Notes under the pieces: generated by a model | The model's database searches: none | Seen by the model: the letters and a program-made list of their open reading frames with translations, nothing else | Told to the model about the DNA's origin: nothing | Position numbers and translations under genes: made by a program | Shown: in pieces, positions 1 to 64,000 of the stretch | Position numbering within the stretch: position 1 is the first letter of the stretch | Layout: each line of letters opens with the position of its first letter | Assembly (NCBI GenBank): GCA_008632985.1 | Contig: QPGO01000253.1 | Span: 1 to 64,000 of the forward strand | Source of the DNA: Psammoneis japonica | Taxonomy: Eukaryota | Reading direction: 5' to 3' | DNA length: 64,000 nt

Positions 1-1569
1 TGAGGTGCAATGTGTTTTGCAGCAAATGAATGGACAATTTCGTGCCGTTCGGCTTCATCCACCACATCCAACAAGTCAAGTTTGTTGGTGAGGTCCCTGC
101 AGGAGCGGGTTGCAAATAGACTCAAAGCACTTGCCACATCCATTGTTCAACCAACATCCCCAGCTCCATCATCATTCTGGGATTCCGAAGAATTTCCGCC
201 AGGGCCGGATGATGTTGGATGCTAATTCCCCATTCTTTTGCCTTTCCATCGTGAAATTGAGAGCTGTTGTCATCACCATCACCATCACCACCACCAAACT
301 TCTTGCACTGTTGTTTGTGCTTACAATTGCTGATTGCATTCATGGCATCTTCAAACAAAAGTCTGTCAGCAAATGTGGGTGGGAGAGTTTTGTGGCGTGA
401 TGATCGTTCAGGTTTTCCAGGGTGCATTTCGACAGACCAGCTGCTGCTTCACCGTGGATTTTGAGTTTCTTGAGACATTCTCCAATGCCATCTTCTTTTC
501 TGGCAGACCAGCAAAACGTCCAGGGGAGCTCTTTAGATTGGTCAAAACGGAGACCACAGTGTGTGTCTTGTTTGGACATGACGCTGCCACGTGTGTTTGC
601 AAACCGGTCAAATTCTTGGGCTTCTTCAGTTCAAGCATCAAGCAGAGCTTCCACAGTGTTCCGGATTGCATCATTCTGAACATCATTTGATTTTGCAATC
701 ACCACATCTGCAGTTCCCCAAATGTTTTGACTGCTGTGCTCCAGGCCTGGGATTTTAACCAACAAAAGTGCCCTCTTTGGTTGCACATCCCCCCAAGAGC
801 AATTCGCTGACAACTTTTGTTTCCATGCTGCAAGCAGATCCAAGCTGGCACTCACACATCCAAGCAACCTTGCAGCTGTTTGCCAAAACCCTGCTGTGTT
901 TTCAACAACCAGGTGTTTTGCTCCAGAAGTGCCAGGAGTCTTGCAACGATCAATGGCTGAGGCATCATTTACAAAACAAGAGCTTTCCAGAGGCAAGACT
1001 TAAATTTTTTTCACATCTCAGATGCTGCCACACTCAAACAACACACAGCAACGTGCCTCATTTGCCCTCATTCAGGAGAGCAGAGCTGTTGCTCATGTTG
1101 CCCAAACTCCCAATCAATTTGCTTCCAGTTTGCTTGACCATGTTCTGCCAGGCATGCAGTGCATTCCCACCATTGCTGCTCCAACAATGTGCTGACATTC
1201 TCTAAAGTTTTGTCTGACTCAGTGATTTCTTCTTGAGCTCTCTCACAGATCTCTGTAAGTTTTCTCCATGGTTTTCATTGTTGTTGAGACAAAAAAACTA
1301 AAGCTGGACATTCAATGGACTCTCACTCAGGTCTGACTCCTTTGCATCCATCATGGCACAGGATGAGGCTGTGGGGGGCAAGGCACATGACAAACATGTT
1401 GTCAACAAGGGTTGTCATGAGTGTGCCAGCCAGCTTTTCTGGCATCATTGTGGCCCATGCTTCCAAGTCAGAACCACTCAGGCCACACTCCTCTGGAAAT
1501 GTGAGCAATGGTCATTTGAGAAACCTTTCATCAGATGTTCAGCAGCACTCAACAAATCATTTTGAGCCC

Positions 1570-2230
1570 ATGCTGGTCTCAACCATTGTCCACTCACGGC
1601 ATTCTTAAAAACCTCTCTTTGCAAGTCTTTTGCTGCCTTGTCATTTCTGGCACAGTGCTTGTCATTCCAAGCTCCTGGTTCTCACTGTGGTCCACATGCA
1701 AAATCTCTTTTCCACTGCCACACATGACAAGAGGACACACTGTTGACAGACAACCTTTTTTCCCTCCACACGTTGAGTTGCAGTGCACAGGAGAGCCATC
1801 CCACCAATGTGCACCATGTCAACAGAGCCACAGCAACCCACAAAACCAACCTTGGCATGCCCCTGCTTGATGGCTTCAATGGCTTCATCATCACAAAGCA
1901 TTTTTATGAGTGCATCTTTGACAGATGCCATTTTTGCACAGCAATCTTCAAATCTGTTTGCACTTGTTCTCACTGATGCCAGTGCTCAAATGACAAACCA
2001 GGTGAGCCACACTCTGGCTCATGTGGCACAAAGCTCCCAACAGCAGCAACTCAAGGTTGCAAACAGGTTGGTTGCAGCAGCCCATGTGCTGTGTCCCTTC
2101 CTGCCACTCCCCCAACCTTGGCTTGCAACAAAGTTTTGCATGTCTTCAAACAACTCAAAAGGAACTTGAAAAGCATGCCAGAACTCCTTGCAAAGCTTTT
2201 GATTTGCAGGGCTGGTCAAGTCACAAAGGT
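1570..2230 (-). pseudogene. Degenerate PIF/Harbinger-type DDE transposase fragment
   Basis: Motifs spread over several frames: KEFWHAFQVPFELF (FRrRFRvP), GFVGCCGSVDMVHI (GFPGCxGSxD first Asp), GKKGCLSTV...KEILHV, and VDNG near 1590. Confidence 0.6.
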
Positions 2231-5200
2231 TGGGTTGTTTCAACAAAAGACATGTTCTTCTCTTTGTCATTGAATCCAAACACACAATTGTCACAACATC
2301 CAGTCCCTGCAAATGCCAGCTCTGACAACAAATCCCTCCAGTCATCAGCCAGCCAAGGCATGTCATCTTCAAACAACTCACACTGGGTGCAAGGTGCCTC
2401 TTCTGCATGCAAGACAAAACTGGGCAGGAGTGCCTTTTCATGATTTGCAGATGATGGGTTCTCCTGCATGCTGCTGAGTGCACACTCCTTGAGCAGCAAC
2501 TGTGCTGAGGGGATGACATTCATTGTGAGATGCAAGTGTGATGTCACTTTCTTTGGCAGCAAATGAGCTGGTGAGCTGGACATGTGGATGACACAATGAC
2601 AATGAAATGATGGCAAAATGAGAAAAAAAAACAATGCAATCTGATTGGTCAAACCAAACATGAAAAAAATTCCACACTCTTGAGAGCCGTGCAAGGAAAG
2701 GGCCTTTTTCCATTTTTGAGAGACAAAAACAGTTTTTTTTGTGTGTTGTCACCCCGTGAGTGCATTTCTGTGTGGGAAACATGGCCAGTGAGGTTTGAAA
2801 AAACACAGAAATTTTTGCTTTGAATTTTTGTTTCTGTGTTTTGTGTCACAACAAGGTCCAGCCTGAGCAGCAGTGCTGGCACAGATGCAACACACCACAC
2901 ATTTTTGAGAGACACCCATGACCAAAACTTGCTTTTTTTGTGCTGCCACTTGCACTTTTGCACATCACTCACACAACACTTTAAGGCATTGACAATGGGA
3001 GTTGGCAACCTCTGGATCAAAGCCTTTGGAGACATCAACAAAGCACAATCTGTGTCATTTGCTGAGGCCAGTGGGAAAAAAGTGGGGTCACAATGCACTG
3101 GCATGGCTTCACAAAACATGCCACAAAGATGCCACACCATGCAGGCAGCACCTCCTGTTGCAGCCACCACACCTGCCAAAAAGGCTGTTGACAGTCAGCT
3201 GAGGTGACTCCTGTGCATGTCTTTGATGGTGCCGCAAGGCATGCAATGAAGAGTGCAGCAAAGACTGCACAAAACAACAAGATGGGGAAAGCAGAGGCTT
3301 GGATGGACAAGTGCACACAGAAAGGCAGAGCATGGCAGGTGACCTCATTTCTGAAGTTGATCAACACCAGTCATTGCAAAGAGCAAGAGATTTGCACAAT
3401 TCTGCCCCAGATGTCATTGCTTGCGTGGCAAAAGAGTGGGTGGTTGGCAACCCAGTCTTCTTTGAATGTGCTCCTTTTAAGGCTGAACACCAACCAGCCA
3501 AAATGGAGGCAGACGGTTCTTGCGCTGATGGCACAATGACTGAGGATGGTGATCCCATCACTCTGGGAGCAAAGGTTGTTTGCTTTAAGACAGGAGCAAC
3601 ATTTCTTGCAAAATGGAAAGTGCAACTCATTGCCTGCCCACTGTCTCATTGCTGCTTGTGACTTCAAATGCTGGGTGTTGACAGCAAATCTTCTTGGCTC
3701 AGACTGCAGCCAATGGATGGAGAACACAGGACATTCAAAAATCTTTCAAGAATGTCCTTTCCAGGCTTGCAGGTGCAGATTGGTTTGGAGAAGCTGCAGC
3801 AAGAGTTAATTGCTGAAATGTAAAATTCGTGAATTGCAGGTTTATTTGCAAAGGCAAATGGCTTGAATTTTTCCCCAATGAGCGCTTGTGCAAGGTCTCT
3901 GTGTGCCACATTTTCACTTCAGACAAGCAAGTGTTGTGGCTCTGACAACCACAGGTCTTTGGTTGACATGAACAACAAACCAGTCAGATTGTTGTCATTG
4001 CAAAGAGCTGTGTGAAGTTTTGTTTGTGAGGAAATGCAGTGCAATTGTCCAAAAAAAGGGCATTTTTGTTGAAGTCTTGTGGTGTGTTGGCATGAGTTGC
4101 CATCATGAGAAGGCAGTTTCCTTTGAGAATGATGGCACAGAAAGAATGCTGGCACTTTGAATTGCACCAGAAGATGTTGCATGCATTGCAAAAAGATGAA
4201 CTTGGAGGGTGACAAGGGTCGTGTCTTGACTTCTTGCCATGCAGCAATTGTGCAGGGATTTGGAATTTGTTGCAAATTTTGTCATGTTGTAAATTTTTCC
4301 CAGCAGGCTGATGGAGAACTGTGACAAGGCAGCAGCACCAATTTTGTGCACACTCCACCCTCTCAGTTGAAAACCACAATGACCACATTCTTGTGCTCCA
4401 TTCTCACTTGTCACTTTTTTGCATCAGGTCCCACACTGCCAACATTGCCTCTTGGCCAACCCTGTTGCAAGTGAGCAGACAACCAACTGTCCTTGACAAA
4501 CAAAAAAGGAACAAAGAGGTGGATGACCCAGCTAAAATGATGCAGCAGGTCTCAATTAAAAATGATGAAGAAAGTGCACTGGAAGTGATGGAGCTCATGG
4601 TGGACATTGCTGTGAGCATCACAGATGACTCAACCACAGGCATTGCCTCCAAAGACCCAGCCACAAAGAGTGCTGCAGAAAAAAACAGCAGCAAACAGTT
4701 GAAAGTTTGGGTTCACCAGTGAACAAAAATGAATGGTTGCAAACACCAAGGTTTGCAACTCCACTTGTTTTCTTGCTGTGCTGCAGCCACCATGTGACAC
4801 AGTCATTGATGCATCCATTTTGTGCTTTGCACACTCATGACATCAACCAGCTTTTGAAACAAGCCGTGATGTTGTCTGAATGGCACAAAGAGAACAACCA
4901 GTTGCAGGATGCCCTGCATTTTTGTTTGATTCAATCAAGTGGAGTCAGCAAGACCAAGATTGTGTGCCATGCCTGCAAGGAATTAGAGAAGAAGCAAAGG
5001 TGGCGGCACCCCCTGGTGCTCCCAAGTGAAATCCAGATGGGAAATTTGTTGCCTTCAGAAGCGCACAACACAAACTGACTTTCAAGGAGTTCTTGTAAAA
5101 AACACACCCATTGGCACAATAGTCTGTCAAGGCTTTGCAAAACTGGATCAACTGGGTGGTGGCCACAACTGTTGAAAAGGAGGAAATCACAGAAACTCCC

Positions 5201-8200
5201 CAATGTGACCATGTCTTTCTTTGCTTTGGCAAAGCACAGGCTCATTTGGACTCATTAGAGGAAACAAAGCAAGTGTGCTGCTTCATGTGATTGGAGTGCC
5301 AAAGATGCCAGCTTCTACAAAAACCTCAGAGTGTTGCTTTGTGGGGGTTTAGAGTGCAAATGGGGCCATGCCTTCTTTTGCCTGCTGGCATCCCAACACA
5401 TGTTCTACAACTTTGTAGGCCCGCCAACAGCTCCTTGGATGCTGCAGCCAACCCCAAAGCCAGTGGTCTCACCAGCAGCACCAGCAACCCAACAACTTTT
5501 TTTTCTGCATTTTCTTGCTGCCAACTCCCCCCAACATGTGCTCAGATGGCAAAGACAAAGCTGCCCATCTCCATGCCACCCTTTATGAAAAAGAAACAAG
5601 TCTGTGTTTCTGCACACTGCAAAAGCAACAACGCTCATCACATCAACTTTGCCATGATGCCATTGCCCCCATTGTCCCCAATGCCTCCCAATGACCACAC
5701 CTTTCTGCCAGCATTGTTGCCACTGCACCCATTGCACACCGCAGTGCCACCACTCCAGCTGTCATGCCCCATGCACAGGAGACCACCAGTGACCCAGAAG
5801 ACACCAACTTTTTTTCTTGAGGCACAGTGGCTGTTGTGCACAGTGGCTGATCTGCACTCCAGCCATTGCACAAAGATTGCTGCACACACAGCTCTGATGC
5901 AGCAATTTTGAAGAGAACAAATTGGGCCTGTTGAGTTTGATGCCCGCTGAGGTTGCCACTCTGATGGACACCAGCATGAGAGGTCACCACTCCTCTCTGA
6001 TGGGTGTCCGCATGGTTCAAGAGGCTTGTCAACAGCCAGATTCCTGGGGTGCTGTCCCATGAACTTGGAGAAGATCTCCTGCAGTCTGATTTCTGCTGTG
6101 CTGTGCACACATCCTCTGAATGGCTGCAGGCTGTCCTGACGTGGTGATGTTGAGTCTGTTGAAGCACACCAACCACTTCAAAGCTGCATTTTCACCCACC
6201 ACTCCACAGAGTCTTCTGTGTGTCATGGCAGCGGCATGTGAAATCCCACTGCAACATGATGGTGCGCCTGCACTGGTGATGGCTCCCAGATGGCACCAGT
6301 CAGGGCCAGATTCAGTGCACAAAGAACATGCCATGTGCTTCCAATGGAGTGGCTGTGCAGATTTTAGCTTGATTTGTCAGAGCTCTGCCACATGGTGTTG
6401 TTCATCTGACTGAACATGGCATTAAAGAGGACAATTGTTTGTGGCTTTTTCACATTGGCCAAGTTGGCATCATTGTGCCAACTGTCTTGGCCTGACTTTT
6501 GAGTGTGGGCCTGTGCTCCACTGGGACTGTCACCATGCATGCATCAAATTCAGTGATGGTTGGATTTGTGGTCCTGCTTTGCAGTCAGCAAAGGAGGGGC
6601 CAAGGGGCTGCTCAATGTGTGTGCTCTTGTTGTGTTTCATCCTTTGGTGCATTCCTCCATGGTGCCCTCTGGCTGCATTTCTGGAGTCAAAGAATCTGGT
6701 CATTTTGGCTGATGAACCAATTTCACTTCATGGCACTCATCCACACCTTTGAGGGTTTGGCAAGTCCCCCCCTGCACAGAAGCAGCTGCTGCATTGACAG
6801 AATGCCCAAAGTCAGAGGACAAGAGAGGAGGCTCCTGCACTGAAGGAAGACTTGAGCCCTTTGCAAGCATTTGCCCATGTCTGGCTTGTCCTCATCAGTG
6901 CTGCAGGCCCTCTCAAAATTGCACTCCACCCAACATGCTTGATCTTGACCAGCCACACCTGGAGCCATGATGAGTTGCAGGGCCAGAGTCTGGCTTTCCC
7001 AGCAACCTGCCAAGCAGGATGATGAGCCTGTTTCTGTCTGCAGGTGCAACCCAGCAGGACTTTTTCTTCCTGTTCCACAGCAGCACCATTGACATGCCAG
7101 AGCTCCTTGTCTGTCTTGTTTAATTTGCACGGCACACTCCAGCTGCCCTCAAAAGCACTGCCCTTCTGTCTGGTTTAGATGAAGCATCAGGGTGTCCATG
7201 CAGCCAGCTCATGATGCCTTCCTTTGCATCATCTTGAGGCAGGCAAGTTGGCTGTGATGTGGCTCATTTGCTGGTCACCACAGCTGCTTTTCCTTTCTTG
7301 CCTTGTTCATGACATCAGCCAACTCTGCCTTGTTCACACAAAGCTTGCAGCAGCACTTCTCCTTGACCTCTTTCAACACCACTGCATCAGCTTCAAAAAG
7401 CTGTTTGTGTTCTGGCTGTTTGTCACATGCATGCAAAATGATCTGCACTTCTGAGAGCTGTTGTTTGCTCCAGCAGCTGAGCTGATCTTTCTCAAAAAGA
7501 CTCCTTTCCATCCATTTGTGGTGTGTTTTTGACTGTCTTCAGCTCTCTCAACTTTCCTGCCAACTGAGCTCCACCAGTGGGAGAGGTGCACATCTGAGCA
7601 TGCTTGACTGGCTTAGATCTGACCAGAGTGTTGTGGTGAGTTTGTGGTTGTTGGCAGAGCTTTGTGCTTGTGGCTGCCATTGCTGTTGCTGCATTTGACA
7701 AGTCATGGAAAATGCCAAATGTCAAATGCTCATGTTTGAGAGCACTCAAGAATTGTGCCCAGGTTCTTCATGTTAGATTCTCTCTGTCAGATGCAGAGCA
7801 CAACATTTTTCACCAATGACAACACAATCAAGAATGGATGATGCACTTGTGTTGATTGCCACACACAACACATGTTGGTGTCTGCACACAAATGTTGAGC
7901 TTGCTGCCAACAACAAAAGTTGATGTTTGGCAAAAAAAGGGTGGGGTTCTGCTCCCCTGAGCAGTTGCTTTTTTTTGTTGTGTGGCAGCCACACGTTTGC
8001 AGACACCAGCACACTGCCACCACATCATGGATTTCTCCAGCAATCTCTCCATTGTTCACACTTGGGCATTTTTGGCAAAGTTGAGATTTGTCTCAGATGT
8101 TCCCACTGCATCTGCTTGGTGAGAGCTCACCCAATCCATTTTGCCTTTGTGCTCATCATTGTGTGCAAGCGAAGCTGGCAAGCCACTCATGTTGTGAAAT

Positions 8201-9699
8201 GCTGCTTGTGCAAAACTGCAATGTTGCAAAGCAACAGAGTCCCTCTGTCTCTCTTGTTGCCTTGTTGACTTGGATTTTCCTGATTTCCACCCTCTTTTGG
8301 TGACTGTCAACTCTGCCAAAGACAGTGGCAGCCATTTTAGAGACTGTGCCCAGCTCCCTTGGCCTGGAAATCAGGGGGGGTCTTCAGCATTGTTTGGGAC
8401 ATCAAGGCAGGCAGCAGCAGAAGCAGGGAGAGAAAACAAAGACTTGCTTTTGTGAGGATGGCATGAGCATGGTCAAGAAACTGCACACACAGAAGCAAGA
8501 AGCCAACTCAGTGCAGCCTTGCAGCTTTGGTGCCAGGTGGCAGTTCAAGAGTGCACATCATCATGTGTGCCTGGCCGCTGCTCTTGCAAGGCACCAAGAG
8601 CAGCAGTGGTGCTGGCCAGCTCCCAACTGCAAGAGCTCAGCCTCTTGCATTGCCAACTTAGAGCACTTTGTGGCAGAGTTGAAAATCAAAATGCTTTGGT
8701 CAATGTGCGCAGCATGGTGGCAGGAAGAAAGTGGGCAAGACAAGCCACTTAAAGTGGGCGAGACAAGCTGAGACAGTGGGGCAAGCAACAGCTGACAACG
8801 GCAATCCTTTGTGCTCAGAATGCCTTCACTTCACATTTTCTGTGTTGTGTTGCTGCCATCTTCTGCCAGAGTCTTGCTTTTTCATTTCAAGACTCCTTCA
8901 ATTTCTTGCAGGTGGACAAAGCAGTCTTGACAGAGTCATTGTCATCTTGTTGATGCTCAAACTTCAGCTCCAGGTTTTTGACATTGAGCCAGAACTGCAT
9001 TGATTTGTTCATGGCTTTGGCACATTGGGCATCATTGTCCCTCTTCCACAATGGCCTGACCAAGCTGATGTCATCTGCCCAAGATGTGGTTGTCACTGCT
9101 TCCTTTGCCAGTGTTTTCTTTGCAGCAGGTGCCTTGGACTTTGTCTGCTTTGGCTTGCAATCTGGTTGGTCTTGTTTTTGATTTTCTTTTTCAAGGATTC
9201 TCACTTTTTTGGCACTTCCTTCTTGGAGTCTTGTTTGTCTTTCCAGTTGTCATCAACACCCCAGGGTTGTCTTCCACAGTTTCTTTCATTTTTTGCTTTG
9301 TCAGGAAGAAGTGGCTCCAGCACCTGGGTTGAAGATTGAATCTTGATGGGCCGCAATGCTGTTGGCAGTGAGCCAGTTGGCAGACTTTGTGCCCAGCATG
9401 TGTGTGCACTCTGGGGTCAAGTCATTCACAACAACTTGCATGACTTTGATGCAGCTCTTTTTCTGAAAAGCCATGAAGCTTGGCCATGCCACCACTCCAC
9501 CCAATGCTGATGTGACACAGCAGCTGAGCAAGACTTGGTTTGATTCGGGGTTTTCAACTCTGTTTTTGTGAGAAGATGATGCAGAGTGATGGGACATGTG
9601 CCTTCTTGTTCAAGAAAGTGGTCAAGTTTTGCCACAAAGCTGCACTCTGTTCTGCCAATCACATGACTGCAGCAGAAGCACTGATGCTGGTGAAGCTCA

Positions 9700-12600
9700 T
9701 CCACACCCTTGCAACTCAAGCATCACCCAGGGCACTCGGCACAGTGGAGGATGAGTGGTGTTAAATGCAGCATGCTTGCAAACCAAGAATTGTCTTCTTT
9801 GCACTGATGTGCCACAGCTTCTCTCTGTTGAAGCTGAGCTTGACAATTGCAATGGACTTCCATGATGGTGTGAAGGGCTTCAGGACTCTTGAGCAGATCT
9901 TTGCAGTCAAAAGCAGAGTGCTTTCTGGCCCAACACACTCTTTTTTGAATTCAAGTCCCGGCATGGTCTGACTCTGGCAATCAAGAGTTCATGCATTGAC
10001 AGCATTTGTGTGCTCATGAACAGCCACCCAATGCACTCCCCCGATGAGTGGGCTGGCACAGGAGAGGGTTTCTTGCAATGGCAAAGTTGTGGCCTTCAAT
10101 GTCATCAAAAGAACCCTCAGGAGTTTGGCATCACAGTTTTGTTGCTGCTTCAAAATTGTGATCCTCGCCAATTGTCAGAAGTCAAGTCTGGCAGTGGGCA
10201 GTCCACTTTTCACTCAATGGAGGGCTCGTGCAATTGATCCCCACAGCAACACACTTGGGGCCTCTCATTTTTGAGCTTTCTTTCTGGAATTTCATCTGAA
10301 GCAAACTGTGCAAAGGTTCATTCCAGTTCTGGGTCCCATGTGCCAACCACACACTTTTCCCCCCAGCACAAGTTGAGTCATTGAAAGTGCTTGACACACT
10401 TCTTTGGCAACTGCTCTGAGTGTTTTTTGATGGAGATGCCATGATGAAAGCATTGCTGCAGATGTCAGCACAAGTGACCTTGTCCTTCAAATCCTTGTGC
10501 TCTTCTTCTTCATCTGATTGTGAGTGCTGTGGTGCTTGCTGGCAAGTTGGTTTAAAGGCTTGTGGTCTGTCAAACCAGCTGATCTCAGGAAGCAAGTGTT
10601 TGTGTTGTCACAGATGATGTCCATGTTTCGAAATTGCAAGGATGTGGTTCCTTCAATTCCAAGAGCAAAGTGCAACTTGTCCACCTCATTTCTGCTCCCT
10701 GCGATGATTCAAGAATGTTCCATGGCCTTACGTCAAGCTCGGTTGGAGTGTTGCCAAGTTGCCAAGGACAGTCAGAAACACCACAATGCAGAACATGACA
10801 TGCACATTGCTGAACTGGAACTTGAAGGCACAAAAAAAAATCCAAGGCTCAGGCAAAAATTCTTCAAAATTTGTGTTGTGCTGAGGAGACAAAGCAAGTC
10901 TTCCAGAAGTTCAACGCCTGCAAGACAAAAGGGGACTCCAGTGTTAAGACAATTCAAGTCCCTGCAAATCCAATCGAGAATCCAAAGACATGTGAAAATT
11001 GGACAACAGTTGATGCCCCAGAAGATGTGGCTGCAGCCTTGCAGTCAAGGAATCAATGTCACTTTGGTCAAGCTCACGGCACTCCACCAATGGTTCCTCC
11101 CTTGTCAGTCAATCTGGGTTGCAAAGGCAACACCATCATGGCAGAGCTCATTTTAAATGGAGAGCACAAGACCAGTCAATTGAATCTTGTGACTTCTTTG
11201 CTGATCCAGCACCTTTGGTGACGCACACCACCCGCAGTGCAGAGCCATCTCTCATCTGCTGCCTTGCTCTCCAAACTAAAGACGTGGTCCAAATCTACAT
11301 CCTCCACCTTGCTGAAATCAGGTTTGCATCTTGGACACTGGAAAGCACTGTGCACTCCTCATTCTCATGCTAAAGATCAAGATGCCCAAGGCAATCCATC
11401 ATCAAAGAAGGCACACCTGGATCAAGTTCAGGAAATGTTGTTCTCGATTTGCCTCAACCTCATCAACCACACTTTGAAGTGGGGCCATTTGCATGACCGT
11501 TGGAAAGACATTGTCAACATGATGATCTTTAAAGAACCAGGCAACAACAAAATCCTCTGGCTGTGAGTCATGCATGTGTGCAAAGTGGATTTTCAAATCA
11601 TTGCAAGTGTCGAACAATTGCAAAAATTGGCTCAGCACATGGAGAAGCATCAAATGTGCAACCCTGACATTTGCAGATGCTGCTCATTCTTGTCAGCCCA
11701 GACTCCACTTTTTCTTGAGAACCTGATGTTAGAAACATCACGAGCTTCTTGCAAGACTCTTTTGATGAGTGATGACGATTGCATCTCCTGTTGCGACAGA
11801 AATGCACCAGCTGTTGTTGGACCGTGTTCCCAAAGTGATGGAATGGACTCTCACATGGCAGAAGTTAACATGGCCACCCTGCACCACGCACGGCATTGGC
11901 TTTGGACCTTGTTGGGATCAGCTCAGCAGATTTGTTCTCATTCTGACAAACAACCCCTGCATGGCACTGCTGGACAAGGAAGCGGGAATTCTCTGTGGCA
12001 TTGGAGTGCTTCACGCAGCCGCTTTTTTGACATCTTTGATGCAAGAGCCATGGGACCACACTTTGAAACCCCTGGTGGCAGGTTTGTCATCCAAGTTTAC
12101 AACCCCAGATGTGCAGACGACATGTCCAAACAGGTCAACAACTTTCAAGCAAGCCCTCAACCTTCAGCACTTGATTTGTCCTTTTCTCTCCAACAGGACA
12201 ATCAACTTTGGTGTGATTTGCTGGATGCAGCTGGGCACAAACTTGAGTTGCCCAAGCATTCATTTCACGCGGTGGAATGGGATTTTACTGAGTGTGGCAA
12301 GCCACATGTCTGCCCTCACCATGACAACCTGGACATCCAAATCTTCTTGGCAGACCAGCCCACTTCCCGGTCCAGCAAACAACTTTCGGCATGTGCTCCA
12401 CACAAAATGCTTGGACACTGCATTGCTCCAATTGGCACCCAGAAGACTCAGTTACAGAAACTCCTCACCAAGAGTGATGCTGCCGCTCTCTTCCTTTGAT
12501 CCTGTCCTTTTGATCAGACAGAAACATGGAGGCACCACCACGAGTGTTGCCTGTCATTGATGACACACATGCTTCCAAATTCAACTTTTCAACCAAAAGA

Positions 12601-15462
12601 GCTTTTGACTGTCCAACAAAAGGCAATGCGAGTTGCATTTGCCAAATGCGGGTGCAATCAAAACACGAAACAACTTGTCCTGTGTGGTCCTCAATCTCTT
12701 GGTGGAGGCAGACATTTTGATTGTTGGATGTGAAACAAGGCATGGCTCAACTGCAACTGCCATTGAAACATTCCCGAGGCATCACAAACCTCAATTTGGG
12801 AGAAGATCAACCTTGCAAACTCTTGCACATTGCAGTCTCCTGGATCCAGCTGCACTTGGGAACAGGAGTGAGCTTCCTGTGGGACATTGACACCGCACTC
12901 CCACACATGGAATCTTGTTGGTTTGCTTCAGTCCGTTCATTTTTACACAGGATTCACAGCAAAGTTCACTTGTTGACACATTCTGCCCCCCCCCCCCCCC
13001 CCCCCTCCAACATGATGACAACCAGTGCATTGTGGATGTCGCACTTCAATCTCAACTCTTCTCTCACTGCGAAATCAGATGGATCAATTGCTGTTGCTTG
13101 TGCTTGCAGGTGCTGTCCTTCAGGAGAGCAGCACAAGTGCTTTGAACAATGTTGAACAGCAGAAACCAGGATCACAAGCTTGGACCATGTGGAAAAAGCT
13201 CTGTGCTTCCCTGTGTCATCCAGCATCACAGACACTGAAAGAACCTCTCAGCAATTGGCTGGTGCCACCTTCCAAGATGCGCATGCAGGCAACCACTTGT
13301 TTTTCTCCTTCGGAGGATCATCTGCACATCAGGTCACCCTCAGGGTGCAACACATTTCAAGTGAATGGCGCCAAAACCAACACCATCACAGAGTTGGAAA
13401 CAGCTCCAGTCCCCTCCAAGGAATCATTTCCGGCAGAGCATTCCACAACAGAAGACGGTCAATGGATGTTTGACTTGCCCCATGCTGCTTTGTTGGATCC
13501 ACCCCTTTCTCGGTGCTCCCAGATGCATTCCAAGACATGCTGCAATCATCACCTCTGTGGGAGGCAACGTTGTTTGAAGAACTTGAATTTCATGTGACCC
13601 CCAATGCACTGATCCACCATTTTTCTTTTAAGACATTGACTGCAGGGAGTGACGGTTCAGCCAATGAAGATGCCACCTTTGGTTGAACAATTGCACTCTC
13701 AGGAAGACAACCGTCGTCACACCAAGCAGAGGCACGCGGGACTCTCTCTGTCATCTGATTCATCTGCTGATTTCTGGAACATTGCCAAATGTGCAAGTTT
13801 CCCGATTTGGATGTGCATTGTGACAACAAAGCCTTGGTGTCTTGTCTGGAAAAGATTGCTCTTGCCCTTCTGGCTCCATCTCCTGAGGACCAATCTGACA
13901 ATGTCAGAGACTCTCACATCCGTCACCATGGAGCCAATGCCCTCACCTCTGACTGGGATGCTGCAAACAAGATTTTAAATTCTTGCACTGCAATGGAAGA
14001 ACTCTGCAAAACCAGCACATCCCCTCCTTCTCCACCAGCAAAATGGGTCAAAGGACATCAAGATGGACACTCCCCATTCCACGCACTTCCACTCAATGCA
14101 AGAGTGAACGCACAAGCTGACAGGCTCCTGGCTGGTGCTTTTCAAGGTCATTGCACTCAAGACACTTTTCAAAGGTCCTGTTCTTTCCTCACTGCCACTC
14201 TTGCTTGAGTCTGCAGGATGGCACGTTGACATCAAACTGCAAACAACAAGTTTGGCATGCTGCCACCACCCCGCCGCTTTTGGAGGAGCACATTCTTGAG
14301 CACAGTCAGTGGCATCCAGATGTGATCAACCTGACAGATTGGGATGTGCACACCACACTGATGAAATGGCATTCCAGGCAACATGTTGGAACAGTCAAGC
14401 TGGCTCACAACCTTCTCCCTGCCAACAAGACAGTCAACAGATGCAACTCCATCCAACCTCACCATTGTTTGCTCTGTGAGCATCCGATGGAAGATGGGGG
14501 TCATGTGCTGCAATGTCCACACAACAAGCCATGGTGCAGAAAGTTCCTGCAAAGTTTGCTGTGTTGTTGCAACCAGATCATTGACACCATGCCCACACTT
14601 CACAACTTTCTGTTGGCCTGTTCCAGCTCCAGGTGCTCCGCGCGGGTTTGATTCCCATCATTTGGAAATTTGTGCATTTGGCGCAATTGACTTTTTCCAA
14701 ACCCGTTTTTTGCCAAATCGAAGGGTGAGTGTGCACTTTGCATGCATTTTTGGGTGTACACTCACCTTTCGATTTTCGAAACGATCAAAATTGAAGGAGT
14801 CAATTGCGCCAAACTGCGCAGAAAATCGGCCTCTCACGTGATGAAAAGCAGATCACCTGGAGCTGGAACAGGCCTGTTGACTTCTGTCCAAGCATGGTTC
14901 AACGGTGAGATGGAATGCCCAGAGGATGTTGACTGCTGCAGCAGAGCCCTGTGGCACACTCAATTGGAAGTGGGATGGCAGCAAGTGTTTGGTGGATGGG
15001 CACTCCACTCTTTGGAACGTGATCCAATCATGATGTTTGTGCAACTCAGGCATTCTCCGCAAGCACCAAGAAGAGAACAAACAGCCACCAAATTGGACAG
15101 TGCAAACAAGGTCGTTTGCATGGAAACAATGGCGGAGTCTGTGGGAAGAGCACAACCATCATGCACGCGGACATGATGCAAACTCCAGGAAGTCATCTCA
15201 GCAACAAAAGATCAAAGCTGAGTTGACAGCTGTTTGCAACAAATGCCAAGAACATTTGGCTGAAGACCACGGTGTTCTCCTCAATTCAGTGGAAAAGCAC
15301 CAAGCATTTTCAATGACGGGCACTCAAAATTGGATTTCAATGGTCCGGCCTGGGCTGAAAGAAAGTCTCAAAGATGCCAAGAAGCTGGCACTTTGCAGCT
15401 CATGCACCATCACCAGTTGCTTCCATTGGGTGTCTCCTCAGGGAGGTGCCAATTCAGGCTGA
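9700..15462 (+). mobile_element. Decayed non-LTR retrotransposon pol (RT + RNase H + CCHC finger), resembling diatom Ambal-type LINEs
   Basis: RT region: RNQCHFGQAHGTP, RWKDIVNMMIFKEPG, GQGSG, ADD. RNase H: SDGS, HCDNKAL, WVKGHQD, NAQADRL. CCHC finger: CLLC-x8-HVLQC. C-terminal QLEVGWQQVFGG. Many stops and frameshifts; the 5' limit and an endonuclease domain are uncertain. Confidence 0.8.
14615..14874. mobile_element. 260-bp foldback MITE inserted in the LINE
   Basis: Perfect 21-bp TIRs GGCCTGTTCCAGCTCCAGGTG (14615-14635 / 14854-14874) flanked by TGTT on both sides. Inner inverted arms at 14677-14692/14798-14813 and 14715-14736/14754-14775. Removing it restores the LINE frame (TLHNFLLTSVQAWF). 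Confidence 0.92.
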
Positions 15463-16316
15463 TCGCACCAACTTCTGCCGCACCCCAGCAGGGTGCACCG
15501 GAGGTGTGGGTCAGCTGGTGCCGGTGTTGCTGGGCAAAGGTGTGGTGGCACTTTAAATTGGTTTTTTTTGGTTTAAAGGCTTCTGCTCCTTCTTTTCTTT
15601 TTCCTGTTTCACCCTTCTTGCAAGATCGATGAACCAAGATGTTTCTTGCTGGCAAGATTGGCCACAAGGTCATCTTCCATTTCAATGTCCAACTCTTTGT
15701 CTTTGTTTTTGTTGATGTTGGAGTCATCCATGTTGTTGTTGTTGTCATTTGTTTCTTGGTCTGCTGGTGTGAAGATGTTGTCTTGGGTGAAGCCATCGTC
15801 ACAGGTGTCTTCGTCACTTTGGCCATCAGTCATGTGTGATCTTGATCATTGACAACTGCTTCATCCTCTGATGGAGAACTGTCCTTGACTTTGCTCCTGG
15901 TGTTGTGCTCATGAGCTTGAGGAGAGGCATCCTTGGTGCACAGTTTCTGAGCAGAAGTTGTGCTGGCGTTCTTCGACATCGGCGCTTTTTTTGCCACCGC
16001 CTTCGGTGGCCTTGTCGGTTAGGCCGATGGGATTTTTCTGCTTTCCATTTTGTCCTTTACCCTTTTTTTCTTGGTGCCCTTGCGGGGCGTACCTTGATTC
16101 GTGTATCAGAGCTGCGGCGTTTGCATCCTGCCATGGTGCGATTTTTTTGCTTGGTGATTGTACGCACGTGGGAGTATGTAATGTCTCTCAATTTCCGGCA
16201 GCAACTAAATCGAGGGAAGGCACGTCCAGTAAGATAGATTGCTCTTTGGTCAGATGCTTTTGGTGTCGGTTCTTGTACAATTCAACCAGAAAAGTAAATG
16301 TGAATGGGATTTCTAG

Positions 16317-19300
16317 CTAAGATAACTTGAGCCATTTCGTGTCAAGAAGACCGCCGAATGGAACTTCACGGTACTTTTCAACGACGGTGCGCAAAAGCTG
16401 GTCACTGTATATCCGACGAGAGCTCCAATAGTCGTTTCTAGACCGAATACTTTTCAGCATTTGAATTGCGTCAACAATGCGGTCTTCGGAAACCACGATA
16501 GTAAGGAAATTCTTTACATGGTTCACGTCATCCATGTTTGGATTGCAGTGAACGTCCATCCACCGATGCAACGGAAGTAGCTGCTCTTCATAAAATGACG
16601 CTGATTCCATTTCCCCCCCAGAATCTTCATCCTCTTTGCCCCGCTCATCAACCTTCTCACTGTTGTCGTTGAATGTTTCAATGTGTGCCAGCTTTGGGAC
16701 TGTCTTTTCTGGAGACGCTTCGACCCTTTTTCGAGTTCTCTGGCGACTACTCATAGGAGATAAGGCTCCCACGTTGTAATCGTCATTGTTCGCAACTTGG
16801 AGCTGTACTTCTAATGGCAAGGAGTTGAGCTGCGTCAACGACACAGACTCTCCAGTCGAAACCTCGAGGATTTCCTCTCCATTCTTGACAGCGGCAAGCT
16901 TCATCATTCGTTTCAAGTCCACCTGTCGGTACCTCAAAGATGTGTCAAGCGATCCAGGTGAACTTCCACCGCTCTTGCTATTGGGAGATCTCTTTCTCTT
17001 CCTCGAGCCAGTTGCCAGAGTCGAGGTATCGTCCCTCGGGATGACGCAATCACTTTCTTCGATTTCTGTCAAGTCCACTACATCGTTCCTTGGCGGGGTA
17101 GCCTGCATTTTGATCATGATATGGCTTCGCAAATCGTCAGGAAGAGCCATCACCTGAGACATGTGGATCTGATTGAGAGGGGGCAATTCGATGTCATCTT
17201 CACTTTGATTGCCCTGCTCATTGGTTTCGGATCCCTCGACATGCCCGCTTCGCGAGGATTCCGCCTTGGACAGAGTCCCTTCCGTCGTGGATGATTCTTC
17301 CGCGTCAAGATTCATTTCAGTCAACGCTGTATCCCTGACACGCTGCTGAAGCATCGGCGGACGCTCTGTTGTTCTGGGAGGAGTCGCAGCCACATCCTTT
17401 GGTCGAAGCTGCTCGTCTTGTATCAAGAAACTGGCAATACCTCCCACAGAGCTACGTGGAACTGTGGCGGATGATGGTTTGTTGTCAAGCTTTGTCACAA
17501 CGACTCCCATGCCACGTATGTCGGCTTCTGGAATCTTCAGCTCCCCGAATAATTCCATTCCTGCACCAGCGATATCTTGCCAAGCACGAGTCAAAGGAAT
17601 GTCAGTGCTCTTAGAATGGTTATGACAAGATCCATGTCCAAGGAACTTCGGAGGATTTTTTGCTCCTTCCTTTCTCTGCTTCACCTTTAAAGTAATGCGA
17701 CGACCACGTACACCCACACGCCCCATGCGTTTCTCAACCTCCTTCGCAAGACCAGACATCATGTATTCAACCCCGTAGGGGCCATCAAATCGGACGCCAT
17801 AGTTGCACTATCGGAATAGCCAAGCAATATGAGATGGACAAGAGATAGAATCAGCAAAACATCAATGCAACTCGAATGTTACCTCAGCACCAATCGACTT
17901 TCGTTCCGCCGGCTGAATGGGCCTGTGGTCTACCCCTTTGCAGAACTCGGCCATTTTTTCGCCCGTGGCATTTCCCAGAATACGTTTGAGTTCTGAATCT
18001 GCTCTCTCTCCGAGGTCCCAGACGTCTTGAACAGAAACAAGTCCATTTACCTTTAGTTCCTTCTCTTTCCTGTAACCGATTCCGGGAAGTTCACGAAGCC
18101 TGAGAGGTTCAAGAATGTCCCTGAAGTTGCGGACGACGCGAAAGTTGTCTGGTTTCACGCTGTCAGTTGCTAACTTCGCAAGTAGCTTGTTCTGTCCAAC
18201 TCCTACTGACGCAGTACACTGAGTTGTTGTAACAATGTCTTGCCGGATGCTCTTTGCGATATCTTCTGCAAGAACGAGAGGTTCAACACGCAGTTCCTTC
18301 CCATTTGTAGGTATCAACAACTCCATGTACGATTCATCACATGAAACCTGCTCGACGGAACCATTGTACTGTTCCGCAAATCGATGTAGAATATCTTCGA
18401 CTTGCTCTGAAACCTCTTCGTACCCGTTAAAGTCGTACTGCAAAACCACTAGATCTGGGCATAGCTCCCTCGCTCGACCAAGGAACATTCCCTTCCGTAT
18501 TCCGTATTTTCTTGCTTCGTAATTACAGGTTGCGCATTCTGAAGTTGATCTTTTGGATCCATTATGAGAGATGTTATTTGTATGAGAAATCGCAACAGGC
18601 TTCTTTCGGTACTCATCGGGATAATTTCGAAGAACGACGGATGCAAAAAAGCAGTCCATGTCCACGTGAAACACCAAACGATGAGAAGATGAACCGCTTT
18701 CAGATATCGAATCGCGCTTCTTTGTGGGCGAAGTTTTGCTCCGTTGTTTGAAACTGCCTATAAAACTGAGTCTCGAAGTCTTGAAATAGGATTCGAGGAA
18801 ATCTGGGTCAGTACCAACTGTTCGTACTCGTGCAGAATTCGGGTTGCTCGTTTTAATGGGACTATTTGTAGCGTTCGTCGTTTCGGTGTTGGAAGGAAGC
18901 AGGCTTTCGCACACTGCATCGACAGTCACATCGCCGCTCCTTGCAGGGGGGCAACATGCCTCATTCAAACATTCAATGCCATCCACACCGCTTTCATTGT
19001 TACCACCGTCCGCTTCACATCCAAATTTGTTTTCAAGTAAAGTTGTATTCCTTTTCCCCTGATCACGAGTTGTGAGATCCGACGGATGGTTCTCGGCGGC
19101 CTTCTGTGAAAAGAAAGACTTCACAGTCTTACCCCTGGCAGTCTCGTCTCTAACTTCGTCAAGCAGAAAATCCGCAAACGGAAGCAAACGATAGGCTTTC
19201 ACGCTTTCAACAATCCAAGATGGCTTCACCACTGGAGTTGGCTTTCTTTGACGCTTGTAAATATTTGCTTTTGCTGTACTCAGATGCTCTGCAATGATGT

Positions 19301-20060
19301 GAGTGACACGCCCTGTTTCGTACTTTTCAAGATCTCCGCCGTGACGATGAATCATTCTCTGAATCGCCCCAGCATCCGGATTCGTGTATCCATTCACAAG
19401 CACAACAACCCCCAAAAAGAATAAGTCAGGTCTCTTGCCAGAATGACTGACATCGCTGGGTGGACCTTTGACTGCCCTTTCGTCGTCACCAAATTCCTCG
19501 CCAACGCTTTGGACATCGCATTCTTTGAAGTCCTTTTCCGTATGTTCAGCCTTAGAACGGTTCTTTTCGACAACGTCAAGATTCTTCAAGATGCCGGGCG
19601 TACCCACTTCTTCGACACCAGAGTGTTTTCGTAAGCGTTTCTGTTTCCGTTTCTTGATCGGGCTCTCAGAAGCTTCTCTTCTGTCGCCGTTGACGCCATC
19701 GTCCTTTTGGTATTTTTGCTGAAGTTTCTCCAGTACAGTCAGAGGACCAGAGTCTTCTGACTCAGTTTTCTTGGCCTTCTTCAGAGGAAAATTATCGCAC
19801 TCAAATTCTTGGATCTGAACACGTTTCGAGAATTGAACACGCCGTTGTTTTCTCTGGTTTGCTTGTACATCATCCTCAGTTTTAGCTTCCCGCGCCGACT
19901 TCTCGCGAGGATCTGGAGGTAACACCAACCCAAACTGATTGCGCTGGAGCTCTATTTTGCGAGCCATGTAGTTTCGGAAGCTATCCTCACCAAAACCTTT
20001 TCCTGCTGTCTTGTGGCCGTCCGCGTCGTTACCAGACGTCAAGTTTTTCGGTGGCTTCAT
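16317..20060 (-). CDS. REV1: DNA repair protein REV1 (Y-family deoxycytidyl transferase), 2 exons (20060-17883, 17807-16317)
   Basis: BRCT (FLGVVVLVNGYTNP), FHVDMDCFFASV, ATCNYEARKYG, VSCDE. Splicing the GT-AG intron 17808-17882 gives KSIGAECNYGVRF. UBM-like LPxxL/V motifs. Confidence 0.95.
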
Positions 20061-20847
20061 TTCGGATCTCAGTCCTTCACGCTCGTGGTCTAGACTACCG
20101 TTCGAAAGTCATCATGCATTCTCTGTACCCTTTTTTAAATTGATACCAGCGGGCAAATGCCATGGCACGAATAGTTTCAAAGTTGCATAAAATTCCCTCC
20201 ACGTTCCTTCCGACGCACGACGTACGGACGCGTTTAGCTTGTGGTGGACGGACGGACGGATGGTGTGAGCTGGTCATCAAGGCGCCAGTGCTGTCTGTCG
20301 GACATTCCAAATACTGTATGATAGATAGACGCAGTGAAAGAAAATGACAGCAACACTCATCCTCTCATGTTTCATTACATCATGATGTATTTGCTTCCCA
20401 AATAATGTTGGCGTTTTTGGGTCAACACTACCGGCACCGGTAGGTACTCGTAGCATTGCAAATCGACTTTCAGTGCCGAAGGTTTGTAATGTATCATGGT
20501 TTTCTATGTACAGTACGTACTTTATTATATGACTGAATAGCATTTGGCGAGGGGATAACATTCAACAACATTCAGGCAGTCTAACATTATATCATACTAG
20601 CCAGTCGTGTTTTCCAGCATTATTTAACCATTTTTTTAGAAACCACGACCGAATATCCTTTTTTATACCTAAATGATTATCCGTAATAAATTACTTCGAC
20701 CTCTCTTCCGTCACGAAAATCAACCATCGCCAAAAAATTGGCACTCCGCTTCATTGGATGGAGTTGTATCTCGCTCAGTCTCACTTAGCTATTGTCGTAA
20801 AGCCTGAAACGGAACGTTGGAAGACAGTGAGAATTGTGGAGCAAAAG

Positions 20848-21739
20848 ATGATGATAATTCGCCGCATCGCGTTGAAAGCCGCATTCCTTGCAACTTTTTT
20901 CTCAACGATTTTCGCCCTTGACGTTGAGATATCAGGAATCAATTGCACCTCAGACCTTCCGGTGTATGCGACAGACTTGCAACTTTTATGTAACGGACAT
21001 CCACGGTGCACATTTGGTGAGGAAGCAACCGTAATTGGAGAACGTAAGTGAAACTACTGATTGAGAGAGCCCGCTGTTTTGGTGAAAAGAAATAATAGTA
21101 CTCAATTATTGATGTTGCTGATGGTAAACACCTATTTTTCGTTGGTTTCCAGTTGTTTATGAAGGTCTCGAGGACAATGGCGTAGAAAACAATTACGCTT
21201 ACATTACATCAGACCTGGACTTTGTTACGTTGAACTTCCATCTCTTTCAAATGATGCCCGTACAGCTATGCTACGATGGCCTCGTTGAGGCCGATGAAGA
21301 AAACCAAAACGGAGACTGTCCCGCGGATGGAACGTACTCCTTCATCTCCTATTACACCTTGCCTCCATACGAAGAAAAAACCTCTTGGCTCGCGACTGGA
21401 TGGAGTGCATCCGGAGAAATTTCCATGTACGCAGCCCAAAACGTCAATACTTTGATTGGGTATTGCACGTTTGATGTCAAGCCAATGGTGACTCGAAGCA
21501 CCGCCCAAGGATTCGACACGCCATCAGCAGCCACGACCGTTGGAATCTTTGCTGGTATCGTTGCTTTAGCGCTGCTTATCTGTATGTATTGCAGTTGCCG
21601 CAAGTGGTGTAGAAAGGGCAACGATGATAGCGATGCATCAACGTTCAAACGCTTAGACGGAGACAACGCAACTCAGTACTCCGGTGGATCGTCTACGATA
21701 GGTTCTCGGTCTGCTGCTGCAGGCGCATCGCGGGTGTGA
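20848..21739 (+). CDS. Uncharacterised type I membrane protein (signal peptide, Cys-containing ectodomain, one TM helix); intron 21044-21152
   Basis: Hydrophobic N-terminus; GTAAGT...CAG intron joins the two ORFs in frame; TM segment VGIFAGIVALALLICMY followed by basic residues. Confidence 0.75.
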
Positions 21740-22000
21740 GACCTTCCATCATCGCTTTGAATATTTGTGTGTGTGTGTTGTCGATTCTGATTTCCTGTGG
21801 TTAAGTGGACTGTGCAAGATGGTGCTCTCCTGGACGATTAAAAAATGTACTCTAGTGAACAAGCAGAATTGTACTGTGGTCCAGAATTTTGTTGTTTAAG
21901 TCTTCATGGTAGAGTTATAGGCCATCTTATCTAACCAATGGCTGCACCACTGGTCTAATTGTAGTCTTTGACACTTGTCTCGTTTCACTAATCGCCGTCC

Positions 22001-23110
22001 TCACTGGGAAGAAAAAATTCTTTCATCACTCTCATCTTCACAAAAGTACGAAGCACTTTTCATCGAGGCATCTTCCGCCTCGCGCATGATTCGTTGCACA
22101 AGATCTTCCACCAGAGGAATATCCTTGATAAGACCTTGGCACTGGCCAATAAATTGAACTCCCTCTTTATCGAGTTCTCCGTCGACAGTTGCCGCCATTA
22201 TCGATTCGGTTGCCGCTCCGAATTGAGCAACCGCATACATCTTCTTCCATTCCAACACCAGCCCCGGAAGCACCTTGTATAAAGGAATATCCATTTTCTG
22301 TGCCGCTTGAAATGCCCTATATACCACAACTGGTAGCCACGGTCGTTTGCTCATGACTTGTTGCGATTTCTTTGTTTTTAGAACTCTCGCAGGGATGCCA
22401 TCAAAGTTACTTCCATAAATTGTATCCTCCACTGAAGAACGGGATACTGCCTCCTTGACAGATGGTGCAAGAGGACTTTCACGGGTCACCGCTAAACGAC
22501 TTCCCATGGCAACAGCGTCAGCTCCTAGGGTAAGTGCTGCAGCAAGACCTCTTCCAGATGCAAATCCTCCGGCGGCAACGAGAGGAACATTTGGAAATTC
22601 TTGAGCCATGGAGTTGATCAGCACAAGCGATGTCACGTCTCCTCCGTGAGCTGCTGCTTCATGACCGGTCAACATGAGAGCATCGGCTCCAGCTTCTAAA
22701 GCGGCTGTTCCGTGACGTGCATTTGTCACGGTTGCAAGCACTTTTCCGCCATACGAATTGCATCCATCAGCAATCCAATCAGCCTTTCCGAGACTCACGT
22801 TGATCAACGGAACTTCTTCTTCCAGAGCTACCCGAGCATTCTCAGAAGCGCCCGGCATGAGCAATGTCGCACCAATTCCAAATGTAATGTCAGGACTTTT
22901 CAGTAAGGAACGGACCTTGCGTATCGACCTTCGCGTTTCATCGGCGGTCAGCGGTCCTGTAGCTAGAATACCCACGCCACCTGCATTTGACACTGCAGCC
23001 ACCAACTCAGGGGTCGATATCCAAGACATCCCGGGGAGTAACACGGGGTACCGACATTTCAACAAGGAGGTTATTCTCGTGTTGACTGCTGGTGCCGACA
23101 TCCGCATCAT
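22001..23110 (-). CDS. Nitronate monooxygenase / FabK-like FMN-dependent oxidoreductase
   Basis: ELVAAVSNAGGVGIL, GHEAAAHGG, PLVAAGGFASGRGLAAALTLGADAVAMGSR; intact 369-aa ORF. Confidence 0.9.
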   Translation of the reverse strand: MMRMSAPAVNTRITSLLKCRYPVLLPGMSWISTPELVAAVSNAGGVGILATGPLTADETRRSIRKVRSLLKSPDITFGIGATLLMPGASENARVALEEEVPLINVSLGKADWIADGCNSYGGKVLATVTNARHGTAALEAGADALMLTGHEAAAHGGDVTSLVLINSMAQEFPNVPLVAAGGFASGRGLAAALTLGADAVAMGSRLAVTRESPLAPSVKEAVSRSSVEDTIYGSNFDGIPARVLKTKKSQQVMSKRPWLPVVVYRAFQAAQKMDIPLYKVLPGLVLEWKKMYAVAQFGAATESIMAATVDGELDKEGVQFIGQCQGLIKDIPLVEDLVQRIMREAEDASMKSASYFCEDESDERIFSSQ

Positions 23111-23274
23111 GGTTTTCGTTCTCGTTCTGGATCTTTTGTCGGATTTTTTCCGTTCTGGGCGGGGGTTCTGGTTTTGATGGATGGACGGACACGTCCGACT
23201 GACGAACGACGCGCGAAACGCGATCTATCCGCTCTCCCGCGCGATAGACAACATCATTCTCGCCACTCGCCACC

Positions 23275-24083
23275 ATGAGAACTACCAAGAAGGAGAATGG
23301 CGGTGTTGTGGCATCTGACTCGCTAGATTCTAAGGTGGATAGAGTCATTTCCAAGTGGGTAGAAAAGTTTGATCCTTTGACTCATCCTGCAATTCGCACA
23401 ATTGCCAACACAAACACAAAGACGGTATTGGCAGTAGCACCTCATACAATCTTAGCGACCTGATACCAACGTCATCTTCGATTGAACTTAGCGTGCCGTC
23501 TCTCACAGAGAGACTTGAGAATACTCTTGGAGAGTATTTCACTGCAATCACTGTTGGAGCAGTGCTTGGAGCTGCTGTAGCGACGGGTGTAGGTCTTGGG
23601 TTTGTTGCGATGACAAACGTGGTTTCAGCAGGAAAGTATCTTCCTACGCTCTATAAGTGGGCCTTTCGACGTCGACGACCTAACAACGAGTCATCCGAGG
23701 TTGACAGCCAAGATTTTGTCCATTTGATGCAAGACACAAACAATATATCGGTTATTGGCAGCTATGACAACAATTCAATAATTATCCTAAGAGGCAACGT
23801 TCGGCCACCGCATTTGCCGGCGTCATCAATGCTTGAACAATGTCGAGAATGTTTAGACCAAGTTGGCGTTCTTCTTGGCAAGCAGAGCATGGGATGGATG
23901 AATGTTCGGCGAATAACAGCCTATCTTGTTACGGGGCGTTGTGATGCCAAGACATTTCGCCGTGCACTCACGGATTACCCCTTACCCGAAACGAATGTTA
24001 TTGTGACCATTTTGTTTGTTCAGAGACTGGAAGCTCTTCATGCGGTGGTACAGCTGGAAGTGCTGGTATCGGCATCAAAATGA
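23275..24083 (+). CDS. Membrane-anchored protein with a C-terminal RidA/YjgF-like domain; apparent 1-nt frameshift near 23375
   Basis: EQCRECLDQVGVLL...NVRRITAYLV...VQRL...VVQLEV resembles the YjgF fold. TM segment VGAVLGAAVATGVGLGFV. The upstream ATG ORF switches frame. Confidence 0.55.
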
Positions 24084-24117
24084 CGACACAATGATTGGCA
24101 GAAATTGTATTACGCTC

Positions 24118-25176
24118 TCATGTGCTTTTCTTCGTCAACGGTGACTCCCTCATGGTGACCGAAACTCTCCGGTCGCTGAGCAAGTCTTGGTTTTCAATGC
24201 CATGCGAGTAGTCGTATCGTGCCTTGCCAGTAAGGATTTGAAGAGTCCTTCTTTTCAGCATGACTTTCTTAGTTTCCGTCACACCACGAGAACGCAATAG
24301 CTTTTCATTTCCAAAAGTCATGATACAGTCGCCTGCAATTGAAAGATTCGCGATGGGTTCCTTTGAAAGCTGTCGGTCATCCACATGGCTCTGGAGAAAG
24401 TCCCCTTCTTTTCGTCGATAATCAATGGCATTGGCCTCGTTTGGAACACATCCCATCATGGGTTTTAGTTTTTCAAGCCTTTGTAGGAGTAAATTTCGAA
24501 TAAAGTTAGGAAGAGGATTTTCTGGCGCATCAACACGGCGATCTCGCAAGTTGCAATGAACACCCCATCTTTTGCCTTTATGCTTCCCATTAAATCTGGA
24601 TCGTTTCCAGGGTAAGAAGTCTCCTCGATGCTCGGCGCAGGTGCCGTCCAATTCGGCAAGGATCTGTTCCTCCTCGTCTTCAGTGATGAAATCTTCAAAC
24701 AAGAAAAGGCCCGGCAAAGGCTCTGAAGCTGGAGAAACTGAATGTCTGTCATTCTTTTGGGTCCTTTTCAACCACCACGGAGGCTTCTGGTCATTTTCGC
24801 ACTGTTCCCCCGACGATTTTTTAGGCAAATCTTTCTGCACCGGAGCCACGCGCTGCGCTTGGGATTCATCGGTTGTCGCCAATTCAGCAGTACGCTTTAG
24901 TCCCACCATGTCATCGGCATTCTCTTCCTCCTGCAATTGACTTTCTCCGTTGCATTTCTCAGCATGAGGCAACAACACGTGCAGAGGAAAGCGAACCCCG
25001 CATACAGGGCATTTTCCAAACCTGCTCGGCGGAGCTGACTTTTCTTCCCCGGCGGTGCGTTGTCGCTTTCGATTGGAAGCAGAAACAAAGTCAGGTCGTA
25101 TCCCATCCTTCACAGCGCCAGAATGAGGTGATGCGAAGAAATTGGTCAGAGTTGGTTGACGACGTCGCGACGCCAT
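24118..25176 (-). CDS. AlkB-family 2OG-Fe(II) dioxygenase with N-terminal PIP box and UBZ-type zinc finger
   Basis: PGLFLFEDFITEDEE, HVDD (HxD), ARYDYSHGI, RRVSVTMR; QPTLTNFF PIP box; CPVC-x11-HAEKC finger. ATG at 25176 is preferred over the upstream start inside the TE block. Confidence 0.88.
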   Translation of the reverse strand: MASRRRQPTLTNFFASPHSGAVKDGIRPDFVSASNRKRQRTAGEEKSAPPSRFGKCPVCGVRFPLHVLLPHAEKCNGESQLQEEENADDMVGLKRTAELATTDESQAQRVAPVQKDLPKKSSGEQCENDQKPPWWLKRTQKNDRHSVSPASEPLPGLFLFEDFITEDEEEQILAELDGTCAEHRGDFLPWKRSRFNGKHKGKRWGVHCNLRDRRVDAPENPLPNFIRNLLLQRLEKLKPMMGCVPNEANAIDYRRKEGDFLQSHVDDRQLSKEPIANLSIAGDCIMTFGNEKLLRSRGVTETKKVMLKRRTLQILTGKARYDYSHGIENQDLLSDRRVSVTMRESPLTKKST

Positions 25177-26345
25177 TGTCAATTCTTCAAAGAGAGCATT
25201 TTTTATTTGGTTGCTGCAGCAGAAATCGGCCATCGCGCGGCGGTGCCAGACGGACAGACGGACTGTGCAGGGGACCGCGCGCTCCCGCCCTGAATTGCGT
25301 GCATCGCGCACGAAGCACACAGATTCAGACCTCTCGTGCTTTTCCCCCGCTGAGATTGAATCGGAGTCCAAGGGATCATGCCCTCTAGCCACTTCAAGAG
25401 GAAGACGACATTGGTGATGCTTTTGGCAGTGGCCAGTGCAAGCGCTGCTTTGAGTCACACAGGTGGGAAAAAGCCTGCAGCAAATGTGTGCCTCAGATGG
25501 GCAAGAAGGCACACTCAGCCAGAGCAACTCTGCTCCAGCCAATGAACAGCATGTTGGGTGTTGAGTGTTCTGTTGAAGATGTTGCTTTGCTTGTCAACAT
25601 TGAAACTTGTTTGAGTGAAAGAGAAGATTTGGAAAAGGAAAGCCTGCTTTTGGAAAAGAAACAACAGCGCCTCTGTGTGCAAGCAACAAGAAGAAAAGTG
25701 CGGGCAGCTTCTCCTGCCAACTTCAAGTGTTGCAAAGCACTGCTGCAGCAAAGTTTGAGGGCCTGCTTTGAGAACAAAGTGGGTGTGAAAAAATCTCTTC
25801 TTTGCTGACAAAAGTGCCGCGCACCAAAGTCATTGCAGCGTTGTTGGAGCGCATTCTGTGTGCTTTGACTCATGTGTCCCATGGTGCACTCCATGAAGAA
25901 ATCTTGCTTTCTCTTGATGTCTGCCAATGCTGCCAACTGCCAAAGCCATCACACGCTTCCACGTTGGCTGAGTCGCCCCCCCCCCCCATTGTCTTTTTCT
26001 TCTTGCTGTGGCTGGTTTTTGCGAATGCTGTCGGTCTCATGTTGCCACACCATGCACCTCAGGCAGAGGTGTTGCAGCAAAGCTTGTCATGCGAGTGTGT
26101 GTGAAGCTTTCACTGCAAGATTTTTGCATGTGTGTGGTGACCACCCAAGTGATGAATGGAGCACAAAATTCCACACGACGATCGACGGTCTGTCCAACTG
26201 CACGTTGCTCCCAGACTCTGGCTGGAGTGTGTGATCCCTGCTGCAAGCTCCAGCTGGCAGTGGCTGGAGCTGCTCCAGTGGAGCTGGCAGCTGGAGGCAA
26301 CTGCAACGACACTGTTCACCAAGCAGATCTGCCGCATCACAAACA

Positions 26346-26619
26346 CAGAAGCAACAATGTTCTTTTGCCGATTTCTTTTGTCGGCTCACGAGCAAAAGCC
26401 TTGTCTCGTGATTGAAAACTGCATTGCTGGGTGCCTGCTTCTCTTTTCTTTTGCCATTTCCCACCTGCGCCGACACACCACACTAAATTGTTGCAGGCAA
26501 TGTGTTGGAACGCAGAAGTGACAATGTTCTTTTGCCGATTTCTTTTGTCGGCTCACGAACGAAAGCCTTGTCTCGTGATTGAAAATTGCATTGCTGGGTG
26601 CCTGCTTCTCTTTTCTTTT
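26346..26619 (+). repeat. 107-bp direct duplication (26346-26452 / 26513-26619)
   Basis: CAGAAG..ACAATGTTCTTTTGCCGATTTCTTTTGTCGGCTCACG...CTCTTTTCTTTT occurs twice, with 5 transition differences. Confidence 0.9.
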
Positions 26620-26649
26620 TACATTGGACCTTTGGAGATGCTCTGATGT

Positions 26650-28700
26650 TGTTTTTGATGACTGTGACCCAACCTCAGAGGATCGGCAGCCCAATCAGGT
26701 AGAGCAAACCAGTTGTGGCAGACACATTTGACGTTGTTGATAAAAGCCAAAGAAGCCAACGCCATCTCCCAGCCAATGGAGTGCCACAACACAGGGGCGA
26801 ATGGCCAAGAGAAAGCACGCTGTCACAGACAAGGGAACAACAATCCGAAAGGGTGTGACACCGGCTTTGGCACATCGATGTGAAACCATGGATGCCTCAC
26901 TTGCACACAAGGCAAACAAAGCCATGTCGACTGTGGGGTCTGTTGCAATGGATGTAAAGTGGACACGCGATTCCACCAGTCACATCACTTCCACCCAACA
27001 CAAAGGAGATGCAGTCAGGTGAAAAGATGGCAGCCAGCAAACCAATTGCCACCGCAGCACCCACGCAAACACAGCACTTCAGTCTCGCTGCGCAGCTTGG
27101 TCCAGGATGAAATCGGCGCCAGCATCGGGAATTCCAGGGAACGCACGGATCGCTTGGGATCATTTAGAGATGACTTCATGAATTGGCTTAGATCTGTAAA
27201 ATCCACTGCTGAAAGGCCTTGTCCATCATTTTTGTTGCCTCCTTCTCTTCAACCAGCACTCGTTTCCCATCTTTGACAGTGCAAGTGAACTTCTGTTTCT
27301 TGATCCGTACACTTTCCTTGGGGGAAATGAAGACTGCCTTGTACGGTCTCTTGCATGTGTCGATTTCATTGAGGCACTCCATGGTCTGGTGGGCTCCATT
27401 GCTTTTGAGATCATGGGTCGTCTCAGTGATGGTGATCTGAAGCGGATGGACCTCACCGTCCATGTGAAAGCAGCATCATTTGATGCGGACCACCAGCAGA
27501 GCTTCATTGAAGAAACCTTTGACGTGTGTGACAAGTGTGCCTCATCATTCATCCTCTGCCAAACCGCCAACAGTGCATCCGTCAACATCAAGGTTGCAAA
27601 AGACATGGGCCATCCTCGTGTGTCTTGCAAGAATCACAACCTGTCGCTGCAGAACAACAAGATCATGGATCAGGATGTGGAGTCAAACGATTGCACTGCC
27701 AAGGTGTGCAATCTATCTTCATCAGTGAGGGGGCCTCTGCCAAATGTTCCACTGCACTCTGAAACGCCACCGCCAAGCCTGACAAGCACAGCAGCGCCCG
27801 TGCAAAGGCTGCATCCGTCACAAGGAAATGGACAGGGTCGGAAGAAGCCCTCAGATCTTACCTCAAGCTCCACCCTCATTGCCACAAACTCATTGAGCAG
27901 GGCAAGTCGGGCAAGCTGCAGGAACATCAGGAAACTGCAGAGATGTCCTTTCTCAAGAAATGCAAGACTCACGACAAGTGCCCAAAGCAGACAAGGAAGG
28001 TGTCGGAACACATGCAGTGCAAAAAGAAACCACTCCACAAGTGCCAAGATCTTCTGAACAAGCTGATGTCAAAGGTGAGAAGGAAAGTGCACAAGCCCAA
28101 AAGCAGCTGCTGCAAGTGCACCCTGGGAGATGACAAGATCAAGCCCGACAATGGCTTGTCCATGCACCCCGACTTTGAGACAGGAGCAGCCAAGATTCAG
28201 AAAGGAGTGGCCTGCGAGAGCAGCATGACCAAAGCTGAAAAGCTGGCTTGCAAGTTTCTGCTCAAATCTAGCTTTGAACATCATGAGGGTGGTTCTGCAG
28301 AAGAGGACAAGGACAGCGACGACAGCAGTGACAGCAGCGACAGCAGTGACGATGACATCGACAAAGCGGTGGCAGCAGACAACAAGCGGGCCGCCAGGGA
28401 AATGGAGAATGGGTCTTTGTGCATTGATTGTGGCCTCATCATGGGCAGTGCGGCAGTGGTGGAACAACTGTGGAGCAAGGCCGACTGGGTCATGACCAAG
28501 CAAAGGGCTGGTTTGTCTCCTCTGGTTTTTGAAATGATCTTGTTTCTGAAGGAAAACAAGGATCTCTCTGGAGCATCCAAGATGTGGTTGAAGCCAACAA
28601 CAACAGACTGGAGAAAAACAAGGAGAGCCAAGCATCCAAGAAGATCGAAGAGGAGGCCCTCATTGCAGCCACATGGCGGCCATGGTGGCGAGCAATGATG
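26650..28700 (+). pseudogene. Degenerate hAT transposase
   Basis: TANSASVNIKVAKDMGHPRVSCKNHNLSL (DNasvN...CxxH) and the hAT dimerisation domain CIDCGLIMGSAAVVEQLWS...RAGLSPLVFEMILFLKEN; frameshifted. Confidence 0.8.
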
Positions 28701-28794
28701 ATGACGATGATGACGAAGATTGGCGGCAATTGCTCGGCCACAATTGTGCGGCCAATTGCAGTTGGTTGCAATTTGATTGCAGCCTCTCTAGCTC

Positions 28795-29165
28795 CAGTGG
28801 TCATCCGCACAAATGCCACAATGCCATGCATGGCATTTCTTTCTGCGGCGAAACTGGCACTGATTCTGCGCAATGCCACATAAAATGCCACATTTTGTGC
28901 GTGAAAAAAGCGTGCCGGCGATTGATTCGTGGCCCCCGACTGCGACAAACTCATTTCTTGTGTGTGTGGAAGCCTTGGAATGCCGCTTCCAATCAATTTT
29001 CCCTTGTGCATTTCATGCGCCCCCATGCCCAGCGGTGTTCAAAGCTTTGCCATCAATGGAAAAACAGTTGGGGAGCATTGGAAAAATGGTGGTGGCGTTT
29101 GGGATCAAAGTGCCACATTCATGCCACACTCAGGGCAAATGTGGCATTTGTGCGGACAGCCACTG
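28795..29165. mobile_element. ~370-bp MITE with hAT-like CAGTGG termini
   Basis: CAGTGGtcaTCCGCACAAATGCCACA (28795-28820) pairs with TGTGGCATTTGTGCGGAcagCCACTG (29140-29165); internal TGCCACA repeats. No clear 8-bp TSD. Confidence 0.75.
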
Positions 29166-29773
29166 GCTGCAATTGATGGAACAGCTCCAGCATTGGCGGG
29201 AAATTAAAAATGAAATTTTCTGGGGGTTTGTCTCACCGCTCTCCTCAGAAGTGGTGGAAGCGGCAGGTTTCGCTGTCACAGAACTTCCCTCATCGCCGAT
29301 GGCAGAAGAGCTGGCCTTCTTCTCCTTGCTGCTGCTCTCAGAAACAGCTTTGCTTGGTTCTAAAAACATGCTTGGGTTGTGGAGGGCTTCACGAAAAAAG
29401 TCCAGTGGAACAACGTGGTTTTCATGCAGCTTCGCCTTCTTGGGTTCTCTGCGGAGCTCCTCATCGGTGGTGAGAGCCACAAGTCTTCCTCGCTTCGCGA
29501 CAACACCCATCATGATGGCCGGGTGAAATTGTGAAAGCACAGAGTTGGAGCCACAGAAGGGACAAGCAAGCAAGAGAACCTGCAGCAGAAAGTCAACAGT
29601 GCGCTGTCTTGTCAGAAAGAGGAGGAAAGCAATCGTGGTGCGGGTCCCGAGTTCCGAGTCCCGAGTTCCACGGTGACGCTCCTGCCTTCTTTGGCCCACT
29701 TGGGGGAATTGAAGCTGACACTGACACCGCACCCCATCTACGGTGCCGGCATCGCCATCCCCGCATCCCGGTA

Positions 29774-29888
29774 GTTTCCCTACACTCCCAACTGGGAGGT
29801 CTGTAAGTGGTACGGAAGAAGACAGAGGTTTCCCTACACTCCCAACTGGGAGGTCTGTAAGTGGTACGGAAGAAGACAGGTTTCCCTA
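29774..29888 (+). repeat. Tandem 54/52-bp repeat containing the hairpin CTCCCA-AC-TGGGAG
   Basis: GTTTCCCTACACTCCCAACTGGGAGGTCTGTAAGTGGTACGGAAGAAGACAG twice plus a partial third copy; an inverted homologue lies at 52805-52851. Confidence 0.9.
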
Positions 29889-30042
29889 AAACCAATAATG
29901 CCGGTAATCCCGCATCCACATCACAAGCGAAACATCAACAACAGCAGGTGACTGACTCGTTTAGTTGCCATCAGGGGTTGCCAACGTTATTATACGTTCG
30001 TCTTCACCTTGTTCTTTGAAAGTGGCTCTTCCTAGTGTAGGG

Positions 30043-31542
30043 ATGAAGGTCAAGGAAGCGATAGCTACCATGGGGTCAAAAGCAAAAGAGGCTCTTCGAA
30101 CAGAGGATGTGCCGTCTCTACTGCCCAAACGCGGTAGTAGTACTTTTGATGCGGACGACAGCGACAGCGACACGGTATCGCTAGACCCCGGTGAAAAGGC
30201 GTTGCTATTAGACGCGTTTGAAGAGGAGTTGTCAATTCCAGATTTCGTAAAGCAAGTCTCTTTTGAACGGAGCTTCTCGACCAGTTTCTCGGACTTATCT
30301 GGCAACCTGTCGTCGGGCAAGGCGATTGAAAAAAGTAGAGAGGTTCTGCCGGCTTACGGACGTCGTCTATCAGCTGAGGATGCCGCCAAACTCATGCCAC
30401 CAGGAGGGAATGGTCTTGTATGGAGAGCACAAATCATTCCTGATGACTATTTTGTAGATGGGAAACTCCTACCCGGTTTGCAGGAGAGAGATTTCGATCC
30501 CATAAATCAATCGATCAAGCCCTGTCGGCCAAGTCTACCTGTTACCGAATCCGATCTGCTGTCGTCCTTGACAAAAATTGATGGAGAAAAAGGTCCACGG
30601 TGGATTTTTCATGGCATTCTAAATGACTGGCCGTGTTTACAGTGTCTAGAGCTGTTGCGCTTGGAACGCAAGAGAGAATGTTCGGCAGTGGCACCGAGGG
30701 CTCTTTTCGGGAATCGGTGGGAAAGCCATTGGCAACACGACCGCGAGGGGCGAGACGGACAAGATCCCTCCATTCCACATGGAGATCAACAATTGTTTTG
30801 GGCTGTTCTTCAAAGCCCGCCGTGGTCTTCTTCGGGCTGGTCCCCAGATAGTCCTGGCTTTGCATTCTGGTACGAAGAACAGCATCCAGAAAGGCCGAGA
30901 CTGACATTTGGCACCCAAATGCTGGAAACAGCTTCAAGCGACATTTGCACATTTGTTCATATGGTCTCTCATCGGTATGCTGTTAAACGAGAATCGCCGA
31001 AAGACATGATGACCTATCATAGCGTTGTACTCCTCGAATGGGAACACGGACGGTACTGCACTGTTGTGGAAGAAGCGTATCTGAATGGCATTGGCGGGTA
31101 CAAGGGAAAGTGCAATTGGTATCACGACAAGGACGAGCCAGTTACACAGCTTTATAGGTCAATCCCTCCTGAGATGATTGCACCGTGGTTATCGACTCAC
31201 TCGGAGATCCGTTGCTACGATGTCGGAGTGAAGAATCTGGAGGAGTTCAAACTGTACATTGAACAGTATGAAGGCTCCCGTTTTCTTGATCCACACTACT
31301 CCTTTTCTCATTGCGCCAGGTTGACTTACAGGACCAGGACGCACATTGCACAGTATCTTCTGAACTACATTCGACGCGACTGCTCGTATCATGAGCTGAG
31401 GAGAAATTGTCAAACGTTTGCTGCCGACTTTACAAGCTTTCTGGCCGGTAAAAAGGACGTAGAACCCTTTCATCCCGTGAACCGAATACAATATCGGAAC
31501 CAGAATCATATGTTTTTGTACGATAGCACCATGTACGACTAA
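30043..31542 (+). CDS. Uncharacterised protein, possible PPPDE/permuted-papain-like C-terminal domain
   Basis: Intact ~500-aa ORF with normal composition; YHSVVLLE...YHELRRNCQTFA resembles the His...Y-x4-NC signature. Confidence 0.7.
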   Translation: MKVKEAIATMGSKAKEALRTEDVPSLLPKRGSSTFDADDSDSDTVSLDPGEKALLLDAFEEELSIPDFVKQVSFERSFSTSFSDLSGNLSSGKAIEKSREVLPAYGRRLSAEDAAKLMPPGGNGLVWRAQIIPDDYFVDGKLLPGLQERDFDPINQSIKPCRPSLPVTESDLLSSLTKIDGEKGPRWIFHGILNDWPCLQCLELLRLERKRECSAVAPRALFGNRWESHWQHDREGRDGQDPSIPHGDQQLFWAVLQSPPWSSSGWSPDSPGFAFWYEEQHPERPRLTFGTQMLETASSDICTFVHMVSHRYAVKRESPKDMMTYHSVVLLEWEHGRYCTVVEEAYLNGIGGYKGKCNWYHDKDEPVTQLYRSIPPEMIAPWLSTHSEIRCYDVGVKNLEEFKLYIEQYEGSRFLDPHYSFSHCARLTYRTRTHIAQYLLNYIRRDCSYHELRRNCQTFAADFTSFLAGKKDVEPFHPVNRIQYRNQNHMFLYDSTMYD

Positions 31543-31655
31543 AAGGTTAGAAAATATCTATGTGCGTGTGTACTCTCGCCCTTTCTGTACAGCTAAAGTA
31601 ACGACTAGCTAGAGTCAAGCCAGGCTATAGTAAGATTATAAGAAGTCGTGATGCA

Positions 31656-33101
31656 TCAGTCATACATGTCATCTCCATCAGCAGCTCCTCCTCCTTCACC
31701 GCTGTTGCCCCCCGAGTTTCCGCCAGAGTCGCCACCGCCGCCGCCACCACCACTCGGGTCATTATCGAATCCAAAGGCACCACCGCCTTGTCCCGCCGAA
31801 TCCATCAACAAGTTGGCAGCCAAGGCCTCGTTCTTGTCGCAGGCCAAAAACGCCTGAGCCGCGTCCGCCCGGTCAAACCCCATTTCCGTAAGACGATCCA
31901 CAGCGGCCATTTCTTCCTCGGAAAGCCTCAAGACTGGTGGCTGGAACCCACCTCCTCCCATACCGCCTCCCATGCCACCACCGCTTTGCTGCATGGCTTG
32001 CATCATGTATTCTTGGAGTTGTTCCGGTGGCATTTGTCCAATCATGCGTCCGGCAGCCTGCAGCTGTTCGGGGGAGATGCCCATCATGGCGGCCATTTCA
32101 TTGAGCTCGTTTGGATTCATGTTTTGCAGCAACTGTGCCATTTCCGCCGGATTGCCCATTCCGGGAGGCATACCGCCACTGGACATGCCACTGGGTGCAG
32201 CAGGAGAAGACCCGCCACCCGACGACGGAGCAGCCGCGGGAGCGTCCGTAACTGGTTCGTTCATAATTTCCAAAAAGCGAGCCTGATTGGCATTGATTTC
32301 CTCGAGAAGAGCGGGGCTCTGCTGTCCAATCTGAGTCAGGACAGCCTGAAGCATCTGAGGATTTGATTGAACGAGACGTCGCAAATCATTAAACTGAGGG
32401 TGTTGACGCAACGCCTGAAGCGGCTCTCCGTTGCCACTGCTAGCTCCAGAAGCACCCGATGGTGCAGAAGTAGCAGAAGGCTGTGCAGCCGCCGGAATAC
32501 CATTGGTCAGAAATTCCACCGCCACGTCGGGATTCCCATTCGAGGCACGCAAACAGGCACGCACTTCAGCTTCTGGAAAGCCCATACCTGTGAGATTGCT
32601 CACCACCTCGGCAGGAAACTCATCCGCGGCGGCAGCCTCAGCCGCCGGTGCGTCTGAACGCGCAGGTGCAGCAGGGGTGTCCGCTGCCGGCTTTGCTTTT
32701 GGCGTGGGTGCCACCGCAGCGGTTGTATCGGGACTATCCGGAACTGCTGCAGCAGCGGCGGCTGGTGCAGCAGCTGGAGCAGCAGGTTTCTTCGCCTTTG
32801 TCACCATAACGACGAGAAAGTCATTCGGTTTGATGTTGCAGGATTCAACCGTGACGTCGTCTTTCAGAACCTTTCCCGAATGAATCAGCTTCATGTTTGC
32901 CGCCGGAAGCTCTGACTTGGCTTGCTCCTGTAGTATATTGAGTTAGAGAGAGTCAGAGTGATGAATATGATAACTTACACGTAAACATACCGCAGATGTA
33001 CGCAGACTCACAATTATACCCTTCACATCAGCAATTTTATTTGTTGGCTCGGCATCCACCGTGAATTTCTCTCCCTTGAGAGTCTTTACTGTCAATTTCA
33101 T
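31656..33101 (-). CDS. RAD23: UV excision repair / ubiquitin shuttle RAD23 (exons 33101-33012, 32927-31656)
   Basis: UBL MKLTVKTLKG...KLIHSGKVLKDD; UBA1 MGFPEAEV...NPDVAVEFL; XPC-binding LRQHPQF..LRRLVQSNP; UBA2 AFLACDKNEALAANLL. Confidence 0.96.
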
Positions 33102-33534
33102 TCTCGATTGTACTGTTGTGCCTGCCTAAAGGTCAATACACGCCGCCAGTCTTTGCTGTCAATCTCAATCACACACCGCTCCCGGTTGTTATGAGTTTTG
33201 TTGTTGCTGTGCCGGCCTTGGGCGGGCAGTGCCGCGATCTTGCGGTGTGTACCACGTTTCACGTAGAAATCTACGTAACGATTTTTCAGATTTATCGATT
33301 TCGGAGCTCCTCTCTCCAGTTCGAAAGTCGAATCCTACGACTAACTCGGAAATCCACGATGCACAAAGCACAAAGCACTTTTATGGATAGGACCAAGTCA
33401 CTGAGCGGGTGCGATAATGATTCTTCGGACGTCGGGACGCGGGCACGATGAACATGGTTACAGTATTGGCTATTGTCAAAGAATAAAAGGAGTTGCACAC
33501 ATCGAGAGCAACTCGATAATCTATATTCGTCGCA

Positions 33535-33945
33535 ATGGAGAATGAAACGGTTGAATCCTTGCCATCTGATGAAATCAAGAACCAACAGAACTCCAACGCG
33601 GCAAAAGACAAGGTTATTGCAGAGAAAAAGCATTCGGACGACAACAATACGACGATAAACAAGACTGACAATGTTACGGACAAAAAGGTCAAGGTCCATT
33701 TTGTGGCGGTCGGTAGCGCACCGCTCATGAAGAAGACAAAGTTCCAAATCAATTCTCAACAACGATTCTCAGCGGTTATTTCCTTTTTACGAAAAATGCT
33801 CAAGCTCAAGGGAGAAGCGCTGTTTTTGTACTGCAATTCAGCCTTTGTGCCAAGTCCGGATCAGCTTGTGGGCGAACTGAACGAAGCCTTCAGTGTACGC
33901 GGTGAGCTTGTGTTGCACTATAGTTTGCAAGAAGCGTGGGGGTAG
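33535..33945 (+). CDS. ATG12: Ubiquitin-like autophagy protein ATG12
   Basis: KVHFVAVGSAPLMKK...LFLYCNSAFVPSPDQ...HYSLQEAWG with terminal Gly. Confidence 0.95.
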   Translation: MENETVESLPSDEIKNQQNSNAAKDKVIAEKKHSDDNNTTINKTDNVTDKKVKVHFVAVGSAPLMKKTKFQINSQQRFSAVISFLRKMLKLKGEALFLYCNSAFVPSPDQLVGELNEAFSVRGELVLHYSLQEAWG

Positions 33946-34199
33946 CCTCCTTGAATGGAAGATTTAGGAGAGAGCGGATCGAATCTGATAAATGTGAGTC
34001 GCCAAGCTCACTCAGCAGAACGAGTGTGCTTATTCTCCAGCCGCCAACCTGAGCTTTTAGTGAGTCTTTCTTAGCCACTCCATCTGCTGTTCAAGTGATT
34101 GTCACTAATGACAGCGATATTAATCATCCGAAACTAAACAAACAACAACAACTTAAAGTAGCTGTGGAATAGACTGGATTGGAGAATGATGCTCTATGA

Positions 34200-35636
34200 G
34201 ATGGTACCCGCGTGTTTAAGGCGTCATAAAATGATGTACGCGATATTAAAATCTTTCCTCCGCTTGCCCACTTCACTGAACTCTTGCGAGCATTATAAAG
34301 GTCTTCTCGCATACCACTTTGATAGAAATGCTTGTACTCACAAGGCACTCCGATCGTTTGCACGCGAAAGCGCAAGCGACACGCTTTCACCCTGATCTTT
34401 GGTGTCCAGAAGGCTTAGAAAGTCTCCCTGTTGTAGACGCGCTTTCCATCTACAGCGACTATAACGTCCCTGACGTCTAGCGTTCCATCAGGTTGAACGA
34501 TAAAAGACTCCAAACCGGCCTCCGCAGCTGGGCTGTTGGCAGGACACTCATAATGGGGGCTCCACGAAGCACTCTGTCGTTTGCGTTTTCTACATCTCGT
34601 TGCACTTTGTCAGGGATCACATACAGGCCAATCGTTGGTGGGTTGTCTTTCCATCTCGAATGATTTGATTTGCAATCCTTTTGACAGTGTCGATTGGAAT
34701 AGCAAAGTGCAACCCACAAGCACGAAAAGCGGGCATTCCAATCACTCGACCCCAAGTATCCAATAGCGGACCACCGCTTTGTCATTCCCCAGCGACACTA
34801 GGTGAGAAGGGCAAAAGAATAGAGCAAAGAACATTCAGTCGGTTGCAATCAAGAATCGAGAACTACAACTCCAAAGCTCTTTCGGCACATACCGTCTGCT
34901 TGTATGCATCCAGGAACGTAGTAGGAACTATCCCTCCAATGTCGACCCAAACCACTGATCGCTCCTTTAGAAAAAGTGTTTGTTAAGCCTCTTGGATGTC
35001 CTATTGCAAGGCAAGTTTGGCCAATTTGAAGGTATCTTGACGTGCCAACGTGAACGGGTCTTGGTAATGACGATTTAGCGGTATTCACTACTCTGAGGAC
35101 GGCGACGTCTCTCGTTGGATCACTCCCAACAACTTCAGCCTCAAATGGAGGAGGAGAATCTGACCGTCACTCGATGAGGTTGGCCATCTCCAAAGACGAC
35201 GTGATGATTTGTTAGAATGTGTCCCTTGTTGTCGAACAAGAATCCGCTGCCTCTTGAGAAAAGATTGATCTTTGACCGGGTATTGTTTCCCTCCGATTCT
35301 GTCACTTCTTTGATCGTTTTTACCTCAATGATTGCAATACTCGGGATCACTTGTTGAAAGACTTTCATGATGCTCCTCTCATGGGCGTATATCTGTTTCG
35401 CAACCCAAGCTCCCGGAGGAACATCACTAGCTTGTCACGCTTAATGTCTTCAAGACGCTCTCGAAAACATAGCTTACTCCTTGTATCAAAGGGATGCCCC
35501 ACGATGATAACGGAGCCTTGTTGCGGCGACAGTGATAGGCCTCAAAGTACAGCGGAGGGCACACGGAGCAGCATTGGCGGCAGCATTCGCCAATCAAGAT
35601 GAGCAGCAGAAGGGCCAAGGCTTTCATGTCCATCAT
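34200..35636 (-). pseudogene. DegP/HtrA-like serine protease with PDZ domain, several frameshifts (pseudogene or assembly errors)
   Basis: GSGFLFDNKGHILTNHHVV, DVAVLRV, GQTCLAIGHP, SGGPLLD..GRVIGM, FAIPIDTV, SPAAEAGL, split across frames. 3' end approximate. Confidence 0.75.
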
Positions 35637-36120
35637 GGCGAGCCAACGTCGTAAGTTATAGCTAATGTTGTTAAGTATCCCTCCAAAAGCCGAGACAATC
35701 ACTTCTTTATTTACTGGAAAGCCATCTCTGTTGATAGCGTGGGGCGGAACCGTGGCGACGAGTGAGGATTGGAGGACCAGAAAAACGAGCCAAAACTGAA
35801 AATCCCAGCTTCCCAAACATTTTTTGTGAACAATTGACGAAAATGACAAAAACGGCAAAGAAACAAGTAATTTGTAGCATCAGAACACAACCACCTCCAA
35901 TAGCCTCTCTCTACTCTAGCTAGGCCCTCATATCTTCTCAAGGCCAGTTCATCACGTTCACCTAACATTCACAAACCGAAAATACAAACACTTTCGTCAA
36001 ACTTCTGGCTTTCTCACTATCTTGGACCACGGAAGCTACTGTGCTTTTTTTAACCGCAAGCAGTAGCGCACTCGGTTGTGACAGGTCGATGCTCTTCATC
36101 CGTTTTTCCCCATGCCCCTA

Positions 36121-37064
36121 CTAAGAGCTCTCACTACCTGAACGACGATCACTACTGCGCCCTCCACTCCTACTTCTGCTAGTACGTCGCCTACGCCGCC
36201 TACTACTATCATCTTGGTCGTTACTGTAACTCCGGCTTCTCCTACGTCGACGGTATCGACGTTCCTCGTCATAATATCGGTCTTCCTCTCGTCGACGACG
36301 ATGACGACGACGTCGGCGTTCTTCTTCGGAATCATCACGAGAATACCTCCGCCTATCTCGTGACCGCCTCCTCCTCCTGCTGCGTTCGTCGCTGGGGCTT
36401 CTCCTCCTCCGCATGTCGTCTCGGTAACGTGATCGATCCGTACGACGACCATACTCATCATAAGCATAATCGACCTACGATGATAATCATCACGTCTAGT
36501 ACGCTCTTCCCATGCGTGTGGAGGACTGACTGGAACAGGCATTCGATGATTCTGATTTTGTTGTTGTCGTGGTGGAGGAGGCCTTGCTGCGGCTTGTTGT
36601 ACTCTCTGCCCTTGTTGTTGTCTCACTGCACGATTTGCTGCTGCTGCTGCTTTTTGTTGTTTGATTTCTTCCTTTTTCTCTTCCAACAACTGGACAGGAA
36701 TTCCCAAGGGTGCCGATTGTGCATCCAACAATAACGTCCACAATTCACTTGCAAACTCGGCCGCTTGTGTTTCACCCAAGAATCCCGCAAGATTTAATTG
36801 TGCACGCTTGGGATCCACAATGGGTGGAGGTGCATCCTCCAACGCCGTGGGCAAAAACAAATTGACGGCCGTCGAGGCGACAATTTCATCGTCCATGCCC
36901 AAAAGGGTGGAAATGCGTTGTTCGACCCATTGCGACAAGACGGGAATGTTGATTTTCGATAAATTGACTTTGGAATTAAAGTTGGAGGGAAAGGTTGTGC
37001 TCTTGAGCATCTTTGTCATGGCATGATCGTCCGCCACACTGGCGGTGCCCTTGATGGTTGGCAT
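36121..37064 (-). CDS. PWI-domain, RS-rich splicing factor (SRm160/SRRM1-like); frameshift near 36450
   Basis: FPSNFNSKVNLSKINIPVLSQWVEQRISTLLGMDDEI...AQLNLAGFL...ELWTLLLDAQ; the RS/RD-rich tail lies in another frame. Confidence 0.85.
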
Positions 37065-37377
37065 GGTGAATGCAAAAGAAGTTGTTGTTGTGATGAGCGT
37101 TGAGGGGGTTGAGGGAGGGAGAAACTCCAAAACGCAATCGAAAAAAAAAAAAAAATCGACAACTCCGCGTTCGTACGTCGCTACGCCATGGTTGATTGGA
37201 CGTCGACGCACAAACACGTGTTGCTGTAGGATTTGGTATGTTTTCTACGAGCATCTATCTCTACGTAGGAATCAGTAGAATCCCTACGACAACCACCGCA
37301 GATGCTCTCCGAAAAGCAAGCGCGAAGCGCGACGCGGTCATTTTTTTTTCCCACGACGGCGCACTTATTGTTTGACC

Positions 37378-40088
<2,711 letters not shown>

Positions 40089-40110
40089 ATGGCTTTTGTT
40101 TTGGTTTGTT

Positions 40111-40277
40111 GATCAAGTCGGCGTCGCTGTTTCGGACTCGATAAGATCTGGAGGTTTTTGAAAATGATTACGTATCTTGTTTTTTGCGGATCAAGTCCAC
40201 TCTCGCTGAGAGTGGATCAAGTCGGCGCCGCTGTTTTGGACTTGATAAGTTCTGAAGATATTAGAAAAGATTACGTA
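40111..40277 (+). repeat. Duplicated ~64-bp unit with hairpins, between the convergent 3' ends of DBP2 and the ABM gene
   Basis: GATCAAGTCGGCG...GATTACGTA at 40111-40174 and 40215-40277; 9-bp stem TCCACTCTC/GAGAGTGGA at 40196-40216. Confidence 0.8.
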
Positions 40278-40350
40278 CTGTATCTATAACTTCGTCTTCT
40301 CGTCCTTGTGCGAAGAGCGTGTCAGAAGTCACTGTATCATTATGAATGCC

Positions 40351-41070
40351 TTACTCGAGTGATCTGTAGAAGCTCACTACTGGTGGTTTGATGTAAGGGT
40401 CTTTGGCATTAAACTCCATACAGCGACCAAAGTGCGGTGTCTTTTCATGCGCATCGTATCCTTCCTGGCTATCGTATTCCTCGTGCATGTAAAAGGAGTT
40501 TGCCGTCTCGGTCGATTCGCCCCAGTCAAACTGAAGACATTGTGGTTCGGCCATACTCTTCTTTTGATGGCTGACCATGAGTTCCAAGAACTCTTCGCGG
40601 AATTCAGGCTTTATGCACAATTCGACATTTAGGCAAATGGCGGATCGTTTTGGAATATTCTTTGGAGTGTGGGTACACATGAATTTGTCAGTGACGGGGG
40701 GTTCTGAAAATGGCTCGGACTCCATCGCGACACGTACGGCAGCAAAATGAGGCATGGCCATGTGATCTTCATAATCTTTCAAGGTTTTGTACTGGGTGTG
40801 AACAAGAATGCTGTTCGGATCTTTCAAATCTTGTCCCACGACAAACTGGAGCGCCCCTGGCTCTTTCTCGAGAGTGACAACTTGATTCGCGCGGAGAACT
40901 TCCATGAAATCATCTTTTTGTTGTGGCTTCAGAACGAACCTGGTGTTGATTGCAAGAGGCCCTTCAAACATGGTTGAAAGGGAGACGGCGGTGGTGGTGA
41001 ATTGAAAGAGAAAAAGAGCGACGATTGACTGTGTCAGGACCCAGGACCATTGTGGCACGAATGAAGGCAT
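40351..41070 (-). CDS. Tandem ABM (antibiotic biosynthesis monooxygenase / LsrG-like) domain protein
   Basis: Two repeats of xKP..R..F......S..EP..LQF.......N....E.Y.......H...PHF. Start codon uncertain (41070 or 40971). Confidence 0.85.
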   Translation of the reverse strand: MPSFVPQWSWVLTQSIVALFLFQFTTTAVSLSTMFEGPLAINTRFVLKPQQKDDFMEVLRANQVVTLEKEPGALQFVVGQDLKDPNSILVHTQYKTLKDYEDHMAMPHFAAVRVAMESEPFSEPPVTDKFMCTHTPKNIPKRSAICLNVELCIKPEFREEFLELMVSHQKKSMAEPQCLQFDWGESTETANSFYMHEEYDSQEGYDAHEKTPHFGRCMEFNAKDPYIKPPVVSFYRSLE

Positions 41071-41074
41071 CACT

Positions 41075-42110
41075 CAACACGCGCACAAAAAAGGGCAAGC
41101 AAGGAGTGCGACGAGGGATTCCTAATTCCACATTGGAAGAGCTGGAAGCAGGAGGGTGAGCACCGAATGACCCCTTCCCCATCGGCTGCCATGGCCCTCT
41201 CATTGTTTGAAGAACAACAACAGCAAGTCATTGTGTTGTTTGGCTCAACTTGCTCCAGACAAACAGAAGGTGGGGCACCACCTCACATCCCCTGCCAGCC
41301 ACCAGCAGCTCTGGGAGCACCTTCCCAGATCTGGAAAATGCCAGTGGCACAATGGCCAGCACAGGGCAACACAACCTTCATTTCCACCCACGTGCACCAC
41401 CCAGTGCTGCCACAAGGAGCTCAGCCAGCACAAGCTCAAAGCCCCCCCCCCCCCCAGCACCCCTGCGCAAGAAGCTCAAATGTGCTGCAGCTGGAGAAAC
41501 CTCTGCCCCAAAGAGTGGAAGCAGACTGCCAAATGTTGACCCATGCACAAAGAACACAAACACTGTGCAAGGCTTCTTCTGTCAGAAGCTTTTTCAATGG
41601 TGGATCTTTGAGGTGAAGTGTGAGCTTTTTTTAAGCTCATGATTTTTTGGGAAATAAAACCAGATGATGCTTTGAACCAAAAATGCACGCATTTGCCAAA
41701 ATTGAGTTTCGGGCATCAGGCTGCCCAGCAGAGGCTGAACATTGTGGGCTTGCAGAGCATCAAAGCAGCGCGCACAGATGATGGCTGTGACTGTGCACAA
41801 TGTTTTGCTTGGTGGCTGTGGACATGTGTGCAAGTGGACAGCCAAGTGTCACTTGTTGGATGTTCTTCCCGGAGAAAGCTGTGAGGCTTCTTGTCTCCCA
41901 CAAGAAGGCTTCTGATTTTGTGGCAAGAGCAAGCAGCTTTTTCTCAATCTGGCAACACACAGGGCACAGGAGGCATGCAAGTGGCATTTGAAGCTTCGAA
42001 TGTGCAGCTTGCATGGCCATGCAACAGCCCAAGGGACATTGTGGAACACACATGTGTTTGGGGGCGTTCCGAGGCGCAGGCCAAAATGAAAATGACACGG
42101 TGAGTGTGGG
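41075..42110. repeat. ~1-kb TpA/CpG-depleted island, probably a decayed repeat
   Basis: Composition only; no recognisable domain or TIR. Confidence 0.55.
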
Positions 42111-42311
42111 AAATGCGAGCTATTTTAAATTAGACCTCACGGCAACCCCGGCGACCAGAACCAAGCGGAGCGCGCGATTGTCGCGCAAGGGGCTCGGGGC
42201 AGGCAAAACCGCAAAAACCGGAAAGACCGACCCACATCATCAATCACACTGAATACATCAAACTTGAAAACATCAAACGGATATCTAACACTGTCTTCGA
42301 CCTATTGAACG

Positions 42312-43336
42312 ATGAGATTGGTTCTTCCTGGATATGATAGATTTGCTGACGTCGTTGTGCCGGCTGCTATTGGGGTTTGGAGCGGGTACTTGTACAGCAG
42401 ACGTAGGAAACGAGAAACGACAACACGTTGTGAGAACATCGAGACAGACAACGAATCTTTCATGGCCAGTGTCCAAAGCGACAGGTGTGGCGTCCCGAAC
42501 TGCCTTATCCACTGTGGAACTATAACTGGGACGGTCGCATGACGAAAGAAACAACTTTTCAAGCGCTCAAGGAAGGGAAGAAAGCACAGGAGGAGTCACT
42601 CGTCATATCATCTTGATTAGACATGGCAGTACGACGAAAGCCACAAGGAGGACGAGAAACGAAAGCTAACGGATTTAGGCCGTGCTCAGGCCGAACTTAC
42701 AGGGCAACGACTTGGCATTATGGCCCAAGGATTCAACGAAAAGTTCGGCCCTTGCAAAATCAAGGTGATGAGAGTCAGTGGAATGTGTCGTGCAAGAGAA
42801 ACGGCCAACATCATATCGAAATACCTCCCTGACGACGTCGTTTTAGCAGAGCCCGATCCACTGCTCAACGAAGGAATGTAAGTAACATGCTCAGATTCTA
42901 ACACAGTCGCTCGTCGCACTCATTCTCACTTGGTGTTCTGAATTTACATTGTTAGACCAGCACAAATAATCCCAGTAAGACCGGAAATCAATGCGGAGGC
43001 ACAGTACGATATGCATCATGCAAGAATTGATCGGCATTCAAAAAGTACATTTACAGAGCTGATCCGTACAACAAATCTTCTGGCACTGACGACGATGAGG
43101 ACCGACATGAATTTGAAGTTATCGTGTGCCATGGCAATGTGATTCGGTACTTCTTTTGTCGAGCCTTGCAGCTTCCTCCAGAAGCTTGGCTTCGAATGTC
43201 CTTATTCAACTGTTCTCTAACATACTTGATGATCAAGCCGAATGGAACGGCTAGCTGTCGGTTGCTTGGCGACGTCGGACATCTTGGGTACAACCATACA
43301 ACATTCTCAATGGGACACGGCTTTGCTTGGTCGTAA
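42312..43336 (+). CDS. PGAM5: PGAM5-like Ser/Thr phosphatase (one intron from ~42878; several 1-nt frameshifts)
   Basis: WNYNWD motif, [58 protein letters not shown]. Confidence 0.85.
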
Positions 43337-43458
43337 ATCAGTCAATACGTCATTGACATTTTTCTTTCTAATGCATCATCAAGCAACTTTCTGAAGGGGA
43401 CACGGCTTCGCTTGGTCATGCGTCAGTAATTGATATCTAGTCTTTTGATAAAGCTTTG

Positions 43459-44438
43459 TCAAAAATAATTGTGTACATCGGCAGCTTGTGTTTTAGACCC
43501 TATTGTGCACTGGTAAAGGTAGCAAGTGCTCATGGTTGGCATATCAAGGAAACGACCGCGACCAGCACGCTTCCGATGACTGGCCACAAGCTTAAGTCTT
43601 TTCTGCACCACTTGGCGCTTGTGTAGGCGATCTCGTGGGCGCTGGCGATTTGAGACAGCACTGCGCTTCGTAAATGCTCTGAGAATAATCAACACAAGTT
43701 ACATCACTAGTGCCAACGAGCCTTCTATTGGCTTCCAACTCAATGTCGCCGCAAGAAACATTATTTCCATCCAACCCAACAACAATTTGCAAAGGATCAA
43801 GCAAGTTGGACGTTTGGCCACAAATACTACAACCCTCGGTGGTTGCAACCGGGTTGTCACATAGACAGTATCTTCCGATAGTAGCTTGGTGAGCAACGCA
43901 ATTTGCCGGATCGTCACGCTGAGACTCAAGTTCTAGTTCGGCACAGGTCGTATCGGGAAGACCTTCGAGAAGCGGAATTTTCAAAGGAGAGCCATCCTCA
44001 CAAAGTGTGCAGTTACCTAACTCTGGAGCAGCTTGATTGCATAAGCCTTCGTGACAAGCATGTGAAAGAGGTATTTGTTAGAAATTTGAAAATCAGAACA
44101 ACCCAGACACAAGACACTCGATAGTCCAACCGCAGGGCCCTACTCACACAACTTGTCGCCCAAATTCTGAAGAGAAGTACAGTTTGCTTCTGGTAACGCA
44201 ATGGCACCGCCATCTTTCATTTCCTGACAAGACACGATCTCTCGTCCCGTAGAAAAATTCCGCTGGATTGCCCAAAGTTGCGTTTGGATCGACACAAAGC
44301 GTGCAGTTACTACGGCATCCGACAGCGTGACACTTGTCGCCAAACATATCAGCAACAGCTGTCCTCCGTTTCTTGCTAGGAACGTCATTTGAACGGTCTT
44401 ATATATGGCCGACAAGAAGAGAAACAAACAACATGCAT
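43459..44438 (-). CDS. Secreted Cys-rich protein with repeated diatom-type C-x2-C...TC modules (intron and frameshifts)
   Basis: CTLC/CSICG...SCGDIE/TCAELE modules and a PTRSPT linker; gene model uncertain. Confidence 0.55.
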
Positions 44439-44589
44439 GAGCCGCTTCATTGAGGAGTGTGTCGTCGGGTGTCGGAGGTCGGAGGTCGGAGTCGTCGTCA
44501 ATTCAAAAACTGAGCATACAATTACTTCGTGGCTTTTATGGTAATAAGTTACCCACGACTGGACTGGCTCGTGACCAGCCGAGGGGTCA

Positions 44590-47500
44590 CCGTCAAAGCA
44601 GCCAGCTCAACATTTCTGCAAAACCATCAGGTTGAGCAGCCAGGTGCCCAGTGCCAACCAGGTTGAGCACTGTGTCCACTCCATCAGAAGCATGATCACG
44701 GATCTTGGCAGCTGGCAACTCTGGAATGAATTGAGCATGGCAACAATGCCAACTGGTGAATGAAGCGACACACCAAAAAACAAATGTTGGCATGATGCAC
44801 CCAGGAAAAATGCTTGGCTGTGTCGGCAAGCCAGCTGGCAGCCACTCTGTGGCAGGTGCTTGAAGCTTGATGTGGATGGTTGATCTGGCATCCAAGTTGG
44901 TGCTCTGTCAGCCTGGAAAATGCACAAGCAGCGGGTGTTCCAATGGCTGCATTTGTCAGCCAACGTGCCAGCTCTGTTGAAAAGCAATCAACGAGCTGTG
45001 AGAATTTTTACACGTTTGCACCAATGTGTCCCCCACTTTGCAGAGGCTCTAATTCAGTTGAACAGGTTGTTTGCACAACTGTTGAGTGAAAAATGCAGCC
45101 AAAGTTAGATGCTGCAAACTCACACTCTTCTTTTCCTGCTCCATTGTCTCCCGCCCCCCCAGGTGCCTGTCAGGAACAACAACCCTGCCCATGACATTGC
45201 CAACAATGAAACAGTTGATGCTGTTCCTTGCATGCCTGGTGCAAGAGGTGCCACAGTCTCAACACTTTTTTCTCCTGCTCTGCAAACGCCAGTTGTTGTG
45301 CAACAACACACAAAATGATGCCATGATGGCTGGTCATTGCCATGACATCAAACTGCGTTCTCCACTTGTGAAGGGGTTCAAGCACACACACTGTGCTGGT
45401 GTGTTTTGTTTTGTCACCACCTGCTGTGACTTTGCTTCAGGAGACAGAAGATGGTACCTCCATGCTCTTGAGCCACAAGCCACACACTGCAGCACACAGT
45501 GCTGCTCATGGACACCATTGTTTGTGCCATTCTCTGCATTGTCACTGTCGCTGTCAATCTTGCCCCAGCCACCTGTTTTTGCATTCTCCTTCTGCTGCTG
45601 CTCAGTGCATGTCATTCAAAGTTTGTCAGCACTTTTTTTGTGTTTGCAACCAAGCAGTTTGACAGGTCATCCCACCAGGACGAGCTCTGGTTTTTTCACA
45701 ATGTGACAATCAGCGGTGCCAAGTGTTGACTCACAATCAGATGAAAGTCTGTTTGGTTGTGGTGACATGCAGCCATCTGCCTGCTTGCTGTGAAAGAGGG
45801 CAATTTTGTGATCAGTTAAATGGAGGGCTGGAACCTGCAATGACAACAAAGTCAAGGCATGCAGATCACCAGCAGCAACCTCCTTTTTTGCTTGGGTCAA
45901 AACTGTGCAAAAATGTCCTCATGTGGGCTTGCACTTGCAAGCACAGCATGAGTTGAGCAGTCATGGTGCGGTCCACACAAGAGGGGATGTTTTGTGTTTG
46001 GGAAGAAAATGAAGTTAAGAGTTTGGAGCAGAGCAGTTGGCGGGCAGCAGCACACCAATGAAGTGGAGCAGAGATTTTGATCAAGAAGAACTCTGCCTCT
46101 TGCTGACTTTGACCACACATCATGGAGCCAGCCAGAGCACACCTTGCCTTTGCTGACAGTTTGAGATCACCTTGAAACAACACTTGTGTTCATTGCTTCA
46201 CACTGCAATGATTGAGGAAAGACACAAACCTTGAAAGAAATGGAGGTTGGCTTGCATGTGTGAGAGCAGACAACCAAATGAAGTTTGCATGGTGTGCACA
46301 TCATGAAGAAAAAGTTCTTTTGCACCAACAGTGGAGTGCACTCATCTCACAGCATGTCACTGCTGACAACATGCAACCCTCATTTTCAAAAAGTGGCACA
46401 TGCAGTCAGTGTCACAGGTGCTTTCACAAGAACCAAGACAATGCATTGAACAGCAGATGGGTGCTGCTAAAGCTCCATCATCTTGCCACAAGCTCTCAGT
46501 CATTTGTGGCTGCTGTGTCCTCAGTCAGGGTGTGTGGCTTGAAGATTGGTGACATCCTCAAACTCACAGAGATGATTGAACAAATGGACAACCTTGCCAG
46601 ACTTGTTGTTGATGATGAAGCAAAACATGTCTTGTCCATGAGCTTCCACCAGATCTCAGTTGGCTTTGGCAAAATGACCCTTGTCATGCAACTCATTGAT
46701 GGGGCCATTTGACCACAATGTCAAGTCAGCCACTGAACTTGGAAGTTGCTGTGGAAGCTCCTGGTGGTTGACCTTGAAGAGAGTGTTTCTCGTCCAAGCT
46801 GAGCACTTTTGAATGGTGGTGTTGAGTGCAAAGCAGCAGGTGCAATGACTCACTCATTTGCAGCTGCCATCCAGCCAGCAAGGAGCAACCCCCAAACAAG
46901 GGACATGGGTCTTGGCATGAGCACCACCACCACCACCACCTCCAAAGGGCATTTTTAGTGTGGCAAGAAACTGGCAAAACCCAAAGCTGATTTGGCATTG
47001 CATTTTCTAGCAGCTGCACTGCTGCCAGGTCGAAGGGTCAAGCTCTTCTTTTTTCCCTGACAGAAACTGGAGAGAGGAGGTGCCCTGGCAAAGCAAAGAT
47101 GCAGGGTGAGCAACAACAGAACCAAAAAACCTGTTTGCCAGGTCTGCCAAAGAACAGCTCATTTGCTGCAATGACCTCTGTGACAAACATGCAGTTGGGC
47201 ATGAGAACAGCCAGCCACTCAGTGCACAAATTCGAGTCCAGAATTGGCAGCACCTTGGGAGCTGGTGCCATTTTCACATTGGCATTTTTCTCTAACTGAT
47301 TGGCTCCATTGTTTTTGAGGAGCATGTGAACTCTGAGCATGGCAGGGGACCAATGGGAGCAAAATTCCAATGTGAGCATGTGCCAGCTCCCACGGTGCTG
47401 CTGGTTTTGGACACTGCCCATTGTCAAATGAAGCATGAAGCTAAAAAATCTCCTTTCTCTGTTTGTTCACCTTCCAGGGGATATATGATGCATGAAGAAG

Positions 47501-47600
47501 CACAAAGTAGAATGATTTCTCCAGCCAGGTGGAGCTGCAGGCTCTGTTGGCGACTGCAAACAATGAGCTCTGCGAAAAAGGAGTGACAAACAGCGTGACG
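44590..47600. repeat. ~3-kb TpA/CpG-depleted block, probably a decayed TE
   Basis: Same composition as the TE blocks; no domain recognised; boundaries approximate. Confidence 0.6.
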
Positions 47601-47839
47601 TGTGGTTTCTGTTGACTGCATCTTCGCACTGTGGCTACCACATAGTCACGGCAACAAAAGAAATGAAAAAAGGCATACAGAGCGCACCGAATGAACAAGC
47701 GCCACCGACTACAGTGCCGTACAGCTACTTGAAATGCGGCAGCTTCCGGACGAAACTCACTGGTAGAGGACAACAGGATTCTTTACCGTTTTGCTCGCAG
47801 TGACAACATGCAAAATCTAATTGTACATCATTTCGCTCT

Positions 47840-48898
47840 TTATAAATCCGGTTCGTCCCGAGGTGGCCCCGTGTATCCCTTGTTGATCTTCTTGTCGCCA
47901 AAGTGATTCCAAGGCACCGTGGTGGTTCCCATATCTGACAGATGCGCCGTGTGTCCATTGAAGCCTCCCACCTTGCTGTAGTGATCAAGATCCCATACAT
48001 CTGTATCAGATGTGCGCGTCAATCGAAAGATTCCACATGGTCCTGCAGCGTTTATGTCGGAAAGGGACAGGTTTGCAGCAGCTCTTGTTAGCGCTACGCA
48101 ACCTGCAGCGTGAGAAATGACGATAATGGCTGTTTTGGGTACATAGGTAAACCGCCGATTCAATGCCGCCATGGCCCGGTCGCATCTACCAACGAACTCA
48201 TCTTTGCGTTCTGTGTGTCAATAATTGTTGCAGCACCATACGGTTAGGAAGATATGGGTGAAACATTGAAAAGACTTAAAAAAGCAACAACGGCACAGCA
48301 ATCACAGGAAAAATATACACACCTGGAAGCGTAGGGACAAACACACTTTGATAGTTTTCGTTCAGACGAGGAAAGTAGCACTTGCGTTCCTCCAAGCTTG
48401 GCAACGACTCGTGCGCTTTACCGTCATGTCCATCGATTTCAAATACCGAATACTCAGGATTGATTTGAACCTGATCCATGTCGGTCTTTTTGAACATATT
48501 CAGTGCATCGTCCGACGTTTGAAGACATCTCAGAAATGGGGAACTCAGCCAAGTTACATCATCTGCAGCGATCCCATCTTGTGCAAGTATCGAATCAAGA
48601 AACACACCCGTTTCCCGGCTGTTGGTGCCCAAGCGTACTCAGAGGCGGATCACCCCTTCGAGTAGATGTTTCGGCCCACTTTACAATCAATTCATTACAG
48701 AGAAGGATGAGTAAACAACAAAGAATGTAATGAGAAAAAAAAATCGGGACTGGCTAGAGAAAGGCTCGTGCTCGCTCAACGGGTTCGTCGTACCTCTGGG
48801 TGCGAATAGTCCCATCGGTCACCGTGGCGAATGATATAGAGCGACTGCTTTTCTCCCTCCACAGCAGCGACATTTTGCGCAGCATCTTCTGGTGGCAT
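47840..48898 (-). CDS. Histidine phosphatase (PGAM) superfamily protein, 3 exons
   Basis: LYIIRHGDRWD, SSPFLRCLQT, IVISHAAG; two GT-AG introns near 48680-48793 and 48212-48322. Confidence 0.85.
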
Positions 48899-49365
48899 GG
48901 TGTGTGGTTGAGGCAATATTAGTATTAGGATATCCTGTTTCTGTCGACGCTTGGCGATGTCTGCCGACTGCCGACGTGTGTTGCTCATGTGTGTTCAGTG
49001 TGTGAGGCTTTTCGATTTTTTTCCGCGTCTCGCTCAGTCGGGCAGCGGCACACGTCATCATTACGATCGAACGCGGCTGTACCGTTAAATGCTGACGTTA
49101 ACTTTATCCAACTTTGAATAAGGATAATAATACGATCGGTGCGACGGACGAACTGCCTCCATCCGCCGCGTGCGCGCGTGCATCGTGCGTGCATGCTGGA
49201 TGCATGCTGGATGCTGGATGCATGATGCATGCATGCCAAAAACCAAAAATATTTTTTCGTGTGCGCGTTATTGTTGGGTAGGTCTATTGTAATGACTTTG
49301 TTGCTTTCGACTCTCTTTATTTATACGGTATTGTAACGAAGTAACTATTAAAAAAGCAATACAGC

Positions 49366-50964
49366 ATGGAACCTTTGGAAACATCTATGGATGAAAACGA
49401 GGAGGACGCAGCCTCGTTTGATCCATCTCTTCCTCCTCTGGATCGTCGCATCCTGACCGTGATCAAGTCATGCCCTGATTACACAATCCGTCCCGCCCGA
49501 TTGGCATCCGAACTGGGTATGAGTGTCAATGATGCGTGCGCTGAACTTTGTGGTCTTTTATCGGCAGTTGGAGGTGGTGAGAAAGGGCCTCTTTTCGTTT
49601 TGAAAAACACGACAATGGCGCTCCGCCACCATGGTCTTTACCTTTCCTCCTGATTTCGAACGAAAAGCCTTATCAAGTCGACGCAGACAAGATTTTCGAT
49701 TGATGCTTCGAGGTGTCGCAGAGGTTGCGTTTAAAGTTGTCAAGATTGTCACAGCGTTCGGTCTTATTCTGTCACTTTTGATCCTGACTGTGGCTGGGAT
49801 TGTAGGAATGGTGGCCGCAATTATTGCCATGTCGAGGGGAGGAGTGTCCAATCAGCATCGATCAGAGCAATGAGACGAGTTCGATCAATGTTCTTCACAA
49901 TGAGACAGTTGCTATGGTGTTATGCTGTGTTTGGATCGAACTTTGAAGGGCAGGATCCGTTTTTACGGGAAATTGCAATGGATTTAGCACTCTTCTCATC
50001 GGTATGCTGCGGGAACCCCGGAAGTCTTTCTTTTGGTTACGAGCAAGCCAGTTGAGTCGCCGTAGAGCGCGATACGGACGGGGGTGGGGAGGTCGATACC
50101 AATCCAATTCGAGTCCTGAGGGTGTCTCGTTGATGCAGAGGGGTACTTGGTTTAATGAAGAAGAATCAAGTCGTCCAAATCCATGCAGACGGCGACCATC
50201 GTGGGGTGTTGTCGGTGGCTGTCGAATTCTTATTCGGCCCAACACCAATCGATCCAGGACCGTCGGAGAATGACAGATGGAAGATTCGGGGAGCAGCAAT
50301 CATGCAAATGTCATCGAAGGCATGAATGGAGTGTCCTTGGAGCAGCTTAGTCCCTACTCCGAGTACCCGGCTGCCTCTTTGGATCAAGACGCCAAAGTTG
50401 TCGCAGGCGGACTTGACATCGTGTCACATTTCAATGGCATTCCTGTTTCTGACAGTGATTTTTCGTCTGAGGGACCGACAAAGGCAAGATTTTTCTTTCC
50501 GGAGCTCATGGCTGAAAGTAATGTTGCCGCGAAATTTGAAGAAAGCCGGACGTTGACGATGGTTCCTGGGGATACCTGATGTACGCCAAGGATGTGCCCA
50601 TTTCACTTAACTGGTCAACAGAAGAAGAAGCTTTCTTAAAAGAACGACGATACGTGTTGACAAGGTTGGAGCTAAAGCAGTTTCTTCATTGCGTGGGGCT
50701 GGGAACGTTGAATGCTGTCGGTGTCGTTTTCTTCGGACAATCACTAGAGCCGGGTGGGATGCTTTACGCCGGTCCCAATAACGTTCTTGTCACGGCAAGT
50801 CGAGAATTCTTCTCCCCGTTCTTAGATTTTATGCGGTGCTTTTTTTCGTTTTACCGGCAGCACGCTTGCTCGTCATTGTGGTTGTGAACGCAATGCGAGA
50901 GAAGAGGAATCGACGACGCATAAATCTTGCCAGAGCAGTAAAAGGGTCGGAGTCAACCTCTTAA
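49366..50964 (+). CDS. Multi-pass membrane protein resembling the plant/cyanobacterial At5g03900 family; several frameshifts
   Basis: LASELGMSVNDACAEL..L....GG...VFTFPPDF, TM helices, HFNGIP...FFFPEL, pieced together across frames. Confidence 0.5.
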
Positions 50965-50987
50965 GTCAGGGATGTAACATGGACATG

Positions 50988-52544
50988 TCATGTGCTTTTC
51001 GGCGAAAAGAATCTTGTTATCTGCTGCGTGGACTTCATTTGTTTCTTTTCAGTTTTGGATCGTTGCTTCTTTGGCTTTGTAGGAGATGCCGCTTTCGTCA
51101 AGAGAGAATCGAGCGCTCGTTCCATGCAGTTGCCGTGGCGCTTCAGAGCATTCTTCGATGTTTCGGCATCAAACCCCATTGCGACCAACGTAGACTCTGA
51201 GTCGGGTTCATGTTTGCGTTTTTTTCTGGACTCGTTGGTGCTCTGATCAGCCACTGTGGCTACATCTTTAGTGGCGTCATCGTCGCATGAGGATAAGTCC
51301 ACTGTAATTGGTGCCTTTTGTGCTTTGCTCTGCTGAGAATTCATTGATTTGAAAAATTGCTGCTTGGCGCGTTTCGTATCTACCATATTTCGAAAGCACC
51401 CCTCGATTCGCCTTCGGTCTTTTCATCGGAAAATACCGTTGGAACTACCTTGCGTGGACGCAAGAATTCCACAAACGAGCACAATTCAGAAAAGGCAGAG
51501 TGCTCGGAGTAGCAAACTAGTCGAATCTCCACCTGCATAGATCGCCCATCGCGCTCAATGTCTTTTATGCTTACGGCATTCTTCTTGTTCCAATTGGACC
51601 CCGCTGCCCATCCCGTGGGTAAAAATGCCACGACCCGGCAGTATTGTTTATCCAATTTTTGAGCATATTCAAAACACGCTTGGTAGTTTGGCTGGAAGAA
51701 CGGCCATAGCTCTCCGGCCATGCCCATTGGTATCACGTGCAGATCGCTCTTGGATGCATCTAAGGTGCAACGTTCGATGATGCGGCTCGATATGTCAGTA
51801 TCTTGATGTTGCTCGATGCATTGAAGCATACGATATTTTTTCTCAGTCACATAACAAGTTGATTGACCGCGACGACGATTCCCAAAGTACCTTTTCCTTT
51901 CCAATGGAATAGCATGATAACAACACCAGCGTTTGGTCATGCCTGTGTGAGTCAGGTGACGATCCAAGGATATCGTGCACTTGTGATGCAATCGTGTTGA
52001 CGGCCTCATTTTGAGGCACAAACTCGTGCTTGGGGTGCCCATAGGTCGTGTCCAGATAAACTAGATCAAGTCTATTCTTCTCGACAGCCTTGCGAAGGGC
52101 GGGGTAGTTTTTCATTTTCTCATGATATCTCATGTCGCCAGTGTGTAAATGATTTGTACCATCACGTAATTCAAAAAGGACAATCGCTGCTCCAGGACAG
52201 TGATTTGCGTCAAAGAATGTAACTCTACAAGAGTTGTCGTTCTTTGCCTCATCCCCACTGCATTCGATTCTAAAAGATCTTCCATAGTCATGCGCCTGAA
52301 CAAACTGTGACGGAACACCGTGAACGTTTATCAACAGGGAGGAAGTCACGAGAGTACAGTGAATAATGGCAGGACCTTGATATTTTCCATCTCTCGGCAA
52401 GCCTCCATAATGATCTCCGTGGTAGTGGGTCAGGATAAAGGTGCAAGAAGGATCTTGTGTTTTCCCTGCATATCTACCGCGAAAGGCATCGACGTACACA
52501 CCAGGGCATCCATCAATTTCGTGGCACGATGCATCCGAGTTCAT
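50988..52544 (-). CDS. SNM1: SNM1/PSO2 (DCLRE1A-like) MBL-beta-CASP crosslink-repair nuclease with C-terminal UBA and PIP-like box; frameshifts near 51865 and 51410
   Basis: LTHYHGDHYGGL, DANHCPGA, HTGDMR, YLDTTY, YSIGKE, PTGW, YSEHS; LVAMGFD...MERALDSLL; TQQITRFF. Confidence 0.88.
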
Positions 52545-52771
52545 AACTGGAGTACTTTTAGTGTACTTGTAGATTAGTCGTGGCGGATGTTACTGGACAA
52601 ACGGCGTGGAGTGACGGGTGCTATTGTTTTGCGGACAAGAAACGGCAAGGGCGCATGGTTGTTTTTGAGTTTCTTCCTCTCGCCTCTCGCTCGCGTCGTT
52701 GCGGAGTCGGAGGGAAATCCGGAGAACTACGAGCGATGGACAGGCCAAAAGAGTACCGGTAACGCGACGCA

Positions 52772-52851
52772 CGCGTAGGGCCCTACGCGCGCACGCAACG
52801 TCTGGTCTTCTTCCGTAGGGCTACCACTTACAGACCTCCCAGTTGGGAGTG
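52772..52851. repeat. 18-bp palindrome plus an inverted copy of the 29774 repeat unit, in a divergent intergenic region
   Basis: CGCGTAGGGCCCTACGCG at 52772-52789; GTCTTCTTCCGTA-GGGC-TACCACTTACAGACCTCCCAGTTGGGAGTG at 52805-52851. Confidence 0.85.
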
Positions 52852-52993
52852 GGCGGGCGGGCGGGCGCGCCCGCTGGGCACCCGCGAGCAGGCTACCGTC
52901 CGTCCGCCGTCAGTAATCACTCGCTTCTGCTTCTGCGCTCGCGACCTCTTCAATCTGCTCAATGGCGTCGGATGCGGGCTCTGACCAGCAACA

Positions 52994-53860
52994 ATGTTCA
53001 AAGCTCTCATTTGCACACCAAATAAGTCTCATCATAGACGACTGTTACTTTCTATAGTTCGACGTGGCATCACTACAGACAATGAATCGTTCTCGGATGC
53101 TACTTACAAAGGCTCAAGGGTTGATTTTCGTCCGAAACGAATTATTCTTTTACGTCATGGCGAGTCTCAGGGAAATGTCGATGAAGGAGCGTATGTTCAC
53201 ACGCCGGACTGGAAAATTTCTCTCACACCAAAGGGAAGGAAACAAGCACAGGAAGCAGGAAAGCAGTTGCGAGATCTAGTTGGGCCCGACGGAAAAGTTG
53301 TCATTTACGTGTCACCTTATGAACGAACTCGGCAAACGGTTGACATTATGTGTCAATCTCTTGACGACAGCAACATTATTAGCAAACGCGAAGAGCCTCG
53401 AATATCCGAGCAGCAATTTGGGAATTTTCAAAATGTACAACAAGTAATTGATGCAAAGTCAGAAAGGCATCGGTTTGGGCGATTTTACTACCGTTTTCCC
53501 TCCGGAGAAGCTGGTTTAGATGTTTATAGCCGGGTTTCATCCTTCATATCCACCTTGGTCAGAGACTGCCATCAGTACAGATATAATGGTTATGATTTGG
53601 AGAATATGAACATTGTGATTGTCACGCACGGACTAACCTTGCGGTTATTTCTCATGAGATGGTTTCAATTCAGTGTCAAGGAATTTGAAGAGTCCGAAAA
53701 CCCCGACAATGCTCAACTCACGATTCTCAACAAAAAGAGTTGTGTCGAAGACAACCACAGGTGGTATGAGTTAGATGACGATTCTAGAATAGCTCTGAGA
53801 CTGAATGAATCTTGCGGTATCCCGAAAAACGTCCTGTTGCATTCGTTAAAAGGAGAGTAA
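52994..53860 (+). CDS. Histidine phosphatase / PGAM-like protein (At3g05170/DET1-like)
   Basis: RPKRIILLRHGESQGN, YVSPYERTRQT, EPRISEQQFGNFQ, FGRFYYRFPSGE, IVTHGL. Confidence 0.9.
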   Translation: MFKALICTPNKSHHRRLLLSIVRRGITTDNESFSDATYKGSRVDFRPKRIILLRHGESQGNVDEGAYVHTPDWKISLTPKGRKQAQEAGKQLRDLVGPDGKVVIYVSPYERTRQTVDIMCQSLDDSNIISKREEPRISEQQFGNFQNVQQVIDAKSERHRFGRFYYRFPSGEAGLDVYSRVSSFISTLVRDCHQYRYNGYDLENMNIVIVTHGLTLRLFLMRWFQFSVKEFEESENPDNAQLTILNKKSCVEDNHRWYELDDDSRIALRLNESCGIPKNVLLHSLKGE

Positions 53861-53920
53861 CATAGAAAGACGAGACGTACTACAGTCACACGCATTAATT
53901 TAATTTTTAGTAAATGCACT

Positions 53921-56900
53921 TCAGTAAAGTAGTAGCCCTCGAGATGTGGACACGGGCTCCACCTTCTTCACAGGCGCGGTCGCTTTCTTCAGTAGTTTGA
54001 ACAAGCCGGTTCCGAGGGGAATGGGAATGCCCATGATGATACATTCACTGACACCCACGATCGCATCAGTACGTCCATGAACAGCTGCGTCGAATAAATG
54101 GTCTGTTGTTTTCTCAAAGGACGCTAACATCAGAACGCTTTCTCTCATTTTGGAAACACCAAATCGAGTGATACCAAGAACCTCGCCCTTAAAAGTCATT
54201 ACGTCAGAAAGCAGGAGCAAATGCCGACTGTCAATACCAATGCCATATGCGTTCATGATGTAGGAAATTTCGTTGGAAATCTGGGTCCTTGCGGCCTCTA
54301 CACCAAGTGTCTGTTCGACTTCAATAATGTGGTTCGTGGTGGTATGTCTTCCATCTACGCCAGGCGATCCCATCACCTCGGCAAGACCGTAACCTTCGAC
54401 AAGCAGGTGATAGGACGTCTTTCCATTCTTCTGCTCCTCGTTGATAACAGCCCGATTCACGGATGGAATCCCTTGCACAATCACTAACGGAAGCGAGACC
54501 TTAAGAGCCTGCATTACAAAGTAGAGTGAGGTTGGACCGGTGCTAGTCTTCTGACCACTGCGGTTTGGGGCATAAATTCGGAGCTTTGATGTTGATCCCT
54601 TCTTGACCTTAACATGCTCGTCCCTTAAGTGTCTCAACACCTGAGGCCTTGTCTGGCCTCGTGATCCATTGAGAATTGCGTCTCTAACAGATCGTGCATC
54701 AATGTTGAGTTTGAGTTGTTCGATTGCGTCTAGATCAAGTTGCACCGACAGATAGCACTTCCCAGGTGCATACACTTCCTTGATGTAGGTGGATATCTCA
54801 CCCAATGTTGTTTTCTCAATCCCAGCTTTTACAACTCGTGCACCGACTTTGTTGTCGTCCTGCTGCAGCCTTGCTGTAATAATGGGAGTCGATATCAGCT
54901 TCGACGCATTGATGATTTCCTTCAACCGAGGAACTCCCAAAGTAACATTCATAGATGATACACCGGCAAAATGAAAAGTCTAGATCAAAAGTAAGCGAAG
55001 CAAGAATGAGTGTTGAGCGAGATCAGGAATGAAAGCGGTCGCAAAATCATCTACGGTTCACACCTTGAGTGTCATTTGTGTACCGGGTTCACTGATGCTT
55101 TGAGCTCCAGTCGCTCCCACCGCTTCACCTGGCTCGACGTAAGCACTGGTGTACTTCAGATAAGCCGCATCGATGAGGGAATCGGCTTGTGTTTTTGTTA
55201 ACCTGCAACTATTCCAACTGAGACGCTCAACGTCCTCCTCAGTGATGTAGACGTTGTCGATCAACTCGTTATGCTTATCAATGATTGATCGAAAGAAGTT
55301 CCGGATTTCGTCGTGAAACATGAGCCCTTTTGGGAGAAGATTTTGGAAGCGGTCTGCAGCTAAACGTTCGTCCACGAGAGACAAGAGGGCATCTTCCCGT
55401 AGTCCTAACTCATCAGGACATGGGAGCGTCTGCGTAATGTGCAAATACAAACGGTCAAAGTCAATCGGTCTGTCATTATTTTCCATCTTGGAGGGATTCA
55501 ATGAATCGTCTCCATAGACGAACTGGACAACAGTGTTCTCGCTATTCCTAACAGAGGAATCGTATTGCAAAGATAAATCCTCGAGTGCCTGAGGTCAAAG
55601 ATACAAAGCGTCAAGTCATGAGATAACACAAGCATGTGACAATGCCAATTAGACAGAAGTCAGTCCATACCTTCATTAGACGGCGTGCCATATAGCCAGT
55701 CTCAGCAGTTTTCACGGCCGTGTCTACAAGTCCTTCGCGTCCGCCCATTGTATGAAAAAAGAATTCGGTCGCCGTCAACCCGGTGTAGAAGCTATTGGCA
55801 ACAAAACCCTTGGCAGAAGGAGTCAAACTGTGATATTCAAAGTGCGGCAGTGTTCGATTCACAAATCCATTCTGAATACGCATTCCTCCCACCGCCTGCT
55901 GTCCCACACAGGCAATCATTTGGGAAATGTTCAGAGGACTTCCCTTTGATCCACACTCTGCCATGATACGGGGCGTATTCGTCCATACCAATGCTTTCAT
56001 GGCTTCTTGCCCTGCAGATTCACGAAGCTTGCCGAGAATTCCATTCAAGATTTCTTCCAGTGATTGGAGGAGGTCACAGCCCGGGCGAAGTTCCAATTCT
56101 CCCTTGTCGTACAACTCAATACTCTCTGTCGCCTGCACGGATATTAAGGGCAATGATTTAGATAGACAGACACAAAAAAACAGCTTCAATCCAAACACAC
56201 GACGTATCATTGCGCTCACCTTTCGGTATCCGTCGGACAGAATTTCGTTCTTCAAGTCACGGAGTTCGCCCGAGGGAGTAACGTCAGAAATCCCGATGGA
56301 AAAGCCTTTATGACCTCCAAAATATCTCGAACAAAGCTTCGCAAAGCGATCCATCAGCCGCGCCGCTTCTACCGCTCCGCAATCTCGAAGAAGGACGTAG
56401 AGCAAGCCCGACTTGCTCCCGTCACCAATAGTCTTCTTCGCAACGTTCCCACTGATTAACTCACTGTTGCGAAAGGCCACCCATCCATCGTTTGGGCAAA
56501 AGTGCTTGCGCTTCAATTGAGAGTCGTAATTCTTTTCTTTGGACTCAAAGTTGATGAGGGTTTTGCTCTCCTTATTGGGACGAAGTAGCATTGTAAAGAG
56601 CTGCTTCCCGGTCCACAACGGAACCGGTTTCCATATCGCCGGCAATGGGATATCGATTTGTTCAGTTGCGTCTCCAAAATACGCCACCAATGTACAGAAC
56701 TTTTCGCGCGAGAAGAACTGGTCACGTTGGGTAACAAGATAAGCAGCAGAGAGAAAATCTTGACTGGCAGCGACAAGCGGCTCCCCGTTGCGTGGAGTCA
56801 CTAGGTTGTGGTGCACTCCCATGAGGAGTGAGGCTTCAGCTCGAGCTTCTTCGGTTTGCGGAAGATGAAGGTTCATTTCATCTCCGTCAAAATCAGCATT

Positions 56901-58550
56901 GTAAGGTGCACATACGCAAATGTTGAATCGGAACGTGCGCCACTCCATAACTTTCACCTTGTGCGACATGATTGAGAGCTTGTGAAGTGAGGGTTGTCTG
57001 TTGAAGAGCACAACGTCTCCGTCCTCCATATGCCTTTCCACAATATCCCCCACTCGCAACTGCTTCGCAGCCTTCTCCTTATCCCCAAATGCCAATGACT
57101 TCACAAAGCCATCACCCGACATTCGAATCAGATTGGCTCCGGGATGCACATGCGGACCATTCCTCACGCGTTGGCGAAGCTTTTCAATGTTGTATCTCGA
57201 AACGCGTTCTGCAGCAAAGATGAGAGTCGAAAGAGTCAGAAGAAAGCATTTACAAATGGCTGTTCGCTAAAAGAAAATTGTCGTACCTGGATAAGTCATT
57301 ATCTTTGCAACATGTTTAGGAACTCCTACTTGATCAACACTGAGGTTCGGATCTGGCGAAATGACAGTTCTGCCAGAAAAATCAACACGTTTTCCAGACA
57401 AGTTACCACGAAACCGTCCCTGTTTGCCTTTGAGTCTCTGGCACAGTCCCCGCATAGGTTTCGTCCCGATGGGTCTTTGCAATCCTGGCATCTCACCATT
57501 TATATACTGTGCGACCTGCACCTGGAGGAAGTCGTACTCTTCAATGATGGTTCTCGTATGTGGTGATCCTTTGGTGAGGGCGAGCTCAAGAGCTGCGTTG
57601 ATATCAATAATCTCTTGAAGCTTGACAGTGAGATCATCTTCGTTACTGCCTCCACCGACATCCATGGCAACAGAGGGACGAATGGGAACCGGGGGGACGA
57701 GAATGTTTTGAAGAATCAGATTCTCTGGTCGACCAATGAGAGGATCAATCCAAAGGATCTCGCAGTCATCATCGGGCATCATGGAGAACAACTCCAGCAC
57801 TCTTGTCGGAAGTAAGTCTTCTACAGGTGGATTGCTCCCATATACCACTGGCGCGATATCCTTGTTGAGCTTCATTGCGGATTCAAGGCTTTCTATGAGA
57901 TCCTCCATCTCACCGTCCAAGTGCTTGCCTTTTGCTCTGTACTTTTCGTGTACGAGTTTAAGAGTGGGAGCGCCGGACACCTTTTTGACTGTTCCATTTG
58001 CAGCATGACAATGTGGGCAGTGCCGAGCCTTTTTGCATTTCTCTACCACTTTTTTCAAGGCGCTCGACTTGGCAAGAACGTCGGTGCGTGGGTTCCTCAT
58101 CCTGCGAAGCTGTTGCTCTCGTTCAGTATCTGTCAAGAGTACTCTGGCGCAAGTCTTACAGATACACTGCAGAATCTGTAATGTGTGCTTAAGAAATCCG
58201 ATATGAAAGACCGGCAGAGCCAACTGAACGTATCCGTAGTGTCCGGCACAATCGACTAGCTTGCGCTTGCACGTTGCACACGAGGACACCTTGTCTGACA
58301 CACCCAAACGAGGGTCGAGACACCCACCTACAGCCGGAGTTCTCGATGGCATACTGAACAGTTCCCGAGAGCACACTTGAAATTCAGAAAGACGACGCAT
58401 CTCAGCAGGAGAGAGAAGACCAAATTGAAGGTGGGAGATCTTCTTTGGAGCCATGTCTTCCTTTACGAGGCGCTTTTCGGACACGGTCGGAATGTCCTCA
58501 TTTTCGTTAGCGTTTCCGTGCAGCTCGTTGGTACGAGAACGTGAAGCCAT
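53921..58550 (-). CDS. RPC1: RNA polymerase III largest subunit; exons 58550-57287, 57208-56220, 56132-55671, 55588-55064, 54979-53921
   Basis: C-x2-C...[75 protein letters not shown]; no CTD heptads. Confidence 0.96.
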
Positions 58551-58650
58551 ATTCTCTCAAGTTTCCAGACTTCTATCAGGTTCGCAAACAAGAAGCGCAC
58601 TTTTAACGTCAAACTACCTTTGACGCCATGGGCCGGCCATGCAAGCCCAT

Positions 58651-61600
58651 GGAGCGATTGTACAAACCATTTTCTGGTGGCCCTGTAGCGACTGGTATTA
58701 TCGCACATACGTCACTTTGTACCAGTCTCTACGTCAACATGTGCTTTGTCAAATCACATCATCAGCACGCACCACCGCTCACATGCGGTGTCGGGGCGGC
58801 ATCGACGATGACACAGTAACAAACAGAGAATGGGTGTCGGCAGTTGCACCAGCATCTTGTGGAAGACAGTGAAGATCCCTGTGGATTTAGCACTGTGTGC
58901 AATCGAGCGCATGAAAGCCTTGGAGTACGACGAAAGCGTCGCAAACAACACTGGCAGCGAGCAGGAGAGTTTTCGTGCTGCCGATGCCACTCAAGTGCCG
59001 CCGGCGCAGCGACTGAAGATTGCCTTTGATGCAAACTTGCTTGGCTACAAATTCCTTGGTGATCGATCTTCGTTTGATCCATGTTATGGTGTGTTTCACA
59101 TTGTGGAGGCCTTTTCAAACGAACTCGTCGACGGAGTCATTGGTGTGGACAACCCAACGTGCCGTCACCCATCAAAGCGGGCCACGTGCAGTCGCAGCAG
59201 TGATCGTGCCAAGGCAGCAATGCGCCTTGTAATTCAAAGAGCTAATCTGCAAACACTGCTGAGCCAACAAAACATTGAAAGCGCAGCAACTCATGCCGAG
59301 GAGGTTGACACCGTCCAGAAAAAAACATGCAGCCTTGAGAGAATGCTCGAACGTCGCTTCCCCGGCAATTTTCACGAGCGACTGCGTGGGCCAGTTAATG
59401 AGTGCAGTCCGCAAGGGAAGGGAAATGTGGAGTGCTTTGTGGCTCCATCTCAGGCAGACCCTTGCCTTGCAAAGCTTCTAGTGGACGGCAAGGTCGATGC
59501 CCTTGCAAGCGATGACTCGGATTTTCCAATGTGTGTTGGGCCAAATGGACGAGACCTGATGACAAAGGACATGCATGCAACAAAAACAAGAGAACCCATC
59601 AAGTCTTGCAGACTGGCCACCGGTCAACAGCGTATTGCAGACATGTTAGAAAAAAATTTGGCTCCTGAGTCACTGCATTCACCGTTCAAGCGTGTCAGAA
59701 AGAGCACAGAATTTGATGGCTGCACCCCAAAGGAAGGCCACGCAACATTCAGTGGAGTGGATGATCCCATGGTTCGTGTTTTGTCAGGCATGGTGGTTGG
59801 TTGTGATGCGTGCCCCAAGGGCGTCGCTGGCAGTGGCCCGGCCGCAGCTCGCGCATTGATGAAAAAGCATTGTGACAAGACCGGTGAAGCACTCCATGAC
59901 GCTCTTGCAGAGGACACATGTGCAATGAAGGGGGCAACTGTCAAGGACAAGGAGGCAGTGTTGACACTGGCAAAGTCAGTTTTGCATGAGAAAACTCACG
60001 ACGGTGGATACACACATGGGAAGGAACCGGCCATTCTGGAAGATTGCGACAAAGATTTCGCCTCGGAAGGAACTGGGATGGTGCAAGGACCGGCGATTGA
60101 AATGTGCAACGGGTGCACAGGTGAAAAGCATCCCTTCTTGTTGGCTGAGGGTGCTTGGAACTGTGCTGTGTGTCAATCTACCCTCTGCCAGTTTTGTCAC
60201 ATGGTGGAAAAGGATGAAGTGCCTGGTGGTGATGACAGAGTGCTGTGTTTGGCATGCGTGCGTGGAGAAATTGTTGGCATGGACAGCGGAAAAGATGAAA
60301 AGGAAATGCGCAAGGAACTTGCTGCTCGGGGCACTCATGTCGTAGCCTCTGCGACATGTGTGGAGGTCCACAGTCTCTGGGAGGATCTTCAAGATGGGCC
60401 ACTCGACCATTTTGAAAAAGACATTGACAGCGTTTTGTGTCCCCTCCGGAAGACCAAGGCACTCCATCCGTCGCAACCAGATTTTGACCGAAAGAAAACT
60501 GTGCCCGTGGAAAACTTGCACGAATTGATTGGAGATGAAGACTTGCCTTTGTCGCTCGTTGTGGGTTTCGCACACATCCTTGCATCGTTCACTGAGATGC
60601 CACCACGTCCCAAAGGTCAGAAACTGTCGTGCAGGCATGTTCTTCCAAAAAACATTGTGGAAATTGCAAACAATTCCAGAGTCCATGAGGGGCATCGGAT
60701 GTGTTCGAGAGCCATTCGACATGCAGAGGACAGTGGCACACCTGACATCCTTCTGGGGAATCTGACTCTTGCAACTTGCGAAGGAAAAGTCTGTGTTGTT
60801 CTAAGCAATGAGATCCTTGCTTCCTTCAAGACTGTGAAGCATCTGGGTTCCACTGCATTCAATGGAGATGAGCTCATTTCGACTTCATGCCCGTGTCGAG
60901 TGGGATGCACGAACGACAAGGTCGGCAATGAGAATGGACTCGGCGAGTCACGTGCAGCATGCACGCATTGCTTTGGGAGGATGACTCAATTTAGCGACCT
61001 CATGCATCGCAGCAATGGAACAATGTCGAAATGGGCACTTGTCAGCTTGCGGAGTCGCTTGAGAAAGGGGGGTTCTGAATGTTCATTGGACAGCAACGCG
61101 AAACGGCAGTTGAGAGACGACACAGTTCTCCTGGTTGAATCCACCGGCAAGCAACCTCCAATCTTGAAGGCAGATGACACGTTGCTTGATTTGTTGAATG
61201 ATTGTGCATCTACAACAGACTTGAAAAGGCTGTCGCCCAAGGAGGCGAAGACTCGTGACCTCGGTCTTTTGCGAGAAAAAGCGAAGTGCAAGAGTCCGGC
61301 TGCGAGATGAGAAAAACGATCAATGGAGCGTAATGACGACACTGCAGCAAATGATGCATCGGCAACATCAGGCGCTCCAGAGCCAATGCCATCCTGCACC
61401 TTCGGCCCAGACAGAATCGCATCGGAGATTAGAAACACACCAAGGGGCACGGCAACTCCTGAAGAGTGCAAGGCGGATGTCGTTGCCATGAGAGCAATTT
61501 CAATGTTGTTTGGTTCGGAAACTTTCAAATCGCTTCATCCAAAGAGCCACACCGAAAAGATCAAGGAAAAAAAGATGCCATCTGGGTTTGCATTGTGTCT

Positions 61601-63849
61601 TGATCGTTCTGAGAATGACACTCACCGTGATGATGTTGTTGATTACAGTGAACAGCATGAGGAGGCAACTTCAGCAATGCGGCAGTTGGAATCTCTGTCA
61701 GTGGAGCATTCAGAGAGGCGCGGCCGAGTGCACAAGAGAGCCAGAGACTCAGAGAAGCGTCGACGACCAACAAAGATTTGTGGCCCATTGTCAGAAGTTG
61801 GCAACTCATGTGGTGCTGCTAGTCTCGTCAAAGCGAAACGACCATGGCAATCCGTGTCCACCACCAGCGACACCCAAGCCAATGAGAAAGCTGGGAAATG
61901 TTGTTGTCACAAAGAGTGCAGCAACAACGATGCAAATTACAATGGCAAGTTCAAAATGCATTGAGGATCTGGTGCTCACACTGCTGATTGCATCGTTGCT
62001 GACAACTGCGAAACGATGCTGTTTCGATTGCTTTGGTGCAGGACAATTTGCCTGAATTGCAGATCACCCACCAGTGCTCCCTGGCAAACCCAGCATCAAT
62101 CATTTGAAAACTTACAGAAAAAAGCAGTGGGTTCGTCGGGAGACTGCTGATCATCTTGGGTTCGGATGGGCGGGTGCTGATCACCTCAAACAGCTTCAAC
62201 CATGCGATCAGCACGAAATGGAGTGCACAAAGTTGGTGACTCTTGATGTGACGGTGCCAAAATCTGATGGCATGACAGCGACGGAAAAGGTGACCGTTGA
62301 CCCTTTTTTGGCCCCGGCACCTCTCAGTGCTTTGAGTTTCAACACGCCAACAAAGGGCACTCGCGCGTCCAGCGGAAATGGCACAGAACATGAAATCCTG
62401 CGGCACGTGTTGAACATGAGCAAACGGGAAGCTTCATTGACGCCGCAAATGCAAATTGCTCTTGCAAAGGAGCAGCTTCTGAATGGTGTGGACCGTGACA
62501 AAGAGAACAAACAACCAGAAGAGTTGGGGTGTGGGGACGAGATGAATTCGAAGGAGTCCAAGCCACCCAAAATCAATCTGTTCGATTTGAGTCCGAGTGA
62601 AGTCAAACGACGGACGGGATTTGAAGACTTGAAGCACCTGTTGAGCTGCAGCATTGTTTGTTGTGAGGGCAACTTGGACAAGATGGTAGAGACTGCAACG
62701 TGCTTGACATTCTTGGAGGAATTGATTCTCATGTACGAGCACACGCACGGTCGGACTCGCTCGCATTGGGAAGACATTGAAAAGGATTGGGGTGCCAACT
62801 GCAGGACCTTGCAAAAGGTGATTGATCACCGTCTGCAAAAAGAACTGGAGTGTCGGGAGAGATGGCCGATGCATGCCTCCTGTGCCGAAGACGCCAAGTT
62901 TCGTGATGAGAGATGGAATCAGCACTTCAGTCCGGTCGATGGACATCGTGTCATCATGCATGACGGAACGAATGTCCCGCTTCTTGATCCAAGCTCAGGC
63001 GATTTAAATCGAGCGCTTCACAATGTCCACCATGACATGTGTTGTGCAAAGGCTGGTGCAGCTGTGCAGCTGTGCAATTGGATTCTCGGCTTGCCGCTGG
63101 TGACGGGACACTGCGACGATGATCAGCTAATCAGATTCAGCAAGATGCTCGAATTGCAAAAGAACTTTGCAGACAACGACCCAGTTTCAGCTGGCGGCCA
63201 TGGCAAAAATGCAGCAATTGAAGAATTTCTGAACATGTTCGACAAAGGTCATCACATGCTTCTGGAAGCAAAAAGGCTGGGTCAACGTTGCTTGCAACCG
63301 ACAAAGTCGATTCTTTGATGGGCGGTGATGCAACCCTTGTTCAGCATCTGTGGCAGTGGTTGGATCAGGCAATGAGCGTGGCGTGAAGCGTTGCAAACTG
63401 TCTTGGATGCTCAAGCGAGGAATGCAAGACAAGCTGTGCAACGTTGATCGGCTTTGTGATGTTTGGGAGGCATGGAGCTTCCGCGTCAATTTCATGCACG
63501 AAGGCTTCCAGTGAAGCACGACATTCTGGTGCATGCGATCAGATGCTGCGCTCCACTTGCAGTGTTTTGTGTGGGGAACGAACAACAACAAAGTCTCTAA
63601 CCCAGTTCTCTGTGTGACCCACCGCCTGCTCACTCTAAGAGGGCCCCGGTGTCAGCACCCACCGTACGGCAAACTGAGTCTGTTGTCACTGTCAGTGCCG
63701 TGGTGGTGCTGCACCGGTGCTCACCGTATGTCCGTCGCCATCAGATTTGTGACGTAGGCATTCAGTACAAAGAAGACGTAACATGTACGATAATACCAGG
63801 CCAACGTGCTTTTTACGGGGCCACCAGAAAATGGAAATACAATCGCTCC
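58651..63849 (+). mobile_element. Full-length ISL2EU/PHIS-like DNA transposon (5199 bp)
   Basis: Termini GGAGCGATTGTA...TACAATCGCTCC; imperfect TIRs 58651-58736 and 63750-63849; AT on both flanks (58649-50, 63850-51); internal DDE_Tnp_4 transposase. Confidence 0.9.
58830..63514 (+). pseudogene. Mutated transposon polyprotein: XPG/FEN1-like nuclease - Cys finger - SAP-like - SWIM - THAP-like - HTH - DDE transposase; intron 61945-62041
   Basis: Nuclease: MGV, IAFDAN, VDNP..HPSKRAT, VAPSQADP..L...GKVDALASDDSDF, GCD..PKGVAGSGP. SWIM: CPC...CTH. THAP-like: CCHKEC...CDQH. Transposase: RRTGF, IMHDGTNVP, TGHCDD, DKG, NERGVKRCK. Broken by two TGA codons (61308, 62053) and two 1-nt deletions near 63301-63340. 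Confidence 0.82.
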
Positions 63850-64000
63850 ATGCTTCGTGCGTGCTTCATAACCTTACCGCCCGCCTGTGCGTGCTTCGTT
63901 GGTGCGTAGTCGTCGGTCGTACGATGTTTGTACGGTGTACGGTACCGTATTGTAGCAAGGATTTATAAGTCTGTCAGGATGTACAAGCTGCGTGGAACGC

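Follow-up and report, generated by a model that had tools for sequence, protein, structure and literature searches.

TpA depletion with TpG and CpA gain in transposon-derived DNA of an apparently diatom-like stramenopile

Repeat-induced point mutation (RIP) of fungi changes C:G to T:A, mainly at CpA, is triggered by duplication before meiosis, and creates both TpA and stop codons. APOBEC3 and AID/Pol-eta are likewise host-driven agents of local hypermutation against mobile DNA or at a targeted locus; they begin with deamination of C on single-stranded DNA and are strand-biased. The decay of 5-methylcytosine at CpG yields TpG or CpA from a palindromic pyrimidine-purine step. The closest described system is that of the chlorarachniophyte Bigelowiella natans, in which Mettrop et al. 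(bioRxiv 10.64898/2026.01.13.699255) describe a hypermutation that changes A:T to G:C only at TpA, in viral inserts and other foreign DNA, and propose that it serves in defense. Mutation-accumulation lines of B. natans gained 231 new mutations in two integrated viral regions, of which 230 were A>G or T>C changes, every one of them at TpA; the mutations appeared in real time as the lines grew clonally, came in bursts, and affected some lines only (10.64898/2026.01.13.699255). An ADAT2-like deaminase is proposed as the enzyme, and the preprint cites DNA activity of ADAT2 as reported only for the amphioxus and trypanosome enzymes (10.64898/2026.01.13.699255).

We analyzed a 64,000-nucleotide stretch, here called the window, for which a sequence-only reading had proposed a RIP-like system of opposite polarity, directed at repeats and without known description as a genome defense system. 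That last claim is superseded by the B. natans preprint. As described there, the B. natans process shares with that of the window its restriction to TpA, which becomes TpG or CpA by strand, its confinement to discrete foreign regions of an otherwise ordinary genome, and a footprint of TpA depletion with CpA and TpG gain. Transposase and reverse transcriptase domains are enriched among the TpA-poor genes of B. natans, and the recognized targets in the window are likewise mobile. The two cases differ in host, since the window appears to come from a diatom-like stramenopile; in recognized targets, which are DNA transposons here and viral or foreign inserts in B. natans; and in extent, the window being saturated at a TpA observed/expected ratio (O/E) of ∼0.06 versus 0.45 in the B. 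natans giant-virus region. Affected DNA makes up 46% of the 64-kb window, compared with 124 clusters in the 95-Mb B. natans genome, and it is known from a sequence footprint rather than from real-time mutation data.

TpA content of the blocks and genic stretches

Counts were compared between five sharply bounded TpA-poor blocks (46% of the window) and the four genic stretches lying between them. TpA density was 4.1/kb in the blocks versus 37/kb in the genes. Pooled, the blocks contained 121 TpA in 29,757 bp (O/E 0.06) and the genic stretches 1,256 to 1,257 in 33,912 bp (O/E 0.55; chi-square 814, P = 6e−179). The counts per 1-kb segment did not overlap, being 1 to 11 TpA in blocks (n = 27) versus 14 to 57 in genes (n = 33), and TpA O/E per kb was 0.01 to 0.14 across all blocks. 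The deficit is confirmed as genuine and far above chance, and the process is near saturation, with ∼90 to 95% of TpA gone. The sequence-only reading had described all five blocks as TpA poor and the flanking genes as ordinary, and its counts were exact (4 in positions 1 to 600, 4 in 58981 to 59340, and 6 in the genic segment 16321 to 16440).

TpG and CpA were elevated in the blocks (O/E 1.72 to 1.73 versus 1.11 to 1.20 in genes). The other A/T dinucleotides had similar ratios in blocks and genes (AA, 1.22 and 1.15; AT, 0.82 and 0.94; TT, 1.27 and 1.16). TpA alone is affected, and A or T in the remaining contexts is spared. TAA fell to 2.0 from 8.2 and TAG to 1.0 from 7.3 per kb per strand, while TGA stood at 23.6 in blocks versus 19.2 in genes. 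As had been claimed, this four- to sevenfold scarcity of TAA and TAG accounts for the dense six-frame open reading frames (ORFs) of the blocks. Tyr made up 0.3 to 0.5% of block ORFs versus 1.6 to 4.0% of genes, and Cys and His were increased in block ORFs.

The window therefore has the opposite polarity to RIP, as had been read from its letters, and C>T processes cannot explain the TpA loss. The fungal RIP spectrum is ruled out by the TpA O/E of 0.06 together with the CpA/TpG ratios, which run in the opposite direction, and RIP-type premature stops are ruled out by the drop in TAA and TAG. What RIP and the window have in common are dense transitions limited to mobile or foreign DNA, a dinucleotide context, sharp regional limits, and elements left dead and compositionally odd. 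Unlike RIP, the window shows A:T>G:C changes at TpA, by which TpA and stop codons are lost and no new stops can arise.

Block borders, placed from TA positions, were sharp to tens of bases, and no strand was assigned to any block. B1 (positions 1 to 16019) is TpA-erased, strongly CpG-depleted degenerate DNA (per-kb O/E 0.01 to 0.13 for TpA and 0.04 to 0.36 for CpG) that extends past the start of the window and ends at 16020, where TA density rises to the genic level. A Pfam search of B1 gave no match above the gathering score; the best matches, to XPG_I (3227 to 3658, E = 2e−4) and CT47 (4312 to 4719, E = 3e−4), both fell below it. B2 (∼25210 to 29739) is TpA erased with moderate CpG loss (O/E 0.5 to 0.67). 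B3 (∼40800 to 42120) retains 3 TpA in ∼1.3 kb and has a CpG O/E of 0.26, while both TpA and CpG are erased from the 2.9 kb of B4 (∼44551 to 47440; O/E 0.04 to 0.07 and 0.04 to 0.14, respectively); Pfam searches gave no match in B3 or B4. B5 (∼58735 to 63750) is the TpA-erased interior of a 5.2-kb element and has nearly normal CpG (O/E 0.7 to 0.8). No similarity among the five blocks was detectable within the window, so that their status as repeats is not evident from the window itself.

The genic stretch at 16020 to 25209, in which Pfam identified REV1-like, nitronate monooxygenase, and AlkB-like genes, was used as an unaffected control (O/E 0.33 to 0.73 for TpA and 0.9 to 1.2 for CpG). Among the matches listed for the RPC1 of the window, the best named one was from the diatom Mediolabrus comicus (76%), and other named eukaryotes followed at 51 to 54%.

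Contigs from an accurate-read DNA run (X1, contig word depth ∼61.6) covered genes and blocks alike and agreed with the window, although the assembly may have been built from X1, which is then not independent proof against a chemistry artifact. The contigs reached 10.9 kb at a word depth of ∼61; one of them (15524 to 26383) spans two block borders and runs from the genes into B2 with 4 differences, and depth over B2 was 61 to 67. Among 40 listed differences between the window and X1 (from a set with 193 further rows), 18 were of CpG type and only 7 of TpA type. A lone hint of new mutation in real time is at position 27309, where the window has TA and an X1 contig has TG, 1 of 8 differences in ∼4.1 kb of single-copy block contigs.

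Affected transposons and the polarity of the change

Two of the blocks derive from cut-and-paste DNA transposons. B5 lies within a complete 5.2-kb DNA transposon (58648 to 63855, plus strand) with terminal inverted repeats, whose inverted ends are at 58648 to 58708 and 63852 to 63783. One long frame of this element aligns to its closest relative, P0121, over 58830 to 61955 and 62056 to 62976, and in the window it carries two in-frame TGA stops and one frameshift. An 826-amino-acid frame (58830 to 61307, plus strand) with a weak XPG-I/PIN-like nuclease match is still open although the element is dead; its count of only 4 Tyr, given in the sequence-only reading, was reproduced. A second open frame of the same protein (62056 to 63315, plus strand) is homologous to the C-terminal part of P0121 and contains 0.5% Tyr. 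The terminal inverted repeats and subterminal DNA are spared, with 7 TpA in 87 bp at the left end (58648 to 58734, plus strand) and 8 in ∼100 bp at the right end (63751 to 63855, minus strand), and TA-containing words of the left end are also present in the right end. The process thus halts within tens of bases of the element borders, and the inverted repeats at both ends of this intact element escape it.

The second transposon is a hAT-like transposase remnant inside B2 (27467 to 28656, plus strand) comprising the C-terminal two-thirds of the protein. A phmmer search with it gave 456 homologues, and tblastn mapped residues ∼220 to 650 of the 620- to 700-amino-acid homologues to it. One homologue, P0132, adjoins hAT transposases in Atlas (features 0.96, TM 0.59 to 0.60). 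The ORF at 27763 to 28695 aligns to the C-terminal part of hAT-like proteins. It has only two consensus-Tyr columns; at a position where all 23 aligned homologues have Tyr, the window has Cys, which supports the proposed change of a hAT YID motif to CID.

Six metagenomic relatives of the B5 element (L001 to L006) were used to polarize the change at the DNA level from codon-aligned sites. All six have ordinary TpA (O/E 0.49 to 0.67), so that the TpA loss is not the elements' own composition. In another host, relative L004 has undergone CpG decay alone (CpG 0.07, TpA 0.49). At 326 pooled sites with TA in a relative, the window has TA in 5%, TG in 24%, and CA in 18%, whereas the remaining 15 dinucleotides of the relatives are kept at 22 to 40%. 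The 238 distinct window positions with TA in a relative comprise 6 TA, 52 TG, 41 CA, and 139 other dinucleotides, counts that are noisy because the relatives are only 29 to 49% identical, about half of the TA sites (139/238) being neither TA, TG, nor CA. Where at least two relatives have TA (n = 64), the window has TA at 4 sites, TG at 19, CA at 13, and others at 28.

The protein-level comparison gave the same direction. Of 28 Tyr of P0121 aligned to the window, 5 are retained, 12 are Cys, 7 are His, 2 are Trp, and 1 each is Phe and Ser. Ten columns are Tyr in both long relatives, and the window has Cys in 5, His in 3, and Tyr in 2. Among 11 relatives, the window retains Tyr in 2 of 7 consensus-Tyr columns, while each relative retains 2 to 7 of 3 to 8; in the same comparison, 3 of 18 Ile columns are retained in the window. 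The change of a transposase DKGY motif to DKGH, proposed in the sequence-only reading, lies beyond the end of every relative obtained. The missense changes are Tyr to Cys or His and Ile to Val, Thr, or Met. Polarized in this way by relatives at both levels, the change from TA to TG or CA confined to transposon-derived DNA stands as the sequence-only reading had it. These alignments support a mutational loss, in which TA changed to TG or CA in this lineage. By the genetic code, TA>TG/CA cannot convert a sense codon to a stop, so the elements are killed by missense changes while long open frames persist.

Sequence context, strands, and CpG decay

A per-strand context model with four parameters, in which genic tetranucleotide frequencies were assumed as the ancestral baseline, matched all 10 tetranucleotide classes of residual TpA. 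Survival of TpA in the model depended on the 3′ base (A, 0.81; G, 0.42; C, 0.21; T, 0.06), and loss by the base 3′ of A was ranked TAT > TAC > TAG >> TAA. The context effect was placed 3′ of A because TGA and ATG are scarcely gained in B2 and B3. ADAR, by comparison, prefers G at the 3′ position.

Both strands are hit equally. TG and CA were similarly frequent at polarized sites (52 versus 41, P = 0.30), a direct polarized test of the strand hit gave 40 versus 31 (not significant), and TG and CA followed one another at random (z = −1.3 to +0.65), so that long tracts coordinated by strand were absent. In this the window differs from APOBEC3 and AID/Pol-eta, as it does in its A:T changes at TpA and in its DNA transposon targets.

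CpG is also depleted in the blocks, a feature absent from the sequence-only reading, but unevenly, with per-kb O/E of 0.04 to 0.8 overall, 0.04 to 0.36 in B1, B3, and B4, and 0.5 to 0.8 in B2 and B5. CpG decay is a second, colocated process that resembles the TpA process in yielding TpG and CpA from a palindromic step. It is no explanation for the TpA loss: it cannot remove TpA, and blocks that are alike in lacking TpA differ 20-fold in how far it has gone. TpA loss is independent of CpG decay and faster.

Trigger and agent

Transposon-derived DNA in the window has probably been subjected to locally targeted TpA hypermutation at the DNA level. A:T pairs of 5′-TA-3′ steps would be changed to G:C, giving TG or CA according to the strand hit. 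Since two blocks are cut-and-paste DNA transposons, the change occurs in DNA. Of the earlier interpretation, mutational TA loss in transposon-derived DNA is retained and a repeat trigger is a minor possibility, while the Pol-eta candidate and novelty as a defense system are dropped.

A true RIP analogue, in which duplication is sensed through homology and only the chemistry is reversed, is unlikely. Transposons are normally multicopy, and B2 and B5 are transposons. At ≥85% likeness, 1,382 X1 contigs were placed on 19.5 kb; parts of B1 within 12001 to 15900 are multicopy (summed depth 90 to 15,333, in spikes, versus a baseline of 61.6), as is the right end of B2. Against repetition as the target signal, no block resembles another within the window, 26301 to 28250 in B2 is near single copy (summed depth 77 to 88 at ≥85% likeness), and the inverted ends of the B5 element, which are repeated as much as its interior, are spared. 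In B. natans, a viral insert present in single copy is the main target and is mutated in clonal growth (10.64898/2026.01.13.699255).

Somewhat less likely still is that the mutation is not the work of a dedicated mutator but a side effect of an epigenetic mark, an enzymatically modified T of TpA in silenced DNA (for instance, oxidized to a base of the hydroxymethyluracil or formyluracil type) that sometimes pairs with G, so that TpA decays to CpA or TpG as 5-methyl-CpG does. Hydroxymethyluracil of dinoflagellates prefers TpA, and formyluracil mispairs with G. Sequence cannot tell A from its paired T as the chemical target, and the context rule can also be written [A>G>C>>T]-T-A. CpG decay places the blocks in marked chromatin, and equal strands are expected of a symmetric mark on a palindromic step. 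However, near-complete TpA loss despite almost normal CpG in B5 would need a very mutagenic mark. The 10 papers listed, of 15 matching in a full-text literature search, concern dinoflagellates, with no diatom report among them, and the passages of PMC6313786 consulted do not mention a TpA preference.

Error-prone patch repair of methylated DNA by a Pol-eta-like polymerase with a WA>WG signature, a candidate of the sequence-only reading, is highly improbable. The A>G change fits that signature, since the WA motifs are TA and AA, and CpG decay in the blocks could start repair patches; the window also contains a REV1-like Y-family polymerase gene, probably by coincidence. However, AA shows no depletion (O/E of 1.22 for blocks and 1.15 for genes), and where relatives have AA, the window has AG at 14%, with no excess over the reverse, AG to AA (14%). 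Blocks with more CpG loss have not lost correspondingly more TpA, and transversions are few among copies (3 to 10 per class versus 34 to 53 for transitions).

An equally remote explanation is that nothing mutated and the deficit reflects a TA-avoiding composition of the elements, selection, or an artifact of assembly, base calling, or polishing, such as misread modified bases. Foreign DNA can bring an extreme composition along, and the assembly may have been made from X1 itself. But the B5 relatives have normal TpA, the destruction of conserved Tyr positions is not expected of selection, and one signature is common to five unrelated blocks, each delimited to within tens of bases. X1 contigs of up to 10.9 kb at a depth of ∼61, with 4 differences, indicate accurate reads that run seamlessly from gene to block. 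The two sequences are also distinct, since a few block sites read differently in the window and in X1.

The least credible explanation is RNA editing of element transcripts by an ADAR- or ADAT-type enzyme and copying back into DNA, for although T or U before the edited A is a known enzyme preference according to the B. natans preprint (10.64898/2026.01.13.699255), both recognized targets are class II, cut-and-paste transposons without an RNA intermediate and both strands are hit equally, which argues against a reverse-transcribed RNA substrate, and the 3′ preference in the window (T>C>G>>A) is unlike that of ADAR.

For DNA-level TpA hypermutation, the agent would be an enzyme of the host that is brought to silenced foreign DNA, and the recruiting signal would be chromatin or small RNA over the element body rather than sequence duplication. 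We tentatively favor, as this enzyme, a DNA adenine deaminase that would act at TA and convert A to inosine, which is then read as G. TadA/ADAT, ADAR, and engineered adenine base editors share with the window the A>G change and, as described in the B. natans preprint, the preference for T or U before the target A, but the natural substrates of TadA/ADAT and ADAR are RNA. We infer that the process is of the same kind as the TpA hypermutation of B. natans. The precedent for such hypermutation is that single 2026 preprint, on an alga unrelated to the diatom-like host of the window. Relative to what that preprint describes, the dependence on the 3′ neighbor, the spared terminal inverted repeats, and the uncoupling from CpG decay are new. 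Dead transposons in which nearly all TA is rewritten as TG or CA, next to untouched genes, are the mirror image of fungal RIP.

Five TpA-depleted blocks among ordinary genes

The window has a G+C content of 48.6% overall and a mean TpA observed/expected ratio (O/E) of 0.33, which masks two states. Counts of TA, CG, and TG/CA per 250 bp together with a list of TA positions delimit five blocks of low TA density: B1 (1-16019, extending past the window start), B2 (~25210-29739), B3 (~40800-42120), B4 (~44551-47440), and B5 (~58735-63750). Pooled, the blocks contain 121 TpA in 29,757 bp (4.07 per kb, O/E 0.06) compared to 1,256 in 33,912 bp (37 per kb, O/E 0.55) in the four genic stretches (chi-square = 814, P = 6e-179), and the counts per 1-kb window form disjoint ranges (1 to 11 in blocks, n = 27; 14 to 57 in genic DNA, n = 33). 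TpG and CpA are enriched in the blocks (O/E 1.72 to 1.73 versus 1.11 to 1.20 in genic DNA), CpG is depleted (0.34 versus 1.01), and the remaining dinucleotides shift by at most about 0.2. Per kilobase and strand, the blocks hold 2.0 TAA, 1.0 TAG, and 23.6 TGA versus 8.2, 7.3, and 19.2 in genic DNA, and it is the loss of TAA and TAG that makes ORFs crowd all six frames. An earlier, sequence-only reading had given TpA spot counts, had set TpA-poor blocks against ordinary genes, and had traced the six-frame ORFs to scarce TAA and TAG stops. Its spot counts were reproduced exactly, and the other two statements agree with the figures here, so that the TpA depletion of the blocks is confirmed as a genuine observation.

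The genes between the blocks encode a REV1-like protein with BRCT and Y-family polymerase domains (16317-20108, minus strand), a nitronate monooxygenase, an AlkB-like 2OG-Fe(II) oxygenase (24118-25183, minus strand), RAD23 (31656-32942, minus strand), a PWI protein, and the largest subunit of RNA polymerase III. Among named organisms, a 551-aa exon of the latter best matches the diatom Mediolabrus comicus (76% identity across 72% of the query), and other named eukaryotes among the matches listed reach 51 to 54%. Judged by this one gene, the source is probably a diatom or a near relative of diatoms. Sequencing run X2, listed as "DNA?" and not recorded as RNA, gave a contig that omits exactly 75 nt (17808-17882) within the REV1-like gene. 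This is how cDNA would behave, and the omitted segment is an intron; the run covers the flanking genes but no part of 12001-15250 or 25651-28900, a difference not taken as evidence in either direction. Long unbroken exons and the single intron in the REV1-like gene fit an intron-poor genome. The presence of three DNA repair genes amid hypermutated blocks is probably a coincidence; fixation of the mutations could involve translesion synthesis and base repair.

Of the words sampled from 22001-31500, 95% occur in X1, a public DNA run with a word depth of ~61.6. Its contigs over 12001-31500 match the window and have equal depth on genes and blocks. A 10.9-kb contig (15524-26383) that starts in B1, crosses the entire genic stretch, and reaches 1.1 kb into B2 shows 4 base differences, and contigs at 26590-27599 and 27571-28482 show 3 and 1. 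Contigs this long and accurate indicate that the reads are accurate and that modified bases were not miscalled. The agreement is strong but not independent, since X1 may be the assembly's own data. Differences in single-copy block contigs are few, and all are transitions at CpG-type or TpA-type steps; position 27309 reads TA in the window versus TG in X1. Two intergenic discrepancies, 26 additional bases in the X1 contig at full depth after 23230 and three clustered transversions at 21940-21999, reflect either assembly versus run or a strain difference. At 28080-28482, a second X1 contig (depth 34.5 versus ~63) differs from the window by 31 bases and 11 gap letters over ~400 nt. In contrast to the 4 differences across 10.9 kb of mostly genic DNA, it resembles a second allele of this part of B2 that has diverged strongly.

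Transposon content and direction of change

Self-comparison of the window by BLASTN and TBLASTX detected no resemblance of the blocks to one another or to the rest of the window at the DNA or protein level. The only matches were a 117-nt tandem duplication in B2 (26342-26458 and 26509-26625, 93% identical), which is the window's only sizeable DNA repeat, and a pair of 67-nt copies (40108-40277) that lies in none of the blocks. A Pfam scan of the 124 stop-to-stop ORFs of at least 100 aa overlapping the blocks placed no family above its gathering cutoff in block DNA, where the best subthreshold matches were two weak XPG_I hits (3227-3658 and 58812-61307). A strong Pfam match at 40354-41073 (minus strand) comes from a host gene that abuts B3 and encodes two ABM (antibiotic biosynthesis monooxygenase-like) domains. 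TA density falls from ~40800, inside the stop-to-stop frame of this gene, and the drop probably lies upstream of its real start. Terminal repeats were looked for in B2, B3, and B4, and none were found. X1 depth shows multicopy DNA in parts of 12001-15900 and at the right end of B2 (summed depth up to 15,333), while 26301-28250 has a summed depth of 77 to 88, close to single copy at a likeness of at least 85%. Within B1, 14600-14760 and 15250-15900 have summed depths of 15,333 and 1,092 versus 61.6, and many contig joints there skip 54 to 113 nt; this suggests a repeat that is short and satellite-like or very abundant.

B5 lies in a complete 5.2-kb element (58648-63855) with terminal inverted repeats (58648-58708 and 63852-63783) and one long frame. 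The 1,377-aa protein P0121 aligns to it at 58830-61955 and 62056-62976 with 47% identity (622/1,310), and against P0121 the frame has two in-frame TGA stops and one frameshift. The predicted protein of ~1,380 aa has a weak XPG-I/PIN-like nuclease match near its N terminus and no other Pfam family, and its long relatives likewise match only XPG_I, weakly. A protein database search for paralogues in the same genome returned only 2 + 9 relatives with 42 to 54% identity, all 11 from metagenomes or assemblies; TBLASTN with these 11 found no copies of the family in B1. The element may represent an unclassified family of DNA transposons with terminal inverted repeats. In B2, the ORF of a hAT-like remnant (27763-28695; match at 27467-28656) has 456 homologues and corresponds to the C-terminal 250 residues of proteins of 620 to 700 aa. 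Nine of these homologues gave no Pfam match, and the best one adjoins hAT transposases in the Atlas (feature score of 0.96, structural TM of 0.59 to 0.60), where its neighbors include Dimer_Tnp_hAT and zf-BED clusters. Among the 150 hAT-like representatives listed, no hypermutated copies were found: Tyr content was below 0.7% in 5 of the 115 with at least 150 aa, and none had an excess of Cys or His. Transposon origin is shown for two blocks, B2 and B5, and repetition for parts of two.

The relatives speak against an inherited TpA-poor composition of the B5 family. Six metagenome contigs encoding relatives of the B5 protein have TpA O/E values of 0.49 to 0.67, like the genes of the window, at CpG O/E values of 0.07 to 1.08, so that the family is not TpA poor by nature and CpG decay proceeds in other hosts without TpA loss. 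Two of these contigs from other metagenomes, L004 (the whole locus) and L006, have lost much of their CpG (O/E of 0.07 and 0.42) but not their TpA, which is normal (O/E of 0.49 and 0.59); in their hosts the family undergoes methylation decay only.

The direction of change was read from codon-anchored alignments of the window with the relatives. At 326 pooled sites with TA in a relative, the window reads TG in 24%, CA in 18%, and TA in 5%; retention of the other 15 dinucleotides in the same alignments ranges from 22 to 40%. Counted as distinct positions, sites with TA in at least one relative (n = 238) read TA at 6, TG at 52, CA at 41, and another dinucleotide at 139. The corresponding counts are 4, 19, 13, and 28 with TA in at least two relatives (n = 64) and 2, 6, 5, and 6 with TA in at least three (n = 19), the class of other dinucleotides being large because overall identity is low (29 to 49%). 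The 28 aligned Tyr residues of P0121 appear in the window as 5 Tyr, 12 Cys, 7 His, 2 Trp, 1 Phe, and 1 Ser, and the 10 columns where both long relatives carry Tyr appear as 5 Cys, 3 His, and 2 Tyr. The window keeps Tyr in 2 of the 7 consensus Tyr columns among the 11 relatives; each relative scored in the same way keeps 2 to 7 of 3 to 8 and has Cys or His at 0 or 1. Tyr content is 0.5% in the B5 protein of the window versus 1.4 to 2.7% in relatives. Of 18 consensus Ile columns, 3 are kept, and the substitutes (Val, Thr, Leu, Met, and Ala) are as predicted from ATA changing to ATG or ACA and T|AT to T|GT. The hAT-like ORF has two consensus Tyr columns, and the invariant one (Tyr in 23/23 homologues) reads Cys, which bears out the YID-to-CID change noted in the sequence-only reading. 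This destruction of conserved residues indicates mutation, not selection for composition.

Context, strand symmetry, and borders

CpG loss and TpA loss occur in the same places yet are uncoupled. CpG O/E is 0.04 to 0.1 in most of B1 and in B4, 0.17 to 0.36 in the remainder of B1 and in B3, and 0.5 to 0.8 in B2 and B5, and despite this uneven loss, a feature absent from the sequence-only reading, TpA O/E is 0.01 to 0.14 across the same 1-kb windows. Since more than 90% of TpA is gone from B5 at a CpG O/E of 0.7 to 0.8, the TpA process is much faster than CpG decay.

Both strands are affected equally and without long tracts. No strand bias or strand-coordinated tracts were found in the blocks or at polarized sites: the order of TG and CA is random in every block (runs z = −1.26 to +0.65), and the polarized sites comprise 52 TG versus 41 CA (P = 0.30; runs z = 0.24).

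Survival of the 121 residual TpA was scored relative to genic tetranucleotide frequencies, which were assumed to approximate the ancestral ones. It was highest in TTAA (0.64), followed by CTAA/TTAG (0.39), CTAG (0.16), and GTAA/TTAC (0.145); five further classes gave 0.018 to 0.068 and ATAT gave 0. A model in which survival of the A is set on each strand independently by the 3′ neighbor (A, 0.81; G, 0.42; C, 0.21; T, 0.06) fits all ten classes (fitted/observed, 27.4/27, 31.6/36, 25.1/22, 13.2/10, 7.6/7, 6.7/6, 4.3/7, 2.8/3, 2.0/3, and 0.3/0). The palindromic step also allows a mirror reading that assigns the effect to the second base 5′ of the A. In B2 and B3, TGA and ATG gained little per kb (0.1 to 1.7 and 4.5 to 5.1) and TGT, TGC, and TGG gained 12 to 27, which favors the 3′ reading. 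A polarized test for hits on the strand with the better 3′ base was not significant (40 versus 31). The context rule thus reads 5′-TA(T>C>G>>A); should thymine be the chemical target, its equivalent form is (A>G>C>>T)TA.

Genic TA density is regained within tens of bases at every block border. The outer 90 to 100 bp at each end of the B5 element, inverted repeats included, retain 7 and 8 TpA in TA-containing words common to both ends, and 58735-59400, with 8 TpA, is less fully erased than the core. At the right end of B2, TpA is back from 29739 and the multicopy element in X1 ends near 29830-29850, a suggestive resemblance to the spared ends of the B5 element.

Under the genetic code, no TA-to-TG/CA change can make a stop out of a sense codon; such changes only remove TAA and TAG. 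The dead B5 element consequently retains an 826-aa open frame, and where its frames are broken, they are broken by TGA. These data show a local, context-specific, strand-symmetric A:T-to-G:C process on chromosomal transposon DNA.

Mechanism and significance

To our knowledge, RIP and the decay of 5-methylcytosine, both C-to-T processes, are the only established ways of mutating transposons to death in eukaryotes. The sequence-only reading had proposed a RIP-like mutator directed at repeats and knew of no description of such a system as a genome defense. This interpretation is supported in part: the mutator stands, with a polarity opposite to that of RIP (TA to TG/CA), and the repeat trigger is no more than a candidate. 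The statement on novelty is superseded by a 2026 preprint on a single chlorarachniophyte, Bigelowiella natans, which is the first report of an opposite-polarity process (bioRxiv 10.64898/2026.01.13.699255). There, 231 of 302 new nuclear point mutations in mutation accumulation lines fell in two integrated viral regions, and 230 of the 231 were A to G or T to C, all at TpA and in some lines only. The genome has 124 clusters poor in TpA and rich in CpA and TpG, TpA-poor genes are enriched in transposase and reverse transcriptase domains, and the enzyme proposed is an ADAT2-like protein (bioRxiv 10.64898/2026.01.13.699255). A full-text literature search on TpA depletion or hypermutation of transposons found only this preprint and nothing for diatoms; a Phaeodactylum mutation accumulation paper, as far as its available text goes, reports ordinary context effects and no such TpA pattern (PMC6604790). 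The kind of process is thus already described, and the window appears to represent a second, unrelated lineage; in the very unlikely event that it came from B. natans itself, it would belong to the clusters reported there. The window differs from B. natans in host lineage, in saturation of TpA erasure (O/E of 0.06 against 0.45 in the giant-virus region of B. natans), in a far higher target density, and in having DNA transposons as targets. The 3′-neighbor rule, the spared terminal repeats, and the independence from CpG decay do not appear in the accessible parts of the preprint.

A host enzyme would be recruited to silenced foreign DNA. Adenine deamination at TA is our first choice for its chemistry and a serious possibility: its outcome is cleanly A to G, the requirement for a 5′ T agrees with polynucleotide adenosine deaminases, and the only experimental study makes the same proposal (bioRxiv 10.64898/2026.01.13.699255). 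The main alternative, a mutagenic mark on thymine, seems improbable, although sequence cannot separate the two. Homology between copies as the trigger is argued against by the ends of the B5 element, which are spared though as repeated as its interior. The spared terminal repeats and sharp borders suggest instead a recruiting signal over the element body, which might correspond to the transcribed region or to a domain defined by chromatin or small RNA. A Pol-eta type process with a WA-to-WG signature, a candidate in the sequence-only reading, is disfavored because AA is untouched. RNA editing is likewise disfavored, since the targets are class II elements and both strands are hit; with both recognized targets being cut-and-paste elements, the process acts on DNA.

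Tentatively, then, diatom-like algae may possess a dedicated genome defense editor, a silencing-guided enzyme that would act on chromosomal DNA at 5′-TA not followed by A, convert A:T to G:C on both strands, and erase every TpA of the element body before CpG decay while sparing the terminal repeats. That the signature recurs at saturation in the DNA transposons of an apparently diatom-like alga, a second and unrelated lineage, suggests that this mechanism is a widespread defense in marine protists, and the window adds testable properties to it: 3′-neighbor dependence, spared terminal repeats, independence from CpG decay, and missense killing without stops. TpA-erased elements escape Pfam and repeat finders and inflate ORF predictions, and TpA/TpG/CpA indices could map the targets of this defense in any genome. 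If the proposal is true, the responsible enzyme would be a natural A:T-to-G:C DNA editor, acting on adenine (or thymine) with a defined trinucleotide specificity, and, together with the Bigelowiella case, TpA editing would be an ancient or recurrent immune mechanism across the SAR supergroup.
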